DNA from: Aduncisulcus paluster
Taxonomy: Eukaryota
Assembly (NCBI GenBank): GCA_024181965.1
Contig: BQXS01010807.1
Coordinates: 1 to 38,684, forward strand
Reading direction: 5' to 3'
Length of the DNA: 38,684 bases
The notes under the pieces were generated by a model. That model was not told the origin of the DNA and ran no database searches. It saw only the letters and a list, made by a program, of their open reading frames with translations. Each line of letters starts with the position of its first letter. Within the stretch, counting starts at the first letter, position 1. The position numbers and the translations under genes are program-made. Shown in pieces: positions 1 to 38,684 of the stretch.

Positions 1-828
1 AGGGATAGAATAGAGAATAATTATGGGTATAAAATAGTTTTAATGTGAACAAAAACACGAAATGTAAACAACATTCAACCATTCTCGATCCTGTATCAAT
101 TTTCGAATCAAAGTGCAAAAGAAACGAAGTTTGTAGCCACGACATTTACAGCTTGAAGGACACATGCTGACGGGAAACGATTGGATAAAATAAAATAAAA
201 AATGGCATTAAAAGGAATTGAATGATATATATACCCATCAACATGATCAGAATGGCGAGATAGAAACATTTTCGCTCAATCGTGGGATTAGCGACGATAA
301 AATGCAAAACTGTGCCGAAAAAACCATAAAGTTATAAGGATGAAAAGAGACATTGAATGTCCTGGAAATCGTGAAAGGGGAAACAAAAGACAGCAAGAAG
401 CAGAATGTTCGATTTGCTGAGTCGCTCGTTGGACGAGAGAACTTCTGATTTTATTCATTTACACGTGAAGACAACACGGGATGATAGAAGCTACGACAAC
501 TAAAGTATAGGTGTGGCAGATGAGAAAGACACGATACGAATGATGGTGGTAGCGATAATAATTTCACTGCTCGCAATCTGTACTTCCATGCAGCATTGGC
601 ACACATGTTCCTTGGCAATCTTGAGACACACATCAGCTAGCTCCTTGTTTGAACTTTCTAATTGCAGACGACCATCGAAGGGAAGAGATTTGCATGTATT
701 CCTCCAATGTTGCACGAGCATCGGTGTCAGTATGGATACATCTAGCGCAGGATCGGTGACACCGGGTGATGATAGAGTAGGTTGAGGAATCTGCTGTTGT
801 TCCATATCAATGGATGTACTACTTGGAA

Positions 829-3676
829 TCAGGCTTGGAGAGGTGTGAGGAGATGTTTCCGTGGTTCGAGAGGCCCAGCTATCTCCAATTCCTTCTCTTC
901 GAGTGTTTGGTCATAAGCTTCAAATGAACTGGTATTTTTATCGAATAGCATTTCAACACCTCCACCTGTTTGTTCAATGAGATCATGGACAGATTGTAGA
1001 TAAGATCTTTCTTCATCAAAGGGCATTTTGACAAGCAACTTTTGAGGAGAAACTGTAAGGAGAGAAGAGTATTTGATACCATGAGGAGGCAAACATTCAT
1101 CCTCTTTTCTAAGTTTAGATATTCCCGCTGCAATGAAAAGCCAGTCAAGGTCTGAAGGCCAGTCTAGTTTTAACCGTTTGTCCTGGCGAGTTAAAATTTC
1201 TCCAGAAAGAACATTAGAATAGGAATATTCGAGTTCTCCCAACTCCCAAGTAATAATATATTCAATATACCAGAAATGAGTCGCAAAATTATCAGAAATA
1301 GATGCGTGATTCTGATTTTGTTCAGGGGTGAATAGGATTTTGCTTGTGGGGATAATGGAGAGCATTGGAACAGAATGGAGAAGAAGATTTGAATATGCGG
1401 AATGTTTGAAATATGAAATAATACTAAATACATATGTCGAGGTGTCAATATCTTCTTCACTGCAGAAACGGATGATTGAATCAAATTTAGGTGAAATTTC
1501 AAGCAGAATAGATGGAACAATGGAAAAGATGCCGATAAGTTGTACCCAGAAATGATGATTATTCATAGATCTAAACCAATTTTCGAGAAGATCTTTGACA
1601 TTTTCATATATCCTAACGGTATTGTAAACACCAATAGATAAATGGGAGAAGAATACTAATGCCCAATCATGATTATCCTCATTGATCTTATTTCCAACAA
1701 ATTCTCTCTTAACAATATCAAGAACAGGGTGGAAGAGAGGCCAAGCTTCAGAACAGATGGAGATGTCTATTGGATCTATGTTAGGGACTGTAAAATATGA
1801 TAGAATAATCATCCAGTCTCCAAAACACTTACTATCATCGTAAATCCTCAACCAATCTTTTATATATGGTTTAATAAGGGTGAAAATAGAGGATCGAGTG
1901 GAATAAGAGGCTGATTTTGAAATAATTTGAAGAGTCGCCAATATTTTTTGAACAAAATCATTTCTCAATTTCCTCTTGGTTCCACTTTTAAGCATTATTT
2001 CCAAAGTCGGAGAGATTTGGCAGACAAATGAATCATTATATTCATCAATTGAATGAGTATAATATGAAGTATAGTTTGTGCAAATACCATAATATTCTCT
2101 TTCGATATTGCCTTCTAACACTTCCTCAACACTGGAGAGATGGCCAAGAAAAGTGTCAATGAGGTCATTTAGATCTGGGATAGGGAGATAGATATCATTT
2201 CCGGAAACATTATGCATAACAAACCAATCTAAACATTGAATACAAAGAACAATCTCTTTTTTATGCTCTTTAATCTCACTCTTTGACTGGAATGCAAGGA
2301 AGACAGAAAGAATATCTTTTCGATGCTTGTGGTAGAGTTTTGAAGTTGACTCTGAATCGGGACACTTTTCAATGGTTTCGAATATTATATTCCATTTATG
2401 AAGATAGGAATAGCAATTTCCAATATATCTTGAATATAGAGAACTAGAACCTCCATTTATCTTGCACCATTCCATTCTATCATCATATTTAGGGGATATT
2501 TCTGGAATCAAGCGTGGAGAAGTAGAGAAAGATACCAAAAATTGAGACCAAGAATTAATTCCAATTTCAAACTATACACGATCCCGATATAATCTTGAAA
2601 GTTTCACTACACCAAACCAGTAATCAAGACGGTAATCCCTTTTGAGATTATGATATAATACAATTGCTTGGGAAGGAATGCTACACAAATTTGTGAAGAA
2701 ATTCATACCTAAGATAATTAACATGTTTGTGAAGGGATTTGGCTCATCGGGAAGTGGGATCACAGACTTACCAAACTTGAGAGACTTAAGGATAGGTTTG
2801 AATACAAACCAAAGCTGTGAGGAACGGTTTACATGAGCAGTGAGATTATCTTCTTCAAGAGATATGTTCCTCAAAATCGTCATCCACAGCGTTTTGTTAG
2901 GATATTTCTTCATCCAAAGAAGCATATAAGGGAGAAGAAGGGATAAAATGGAATCCTTGGTGGTGTTATCTTTCGCAAAGGCAATATTTTTAAGTATCTG
3001 AAGAATATTACGAATTAATGAAGCATCGAGATCTTTAGATAATCCAAGAGCTAAAAATTCAGAGAGAAGTGAAGATATTCGGGGATAAATTGATTTTCGA
3101 AGGGAGGTTACACGAGATATTGAGATTGAAAGAATCCGAAATAAAAATAAACTTAGTGAAATATCTCCATCTGGCTCTCTTAGAGCTGCTTCAATTTTAA
3201 GTAATGGGCTTAGTAATGACCTAATTATCTCTTGGATAGAGGAAGTATCAAGGTCACCCGGTTTTTTCTGAACATCAATATCACCCTGTTTTTCTTCAAC
3301 ATCTATAGGAGGATCAGGGGTGAAAAATGTGTCAAATATTGAAGGATTGTTGTGTGTGTGTGTGTTTGTGTGCGTGGGATAAACCAGCATGGACAAAATA
3401 AAATATTGAAGGATGTGGGGGGTAATACGTCTTTCGTTCCACAAATAAGAATAGACATTCAAAACAAAGAGTAAATAGTTCTCGATGGTGAATTCTGAAG
3501 AAGGGATATCTCAAAAGATACAGGGGATATTGAGTAAGGCAATTCTTGAGACGAGGAAATGAGCGTTCAAAAAGGCATGTCATTAATGATGAAGGTGTTT
3601 TTTTGATAGATCTTTTCAATGAGATAAGTTCATTAATAAATGTCTGAAAGTTTTCATTTGCAACTGGAGAGATCAT
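829..3676 (-). pseudogene. Disrupted alpha-helical (ARM/HEAT-like) repeat protein of a lineage-specific family
   Basis: ORFs 3332-3676, 2572-3462 and 829-2538 join into one frame after removing a 67-nt insertion+duplication (3348-3414) and reading through one in-frame TAG (2572-2574; ...YRDRV*FEIGINSWSQFLVSFSTSPRLIPEISPKYD). Internal repeats are visible: LLPYMLLWMKKY/IKPYIKDWLRIY, LWFVFKPIL/AWPLFHPVL, and ISPKYD/ISPKFD. Confidence 0.65.
3334..3414 (-). mobile_element. 53-bp insertion with CA-rich 3' tail flanked by a 14-bp target-site duplication
   Basis: AAATATTGAAGGAT occurs at 3334-3347 and 3401-3414. The insert on the minus strand ends ...CACGCACACAAACACACACACACAACA. Excising it restores the host reading frame (PPHPSIF-DTFF). 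Confidence 0.65.
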
Positions 3677-3899
3677 GGATAGTTATTAAAAAATTAATAT
3701 GGGCTGGGTCTATACTTATAATGATTGATGAAATGACCAAAATTTATGTATATTCCTATAACTTTAATGGAGATTTAAGAAGTAGCTCACAGAAAACCTC
3801 ACAATATGACTGAACTCGGTTCCTATTTTTAGTCTTCAAATTTTCCAACAGAAATTATTGGTGATTTGGACCAAATTAATATCAAAAATAGTTTAAACA

Positions 3900-4430
3900 A
3901 TGAAAAAGATAGCCATTCTTAGAGGTATTAATGTTGGTGGAAGACGTAAACTCCCCATGGCTGAGCTTAAAGAGCTCTGCGCTGAACTTGGGCTTACAGA
4001 TGTGCGGACATACATTCAAAGCGGAAATATCATATTTTCATCCCCTATTTCAGGTAAAGATCTTGAAGTAGTCCTTGAAAATGCCATTATTTCCCGTTTT
4101 GGATTCGATGTGCCTGTTATCATCAGAACAGCGGAAGAATTACAACATTCTGTCGAAAAAAATCCATTTTATTCACCTAAAGCTGATATTACTGCTTTAC
4201 ATCTCACTTTGCTCAAAGATTTTCCAGCAGATGAAGATGTGTCATGTCTTGAACTCCCTGAAGGTATTTCTGATCGTTTTGTATTACAAGACAAAGATGT
4301 GTTTATCTTTTGCGCTGGAAAATACCACAAGACAAAACTTAGCAATGCTTTTTTTGAGAAAAAGCTTAAAGTAAGAACAACTACAAGAAACTGGAAGACT
4401 ATTCTTAAACTCATTGAACTTAGTGCATAG
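3900..4430 (+). CDS. DUF1697 family protein (bacterial-type, intronless)
   Basis: The N-terminal signature LRGINVGG...MAELK...DVRTYIQSGNIIF and C-terminal KLSNAFFEKKLKV.TTTRNWKTILKL match the DUF1697 family. Length of 176 aa is typical for the family. Confidence 0.92.
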   Translation: MKKIAILRGINVGGRRKLPMAELKELCAELGLTDVRTYIQSGNIIFSSPISGKDLEVVLENAIISRFGFDVPVIIRTAEELQHSVEKNPFYSPKADITALHLTLLKDFPADEDVSCLELPEGISDRFVLQDKDVFIFCAGKYHKTKLSNAFFEKKLKVRTTTRNWKTILKLIELSA

Positions 4431-4440
4431 AACACAATGA

Positions 4441-4484
4441 AACTCTTTCGTACAGTATAGTACAGTATAGTATAACTCTTTCGT
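4441..4484. repeat. 22-bp (AGTAT/AGTAC)n simple-repeat insert flanked by 11-bp direct repeats
   Basis: AACTCTTTCGT at 4441-4451 and 4474-4484 flanks ACAGTATAGTACAGTATAGTAT. Confidence 0.6.
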
Positions 4485-4650
4485 GACTTACATTTTAATA
4501 TTTATACAAAATAATTGATAGATACTTTAGCTTATTTGAGGATTGATTCTGGAGATCTCCAGGATTAATATTGATCGTTAGATGTTCTCATTACTATTAC
4601 TCCTCTTCTTGGATATTAAGTATCTTGCAGAAGAGAAGAAAGAATTGACT

Positions 4651-5662
4651 TTATTCACTACTCTCTTTGAATCTCCGTAGTTTTCTCAGAGCTCTGGCTG
4701 GAGAACCGACCAACATCATACCGCCCTGTGTGAGATCACTGGTGAAGCGTCTTGGAGATTGGGTGGGTGATATAGAATCGAGAGAAAGGTGTGATGTGGA
4801 ATATTTATCTCCAAGTTTAGAAGACAAATGAAACGAACGAGGAATAGGCAAAGTAGCATCTCCAAAGTCAAGACCTTGTGAAATCGCTGATTTTGAGTTA
4901 AGTGGAGTCGTAATAATGGTATTTGAGAGGTGAGAGTGAACAATATCTCTTAATCTATGAGAAATATGGTCTTGAGATGATTTTTCTGAACTTGGAGATT
5001 CACTTTCTAAAAATGGATTTCCACAGATGTCTAAATGCTTAAGAAGTGATAATGGTTTCAAAAATAGTAATTGTGTTTTGCTATGGATTAAGTTGAATGA
5101 TATGTCGAGTAATTCAATGCTTTTGCACATTCCTAGAGGTTGCAAGGAGGAAACTTTGTTACCTGACATTAAAAGAATAGAAAGAGATGAAAGAGCCGAA
5201 ACTCCATCAAGTAATTCTAATTTACATTCAGAAATATCCAGAACTTTTAATGATGAAAATGAAGCCATGGCCCTAGAGTTTGAAATATATATAAAAAAAA
5301 TGGGAATAATTGAGAATAAATGTATTTCAGTGGAGAAATATGATCTTATTTTAATTGATATACATACTCAAATGAGTGAATATTACTTTTTCTAAGATTC
5401 AAACTCACAAGATTGGGAAGAAATACTGTAAGGGGAGATAAGGTTTGAGATAATGAATCAACCTTTATATTAAATTCTGTAACAAGTGATAAATCATCTT
5501 CCTTCGTTTTTCTTTTCTAGAAATAAAAGAATGCAACATTTCAAGAGATATCATAATGCAACGGTAAAATACAAAGAATTTGACAATAATAAGGGAATAA
5601 ATTTTAATAATTTGGGAACATACAAGGAATTCTTCTGTGATTTCTCGTGAGGGGGAGTCCAT
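4651..5662 (-). CDS. LRRC56: Leucine-rich repeat protein, LRRC56/ODA8-like (outer dynein arm assembly factor); 3 exons
   Basis: Exons 5624-5662, 5368-5516 and 4651-5272; introns 5517-5623 and 5273-5367 (GTATGT...TAG). Spliced protein MDSPSREITEEFLKRKTKEDDLSLVTEFNIKVDSLSQTLSPLTVFLPNLVSLNLRKSNIHSFEAMASFSSLKVLDISECKLELLDGVSALSSL...LDICGNPF follows the LRRC56 pattern (DDL..V...VD...LPNL..L.L, LRRs, GNP cap). Confidence 0.72.
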
Positions 5663-5745
5663 TTCCGAGAAAGATCGTCATTTCTTGTTCGTCGTTTCTT
5701 GGTCAAATAATTTATTATTTTCTAAATTATTTGTGATTTTTCAAG
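5663..5745. promoter_or_regulatory. Very short divergent (bidirectional) promoter region
   Basis: Only 83 nt separate the ATG of the LRRC56-like gene (5662, minus) and the ATG of STT3 (5746, plus); the core is AT-rich. Confidence 0.55.
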
Positions 5746-8480
5746 ATGGGAACCAACACAATCACATTGATTACCGTCTGGATTATCGGTATGTCATCTT
5801 TTTTTTCAATCGCTTTCATTTTTTCATTTTACCTTATTATTTGTGTTTTTTCAAATATTTCAATATGATAATTTTTAAAAATTGTTGAATTTATAGCATT
5901 TTCAATTCGATTATTCTCTATTGTGATGTTTGAGCCCATGATACATGAGTTTGATCCACATTTTAATTGGAGAGCAACCGAATTCATTGCTGAGCATGGA
6001 ATCAAAGCCTTTTTGAATTGGTTTGATGATAGATCATGGTATCCGCTTGGCAGAGATGTGGGAGGTACAAGTTATCCGGGTTTGATGTTCACAGCCCATT
6101 TTTTTCGCTTGATTCTGCAAACGCTTGGAATATCCGTATCTGTTAAAACGGTATGCATTTATTTGGCACCATTTATGGCTGGGAATACGGCTCTTATGGG
6201 ATATTTGTGGGGTAAGCTTCTTGCCGAGTCACACCAACATTTCCTTCCTCGTGATTTGTCCCCTCAAACCCTTGAATTCCGTAAAAAATTGATATCTTTA
6301 CTCTCGAGCTTCTTCATGAGTTGTATTCCGGCATTCATGTCCAGATCAATGAGTGGAAGTTTTGATAATGAGGCTGTCGGTGTGTTTGCTCTCACTCTGT
6401 GTTTCTATTTATATACCCTTGCCATTGAGAAGAAAGTTCCCAAGTATTCTGTTCTGAGTGGTGTGATGATGGGCTTTCTAGCCCTCTCATGGGGTGGTTA
6501 CGTCTTTCCCATAAATTTCATACCAATATTCACCTTAATTCAACTATTTTTATATTATTATCCAAACCAAAAGCTTGTAAAAATATTCCACCAACCTCAT
6601 TGTCCAAAGGAATCCGAGTTACTCAATTCTAATAATAGAAATGAGAAAGAGAGGCGTAAGGAATGTAGCAGTCATGTTGTCAATGATAATAACAAGAACC
6701 CTGAAGTTTCTATAAATATAAATTCTGAGAAGAAAGATGAAGATGAAGATAATTATTCTAAAAATAGAGTTTCTGAGGATATTGTTTCTCTTTGTTTTAT
6801 CTATCTTTGTTGGTATGTTTCAACCATCTCATTGTCATATCTGTCACCCTATGTTGGTTCAAAGATCTTCTCATCCCTGCAGAACGCTCTGCCCCACGTT
6901 TGTCTTGGTGTCATTATCATGTTTGCTCTCTTTCAACTTATAAATGCCCGAGTGGATGATGATTATACGATATTATTTTATAAAAATGTCGTATATTATT
7001 CGACCCTAGGTATTTTCTTCCTTGTGGTGGGTTTCCTATATGTTACTGGTCATTTACAAGGCTTTGAAGGTCGACTGAAGACATTTTTTGATCCCCGCCA
7101 TGCAAGGAAAAACATTCCCATTGTTGCAAGCATCAGTGAACATCAGCCAGCTCCTTGGGGCCCCTTTTACATTGATTTGTGTGTTATTGTTGTGCTTTTG
7201 CCAGCTTCTATATGCATGTTCCTGTTTTCAAGCCGTAAAGTGAAGAGAAGAATTGTGTATCAAATCCAACTTGAAGAAGAGGTTGAATATATGAAAGATT
7301 TCAACAAAACTCAACGTGAACAGCTTTCTAAAGCTCAACGGAAACACCGTCAGAAAACTGGTTCATTTTACACGCCGGCATCAGTTCGAACAAAGCATAA
7401 CCAGAAAAGGAAAGATAAGTTAGGAATGAGGAATTTCTTAGTTGGGTTATGGGGCATTATCATTGGGAAAAAAACAGCAGCTGAAATTGCTGAAGAATTG
7501 CACATTGCTTCTTCTTCTTCTTCTTCGGATTCTGATTCTGATTCTAAAAATAGCCACGGTTGTAATTCCGATTCGTCCTCAAAGGTTTCGAATCTTTTCT
7601 CGGATGATGTTGTCGTGACTTTGTTTGACCCCAGTCCAACATCTCTATTTCTGTGTGGATTTCTGTTATTTTCTCTCTGGTTCACTGGGTGTATGATACG
7701 ACTCATGCTCGTTCTGTCTCCAGTCGTCTGTGTTTGTGCTGCTTATGTATGCGGTGAGTGTGTGTTCTGTTGTCTATGCTGGGCTAAATGGGGAATGCCG
7801 GAAAAAGAAAGATTGCCGGAAAAGGAAGAAGTTATTCAGCATGAAGAAGAAGAGAAAGAGAAAGAAGGCGGGAAACAAAAAGATATGAAAGGTTCTAAAT
7901 CGTCCAAGAAAGGAGGTAAAAAACAAAAGAAAGGATCCAAGAAGAAATCTCAAGCCCATATTGCCGGAATTATTGGAGACTCAACTGAACGTAAGGATAA
8001 GGAGAAAGAAAAGGAGAAAGAAGAAGGATTACATGATCAAAGCAAAGACCTACAATCAGAACAATCAGAACAAGCGCAGTCCATATCATCTCTGATAATC
8101 CCTACAATTATATTCCTTCTCTTGTTTACAGTCCTTGTCCTGTTCCTGATCCATGGGGTCTGGATATCTTTCAAAATCTACAGTAATCCGACTGTCATGA
8201 TTGCACAGGAACGAGGAGGGGCTGGTTTTGATAGCATGCGGAAAGGCGGTTATGACGAAAAAGTATCTGGAGCTCTTGGAGTTGTTTCAGAGCTTGTCCA
8301 TGGATTGCTGAGCCATACCAGCGCTTCGAAAGATTCTTCACTGTTCAGAGTCATGATTGATGATTTTAGAGAAATGTATCGGTTTATATATGACACCATG
8401 TCTGATGAAGCTGTAATCATGAGCTGGTGGGACTATGGTTACCAACTATCTGTGCTGAGTGAAAGCATAACAACCAGTGA
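5746..8480 (+). CDS. STT3: Oligosaccharyltransferase catalytic subunit STT3, 3'-truncated by assembly gap
   Basis: Exon 5746-5788, intron 5789-5896 (GTATGT...TAG), then IRLFSIV.FE.MIHEFDPHFNWR, DRSWYPLGR, SRSMSGSFDNE, SWGGY, SISEHQP, DDFRE and the WWDYG motif (8425-8439). Sequence after the gap is unrelated, so the tail of the ORF-track protein is spurious. Confidence 0.96.
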
Positions 8481-8500
8481 NNNNNNNNNNNNNNNNNNNN
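8481..8500. other. Assembly gap (20 N) hiding the 3' ends of two convergent genes
   Basis: Run of N. The flanks are non-homologous and the right flank is GC-richer. Confidence 0.95.
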
Positions 8501-9028
8501 GCCAGAAGAAACGTCGCCAACGGTCAAGTACAATGCACGCAGAGACGTCAGATGCGAGAAATCCGTGTCCGGCGCAATGTCGATGTTATTCAGCGTCAGC
8601 GTCTCAAGACTCGTGGGAAACTGCTCGATGTCACTGGTGCCCATCTGTTTGGACACGAACGACGTGTTGCTCACATACAGCGTCGTGAGGTTCGTCGCAC
8701 CACCAAGCCCAGCGAAGGAGTCAACAAAGTACGTGTTCAGGGAGGTCAGATCTTGGAGGTCGTCAGAAGTCAGGTCGTCACAATGAGCTCCATGGTCAAG
8801 GGCAAGGCAGACGTCATTCAGGAGGAAAGAATCTGGAATGACATCAGAGGAACCATAAATGGGAAGTACAAGCATAATAGCGAATAATACCCAAATAATA
8901 TGCAGGTAAGCAATGGGGCTGAGGCAAGCAGAAGTGAATCTCAGCTTGGTCTTAGAATGGCTGGAATTAGGGGAAATACCAGCATTTTTGAACCAAGAGA
9001 AACTAAAATGAGCTTTTAACTTTTTCAT
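8501..9028 (-). CDS. 5' part of a secreted/surface leucine-rich repeat protein (internalin-like N-cap + LRRs), truncated by gap
   Basis: Hydrophobic stretch IAYLHIIWVLFAIMLVLPIYG, then cap IPDSFLLNDVCLAL...LTSDDLQDLTSL and LRRs GLGGATNLTTLYVS, SLETLTLNN and FSHLTSLRALYL. Start codon uncertain (9028, 9061 or 9115). Confidence 0.7.
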
Positions 9029-10175
9029 TTTGTGTTTTGACAAAAAAAAAGGAAAATTCATGAAAAATAATAAAATAAAACTCCGAGTATTATTTTTCGA
9101 GTAAAATGACACCATGATAATTTTCGAGAATTAAAAATAAGAAATGACTTTTAATTTGTATTTAATAATTTAATTCCTGAGAAAAATATATTAGTTCTTA
9201 TGGTATGAAAGATTTTTCAGAGTATGTTCTTCCTTCTTATTCAAAACAAATACATTATAATATTTCATTAACGTTGCATAAATGGCGATATATTTCATAT
9301 CCATGTCATGAAATCATGTCGAAATGAACGATATTAATTTTTACAACTATCACTAGAAAAAAACATTTCAAGTAAATTTGACTGCAATAATTCATCTGAA
9401 ATCAGTCTTATTAGATAGAATAAGAGGAAAAAATATAAATTAGCAGTTATTAATGAAGGGATATCAAATTTATCATAGAAGCCGAGGTTATTAATATCTG
9501 TCACCAAGTCCTAAACATTCACGGATTACAACAAGAACATATCATCATATTTTGTAAACAATGACGATGGGAGGTTGAGGGACAGACGGGATAGTAAAAG
9601 AGGAAGGAGATTCTTGTTGTGTGATAGAACGTTGGTTCCTGAAAGAGATCGACTGGTATAATGGGAGGATCACCAGATTGAACATCAATGAGGGGATCGA
9701 TGGGTACATCACTGGAAAAAAGAACATCTTGAGCCACGGTCATCCGAGCTGACACGTATTTGAGAGCACGAGGTTTAGCACGCACTAGAGACGCAGTCAC
9801 TGCACGGCAAACAAAGGATTCAGCACCACAACAACAAATCTTGCAATTGTAGCAGTGACGGATTGCAAAATCCCATGTGTCCATCTTGCGGGGCGAGAAT
9901 CAAGTAACCAGAACAGAGAATACGAGAGAAATTTGCGAATAGTCGAGAATTTAGGTGGTTTCAATGAGTTCAGATTAGTTGTGACTTGAGCCACGATTTG
10001 AGATAATATATGTTCTCGGAGCACTATACATTTGGAGTTCAAGAAAGTGGGGGACAAGTTATAGTTCCACCGGACAAAACTCATGAAAATGTTGTAATCC
10101 CACAGAGATAATGGAAAATTAAAGTATTAGAGATCCTTTTTAAGCAGAATTAATCATAAAATATTGAGGAACCAG

Positions 10176-10282
10176 CCGGGAGTTACCGAATAAACTCACA
10201 ACTTATGTTCTTGTTTGGAGCATGTCTTGCTCAATAACCGGCTAAACCGGGATTTACCGAATAAACTACTACAACTTATGTT
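10176..10282. repeat. Imperfect ~35-bp direct repeat, two copies
   Basis: CCGGGAGTTACCGAATAAACTCACAACTTATGTT (10176-10209) and CCGGGATTTACCGAATAAACTACTACAACTTATGTT (10247-10282). Confidence 0.75.
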
Positions 10283-10298
10283 GAACCTCAATACCAAG

Positions 10299-10830
10299 AA
10301 TATCAATGTCTACCAGGGAATCCACAACATTCACAAACTACAACTACAACTTATCATAACACAAAAAAACTTTACAATGCAATATGTGAACAAAACTCGG
10401 GAGTTAGGAAACGATTTTGTGTCAGGAGTGGAATGACAAGACTAGTATCCAATATATGTTAGAAAGAAAACATTTATATATTTTAATCGATATATTCTGC
10501 AATGTTATCCTGCATTGTTATCATACAGAGTTTTGAATTCTAAAACTTCATTTCTTCTCGTTGTAAAAGAAATATTGAAAATATTGTATGTCATAATTTT
10601 TCATTAGTTAGATATTAACTTCTTGTCAATCCATAATCACCCTGTTTTATTCACTGATTCTCTCGCTGGCTGTTCTTTTTGTTCTTGTCGTCATTTCCTC
10701 CTTGAAATGCACTAAATGTTCGATGATTATGGTGACATTCTTTGTTAAAATTATCATATCATTTTTAGTATTGTTCGTGTTCTCATCATACACATTTTAG
10801 AACACAATGGATCCAAAATCAAGCTCAGAA
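10299..10830 (+). repeat. ~530-bp duplicated block (upstream region + first 8 codons), copy 1
   Basis: Nearly identical to 21218-21749, from AATATcAATGTCTACCAGGGAATCC to ATGGATCCAAAATCAAGCTCAGAA. Confidence 0.9.
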
Positions 10831-13800
10831 ACCGATGAAGTACGTAAAATTTGATCATTTTAAAACAAATATAATTTTATTTATAATATGAGTGTAATTC
10901 TGTCCCTAATTGATTTATTTTCTTTATTTTTCATTTTTAAAGGAAATTCCTCAGCCCAAATCAACTTTGAAAGGTCCCTATGGATCTACAATTCTCATAT
11001 CAGGATGTCCTGCCAGTTGGAATGGGAATGATGTTACGGATGTTTTATCTTGTGCATTCAAGGAGGGTGTACTGCCATCTGTGGCTGAAGATTGTTCGAT
11101 TCCCAAATATTATCCGGATGTCACTTCAATAGGGAGAGGTCTATTCAAACTCACATTTGATGGTGTCAAAGAAAATCAAAATCCTGTTGAATTTGCTAAT
11201 TCCTTCGCTGGATACATTCCTATAGATTTCCGTTACCACGCTGACCTTGACTCTATTGATTCTTCTAAACTTGTAAAGATAGTTGTTCATTTACAAGATC
11301 TAAAGACAAGAGAGTGGATTGAATGGAAAGAACAAGAGCACGATCCAAAGGTTCAACATTATTTTAGATTTACGAATATTCCTTTATTTATATCAGAAAA
11401 ATCAGAATATGGTGAAATTCCCGCAAGTTCAGGTCAAAACAAAGGGAAATTCAAGTATTCTAGTTCCAAAAAAATTGAAAATGATGATGATTCCTCCTCA
11501 TCTTCGGATGACACTGCCGTAAAGAAAGGGTGGCTTCCACGAACTGTTAGCAAATCAAAGGAATCTGGAGTATATTCCAGGAAAAAAAGAGATAAATTAC
11601 AAAAACAACAAGATTTATCAGAAATTGCAGAAGTACGTTTCTTTTGATATTGGATACTATATTATTAATTTACAAATTGTTAACTTGAATTTATTTTCTA
11701 TTTATTATNNNNNNNNNNNNNNNNNNNNGGAAATTCAAGTATTCTAGTTCCAAAAAAATTGAAAATGATGATGATTCCTCCTCATCTTCGGATGACACTG
11801 CCGTAAAGAAAGGGTGGCTTCCACGAACTGTTAGCAAATCAAAGGAATCTGGAGTATATTCCAGGAAAAAAAGAGATAAATTACAAAAACAACAAGATTT
11901 ATCAGAAATTGCAGAAGTACGTTTCTTTTGATATTGGATACTATATTATTAATTTACAAATTGTTAACTTGAATTTATTTTCTATTTATTATCTTTCTAT
12001 GTTAAGATTCAGCTCGTTCAACCAGAGTTTATCCATTTTGGGGACGGATTTTGCTGTCCAATTCCTCTTGATGCTCCCAATATCAAGAGTCCAGATTATT
12101 TAACAATTAAGGCGAGATATATCCAAAAAAAAACCGATCATTCGTACGATCAGAGTTCTGAAGCACAAAAGATGATGAAAGGAGAACCTAATGATGGATC
12201 TTTTTCCTATATTTCTATCCCTTTCTCCTCATCTTCACCAATCAAGGGTGCTTATATGTGCCTTTACTCCCACAAAACACATCCTTCTCATCTTACCTTC
12301 ACTTTTACATCCTCAAAGAGTGAAAAGAAATCCAAGAAATATGAATTTCATGAATCGGAAGGTAGTCATCATTGGTATTTCCTCCCTGTTGATCTGCCAG
12401 ATGTTGTTTTGTGTGAAATTACGGGGAAAGGAAGAGGTAAATCACATTTTTATTTTAAAATCTATTCTCTTGTCTTCATAGGTCGCGATGAAACCTCTGA
12501 AGAAATTATCCTTCGTGAAACCCAAGAAAAACTATGGTCTGATGCTCCAAATGTGAAACCGGAGGTTATTAAGGAAGAAAAAACTCAAGATTTACAGGAT
12601 ATATTACGTGTTGACCAAGTAGTTATTGGTCTTTCATCTGATATGATTGTAGCCAAGAATGATTCAGTATGTAAGGAATCTAAAGATTACGATCAGAGGG
12701 AAAAAGCACAACAAATGTTAGTCGGAGAAAGTGAAGTATATTTGTCATATCTTTCCATCCCTATCCCATCACCTAGTCCCATAAAAGGTGCTTATCTTTG
12801 TGTAGGTAAGAATACCAGTTCTCCCTCTCTTCTCTTCACTTTCACTGATTCTGATGGCAAGAAGACATCCATAAAGTATACATTCACAAGACCTAAACAT
12901 AAATATGAATGGCTCTTCCTTCCTATTGATTTGGATAACGTTGTATTGTGTGAGATTGAAGGGAAAGGAATTTGGAGAGAGGAGAATTGTCGATGTTTTA
13001 AAATTGATTCTTTGGTTTTCCTTCGGCATCGTATTTTAATAGGAGAACTCGATTTTATTCATGAAGGTAATTTTCCTTGTATTCCAATTCCTCGAGATGA
13101 TCCAACTTTTCTCAGCCCAGACTTTCCTGCAATTAAAGGAAATATTACAGAAGACAGTGATGAATATGATGAAATCGACTGTGAATATTACGATGATAGT
13201 GCCCAGCATATGTTAAAAGGTGAGGGACGTATATTTACAGATCTTTCAACGGAGTTTTCTTGTATTTCTGTTCCTTTCAAACTCTCGACCTCCATAAAAG
13301 GCGCTTATGTCTGTTTGTCGAAGAATTCCAGAAATAATTTTACTTCATCTCTTTCATTTACATGCACTACTTCAATTGGAACTAAAATATCGTATATATA
13401 TAAATTTGATGAGTTTTTTGATGGTGTGACTCAGGTGGCAAAAGGATTTTGGTTTCACCTTTCAATTAATCTCCCTGATGTTGTGTTATGTGAGATTGAA
13501 GAAGGAGAGAGGAAAATGAAGCAATTTTCTATTATTTCCCTTGCTTTTCATCGAGAAGATACCCCTGAAGAATATATTGCTCGGGAAAAAAGAAGAATTG
13601 ATCTTGAAGAACAATGGTTGAAATCTGCAGCCGTGACACCGGAGTTCATAACCGAAGGAAATTTTGATGGCGTTGATGATTCCCTGATCATAAATCCTTC
13701 NNNNNNNNNNNNNNNNNNNNTATATATATAAATTTGATGAGTTTTTTGATGGTGTGACTCAGGTGGCAAAAGGATTTTGGTTTCACCTTTCAATTAATCT

Positions 13801-16050
13801 CCCTGATGTTGTGTTATGTGAGATTGAAGAAGGAGAGAGGAAAATGAAGCAATTTTCTATTATTTCCCTTGCTTTTCATCGAGAAGATACCCCTGAAGAA
13901 TATATTGCTCGGGAAAAAAGAAGAATTGATCTTGAAGAACAATGGTTGAAATCTGCAGCCGTGACACCGGAGTTCATAACCGAAGGAAATTTTGATGGCG
14001 TTGATGATTCCCTGATCATAAATCCTTCGTTCTCACTTGCAAGCGGAAAAAATGATGTTTATTGTAAAGATTCCAACGAGTATGATCAAAGCTCAAGAGC
14101 GCAGAAAATGTTGAAAGGAGAAGATCGCGGATTATTTGGGGGCGATATCAAATCATCGTATGTGTCTATATCCCATCTTTCCATTCCTTTCTTATCACCT
14201 AGTCCCATGAAAGGTGCTTATATTCGTGTGGATAAGCATTTAAGTTCACCCTCTCTTCTCTTCACTTTCACTCTTTTAAATGGCATGAAAATATCAAAGA
14301 AGTATGAATTCAAAATTCCTGAGCATAGTTATGAATGGTACTTCCTTCTAGTTGATTTGCCTAACGTTATTTTGTGTGAAATTCAGGGTAAAGGAACATG
14401 GAAGCAGAAACAAAGTAGAAATTTTAGGATAGAATCTCTTGTTTTCATTACAGGCGACAATATTCCTCCTCTTCCTTTTGATTCCACAAAGGCTGTCAAA
14501 CATGACTCTTTCACCATAACTTCCTCTGCAACCATCACTCCTCAGTGCATCATTGGTCATGGTGGATTTGGTGAGGTTCTTCTTGTTGAAGTTGAAGGTA
14601 TTCCCATTCCTTGTGTTTTGAAGAAAATGCTCCGTGAAACAGATGAAAAGGTTGTTGAAGATTGTCGAAAGGAGTTTAAGATGCAACGAAAGTTATTTAA
14701 CAATCCCAAATGTTTCAACCGTATCCCACGTCCTTTGTATATTCTTGATCTGCTTGATGCCGATATGAAAGGTGTTTATGGATTTTTGATGGAATTTTGT
14801 TCTGGAGGCAGTGTTAAAGACTTTGCTAGAAGTTGGTGTGTTGATGGTAAGTATATGCGTGAGGATGATGTTGCCACTGATACTACTGAAGAAGAATCTG
14901 ATGAGGGAGGAGATTTTCAGGATGACAGATACTTCTCTGAATATAGTTTTGAAGAATCTTGTTTTGAATCCTCAAATTCTCATTCTGTCAGTAATAATCA
15001 AGTTAGTATTGACCCCATGACCCTAAATCCTGTAAAAGTGTGTGCTCTCTGTGTTGGAATGATCGAGTGTCTTGATGATGCGTTCAGAGCAAAGAGAAGT
15101 CTTGTCCATCGAGATGTTAAACCAGATAACTTCCTTGTTCGGGTAGATCCCGATTCAAAGAAATGTACTATTGTTCTTTCTGATCTTGGAATGGTCCAAA
15201 TCTTAGATTCTATGATTTCTTCAACAACTTCAAAGTCGACTATTTATTCAATCAAGAGCGAAAAAAAGACAATCCCCCAAAACAAAAGGGTTCCAGATGT
15301 GGAACTCTTGTATATAATTCGTATGAAACTCTTATGGATGGGACTCAGACTCAAAAGAGTGATGGATATTCTCTTGGCATGTCGATTCTTGCCTTGTTCT
15401 TATATAAACAGCCGTTTGTTTCATTGCCAATTTTTAAGGAAGTTTACAAGAAAGTTCATATTGGAAAGGCAAGCAATATTGATATTCTGAAAGTTCTGAT
15501 AGATGTAATGGAAAATAATATGTGTCCACGTCTCTCTCGATCTCCTTTGTTTAAAACCTTGTTAACCATTGAAGATGGGAAATATAAACTTGTTCATGAG
15601 GTTTTGAATGAAGTATTCACGGGTCTAACCAAAATAGATGAAGATGAACGTATGAGTGTTCATGAAGCTCGCAAGAAGGTGCAAACCATCAAACATTTAT
15701 TGCCCCAGATTGGAGAAGGATTTGAATGTCCATCCATCGAAGATATTGTAAAACGTCAGCTTGCAAAGCATCAAGGTGATACTGGATCCATTGAAGGGGG
15801 GATTAAAACTGAAAAAGAAAAGGATAATCCCTTGTCGGTTACATTACCCTCCGAATTCCAGAGTCGGGAAAAGGAATCTCGTGATACTCCATCATATGAT
15901 AGAGAATTACCACATGGTTCACAAACGTCGGCATTATCAACAACACGGAGTACTTTGGATGATCCTAGGAATCCTTTGATACATGATGTCAAAAGTGATG
16001 ATGACGCAATACAAGATTCAGAAGGCGATCACCAGGATTTATTCATTTAA
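10807..16050 (+). CDS. Repeat-domain Ser/Thr kinase, paralogue A: RRM-like exon + 4 beta-rich repeats + kinase; 1-nt frameshift in an A7 run
   Basis: Exon 10807-10839, intron 10840-10942, exon 10943-11632, intron (GTACGT; complete copy 11917-12006), and main exon from 12007. Kinase motifs GHGGFGEV, VLKK, HRDVKPDN, DLG, CGTLVYNSYE and SDGYSLG. One extra A in 15261-15267 joins ORFs 13754-15490 and 15334-16050 (KSEKKDNPPKQKGSRCGTLVY). Confidence 0.85.
11445..11992. other. Gap with duplicated flanks (11445-11708 = 11729-11992); assembly overlap artefact
   Basis: The same 264 nt lies on both sides of the 20-N gap at 11709-11728. Confidence 0.88.
13393..14028. other. Gap with duplicated flanks (13393-13700 = 13721-14028); assembly overlap artefact
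   Basis: The same 308 nt lies on both sides of the 20-N gap at 13701-13720. Confidence 0.88.
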
Positions 16051-16371
16051 ATGATTTAAAGGAGAGGATTCAGAAATTTGTTCAATAATTTCATGTACAG
16101 TGTACATTGTATACGCATTACAATGGCAAAGTGCATCAGGATTCAGAATAAAACGACCCATTGAAAAAGGCATCAATCGTCTGGAGTCTCCAGTAGTCTG
16201 TCAATACCACAAGAGAAGGTGACAATCAAAATAGACAAGACGGGATTGCCCTCTCAGTAGTTCTTAAGTCGAAATAATAGTTTACAATGAGTTTGTTTCC
16301 TTACAGTATATGACTGTAAGTTACAGTCAAGACTGATCAATAATGAAAAGGAAGATATTGTGATTTTCGAG

Positions 16372-18515
16372 TCATTTTGGATCAAATTTAGATCTAAATT
16401 GAGATAATTGTTGACTGTCATCCCATCCATTTTGCATACAAATACTATCCATTGGTTTGCTCTGAATGGTGCTAACAGAACCATTTGGTTTATGAAGATG
16501 TTCATCGATAATATCATCAATTGATGGACATTTCCACCCTTCTCCGATCTCTGGGAGAAGATGCTTGATAGTTTGAACCTTTTCTCGGGCTTCATGGACA
16601 CTCATTCGGAGATCAACATCAAATTGTGTTATCTCATTGAAGACTTCGTTAAGACAATGATAAACAGGCTCATACTTCCCCCCTTCAATGGTTAAAAGAG
16701 ATTTGAAAAGAGGAGAATTTGATAGTTTTGGAGTCAATCCAGTTTCAATAAGTTCTGATAATTTTGCCATGAAATAAATGTCAGATTTTACCCTTACTAG
16801 CGCTGGATGACCAAGAAATGGAGGAATACACGTGAATAAAGAAAGCATTGATAACCCAAGAGAATATCCATCGCTTTTTTGGGATTGAGTCCCTTCTTTT
16901 AATGCTTCGAAAGAATTATATACAGGTGTTCCACAGCTTGACTTTTGTTCTTCCTCAAAATGATCCGATTTATCTCCGGTTATTTTTAGAGAAGATGAAA
17001 TGTCAGCTTCCATAGAAGAAGACATAAATGAAGAGATTGAATGCTGTATTTGAGCAAGACCAAGATCTGCAAGAACAACGGTGCACTTCTTAGAATCGGG
17101 ATCAACACGAACAAGGAAGTTGTCTGGTTTCACGTCTCGATGGACAAGAGTTGGTTTAGCGATGAACACATCATCAAGACACTCGATCATCCCAACACAG
17201 AGAGCACTCACTTTTACAGGGTTTAATGTCATTGGGTTAAAAGACAAAATATCATCTTGTTGGGAATCCATTCCAACAGAATCAGAATAGCTTGATTCAA
17301 AACTTGACTCAGAATCTTCATCTCGAAATCCACAACTATTTTCATCCTCTGCTTTAAAATACTTGTCATCGGTACACCATCTCTTTGCGAAGTCTTTAAC
17401 ACTGCCTCCAGCACAAAATTCCATCAAAAATCCATAAACACCTTTCATATCGGCATCAAGGAGATCAAGAATATACAAAGGACGTGGGATACGGTTGAAA
17501 CATTTGGGATCATTAAATAATCTAAGTTGCATCTTGAACTCCTTTTTGCACCCCTCAACAACCTTTTCATCGGCCATTCGAAGCATCTTCTTCAGAACGC
17601 AAGGAATTCCATCCACTTCAACAAGAAGAACTTCTCCAAATCCACCATGTCCGATTACACACAGTGGAGTTATATCCTTTGATGATTTTAAGGTTTCCAC
17701 ACGAATATGTGGGTGCTTGCGTTTGTGTTTGTGCTTGTGCTTATCTTTGTTTTTTTGATCATGTTGATCTTTATCCTTGGTCTCTCCTCCATCGCTTGAA
17801 TCTTTCATTTCTCCATGAGAATGCTTATCTTCCATTTCATTGTCTTTTTCTTCTTCCTTTTTTGCTTCTTCTTTATCTTCTTTTTGCTTTGAAATGGTAG
17901 AAGAAGATCCACAAGTCGAAGAAGAGTTTCCAATGGAAGAAACAAATCCAGACGAAGATAATATTTGCATTGTGCCACGAGAAAAAGTTGAAGACGCACT
18001 TCCAGCTGACATGACGGTGCCTTTGAACATCAATGAAGAGATCCGATAATATCGACTATTATTTTCTTTCCAAGAACCTTTTCCTTCAATTTCACACATG
18101 ATTACATTAGAAAGATCAACAAGAAGATAATACCATTCACAATAATACTTAGGTCTTGCAAATTCATACATCTTTGACGTAATCTGACCGTCAGAATGAG
18201 TGAAAAGGAATAAAAAAGTCGGTGAGCAGGAAATATCAACGCATATAAAGATTCCTTTCATGAGGATTGGCGATGGAAAAGGGACGGAAAGATGAGAAAA
18301 GTATACACCACCTTCACCTTTCAACATTTTTTGAGCCATTAAGCTTTGATCGTATCTAGTAGATTCTTTGCTCTTCGAATCATCTTTTGACTCTACCATA
18401 GAAACTATTGGAGTTAATATCGACGGATCATCACGAGAAATTGGCACCGCCAGTCGATCTCCTTCTTTAATGAACTCAGGCTTTACCATTTCCTGAAAAA
18501 GGTAATAAACACGAC

Positions 18516-18556
<41 letters not shown>

Positions 18557-20499
18557 TAAAATAATGTTTTTAAAAAAAACAAATAGCGAAACAACAAAAA
18601 TATTTAACATACGGCCCCTGACCATTGTTGTTGGATTGAAGATTCTCTGAAAGATCTGATTAAATACTCGTCTGGAGTTTCTTCTCTTACAAATACAAGA
18701 GATTTAATGACAAAACACCCTTCTTCCTTTCCTTTTCCAGTAATTTCACAGAAAACAACATCAATTAACCCAATAGGAAGAAATAACCATGCATATCTCT
18801 TCACATCTTGTTGGAATTCGAACTTCTTGGATAGTGTTTCTCCCTTTGACGAGGTGAAAAAAAACGAAAGATATGATGGAAATGTCACTGTTGACACACT
18901 ATCATGAACACAGATATAAGCACCTTTCACGGGAGTTGGTGAGGAGAAAGGGATCGAAACACGAGTATAAACACCATTTGAATACTCTCCTTTCATCATT
19001 TTTACAGCATTATGAGTCTGAAAATATTCTTTGTCTTCACAATCTTTCGTTTCGTTTTGTGCTCCCATTTCATCATAATCAGGAATAATGACTGATGGAT
19101 CATCAAAAGACATTGGATTGCAATCTTCATTTCCCTCATGAACGAACTCAGGCATGTTGATCAAACGAGCAAGGAACGTTTCTGACTTCTTACAGCTTCC
19201 AGATAAGACAGGAGGAGTCTTCAAACGGACTTCCTCCTTGCGCAAGAAGACAAGTGAAGGAATCCTGAAATGTCGACTATTTTTACCTTTCCAGGTACCT
19301 CTTCCTTGGATCTCACACATAATAACGCCAGATAAGTCAATGGGAAGGGAATGCCATTCTCGATAATTCTTTGGAGGCATAAATTCATACTTCTTTGACG
19401 TTTTTTTACCGTTTGAATGTGTGAATGTGAAGAGAAGAGATGGAGAGCTATGATACTCGTCGACACAGATAAGAGCTTTTCCAATGGCACTTGGCAAAGA
19501 AAAGGGAACATACAGATGAGATAATGAAAGTCCCCCTTCGCCTTTTAACATGCTTTGGGCAGAAGCGCTCTGATCATAGCTCTGGGATTCTATCATTTCT
19601 GTCTCATCCCAAGACTTTACCATAGAAAGAAATGGATTAATGACGTGTGAATCGAAACGAGAAATTGGAATTGATGCCAATCCACCCTTTTTGATAAATT
19701 CAGCCTGGAATAGCGGCTATAACATTCAAACATGGGAGTTTTATCATCAAAATGAAGCAATTATATAAGATTTCAGGTTCACGAAAAATGATTTTAAAAT
19801 TGAAAATGAACAATAAACATTTATAATAATATTAAGACATACAGCAGCTGTCCAAAGCTTTTTAAGGGCAATTTCGTTGACTTCACGAGAGAATACTTCC
19901 TCTGGAGTCTTTTTTCGATGAATAAAAACAATGGATCGTATTGAAAAGCATTTTTTCGTAATTTTTTTCTTCTCTTTTAATCTTTCTCCTTCAATCTCAC
20001 ACAGAACAATATCAGCTAGATCAATTGGAAGATAAAACCAGCAAATACTTTCTAATTCAGGAAATTCATACTTTTTGAAGATTTTCCCTTTCTTGGAAGT
20101 TGAAAAAATGAAACAAAGGAAAGTATTTGGCACCATAAAATAGGTTTTCTTCTCGATGCAGATATAAGCACCTTTAATGGGGGTAGATGAACGAAAAGGT
20201 ATTGAAATGGATGTAAATTTCCCGTTATTCCACTTTCCTATCATCATTTTTTGAGCTTCAGCACTCTGATCATATTCCCGGCGGTATTTCTTGTCTTTTC
20301 TTTCATCTTTTCCACTGATACATGAAATGTGTGGATTTATGATCGCAGGATCATCACGGGGGATGGGAATGGAATCTTGACCACCATTATGAACAAATTC
20401 TGCCAGGGTTACATCTTCGATATCCTTTGGTCTTTGGGGATCGATAGGTTTAATTATTGTACTAAAATAAAATATAATATTAGATGAATATTTTTTCAA
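16372..20499 (-). CDS. Repeat-domain Ser/Thr kinase, paralogue B: 4 repeats + Ser/Lys/His linker + kinase; apparently intact, 5' exon unresolved
   Basis: Three ORFs are joined by phase-0 introns 19717-19842 (LWTAA|PLFQAEF) and 18493-18612 (QWSGA|EMVKPEF), both GTATGT...AG. Kinase motifs GHGGFGEV, HRDVKPDN, DLG and CGTPVYNSFE. Confidence 0.87.
18517..18554. repeat. 38-nt poly(A) run (poly-T on the coding strand) inside an intron of kinase B
   Basis: Homopolymer within intron 18493-18612; it explains the spurious poly-Phe in the ORF track. Confidence 0.85.
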
Positions 20500-21217
20500 A
20501 AATTTTGACGGGAGAAAAAATAGTTAGGCGAGTATAAATAAAATTTGTTGATTAAATATATATTATTGAGCCATAGATACATCAATAAATGCAAACATAC
20601 GGAGTTTGTATTATTTTTATGTGAGTCCAATGAAGAAAAAAGCATGTTTTTCGATTCGGTTCAAGTTCATACCTGAGGAATTATTGAATAATGGAATCAC
20701 ATGGTTATATAAAACATAAACTGCAAATATAAGAGCCTTTATATTATTTCCACCCGAAAAATTAATTATTGCACTATTATTTTGAAGGATTTTAATGGTG
20801 AATCTCCACGAGGAATTTCATATCGAGAAATAATCTCTTTTTCAATATTATTTGCGCAAATCAAAGAAATTAGAGAAAATAATGAACCATTTCTGATATT
20901 ATATATAAAAAAATGGGGTTTACGCCAAGAAGTAATGACGACAACTCGAAAAAGGACTAAACGATTATTAAATAACATTATATGGGCACAATAGAACCGA
21001 TTTTATATATAAATAGTCAATAAATAATGTAATATTTTGTTGTTATTCTCCTTGAGAAGCTATTGAAAACAAACTTTCGATAATTATGAGAGAATTTAAA
21101 GTAAAATACATAAATATCTTGAATCTAAGATATCATTAATTTTCCAAAGATATCAACGATCAAGATGATCTATATTTATCAAATGATTTGGAGATGGATG
21201 AAAACCGAGAAACACCA

Positions 21218-21749
21218 AATATAAATGTCTACCAGGGAATCCACAACATTCACAGACAACGTCCATAACTTATCATAACACAAAAAAACTTTACAATGCA
21301 ATATGTGAACAAAACTCGGGAGTTAGGAAACGATTTTGTATCAGGAGTGGAATGACAAGACTAGTATCCAATATATGTTAGAAAGAAAACACTTATATAT
21401 TTTAATCGATATATTCTGCAATGTTATCCTGCATTGTTATTATACAGAGATTTGAATTCTAAAACTTCATTTCTTCCCATTGTAAAAGAAATAGTGAAAA
21501 TATTGTATGTCATAATTTTTCATTAGTTAGATATTAACTTCTTGTCAATCCATAATCACCCTGTTTTATTCACTGATTCTCTCGCTGGCTGTTCTTTTTG
21601 TTCTTGTCGTCATTTCCTCCTTGAAATGCACTAAATGTTCGATGATTGTGGTGACATTCTTTGTTAAAATTATCATATCATTTTTAGTATTGTTCGTGTT
21701 CTCATCATAGACCATCAAGAACACCATGGATCCAAAATCAAGCTCAGAA
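21218..21749 (+). repeat. ~530-bp duplicated block (upstream region + first 8 codons), copy 2
   Basis: Nearly identical to 10299-10830. Confidence 0.9.
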
Positions 21750-24080
21750 CGTAGCCAAGATATTGTATGTTTCTGAAAGTTTTCGAATTTATACATTTTA
21801 TGATGTTTGACATAATTAAATTGAAAAATAATGCCCATATTGCTTTCATAACTCCTTTGCACCAAAAACTCAATTAATTTGTTAGATTCAAGAAGTTAAA
21901 CCAGAGTTTATTCATGAAGGTGATTTATCTTGCTCTCCAATTCCTCGAGATGCTGCGAATGTTAAGAGTCCAGACTTTGTAGTTATCGAAGCCAAGAATA
22001 GAACCAAGCGAAAAGATGGTGACAAAGGCTATGATCAGAGTTCTTATGCACAACAGATGATGAAAGGAGAGCGTAATTGGGGAAAATTTACCGATATCTT
22101 CGTTCCTTTCTCCACATCTACTCCCATTAAAGGTGCATATATTTGTATTGGAGGAAAAAATACCCGATTACCCTCACACCTTATCTTCTCTCTTACATCT
22201 TCAAATGGGGAGAAAATGGTTAAAAAATATGAATTTCCTGAATTGGAAGGTTATCATTGGTATTATCTCCCTATTGATCTCTCTGATATTGTTCTGTGTG
22301 AGATTACAGGGAAAGGAAAAGATGAAGAGTCTTTTGAAATCGACTCCTTTGTTTTCATTAGTAGAGAAGAAACCCCTGAAGAAATCAACTCTCGTGAAGC
22401 CAGAGAGAAATTATGGTCTGAAGCTCCTGTTGTGAAACCAGAGTTTGAAATTTTAGGATAGAATCCCTTATTTTCATTAAAGGTGAAGACATTCCTCCTC
22501 TTCCTTCTGATTCCACAAAGGCTATCAAACATGACTCTTTCACCATAACTTCCTCTGCAACCATCACTCCTCAGTGCATCATTGGTCATGGTGGATTTGG
22601 TGAGGTTCTTCTTGTCAAGGTTGATGGTATTCCTATTCCTTGTGTTTTGAAGAAAATGCTTAGTATTGCTGACAAAAAGGTTGTAAAAGATTGTCGAAAG
22701 GAGTTTAAGATGCAACGAAAGTTATTTAACAATCCCAAATGTTTCAACCGTATCCCACGTCCTTTGTATATTCTTGATCTGCTTGATGCCAATATGAAAG
22801 GTGTTTATGGATTTTTGATGGAATTTTGTTCTGGAGGCAGTGTTAAAGACTTTGCTAGGAGTTGGTGTGTTGATGGTAAGTATATGCGTGAGGATGATGT
22901 TGCTGATGATAGTGAAGATTCTGATTCATCTTGTATTTCTGATTCTGACTCCAAGAATGATATTGATACAACTCATTTTGATCCCATGAGACTGAACCCT
23001 GTAAAAGCCTGTTCTCTCTGTGTTGGAATGATTGAGTGTCTCGATGATGTGTTTAGAGCAAAGAAGAGTCTTGTTCATCGAGACGTGAAACCAGATAACT
23101 TCCTTGTTCGTGTTGATCCCAAAGATGGAGAATGCACAGTTGTACTCTCTGATCTTGGAATGGTCCAAGTCTTAGATTCTATCACATCATCTGTAACTTC
23201 CAAAAGTTATATTCCTTCCTCTTCTTCCACCAAACAAGAAAAACGACTTTCACAACCTAAACCCTCTGCTTGTGGAACTATCGTGTATAATTCTTATGAG
23301 ACTCTCTGTGAAGGAAAACAGACTCAAAAGAGTGATGGATATTCTCTTGGCATGTCGATTCTTGCCTTGTTCTTATATAAACAGCCGTTTGTTTCATTGC
23401 CAATTTTTAAGGAAGTTTACAAGAAAGTTCATATTGGAAAGGCAAGCAATATTGATATTCTGAAAGTTCTGATAGATGTAATGGAAAATAATATGTGTCC
23501 ACGTCTCTCTCGATCTCCTTTGTTTAAAACCTTGTTAACCATTGAAGATGGGAAATATAAACTTGTTCATGAGGTTTTGAATGAAGTATTCACAGATCTA
23601 ACCAAAATAGATGAAGATGAGCGTATGAGTGTTCATGAAGCTCGCAAGAAGGTGCAAAGCATCAAAGATTTATTGCCCCAGATTGGAGAAGGATTTGAAT
23701 GTCCATCCATCGAGGATATTGTAAAACGTCAGCTTGCAAAGTATGAATCTGGATGCATTGAAGAGGAAATGCAAGATACTGAAAAACAGAAACAAGATAG
23801 TGAATCATCATCAAGACATGCTACACCCACTTTAACAACAACAGGTTCATCTGAAATGGAGAAGAAAGAAGATGGAATTCCTTCGTTTCCTTCTCAATTC
23901 TCAAGTTCAGTAATCTCTCGTGATTTAGACAATGAAATCAAGCAAAAACAGGATGATCTGAGTTCACAAGGATCTGGAATTCCTTCGTTTCTTTCACAAT
24001 TATCAAGTCCAATAATCTCTCGTAATCCACTGATAGAAGAAGATGGAGAACATGACACTCAAATTGTTGAAGATCAATAA
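21726..24080 (+). pseudogene. Repeat-domain Ser/Thr kinase, paralogue C: one repeat retained, next repeat deleted with frameshift; kinase ORF intact
   Basis: Exon 21726-21764 (MDPKSSSERSQDI), intron 21765-21885, exon from 21886 (IQEVKPEFIHEG). At ~22446, KPEF is fused out of frame to GAAATTTTAGGATAGAATC, which in paralogue A (~14418) is the end of the repeat. The kinase frame runs ~22458-24080. Confidence 0.75.
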
Positions 24081-24644
24081 GGTTCTCAGTATCCCTTCTT
24101 CCTCAATTGACACTTCCTTGCTTTGTGTTATGAGTTCAATACAATTCAAATTCCACAGTTCTGCAGTTCCAATCCCTGGATGAGATATCATCCCTTCATT
24201 GTGAGCAGAGTATAGTACAGTAGAATAGTACAGTAGATCTATAATAGAGATTCAATCTCGAGTCGAGATTGTATTTTTATCCATCCCAATTTATTCACTG
24301 GTCCTTGAGTCAAGAGGTCTTGACGGTAGTGCGGTGGTTAGTCATCCTTTGCTCTATATCAAGCCATTGGCTATCGATAACACTGTTATCATAACAGTAT
24401 GGACTCAAGATCCGGATATGAACGATTAAGCTTTTAAAGTGATGTTACTACGATATCAATTAATATAATTAATACAATAGAAGATGACAAAAAAGAGAAA
24501 GAAATGAAAGATAATAAAGACAAATATAATGGAAATTTATCCTTTCTGGAACTTCTTTCTCTCATGATCTAAAAATAGCTCCAAACCCAAGACAATATCT
24601 GACAATCAATTGGATATTCATAGAGATTAATAGAGAAAAACACT

Positions 24645-26925
24645 CTACATGAACATATTGATTATATTCAGACAAGGTCTGCAATAACCCTTATAATCAC
24701 ACAATTGCATACCACAAAGTCCACAATAATACATACATGGCCCTTTTTCTCCTTTTTCTCCTTCTTCCTCTTCTTCTTTCTCTTCTTCTTGTTTGGAGGA
24801 AGCACCATCAATAGAGGAGGAGGAGTCGAGGACAATCCTTTGAGCTGCGAGGAGAGGGGCATTCATATCGATTCTCTTCCCACCACTGTGCTGCATCCGA
24901 ATAACTTCGGCACCGATGCTATTTTTAGCCTTGAGAAGAGAAGGAAAAGCGTGAGCCAAAGGTGTCATAGAATCTGATGGTTTCACAGGATTTACAGGAA
25001 TATAGAGATCCAATAATCCCACAACATGTGCGATTGTTGAATATGTTAAATTCAGTAAAGGCTGGGATATGAGAATAGAATTAGAACAACAGGTGGTTGA
25101 CTTTAACAAGGAATAACTCGACACGGATGAAAATGAACATGGCGAATCTTTTCCTGGAGATTTTACAGTGTGAGTTACAATGGAATGTGGCGATGAAGAA
25201 TCAATACAAAATCTCCACAAGTATTCTAAAATAGATAGTGGCATCCGCTCTGAGCATTTATCTCTTTCTTCTTTCTCTTCTTCCTCATCTCTTCTGCAAT
25301 GGCTTGTTGATGGTACATGTATACAATTCCCAGCCTTCTCATCTTTCCTTCGTTGTATTCTGGCGTCATCACTGATCTCAACGAAGGATCGACTGATTCG
25401 ACGCACATCTCTCCCACATAAACATCCACATAAGACACTATGACACGCATCATCCCTTGTGTAGGGGAGTACAACAGCTGCAAGAGGAGAAATGGGTTTA
25501 GATGCCGTTTGACAAGAGGAAGAAGAGGAAGAAGAGGAAGAAGAAGAAGAAGAGGAAGAAGAAGAAGAGGAAGCATGGGAATGTGTATCTTGAATGCCGT
25601 CTCCTTCTCCCTCTTTCTCTCTGGAAGAAGTATCAGATGAGAGGGGAAGGAGGAGAGAAGAGGAAGAATCTGAACATGGCATATCTTCTCCTTGTGCTGC
25701 ATTTCCATCCATACTCTTGCTGGTTCTTCGTTTACATGGTGGAACAATCTGCTTCGATGGTTGTATTGTTTTTGTCGATGATGCAATACCAACATGGGCA
25801 TCGTCTTCTCTCTCTTTCTCTTTGGAACATGGTATCATCATCACCTCTTCTTCTTTTCCTATATCTTGATCCATCAATTCTTTGAATGACGAAGACACTC
25901 CTTTGTTTTTCTTTCCTTCTGTTTTATGTGTTTGTTTTGATGACTTTCTTTTATGGTTATGTTGATCCCGATGAGCTTGGGCAATGTCAACAAATCCACC
26001 AGACGCGTGTCTTTCTTTCGCTTGTTCTCGAATTACAGAGAAAGTGAACAATGAATGAATAAAATGTTGGTACAAAAGCTCAAAATCAGTTGTATCTTTA
26101 AGTATCTTGCTTATCAAACGCTGGAAGAAAGCATCACTCTTTTTGGCTTCTTCAATCACGTCACAATAAGTGTCATCAAACGTCGAGGGAGTCGTAGTCT
26201 CTTCTTCTTCCTCTTTAATACCACTCTTACAGGTCTTGGAAAGGGGAAGAGCACTACTTTGCTGCTGTATCATGTCATGGTCAAATTGCATTGAGACAAG
26301 AGCTCGATCTGCATCACCTTCAATGGCTCCACACATACACATGACAAAATACATAACACGAAGGCAACGCTCGAGTGGAGAAAGGAAGTATTGGTTTGGA
26401 AGTGAAGAAAGGGAAAGCTTCGAAGAAATAAGTTTACGAGCAGCCCACTCTTTCTCGGAAAAACCACACAAATCTTCTAGATATAAATGATGCCATGATA
26501 TATTCGAGAAAGAAGCATATTTTTCTTTCGCAACTGACACGGGGAATGTATTTCTCTCTTCTTTGGTGATATGAATGCAATGAATGTTTATAGGGTGTTG
26601 TTTCTTCCCAATATTTGAAAAGTGATAAATTAAAAACCTTAATTATTGAAGAATGATTTGAGGGAATTAAAATAATATGTGAATAGACCACGGTAAATAA
26701 TTTAACGGGACAATATGAAGAAAAAAAAAAATAAAAAACAACATACGGTATTCTTGCACCATTTGTATAAAGACAATGAATTGGATTAGGCCACATAAAT
26801 GCTTTTTGGAACCGTGGGAGACTGACTTTAGATTTAACAGAAGACAAGAAACAAGATTGACAATAATCATTCCCATTTAAATTGGCAACAGCTGGTTTAT
26901 GACATTTCCGACAATTTTTTACCAT
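24645..26925 (-). CDS. CTU2/Ncs2-like cytoplasmic tRNA 2-thiolation protein with low-complexity insertions; 2 exons
   Basis: Exon 26747-26925, intron 26638-26746 (GTATGT...AAG), exon 24645-26637. N-terminal CRKC...YCQSCF...VKSK and C-terminal CGLCG...YCRPC Cys pairs, plus central VVLPYTRDDAC..VL...LCGR and AFPSL motifs, resemble CTU2. No CTU1-type SGGKDS PP-loop. Confidence 0.55.
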
Positions 26926-27522
26926 TTCAATTTTAATAACGTTCAAAATCGATCCGTTTTGAATACATTTCTTATACTACCGGTTCTAAGGAATTATGAG
27001 GAATATCAATCTTATTTCTCAATCTAATATGAGAAATAAATCTTTTTATTTCTGGTTATCTTTTATGTTTCTTAGCAGAACAAGCTGTAGAAATTGACTT
27101 TAATTGTGATTGTATTAGCATAGAAAAATCTGAATTGAATATGTATTTTGTATAAATATTACTTTTAAAATTGAAATTAAATATTTAAAATCAATTTTAA
27201 TGCTTTCTTCTGCCTTGAAAAAACAAGCTTCCTTTTTCTTTTGTAATACCCACTTTTGTATGTATCAACTTGATAAAATTTGCAAATAAGTTAATATTAT
27301 ATTTATTATTCCCCTTTAATATTCCGTATGCAAATATTCCCCTCCACTCTGATGTTTGTGCCTTGTCCTCTCCTCCTCGTAACATACAATGCATCTTTTC
27401 TTTCATTATTTTCGATTGTTTAATCTTCTATTTTTTTCTTTGTCCATGAAATATTCCAAAAAATTACTCAAGACAAGACTACCTTTCCTTTCATCCCCTA
27501 AAAATAATAATCTCAGACCAAA

Positions 27523-28146
27523 ATGAAATCACAAAAGAAACCGGGAGACATTCATTTCAAAATGATTATTGTCGGTAACGCTTCTGTTGGAAAGACCGCC
27601 ATTCTTCGCCAACGCATATACAAATCTTTCGCTCAAACAGCCTCAACAATAGGAATGGACTTCAAGGTCGACACATATCAACCCACTCCTCGTTCACCAT
27701 GTTATCGTGCCAATATCTACGATTCAGCGGGCCAAGAAATATATCGGAGCATTGTAAGCTCCTATTTTCAACACGCAAAGGTAGCCATGCTTGTATACGC
27801 CATCGACGATAGAGGATCATATGATAACCTTGGGTCATGGCTCGGAGATCTCAAGAAATACTGTCCTGAAGCCCCAGTTGTACTCTGCGGGAATAAGTGT
27901 GATTTGGATGATAGGGTTCGTGCTGTGTCTGTCGACGAGGCCAGCGAGTTTGCTGCAAGGAATGGATTCGCCTTTTTCGAAACTTCAGCAAAGGAATCAA
28001 TTAATATCAACAAAGCATTCGAAGAATTGTACAAAAGAGCCATCGAGGCCTCTTATCAAACTGATGCTCTTGATGAAATAGACACAAGTCTAACACTTAC
28101 AGAAGGTAAACAATTGGATGGTGGAGAAAAGAAATGTTGTAAATAA
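27523..28146 (+). CDS. Rab family small GTPase
   Basis: GNASVGKT (G1), TIGMDF (G2), YDSAGQE (G3), NKCD (G4), ETSAK (G5), and C-terminal CC prenylation motif (KCCK). Subfamily not assignable by eye. Confidence 0.95.
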   Translation: MKSQKKPGDIHFKMIIVGNASVGKTAILRQRIYKSFAQTASTIGMDFKVDTYQPTPRSPCYRANIYDSAGQEIYRSIVSSYFQHAKVAMLVYAIDDRGSYDNLGSWLGDLKKYCPEAPVVLCGNKCDLDDRVRAVSVDEASEFAARNGFAFFETSAKESININKAFEELYKRAIEASYQTDALDEIDTSLTLTEGKQLDGGEKKCCK

Positions 28147-28470
28147 AAGTATTTGGATGAATTATTCGGATTATGTTTGAAACAGACTGTTTCTTTGCCG
28201 AATGAAAAGATAACGATATTATTTCTTATGGTTTTTGTTTATTTCATTCAATAATTAATGAGATTTATCTAACAATATTTTGAATATTCCATCCAAGAGA
28301 TCATAACGTATTTGAAAAATTCTTGGGGTATTGGCAATATATTTTTCAAAGATATTAGAATAAAATGGGATTTCATTCTAGATTCATCTGGAATTGGTCC
28401 GAAATACATATGAAATCTATGTTTTTTAAACTTTTTTTTTCTCCACACTCTTTTCGTCACCATTACACTA

Positions 28471-29808
28471 ATGGATTATTCCTTTTCCAGCGATACAGCA
28501 GAAAACGAGTCATATAAACACGACAAGAAACCTTTAATGCCCCCATCTCATCTTCAACACTCACCAGCTCGCGTCTCCTTTCTTATAAGTTCACCCAAAC
28601 AAAGTTCTCCAGTTGTTACCCATATTATGAATTCTCCACAACGTACATTGAAATCTATCGGTGTATCTACACCTCCTGCACCTTCTTTTGATTTGGATGA
28701 CATCCCAATCCAAAGTGCAAGTTTATCCCCGGCTGGCTCTAAATTTATGCGAGATCGATTGTATAAAAAACAATATAAATCAAGTGTTAGACCCAAATCT
28801 TATTCAATTGATTCTCTGGACGAAGATATCGGCTCAGATGTTGTTCCTCTCGATTTGGAGGAAGATCTCATTCAAGACAGCGCAGATTTATTAAAAAGTG
28901 CCCAAGAACTGTCTTCCTCATTAAAACAAATTCAGCAATCCCTTTCATCAAGAAGATCAGCCACTACCAATTCTTTTACCTCCCATTCACAAATTCCTGT
29001 TACTCCACCAATCAAAAAATCAACCATGACAGGTTTGTCTGACGATCGCATTCAACACCAGGCTGTCCAACATGAAGATAGTGTTATTCCACCTGTTTCA
29101 AGGGTTTTCGAAGAAGATGATGAAGGAATTGATTTAATTGGAGATGAATTGAAAATCAGTCAATTATCAACACCCGAAACTCCATCGGGCCTTATTCGAT
29201 CAGCTGTGATGTCAAGTCCCATTCGCAGAAGCCATCAAAACATGACGCAAAGTCAAACACAAGCCCAAAGCATGTTATCTGCAAGTAGAGCCGAGAGCAC
29301 CTCTCCTCTGCACTCTAAACCACGAATTGTGGCAGTTAGAAGGACTCAATTCCCGATGAGACCACCGACATTCCCAAAATTCCGCCCAAGAACATCGTTT
29401 ACTCCACAATTAGACTCAAAAATGATCATCGATGATCCTTATACTTTGTCTAGACCGGTGTCACAGGTTATGGACGAAATTAAATTACTNNNNNNNNNNN
29501 NNNNNNNNNCAGCTGTGATGTCAAGTCCCATTCGCAGAAGCCATCAAAACATGACGCAAAGTCAAACACAAGCCCAAAGCATGTTATCTGCAAGTAGAGC
29601 CGAGAGCACCTCTCCTCTGCACTCTAAACCACGAATTGTGGCAGTTAGAAGGACTCAATTCCCGATTAGACCACCGACATTCCCAAAATTCCGCCCAAGA
29701 ACATCGTTTACTCCACAATTAGACTCAAAAATGATCATCGAGGATCCTTATACTTTGTCTAGACCGGTGTCACAGGTTATGGACGAAATTAAATTACTTT
29801 GGAAATAA
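28471..29808 (+). CDS. Hypothetical Ser/Pro-rich, largely disordered protein (true length ~340 aa)
   Basis: Long ORF. 29201-29489 is repeated at 29510-29798 across an N gap, so the C-terminal repeat is most likely an artefact. Confidence 0.65.
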   Translation: MDYSFSSDTAENESYKHDKKPLMPPSHLQHSPARVSFLISSPKQSSPVVTHIMNSPQRTLKSIGVSTPPAPSFDLDDIPIQSASLSPAGSKFMRDRLYKKQYKSSVRPKSYSIDSLDEDIGSDVVPLDLEEDLIQDSADLLKSAQELSSSLKQIQQSLSSRRSATTNSFTSHSQIPVTPPIKKSTMTGLSDDRIQHQAVQHEDSVIPPVSRVFEEDDEGIDLIGDELKISQLSTPETPSGLIRSAVMSSPIRRSHQNMTQSQTQAQSMLSASRAESTSPLHSKPRIVAVRRTQFPMRPPTFPKFRPRTSFTPQLDSKMIIDDPYTLSRPVSQVMDEIKLXXXXXXXXAVMSSPIRRSHQNMTQSQTQAQSMLSASRAESTSPLHSKPRIVAVRRTQFPIRPPTFPKFRPRTSFTPQLDSKMIIEDPYTLSRPVSQVMDEIKLLWK

Positions 29809-29965
29809 ATATTTAAATCTAATAATGAATATTGTTTCAAAATTAATATTATTATTTTTTTCTCTCCGATCCAAAATGAAAACTTCATTTGTGACGCACT
29901 TCCACATATTACATCTCTTATAATAGTTTTTTTTCGATTTTAATTCACTATACATTAAATATCTG

Positions 29966-32434
29966 ATGTCTGAACATAGTTTTCTTGGTGATGAAGGTGA
30001 AATGACTTCTTCTCGCTCTCCTGGGGCATCTCATGACATTCTTCACGATGATGAAAGGGATCAGGTCCATACAGAAGATGTAGAACTGATTGGAGGCACC
30101 GCCACGAGTGAACTTTCATTCAAAGAGAAATGTGACAAGGTGCTGGCGAAAATGATCACTTTTTCTGAAACACCAGTTAATCAAGCCCTTTGTCAATGCC
30201 CTAAGAAATATGATTTGTATCAATGCCCAATTTGTTATTCTCTTTTATGCTCTCAGGATAGTTATCTTAAGATTGGGTGTGGTCATTGTTTTCATAAAGA
30301 TTGTCTTAAAAAATGGGCAGAAACACATCGTGATTGCCCTGTATGCCGATCTCAATTAAACTCAGCCCTGTTACAAATTGAAGGAGGTTTATTGCTCGAT
30401 AAGGAAAAAAATGTGATTAGGTTGTCATCAGTGATGTTTAACCGCCTTAAAATGAAAGGAGATGGCACTAAATTCCCTACCACCTCATTTACAGTCATGG
30501 AACTCGGCGAAGAGCTTTTAATATGGGTACAAGGAAGGAAAGAATTCAAACTCGAAGGTGTGCGTCCTACGAGTCATGTTTTTCTCAGAGAACCCCCATT
30601 CTTGCCCTCATCAAGCTCGTCTTCACTCATTTATCCAGGTGGTGGGCGTCTTTCTGATATTCTTCAATTTTATAACGATGAACATATCACCATCGCTGAT
30701 ATTCACAACTCTGTGGGCATAACCATTGGGAAATTCTTACTTGAGGCATGTAAACTGGTTGAATCCCGGCCTGGGACAGATGTTAGATTACGTAGAATCT
30801 CCCCCAAAGATATATTTATATCTTACAAAGTCTGTGTCTGGCTCAGTGGGACTCAATTGCTTCCTCCAGAGGTAGTCAAGGAGATTCAAGATGGCAAAGA
30901 ACAGACTGATATTGCCATTCTTGCAAGACCCGTTGAGAAAGTGTCTGAAGAAGAAGAAGAAAAGGGAGAAAAAGAAAAAGAAAAAGACACAAAGGTGAAT
31001 GAAGAAGAGGAAGAAGAAAAATATTCTTCTGATCTTTATGCTCTTGATCTTGGAAAATACCATGAAGAAATAGAGATCGGACAAGGCATAGTTGAGATAA
31101 TGAAATTATTTGGTCTCGATGTTTCGGATCTTGAACCAGTGCTTATCTCACCCTCCAAACCTTCCTCTTCCTCTTCCTCTTCCTCTTCCTCTTTCTCTTC
31201 CTCTTCCTCGACGTCAATTGAAACCAATAGAGAATCCATAGAACAATTCCTAATGTCATTGGCAGATTCCTCAACTTCTCCCGGTGCACAGGCGCTGGCT
31301 ATTGATAATGCTCTTGATGGGCTACCAGAGTGTGACGATTGGGAAGGATTGACCGCTGGATCCTTTCACACTCTCCAAGACGCAAGAAATGCCACTGCAG
31401 CTGCCCATGAAGCAGAGGTTGCTCCACCTGTTGGACCTAATGGATTTATCGAAGAACTTGGATGGAATAATATAATGGGTCCGTTACATGACACTTCTGA
31501 GACCATTCCACCCATTGAAGACGGCGATGCTGCAATTACACGTTTTATTAAAAAATTTATTCTTACTCCACTTAACATTGGGTTTGTAAGAAGAAACGTC
31601 AAGGATACATTAATTGAATATATAATGGCGAGTGTTTTATTCTTGACTCTTGGAGTTTTTTTCTTTTATATTGTTATCAAAGAAATTCAATATAATTCAG
31701 TTTGGTCGTATCCTGTTGAGGGGTCTTATCTCTTTTCGATCACTTCTTTCGCTGTTAAATATCGCTGGTGGCTTTGGTCGGTTGGTTGTGTATTCACTGT
31801 CGGTAATCTTGTACAAATCGCTTATAAAAGATTAAATAATTTCACTCTGATAGGCTCTTTTACGAAAGTATTTATATTTTTAGGTGAGAAACTTGTTTGG
31901 TTAATTGCTATCGTGTTAGGATGGCTTGGAGCACTCGGGTGTTCCTTTTCCAATGATTGGAAACATGGAAATTTTATGTATTTTTCATTTTTCGGACCAA
32001 TTCGTGTTGCTATCCAATGCATCTTTAATTTGATAAACCTTGGTTTGTGTGCATTGTGTTTGAAACTTCACACATCAACACCCGTCAATATGTTGGTTAC
32101 TGTTTCGACACACATTATCTTCTCCTATGTTGCCCATATCTTTATATATGTGTCGATTGGAACTCATATCTCGAACAATGATAACTGGAATTGGTGGTAT
32201 GAATATCACCAGTGGTGCATATATTATCTCTCACCTCTGTACGAAAGTGTTTGTACAACATTGCGACGTTTATTGGATTCTCAAGATGAGTATAACGCTG
32301 TTTTCCCCGATTTCTTCGCCTGTTCTTCAATAATGCTAAATATGAGTGCCTATTACTTCTATCATTATATCCTTATGGATATTTTATGTGTTTTTATCCC
32401 TCCTCTATTTATATTGTCAGCATTCGCTGATTAG
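29966..32434 (+). CDS. RING-H2 finger protein (putative E3 ligase) with C-terminal multi-pass membrane region
   Basis: CPIC-x-CGHCFHKDC...W...CPVCR (C3H2C3), acidic and Ser-rich linkers, and several hydrophobic segments in the last ~270 aa. Confidence 0.85.
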   Translation: MSEHSFLGDEGEMTSSRSPGASHDILHDDERDQVHTEDVELIGGTATSELSFKEKCDKVLAKMITFSETPVNQALCQCPKKYDLYQCPICYSLLCSQDSYLKIGCGHCFHKDCLKKWAETHRDCPVCRSQLNSALLQIEGGLLLDKEKNVIRLSSVMFNRLKMKGDGTKFPTTSFTVMELGEELLIWVQGRKEFKLEGVRPTSHVFLREPPFLPSSSSSSLIYPGGGRLSDILQFYNDEHITIADIHNSVGITIGKFLLEACKLVESRPGTDVRLRRISPKDIFISYKVCVWLSGTQLLPPEVVKEIQDGKEQTDIAILARPVEKVSEEEEEKGEKEKEKDTKVNEEEEEEKYSSDLYALDLGKYHEEIEIGQGIVEIMKLFGLDVSDLEPVLISPSKPSSSSSSSSSSFSSSSSTSIETNRESIEQFLMSLADSSTSPGAQALAIDNALDGLPECDDWEGLTAGSFHTLQDARNATAAAHEAEVAPPVGPNGFIEELGWNNIMGPLHDTSETIPPIEDGDAAITRFIKKFILTPLNIGFVRRNVKDTLIEYIMASVLFLTLGVFFFYIVIKEIQYNSVWSYPVEGSYLFSITSFAVKYRWWLWSVGCVFTVGNLVQIAYKRLNNFTLIGSFTKVFIFLGEKLVWLIAIVLGWLGALGCSFSNDWKHGNFMYFSFFGPIRVAIQCIFNLINLGLCALCLKLHTSTPVNMLVTVSTHIIFSYVAHIFIYVSIGTHISNNDNWNWWYEYHQWCIYYLSPLYESVCTTLRRLLDSQDEYNAVFPDFFACSSIMLNMSAYYFYHYILMDILCVFIPPLFILSAFAD

Positions 32435-32478
32435 AAATGAAATAATAGTTACTATATGGTAACTTATATACTATATTA

Positions 32479-32670
32479 TGGACATTCAAATCCTTCTCCA
32501 ATCTGGGGCAATAAATCTTTGATGCTTTGCACCTTCTTGCGAGCTTCATGAACACTCATACGTTCATCTTCATCTATTTTGGTTAGACCCGTGAATACTT
32601 CATTCAAAACCTCATGAACAAGTTTATATTTCCCATCTTCAATGGTAAACAAGGTTTTAAACAAAGGAGA
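32479..32670 (-). pseudogene. Orphan ~190-bp fragment of the kinase C-lobe from the A/C subfamily
   Basis: Encodes SPLFKTLFTIEDGKYKLVHEVLNEVFTGLTKIDEDERMSVHEARKKVQSIKDLLPQIGEGFECP; reverse complement of ~15541-15732 and ~23514-23705. Confidence 0.85.
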
Positions 32671-32680
32671 GCCTATCGTA

Positions 32681-35600
32681 TTATTTCTCATCGAGATATA
32701 ATATAGAATCTCTATGATCGCCATGTGTCGTCTGAATTGTTGAAGATATAGTCAAAGATGATAGTCCACTTGCTTCAAAACTTTCCTTCGAACTTTCTCG
32801 TTTCTTTGGACTTGCTTCGATATGTCTTTGAAAAGTTCTATCAGAATACATGTCACGGTGATCATCAACGTGGCTTTGTTTCTTCATTGGGGACAAAGAT
32901 GTGGGAAACATGTCTCCTAAATCACTTAGATTACCTCCCTGAGAAAACCACCCCTCACCAATTTTTGGTAGCAGATGCTTGATATCTTGGACCTTCTTGC
33001 GAGCGTTATGAACGCTCATTCGTTTTTTATGATCTAATTGTGTGAGACCAGTGAATACTTCATTCAAAATGTCATGAATATGAATATATTGACCTCCTTC
33101 AATGACAGATAAAGCAGAAAAGAGATCACAACTTTCTAATTTTGGGACTCTACCACTTTCCATCAATTTCAGCAAAGTGTGCATAATATCATAACTATTA
33201 ACAACACCTCGAAATACAGGCATGGATATGAAGGGATCAGCGCATTGGAACAAGGCAAGAATCGACATACCAAGAGAATATCCATCACTCTTTTGAGTCT
33301 GTTTTCCTGTACAGAGAGTCTCATAAGAATTATACACGAGAGTTCCACATTTTGATGGTAAATTTTGTGAAGATTTATCATGTTTCGTGGAAGAGGAAGA
33401 AGAAGCTCCGAAACTCTTTGATGATCTGGAGGATGAAACAGAATCTAAGATTTGAACCATTCCAAGATCAGAAAGAACAACTGTATATTCTGTATTTTTG
33501 GGATCAATACGAACAAGGAAGTTATCAGGTTTGACATCTCGATGAACAAGACTTCTCTTTGCTCGAAACACATCATCGAGACACTCAATCATTCCAACAC
33601 AGAGAGAACATAGTTTCACTGGGTTCAGTATCATGGGATCGAAACGAATAGAACTTGATGGATCCGAAGTTTTCGAATCATCTTCATCTTTCACACTTCC
33701 ATACTTACCATCATCACACCATTTCCTGGCAAAGTCTTTAACACTGCCTCCAGCACAAAATTCCATCAAAAATCCATATTCACCTTTGAAATGTTCATCA
33801 AGCAGATCAAGAATATACAAAGGACGTGGAATACGATTGAAACATTTTGGATTGTTAAATAATCTAAGTTGCGTTATGAACTCTTTTTGGCACCCTTCAA
33901 CAACCTTTTCATCGGCCATTCGAAGCATCTTCTTCAGAACACAGGGATCAGGAATTCCATCCACTTTGATAAGAAGAACTTTTCCAAATCCACCATGGCC
34001 AATAACACGGATTGGAGTTATGCCCTTTAATGAGGTCAATGTTTTTACACGAACATGTGGGTGCTTGAGTTTGTGTTTATCTTTGATGATGGGTTTGTCT
34101 TTGCCCGAACTCTTTCCATTGCAAAAATCTTTCATTTCCCCTCCACTAGAATCTTTGTCTTTCTTTTCAAGGATCAATTTTTCTTCTCGCTTCTCTTCCC
34201 CAATATTTGATTCAAGAACAACATCTTCAATCACTCTGTCCTGTATTTTTGGTTCTTGAGATTTTCTCTCCCAATACAGAAAGTCGCATATCGACCTTTT
34301 CATCTGTAGTTCAGAATATTCTAGATCAAAAACAGTAACATAAAGTGGCACAGTATCCCGAATGAAAATCAGGGAATGATCCTGAAACATCGACTATTCT
34401 TCTCTTTCCATCGCCCTTTACCTTCAATCTCACACATATCTATATTTTTCACGTTAATCGGAAGGAAATACCATTCTTTTCTATATTTAGGTTCTGTGAA
34501 TTCATATTTCATGGATGATTTGGTCCCATACACTCTGCCGAATGTATTGCTGAAAGTGAAAAGAAGAGAAGGTGAACTATCATACTCGACTACACAGATA
34601 TAGGCCCCTTTAATATTGCTAGATACCGGAAAAGGAATGGAAAGATGTGTTAAGGACACATAATCGTTCCCCTTTAGCATTTTCCGTGCATCTAAACTCT
34701 GGTCATACTTTTCAGATTCCATACTGTATACATCGTTTGTACATTTTACACCCTCAAAGGAAGGATTTAAAACTGTTGAATCATCACGAGGAATGGGAAT
34801 AGAACCTCTCGCTCCTTCATTCTTAAATATTGGCTTCAAAGATGGAGATTTCAACCACAATTTCTAAAGGGAAAATTCTTTATCCTTCCGAGAGATATAT
34901 TCATCAGGGGTTTGTTGTCGAACAAAGGCAAGAGATCTAATTCCAAACACTTCAATTTCATTTCCTTTCCGATCAATCTCACACAAAGCGACATCAGAGA
35001 GCCCGATTGAGAGATAAAACCAACTGGATCTTGTCACTTGAAATTCATATTTCTTTGATAATTTGTTTCCCTTTGAAGAGTAAAATGTGAAGATAAGATA
35101 TGATGGTGACGAATAATGATTATTTAAACAGATATAGGCTCCTTCGATCGGGGTAGATGGAGAGAAAGGAATGGAAATATGGGTAAAAGTGCCATAATAA
35201 TAGCATCCTTTCATCATTTTTTGGGCAGAAACACTACGATCCCCGTCAAAATCAAAATCATCAATAGAAAGGGGATTATCAGTGGCAAAATCCCTTGCTT
35301 TAATTGCTAAATACTGTGGACTGACAATAGTTGGATCATCTCGAGGAATTGGAATGCAAAATTCATCGCCATAGTGAAAAAGCTTGACTGAGCCCATAGA
35401 AATGTGTCTTTCAAGGAAAATAAGAGATAAAATAGAATAAGATCTTGAATTCTTGTTTCCCCATGTTCCTTTCCCCTCAATCTCACACAATACAACACTT
35501 TGCAGATCAATTGGAAGAAAGTGCCATTCATAATCGTATTCGGGGCTCGTAAATTCATACTTCTTGGATGTCTTCTTACCTTCAGAATCAGTGAAAGTGA

Positions 35601-36756
35601 AGAGAAGAGAGGGTGAACTCCAATTATCATCCACACAGATATAAGCACCGTTCATAGGACTAGGTAATGTGAAAGGAATGGAGAGATGGGATAAAGTAAC
35701 ATCGCCTTCTCCTCTTAACATTTTCTGTGCATATCCACTTTGATTATACTTTTTTGATTCCTTGCAAAAAGAATCATCCTTTCCCTTTACCTTATCAAAT
35801 AAAGGGCGTATAATTGATAAATCTGCTCGTGGAATGGGAATTGAAGAAAATTTGCCAGGATTTGTAAACTCCGGCTTCACAATTGGTGTGTCAGCCCATA
35901 GATTTTCGAAGAAAGCCTCTCTGGATTGACGAACTATTGATTCTTCAGGCGTTTCTTTCCTAATAAAAGCGAGGAATTCAATGCAAAAACACTCTTTTTC
36001 TCTTCCTTTCCCAGTAATTTCACATAAAACAACATCAGTCAAATCAACCGGAAGAGATAACCAACTATCATCCTTCAATTCTGGAAATTCATACCTTTTT
36101 GCTGTTATTTCTTTCTTGGCAGAATAAAAAGTGAAAATGAGATATGAAGGATGGTAATATTTGGAAACACAGATATGAATAACTGACATGGGAGTAGATG
36201 GGGAGAAAGGAATCGATACATGTGTGAAAGATCCAGAGTTCCACTCCCCTTTCACTATTTTTTGTGCATTTAAGCTCTGATCATAATTTTTGTCGCAGAT
36301 ATCCAGTGTCTTATTCCTCGCCTTGATATTCAGAAAGTCGGCGGCTAATATGTTGGAAAGATCTCGAGGAATTGGAATACATGTTCCATCTCCCTGATGG
36401 ATAACTTTGGGTTTCATAATTTCAATCGGATCCTGAGAAAAATGAGTAGGCAAAATAGAGTGGAAATAACAGGAAAATTACAGAAAAAATAAATGGAGAT
36501 CGATAAAATTTAAAGGTTAAAATATATTTTATCAATATAATCAGTTTGCTTTATAGAATTGACATACAGATTTGGGAGGATATATTACAGAGGTTTCTCT
36601 ATCTAATATGCATTCCTTAGAAACACTATCTCCACCACTTGAGCTCATAGATGGCGTTGAATAATCAGTTTCTTCTCCACGATTTTCTATTTCAGTACAA
36701 TCCTCAAGGGAAAGATCATCAGATTCAATAATCGCATTCTTTGAAGAAGAGCTCAT
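32681..36756 (-). pseudogene. Repeat-domain Ser/Thr kinase, paralogue D: acidic N-exon + 4 repeats + kinase; in-frame stop and frameshift
   Basis: Exon 36568-36756, intron 36433-36567 (GTATGT...CAG). In-frame TAG at 34864-34866 (EFSL*KLWLKS, where paralogues have E) and a 1-nt deletion near 34378 (expected CFRIHSLIFIRD). Kinase motifs GHGGFGKV, HRDVKPDN and DLG are intact. Confidence 0.8.
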
Positions 36757-37174
36757 TAAAAAACAATAAAATGGGAATATTATAAAAAAATTTATGTTAA
36801 AAAAATTGTTTGGATTCTCAATCGATAGAAAATGGGGACTCTATTTTTATTCTTCAATACTTCTCAAAGTTCAATATTTATTTTAATATTTAAACTAAAA
36901 TACCATTATAATTAAGGATTTTATTGAAACATTTCGAATTCTTTGTTCTGAAATCGAGATATCGAGTCGATGTTATTTTAGCAAGTTTCTTATTTTAAAT
37001 ATCAATTTTGTTTTAAAATTTTAAGATTTTACCATAAAATAAATTAATTTTGTCGATATTGATATTAAATAAGACAACTTTGCTTAATTTAGATGATGGA
37101 ACTGAATATCGTCGAATGAGGTATAAAAGAACCATTTAATAGATATATAAAAATTAAAAACATTTAAAAGGTTC

Positions 37175-38684
37175 TCAAATACATTCGATAACACAGTTCT
37201 TGGGGATATTTGTGATCATTAATGATGACAAATTGGGAGGGAAAGCCACATGGGAATCGAAATAGTCACCACAAAGGGGAAGAAGAAGAAGAGGAAGAGG
37301 AAGAGGAAGAGGAAGAGGAAGAAGGTTTTGTGAATGGCACTGAGTCGTAGGAACTCGATGATTGAAGAGGAAGAGACAATGCAGAGGAAGTTTTAAAACT
37401 TTTTTTGTCCTCTTCACCATGCTGAAAACAGTGTTCAATCTTGAGATGGGTCAGAGTTTCCCCGTATGTTTTGGTAATTGCGTTCACCACTCTTTTAGTA
37501 CTCTCTGATTTCCCATGATTCCAAGGCAAATAAACAGTGAGAGACTTTAATGAGGATGACGCAGGAAAATGAAGGAAAGAAAATTCACATTGTCCATACA
37601 GATCGCCACCATAAGCAAACAGTTCAGCTTCACGACGAGATCCAAGAGTAACATGTGATAAGGTTGGAGGGAAAGTTACCTGTGCCATTAATGAGTCTGT
37701 CAAAACACCAATAGGAATTGAGAGAGAAGATTCAGGGAAATTGGAGAGAAATGAAGGAAGTATCGCTTGTGGAATGGATGATATCAATGAATTCATTTTT
37801 TCAACATCATCATTGTTATCTTGCACTGAGTCGTAGGAACTCGAACATGATTGATACCTTCTGTGTGAAGGAGACGTTTGAATGAAGTGTTTCATCAAGA
37901 AGGAGACAAAGGAAGCATCCTGACTCGTGGTGCTGGAGGTCTTCTTTGGAGAAATGACTGGGACTGGCTTCGTACAACTCTTGTCACCACTAATAACAGC
38001 TTCTCCTTCTTCTTTCCTTTCCTCTCCTTCTTCCTCAAGATACTGCTGGTGGCGGTGAATGTATTCATCGGAAGGTTTTTGAGGAATGGTATCGCATAAT
38101 CTTGGTGACTGGGAAGATTGTGGAGGAGAAGGAAAGAGAGGAGGAGATGTGGGAATGTATGAAGATGTAGGAATAGGAATGGGAAGGGAAGAAGAAGCCG
38201 AAGAAGAAGCGGAAGAAGAAGAGAGAGAGATGGCAGGAGAAGAGGAAGAAGAATGGGCGTAGAACTGATGAGATACTGTGGGATCATGTACTGTTGGATC
38301 ATAGAAAGGAGGATAGGTTGGCTGGAAGGACATGGTATCCTGGAATTGTGGGAGACTATCATATCCCAAGTTTCTTTGAGGTAAGGTCTGTTGACGTGAG
38401 TGATGTGAATGATGTGAGTGAGCATGGAGTTGGTGAAGCCTACGTTGAGATTCACCAAGTATATGCATTGATGGATGACAAGCAGCATTTAGGGGAGATG
38501 ATGAGTGTCGTTTGTTGGAAATGAATGGCATTGGGAAAGCTTCAGAGGCTTGTTGAGGGTGGATAGAGGACGATAAGACACTGATGGGGATGGAATGCAA
38601 CTCAGAACCTTGGGAGGGAGCCAAAGCTGGGATACTAGTTGGTCTATCGTCTCTAGAGGGAGAACTGAAACTCGAATGGTCCAT
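37175..38684 (-). CDS. Hypothetical Ser/Pro/His-rich protein with degenerate FPxxL.. LRR-like units; probably incomplete at the window edge
   Basis: 472-aa open frame to the window end with units VTFPPTLSHVTL, FPASSSLKSLTV and LTHLKIEHC. A similar unit (VAFPPNLSSLMITNIP) continues in another frame after the poly-Ser tract. Confidence 0.5.

Follow-up and report, generated by a model that had tools for sequence, protein, structure and literature searches.

The animal receptors DDR1 and DDR2 join a discoidin-type beta-sandwich pair and a protein kinase in one polypeptide. They are type I membrane receptors, with the discoidin pair outside the cell and a Tyr kinase. Jelly-roll domains of the same fold occur inside the cell in APC10, HERC2, HECTD3, and CUL7; DOC domains occur singly, in ubiquitin-ligase contexts. 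Plant lectin/malectin or LRR RLKs combine a large kinase clade with carbohydrate-binding-like beta-sandwiches or LRRs. Lineage-specific kinase expansions are already known. The Neks of Giardia carry ankyrin or coiled coil. One Giardia report assigns 198 of 278 kinases to the Neks, a lineage-specific, fast-evolving expansion whose members are mostly catalytically inactive and have been tied to cytoskeletal functions and to development (PMC3218828).

Aduncisulcus paluster, a metamonad related to Giardia, is a free-living anaerobic flagellate that has hardly been studied. It is the source of the 38.7-kb contig analysed here (38,684 nt; "the window" denotes this whole stretch). It is likely that the window holds four genes from a very large soluble Ser/Thr kinase family, with repeat arrays that would recognise targets and position or activate the kinase, and with local birth and decay of its members.

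The family resembles each of the known systems in part. Like the DDRs, its members join beta-sandwiches and a kinase, but they lack a signal peptide or transmembrane (TM) segment by a hydropathy heuristic, carry 1–15 units, and have an HRDVKPDN catalytic loop that is not of the Tyr-kinase type; Pfam gives no sequence relation. APC10 is the top Foldseek match, yet PF03256 finds no match at E≤10, and structural-alignment identity to DOC proteins is 8–15%. According to the Giardia report, the Neks of this related fornicate likewise form a lineage-specific cytoplasmic kinase expansion with duplication and loss; the A. paluster kinases, however, are mostly motif-intact, and their accessory domain is a beta-sandwich array. 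Unlike the plant RLKs, 260 of 265 A. paluster members have no TM segment, and one that does, P0018, holds its repeats between that segment and the kinase.

Four paralogues at one locus

The initial annotation placed four paralogues at 10807–16050 (+), 16372–20499 (-), 21726–24080 (+), and 32681–36756 (-), each with the plan N-exon, repeats, linker, kinase. Both statements are borne out in all four genes (Table 1). Start codons were found at 10807, 21726, and 36756, the claimed stops are consistent, and the genes run from a short N-terminal exon through one to four repeats and a low-complexity linker to a divergent Ser/Thr kinase. The repeat HMM identifies 13 full units (four each in genes 1, 2, and 4; one in gene 3), a fourteenth match being a duplicate fragment adjoining an N gap. 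The kinase HMM identifies four kinase domains and one orphan fragment. The cluster has spliceosomal introns and sits beside eukaryotic genes (Rab, STT3, and RING), which rules out contamination and a bacterial source. Reading TAG as sense is ruled out as well, since other window ORFs end at TAG.

Table 1. Coordinates of the four genes and associated features in the window.
Feature	Position	Strand	Remarks
Gene 1 upstream region and start of exon 1	10299–10830	+	96% identical copy upstream of gene 3 (21218–21749)
Gene 1 exon 1	10807–10839	+	encodes MDPKSSSETDE
Gene 1 exon 2	10943–11632	+	N-terminal module, 230 aa
Gene 1 exon 3	12007 to stop 16048–16050	+	
Gene 1 repeats	12016–12537 (A), 12553–13029 (B), 13051–13593 (A), 13961–14467 (B)	+	repeat HMM
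N gap (13701–13720) and 308-nt copy	13701–14028	.	copy 100% identical to 13393–13700; scaffold-join artefact inside gene 1
Gene 1 kinase	14486–15822	+	kinase HMM
A7 run, window one A short	15261–15267	+	apparent frameshift in gene 1 activation segment
Gene 2 5' exon	at least 20601–20894	-	seen in RNA
Gene 2 intron	20600–20462	-	X2 joint 20461>20601
Gene 2 exon	20461–19843	-	repeat A 19873–20403
Gene 2 intron, predicted	19842–19717	-	none of the listed X1/X2 joints matches
Gene 2 exon	19716–18613	-	repeats B 19228–19707, A 18640–19152
Gene 2 intron	18612–18493	-	X2 joint 18491>18612
Gene 2 last exon	18492–16372	-	repeat B 18022–18486, K/E/H-rich linker, kinase 16411–17769
Gene 3 exon 1	21726–21764	+	
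Gene 3 intron	21765–21885	+	
Gene 3 repeat, single, type A	21895–22416	+	repeat HMM
Gene 3 kinase	22512–23807	+	kinase HMM
Gene 4 exon 1	36756–36568	-	
Gene 4 intron	36567–36433	-	
Gene 4 repeats	35914–36414 (A), 35407–35880 (B), 34876–35382 (A), 34378–34836 (B)	-	repeat HMM
Gene 4 kinase	32939–34102	-	kinase HMM
Gene 4 lesions	in-frame TAG 34866–34864; 1-nt frameshift ~34380–34373	-	
Orphan kinase C-lobe fragment	32479–32718	-	model positions 335–413; just beyond and overlapping gene 4 stop

Contigs from two sequencing runs, X1 and X2, were aligned to the window. X2, tentatively labelled "RNA?", was treated as containing RNA because three GT..AG joints (18491>18612, 20461>20601, and 26635>26745) stand in X2 and are absent from X1.

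Three of the copies had been described as carrying lesions. The deletion in gene 3 and the TAG and frameshift in gene 4 are present in the sequence, but the defects of gene 1 are assembly artefacts. Its frameshift is rejected as a true lesion and assigned to an A7/A8 homopolymer assembly error: an extra A behind 15260 is carried by the sole covering contig of X1 (depth 1316.4 of 1316.4) and of X2 (21.9 of 21.9). Its N gaps are rejected likewise, the flanking ends being duplicated at 100%; the gap with duplicated edge at 11709–11992 follows the pattern seen at 13701–14028. Gene 1 is intact after these artefacts are discounted. (A similar N gap with duplicated edge lies at 29490–29798, where both runs connect 29200 to 29510.) Two further proteins, P0022 (E 3.9e-41) and P0040 (E 7.4e-33), share the gene 1 N-terminal module; its ESM Atlas scores of 0.76–0.82 to unnamed and RRM-type clusters fall below 0.9 and are a lead only.

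The breaks in gene 2 were also considered as lesions and rejected. They are phase-0 GTATGT..AG introns, one of them RNA-confirmed by spliced contigs: a single X2 contig spans 17917–18491, then resumes at 18612–19439. The annotated model P0001 leaves out the two-repeat exon. Its annotated start at 21657 would require a non-consensus donor (GTGCAT), and no ATG in frame with exon 2 occurs within 20601–20900. Gene 2 is intact except for the placement of its start codon.

Gene 3 is a truncated family member, a deletion derivative. An out-of-frame repeat deletion, with its junction at ~22446–22450, puts "KPEF" onto the last strand of the final repeat. An annotated putative 41-nt intron (22416–22456) would bring the frame back; it matches none of the X1/X2 joints listed. 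Positions 22434–22903 are 93.4% identical to gene 1 14407–14874. Over 21076–21739, summed X1 contig depth is ~50 times the single-copy level, a figure that is not a copy number.

Gene 4 is a probable pseudogene. Both of its lesions are covered with 0 gaps by an X1 contig (33911–35000) and an X2 contig (33755–35000), and its C-terminal tail has diverged beyond GEGW. The orphan fragment is 98.4% identical to gene 1 15541–15733 and 97.9% identical to gene 3 23514–23706.

The repeat and the kinase

The repeats are real, but are not of ~150 residues as first described: they measure ~155–175 aa and alternate between two subtypes, A and B. At E≤10, Pfam places none of the 13 window units in PF03256 or in any family above cut-off; the sole matches, at E 0.1–0.18, are to four unrelated families and involve a single unit in each case. 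The repeat is a new sequence family of predicted galactose-binding-domain-like beta-sandwich domains. A model of a single unit (pLDDT 93.3, pTM 0.88) adopts such a jelly roll. Its best Foldseek match is APC10/DOC1 (1gqp; E 2.6e-4, TMq 0.56). VIA puts CBM32, F5/8-C, and APC10/DOC closest, at Z 11–12; individual scores include CBM32 of ZmpB (Z 12.1, rmsd 2.9, 131 aligned), APC10 (11.5), IFT25 (11.4), muskelin (11.3), the DOC domains of HECTD3 (11.2) and HERC2 (10.8), and CUL7 (10.6). There are 87 chains at Z≥8, and CBM32, F5/8-C, APC10, IFT25, muskelin, and DOC domains lie at Z 12.1–10. Because CBM32 and F5/8-C score as well as DOC, no fold subfamily can be assigned. An ESM Atlas score of 0.82 to F5/8-C-type NADase translocation domains, below 0.9, is a lead only.

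The repeats are organised, according to modelling, as rigid A-B pairs with a joining helix (pair model pLDDT 94.8, pTM 0.89; linker helix at residues 156–175). Matches of the pair model include the DDR1 ectodomain (4ag4, E 1.2e-6), with the pair geometry unmatched (TMq ~0.23–0.32). Among family proteins, A-then-B accounts for 156 of 293 adjacent unit pairs, and a B unit adjoins the kinase in 73 of 80 cases. Across 386 units the repeat core is highly conserved and the variable segments are located in loops. Two surface-type motifs are strongly conserved: IPIPRDDP and YDQSxxAQKMLKGE.

Pfam PF00069 recognises the kinases of genes 2 and 3 (51 and 55.3 bits; cut-off 31.7). The window motifs in alignment are GHGGFGE (glycine loop), VLKK (beta3 Lys), HRDVKPDN, and DLG; the catalytic loop HRDVKPDN is of the Ser/Thr type. 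Of 67 near-complete family kinase domains, 59 keep HRDxKPxN and 62 keep D[LF]G (DLG in 59 of these). Catalytic competence, proposed from motifs, is upheld on the same footing: GxGGFG, HRDxKPxN, and DLG are complete in the window, and most family kinases look competent. The kinase carries a long Ser-rich activation segment. A single-sequence search against the PDB gave nothing at 1e-5; the kinase profile gave weak, partial matches to STK38 (3.3e-11), CDPK (~1e-9), RIPK1 (~3e-9), Nek7 (6.8e-8), and HRI.

The proteins had been called cytosolic, with no signal peptide or TM segment visible, and a hydropathy heuristic agrees. In the in-frame exons scanned (all but exon 4 of gene 2 and exon 1 of gene 3), no 19-mer reaches KD 1.7. 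The top values (≤1.69) fall inside beta strands or helices of the kinase, and hydrophilic residues prevail in the N-terminal exons. Family-wide, a TM-like segment lies outside the kinase core in 5 of 265 proteins.

Family size, partners, and turnover

Among 232 retrieved proteins, the repeat is present in 199 (535 units, 1–15 per protein) and the kinase in 116; 83 contain both, the repeats lying N-terminal of the kinase in 79. These counts come from protein-database retrievals and form a lower bound (at least 199), not a genome-wide census. Many records represent incomplete proteins from short contigs, and the counts and some fused architectures are possibly inflated or chimeric. Family members also stand at neighbouring locus tags on at least 10 other contigs, and the EukProt transcriptome set includes members. 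(The highest A. paluster locus tag encountered was ADUPG1_014271.)

All 111 matches of one protein search belong to A. paluster, as do 93 of 99 in a second search, the other six being generic kinases (E 1e-12 to 7e-6). Searching 1.84 billion representatives with the profile gave 171 clusters at E≤1e-3. Among the 150 listed, all 59 matches of known source (30 looked up and ~29 named) are A. paluster, a figure that covers neither the other 91 listed matches nor the 21 unlisted. The family is so far found in A. paluster only; "species-restricted" may mean lineage-restricted, because few other Carpediemonas-like organisms have been sequenced. The architecture does appear undescribed, as had been proposed: the repeat has no Pfam family, and a literature search found no publication on the repeat-kinase combination.

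Other architectures include fusions to PARP (P0113), PARG (P0050), and LRR (P0133), and one record (P0038) fused to integrase and chromo domains. Four kinase-clade relatives (P0018, P0049, P0055, and P0074) run from an LRR-like N-terminus through a TM-like segment to the kinase; P0074 passes the Pfam LRR cut-off (30.0 bits; cut-off 27), and the other three fall below it (21.9–23.8). P0018 is the sole TM-bearing member with repeats. They follow the membrane segment and precede the kinase, and are therefore on the kinase's side of the membrane, not in an outward-facing sensor position. Pfam detects no NB-ARC, NACHT, TIR, or death domain in the window genes or 50 relatives, and no ankyrin repeats in the window gene pieces or the same relatives (41 of 270 retrieved, with long unassigned stretches, plus nine with TM segments or unusual partners).

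Identity among the window paralogues is 70–82% in kinase N-halves, 41–61% in same-position repeats, and 54–90% in kinase C-halves. The contrast between divergent repeats and a conserved kinase holds for the N-half, but certain pairs differ as much in the C-half as in the repeats. Neither the repeats (0.13–0.59) nor the kinase (0.18–0.39) reaches a pairwise dN/dS of 1; saturation affects many pairs (dS >1 or undefined). On this measure the repeats look constrained, not obviously diversifying. Clustering and turnover are supported by the pseudogene, the deletion derivative, the orphan fragment, and the variable repeat number in a large family.

Possible roles of the arrays

By analogy of fold, which does not demonstrate function, the beta-sandwich array may be the target- or ligand-recognition part of the protein. 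Variable loops would set specificity, and the conserved motifs would serve a common contact. The array would position or turn on the kinase in the cytoplasm; a plausible route leads from clustering to autophosphorylation of the Ser-rich activation segment. The family would grow and decay as genes duplicate locally, repeats recombine unequally, and copies undergo gene conversion or turn into pseudogenes.

A role in cell architecture, with arrays docking kinases to parts of the flagellar and feeding-groove cytoskeleton, might be proposed by analogy. The fold matches include intracellular IFT25 (Z 11.4), muskelin (Z 11.3), and DOC domains; the proteins are soluble by hydropathy; the repeats are under purifying selection; and the Giardia report describes a comparable expansion in a related fornicate, with Neks at the cytoskeleton (PMC3218828). 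This role is nevertheless unlikely. The kinase is not demonstrably a Nek (STK38 at 3.3e-11 against Nek7 at 6.8e-8, all weak and partial), it keeps its catalytic motifs, unlike most Giardia Neks, and ankyrin is missing from the window gene pieces and 50 relatives by Pfam. Quite unlikely is a system for intracellular recognition of non-self, prey, symbionts, or viruses, in which divergent arrays would sense foreign molecules and the kinase would trigger a response. The domain-wide dN/dS of 0.13–0.59 argues against it, as do the strongly conserved polar motifs in every unit, which suggest a common partner, and the lack of NB-ARC, NACHT, TIR, and death domains by Pfam in 50 relatives; the placement of the P0018 repeats argues against an outward sensor. 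Such a system would nonetheless fit a large, clustered, one-species family with variable repeat number, a pseudogene, and fragments; the members at adjacent locus tags on at least 10 other contigs; the concentration of repeat variability in loops; the PARP, PARG, and LRR fusions; and the LRR-TM-kinase plan of some relatives. Yet protist kinase expansions need not be immune, as the 198 Neks of Giardia illustrate through their cytoskeletal and developmental links (PMC3218828).

It is very improbable that the family is mostly non-functional and recently amplified, spread by recombination or mobile elements, with most copies decaying and little adaptive meaning in the architecture. Half of the window's four copies are damaged, and there is an orphan fragment as well; 2393 X1 contigs map to 19.9 kb, and summed contig depth over kinase and gene 3 segments is 15–146 times the flanking level (not a copy number). 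Partial records on short contigs are many, and P0038 carries integrase and chromo domains. But both domains have dN/dS well under 1, most copies keep their catalytic motifs, and the repeat core is highly conserved in 386 units; moreover, gene 2 is transcribed and spliced, and transcriptome-derived members exist.

A more novel reading is highly doubtful. In a free-living phagotrophic protist, hundreds of kinases would use differing sets of rigid lectin/DOC-like A-B pairs to read glycans or peptides that are foreign (prey, symbiont, viral) or damaged-self, and would signal by phosphorylation. The repertoire would arise as repeats are shuffled, in part by skipping exons at the phase-0 linker introns with the frame kept. 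The result would be an innate-immunity-like class of cytoplasmic recognition unrelated to NLRs, TLRs, and plant RLKs.

The HMM and domain model can be used to annotate the A. paluster genome, where they flag annotation errors (skipped repeat exons, chimeras) as well as assembly errors (homopolymer indels, duplicated gap edges). Three things are new in this expansion: a sequence family within a widespread recognition fold, a rigid unit of two domains in arrays of up to 15, and a mostly catalytically intact kinase clade. If the arrays are ligand sensors, they would represent a new construction of a cytoplasmic receptor repertoire.

Condition of the four paralogues

The window comes from Aduncisulcus paluster, a free-living, Carpediemonas-like metamonad; its GC content is 31-40%, and it has four N gaps, each of 20 nt. 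Features were located through stop-to-stop ORFs and two family-derived HMMs: the repeat HMM detected 13 complete repeat units (a 14th match was an artefactual duplicate, not a unit), and the kinase HMM detected four kinase domains as well as an orphan fragment of a C-lobe. The start and stop coordinates claimed for the four paralogues matched exactly. Introns have a GTATGT or GTACGT donor and an AG acceptor, and span about 90-140 nt. The four genes are non-contiguous within the window. (Upstream, amid intron-bearing eukaryotic genes, lies a full-length ORF for DUF1697 (PF08002, E 5e-40), a chiefly bacterial family; this ORF may reflect lateral transfer.)

Features of the window, with positions in window coordinates
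Feature	Position	Strand	Remark
STT3, LRR ORF			upstream of gene 1
DUF1697 ORF	3900-4430	+	upstream of gene 1
Gene 1	10807-16050	+	
Gene 1, exon 1			11 codons
Gene 1, exon 2	10943-11632	+	230-aa N-terminal module
Gene 1, last exon			single long exon with four repeats and kinase
Gap with duplicated edge	11709-11992		gene 1
Gap with duplicated edge	13701-14028		gene 1
A7 run	15261-15267		gene 1, activation segment
Gene 2	16372-20894	-	
Gene 2, deposited model ADUPG1_007774 (P0001)	16372-21657	-	
Gene 2, poly-T run	18507-18568	-	within 120-nt intron
Gene 3	21726-24080	+	
Unassigned ORF, Rab-type GTPase, Ser-rich ORF, RING/TM protein			between genes 3 and 4
Gap with duplicated edge	29490-29798		
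Gene 4	32681-36756	-	

The initial annotation held that three copies carry lesions. The truncation of gene 3 and the pseudogene status of gene 4 stand, but the lesions of gene 1 are artefacts and those of gene 2 are introns. The set thus comprises an intact copy (gene 1), a copy intact save for its start codon (gene 2), a truncated copy (gene 3), and a pseudogene (gene 4).

In gene 1, the apparent lesions are assembly errors. Three of the four N gaps precede a 99-100% copy of the foregoing 264-308 nt; such duplicated gap edges are systematic scaffold-join artefacts that inflate ORFs of the assembly. The two gaps in gene 1 are so assigned because their edge copies are 100% identical (264 and 308 nt) and because the identical pattern at 29490 is bridged by contigs of both read sets, the DNA run X1 and the RNA-type run X2. 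The activation-segment frameshift sits in an A7 stretch; in X1 and in X2, the sole covering contig has an additional A after 15260, which restores ...SEKKDNPPKQKGSRCGTLVYNSY.... This is a homopolymer undercall, A7 for A8, that creates a false frameshift. Together, the gap artefacts and the restored A show that gene 1 is intact. Homopolymer undercalls may also cause other apparent frameshifts in the assembly. The N-terminal module of gene 1 is present in two other family proteins, P0022 and P0040; it has no Pfam match, and a language model gave a weak lead to RRM-like domains (0.76-0.82).

The "breaks" in the gene 2 ORF are phase-0 introns in the inter-repeat linker, directly after the LW..A motif. 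The GT..AG joints 18491>18612 and 20461>20601 are present in X2 and absent from X1, and a single X2 contig runs from 17917 over the first joint to 19439. Therefore, gene 2 is transcribed and spliced, and the exon with repeats 2-3 belongs to its mRNA. The deposited model omits a 1.1-kb exon coding for two repeats and takes a remote 5' exon whose donor is GTGCAT, whereas the RNA contigs back another structure. An in-frame ATG was sought in the RNA-supported 5' exon, and none is present. Read contigs break at a poly-T run of about 50 nt in the 120-nt intron. Separately, genes 1 and 2 are convergent, and one X2 contig (15711-16914) covers both of their 3' ends and the 320-nt spacer; this contig could reflect overlapping 3' UTRs, or else DNA in the RNA-type run.

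Gene 3 retains a single A repeat (types A and B are the two subtypes of the unit): the "KPEF" that opens the next unit is fused, in the wrong reading frame, to the final strand of a terminal unit. From 22434 onward, the gene is 93% identical to gene 1 from 14407; the deposited model regains frame via a putative 41-nt GTCTGA..AG intron. Over gene 3 and its upstream sequence (21076-23731), summed DNA-contig depth is 30-146x the flanking value of ~1,200, a depth that does not equal copy number, and at 22447 loose contig ends run on into an intact B repeat. Many near-identical copies of gene 3-like sequence seem to exist.

Gene 4 contains an in-frame TAG, a genuine stop in this A. paluster window, and a 1-nt frameshift that does not fall in a homopolymer; both are spanned gap-free by contigs of X1 and X2. 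The orphan kinase fragment that follows matches genes 1 and 3 at 98% identity.

Repeat unit and kinase domain

Both subtypes occur among the 13 window units, whose identity to the reference unit is 36-55%. The helix "EETPEE...REAxEKLW" ends type A and is absent from type B. Among 514 typed units in 270 retrieved proteins, the 293 adjacent pairs comprise 156 AB, 68 BB, 47 BA, and 22 AA; the kinase-adjoining unit is type B in 73 of 80 cases. Pfam gave no match in repeat-only ORFs, and none of relevance to the 13 units even at E<=10. A single unit, modelled by AlphaFold2 with a 13-row alignment, reached pLDDT 93.3 and pTM 0.88. Its best Foldseek match was APC10/DOC1 (E 2.6e-4, TMq 0.56); next in rank came BIRC6, CBM32, F5/8 type C, muskelin, and SUN. 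The independent VIA structure search returned CBM32 of ZmpB (Z 12.1; rmsd 2.9, 131 aligned), an F5/8-C domain and APC10 (11.5 each), IFT25 (11.4), muskelin (11.3), and the DOC domains of HECTD3 (11.2) and HERC2 (10.8). The predicted fold is galactose-binding-domain-like, with tied VIA scores that single out no subfamily.

An A-B pair is predicted as one confident body (pLDDT 94.8, pTM 0.89) with a 20-residue linker helix. The model matched the solved tandem pairs of ZmpB CBM32-1/2, neuropilin b1b2, DDR1, and factor VIII, but its pair geometry is unlike theirs (TMq only about 0.23-0.32). Over 386 units, conservation covers the strands along with several motifs: IPIPRDDP, YDQSxxAQKMLKGE, SIPF, and KGAYICV; and LLFTFT, KKYEF, WxFLPIDL, and VVLCEIEGKG. 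The variable residues (10-14, 22-45, 58-61, 84-90, 110-117, and 139-146) are nearly all in DSSP loops.

The window kinases carry the catalytic motifs GHGGFGE, VLKK, HRDVKPDN, and DLG. Other traits are a long activation segment rich in Ser, GTxVYNSYE, and the family-specific tail LLPKIGEGWxCPSIEDII. Pfam assigns the domain to PF00069 (51-55 bits vs a cut-off of 31.7), with PF07714 weaker. HRDxKPxN is kept in 59, and D[LF]G in 62, of 67 near-complete family kinase domains. The kinase is divergent: a single-sequence search of the PDB gave no match, and a profile search gave weak, mixed matches.

Extent and evolution of the family

The gene 2 ORF, used as query, retrieved 111 proteins at E<=1e-3, all 111 from A. 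paluster (the source of EukProt label EP00764, "Carplike_NY0171"). Against 1.84 billion representatives, the repeat profile matched 171 clusters at E<=1e-3, 104 of them at E<=1e-30. A. paluster was the source of all 30 clusters looked up, including the weakest of the 150 listed, and was named in 29 further clusters among those 150, so that the source is known for 59 of 171. The cluster of four genes in the initial annotation is a real observation, but its scale was underrated: the four are a few among hundreds of family members. Adjacent locus tags place family members on a shared contig in at least ten other cases, and clustering therefore is general in the family.

The repeat is present in 199 of 232 retrieved proteins (535 units) and the kinase in 116; 83 proteins have both, and the repeats are N-terminal to the kinase in 79 of these 83. 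Other partner domains observed are PARP (P0113), PARG (P0050), LRR (P0133), MSP (P0046), thioredoxin (P0104), and RRM (P0256, a true RRM_1); some of these fusions could be chimeric models. No Pfam family whatever was found in 20 of 41 scanned proteins that had been picked for long unassigned stretches. Of 265 family proteins, 5 have a TM-like segment that lies outside the kinase core. Four of the five (P0018, P0049, P0055, and P0074), same-clade kinase relatives, run from an LRR-like N-terminus through a single TM-like segment to a kinase, the LRR-TM-kinase plan of receptor-like kinases; only P0074 passes the Pfam LRR cut-off, and P0018 has two repeats between TM and kinase. Literature listings on Aduncisulcus, Carpediemonas-like kinases, and cytoplasmic discoidin-kinase expansions yielded no description of the family; the Giardia comparison draws on PMC3218828.

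Within the window, identities are 70-82% for kinase N-halves, 54-90% for C-halves, and 41-61% for same-position repeats. The dN/dS ratio spans 0.18-0.39 in the kinase and 0.13-0.59 in the repeats; dS is often >1 or undefined. Genes 1 and 3 are the only closest-relative pair: their upstream region and exon 1 are 96% identical over 532 nt, the first repeat has diverged (61% aa), and the kinase is 93% and 88% identical. Genes 1 and 3 are thus mosaics.

The structural description of the family is well supported. An immune role is speculative, and we consider it improbable. Judged by its predicted fold, the β-sandwich array would serve these kinases as a recognition module.
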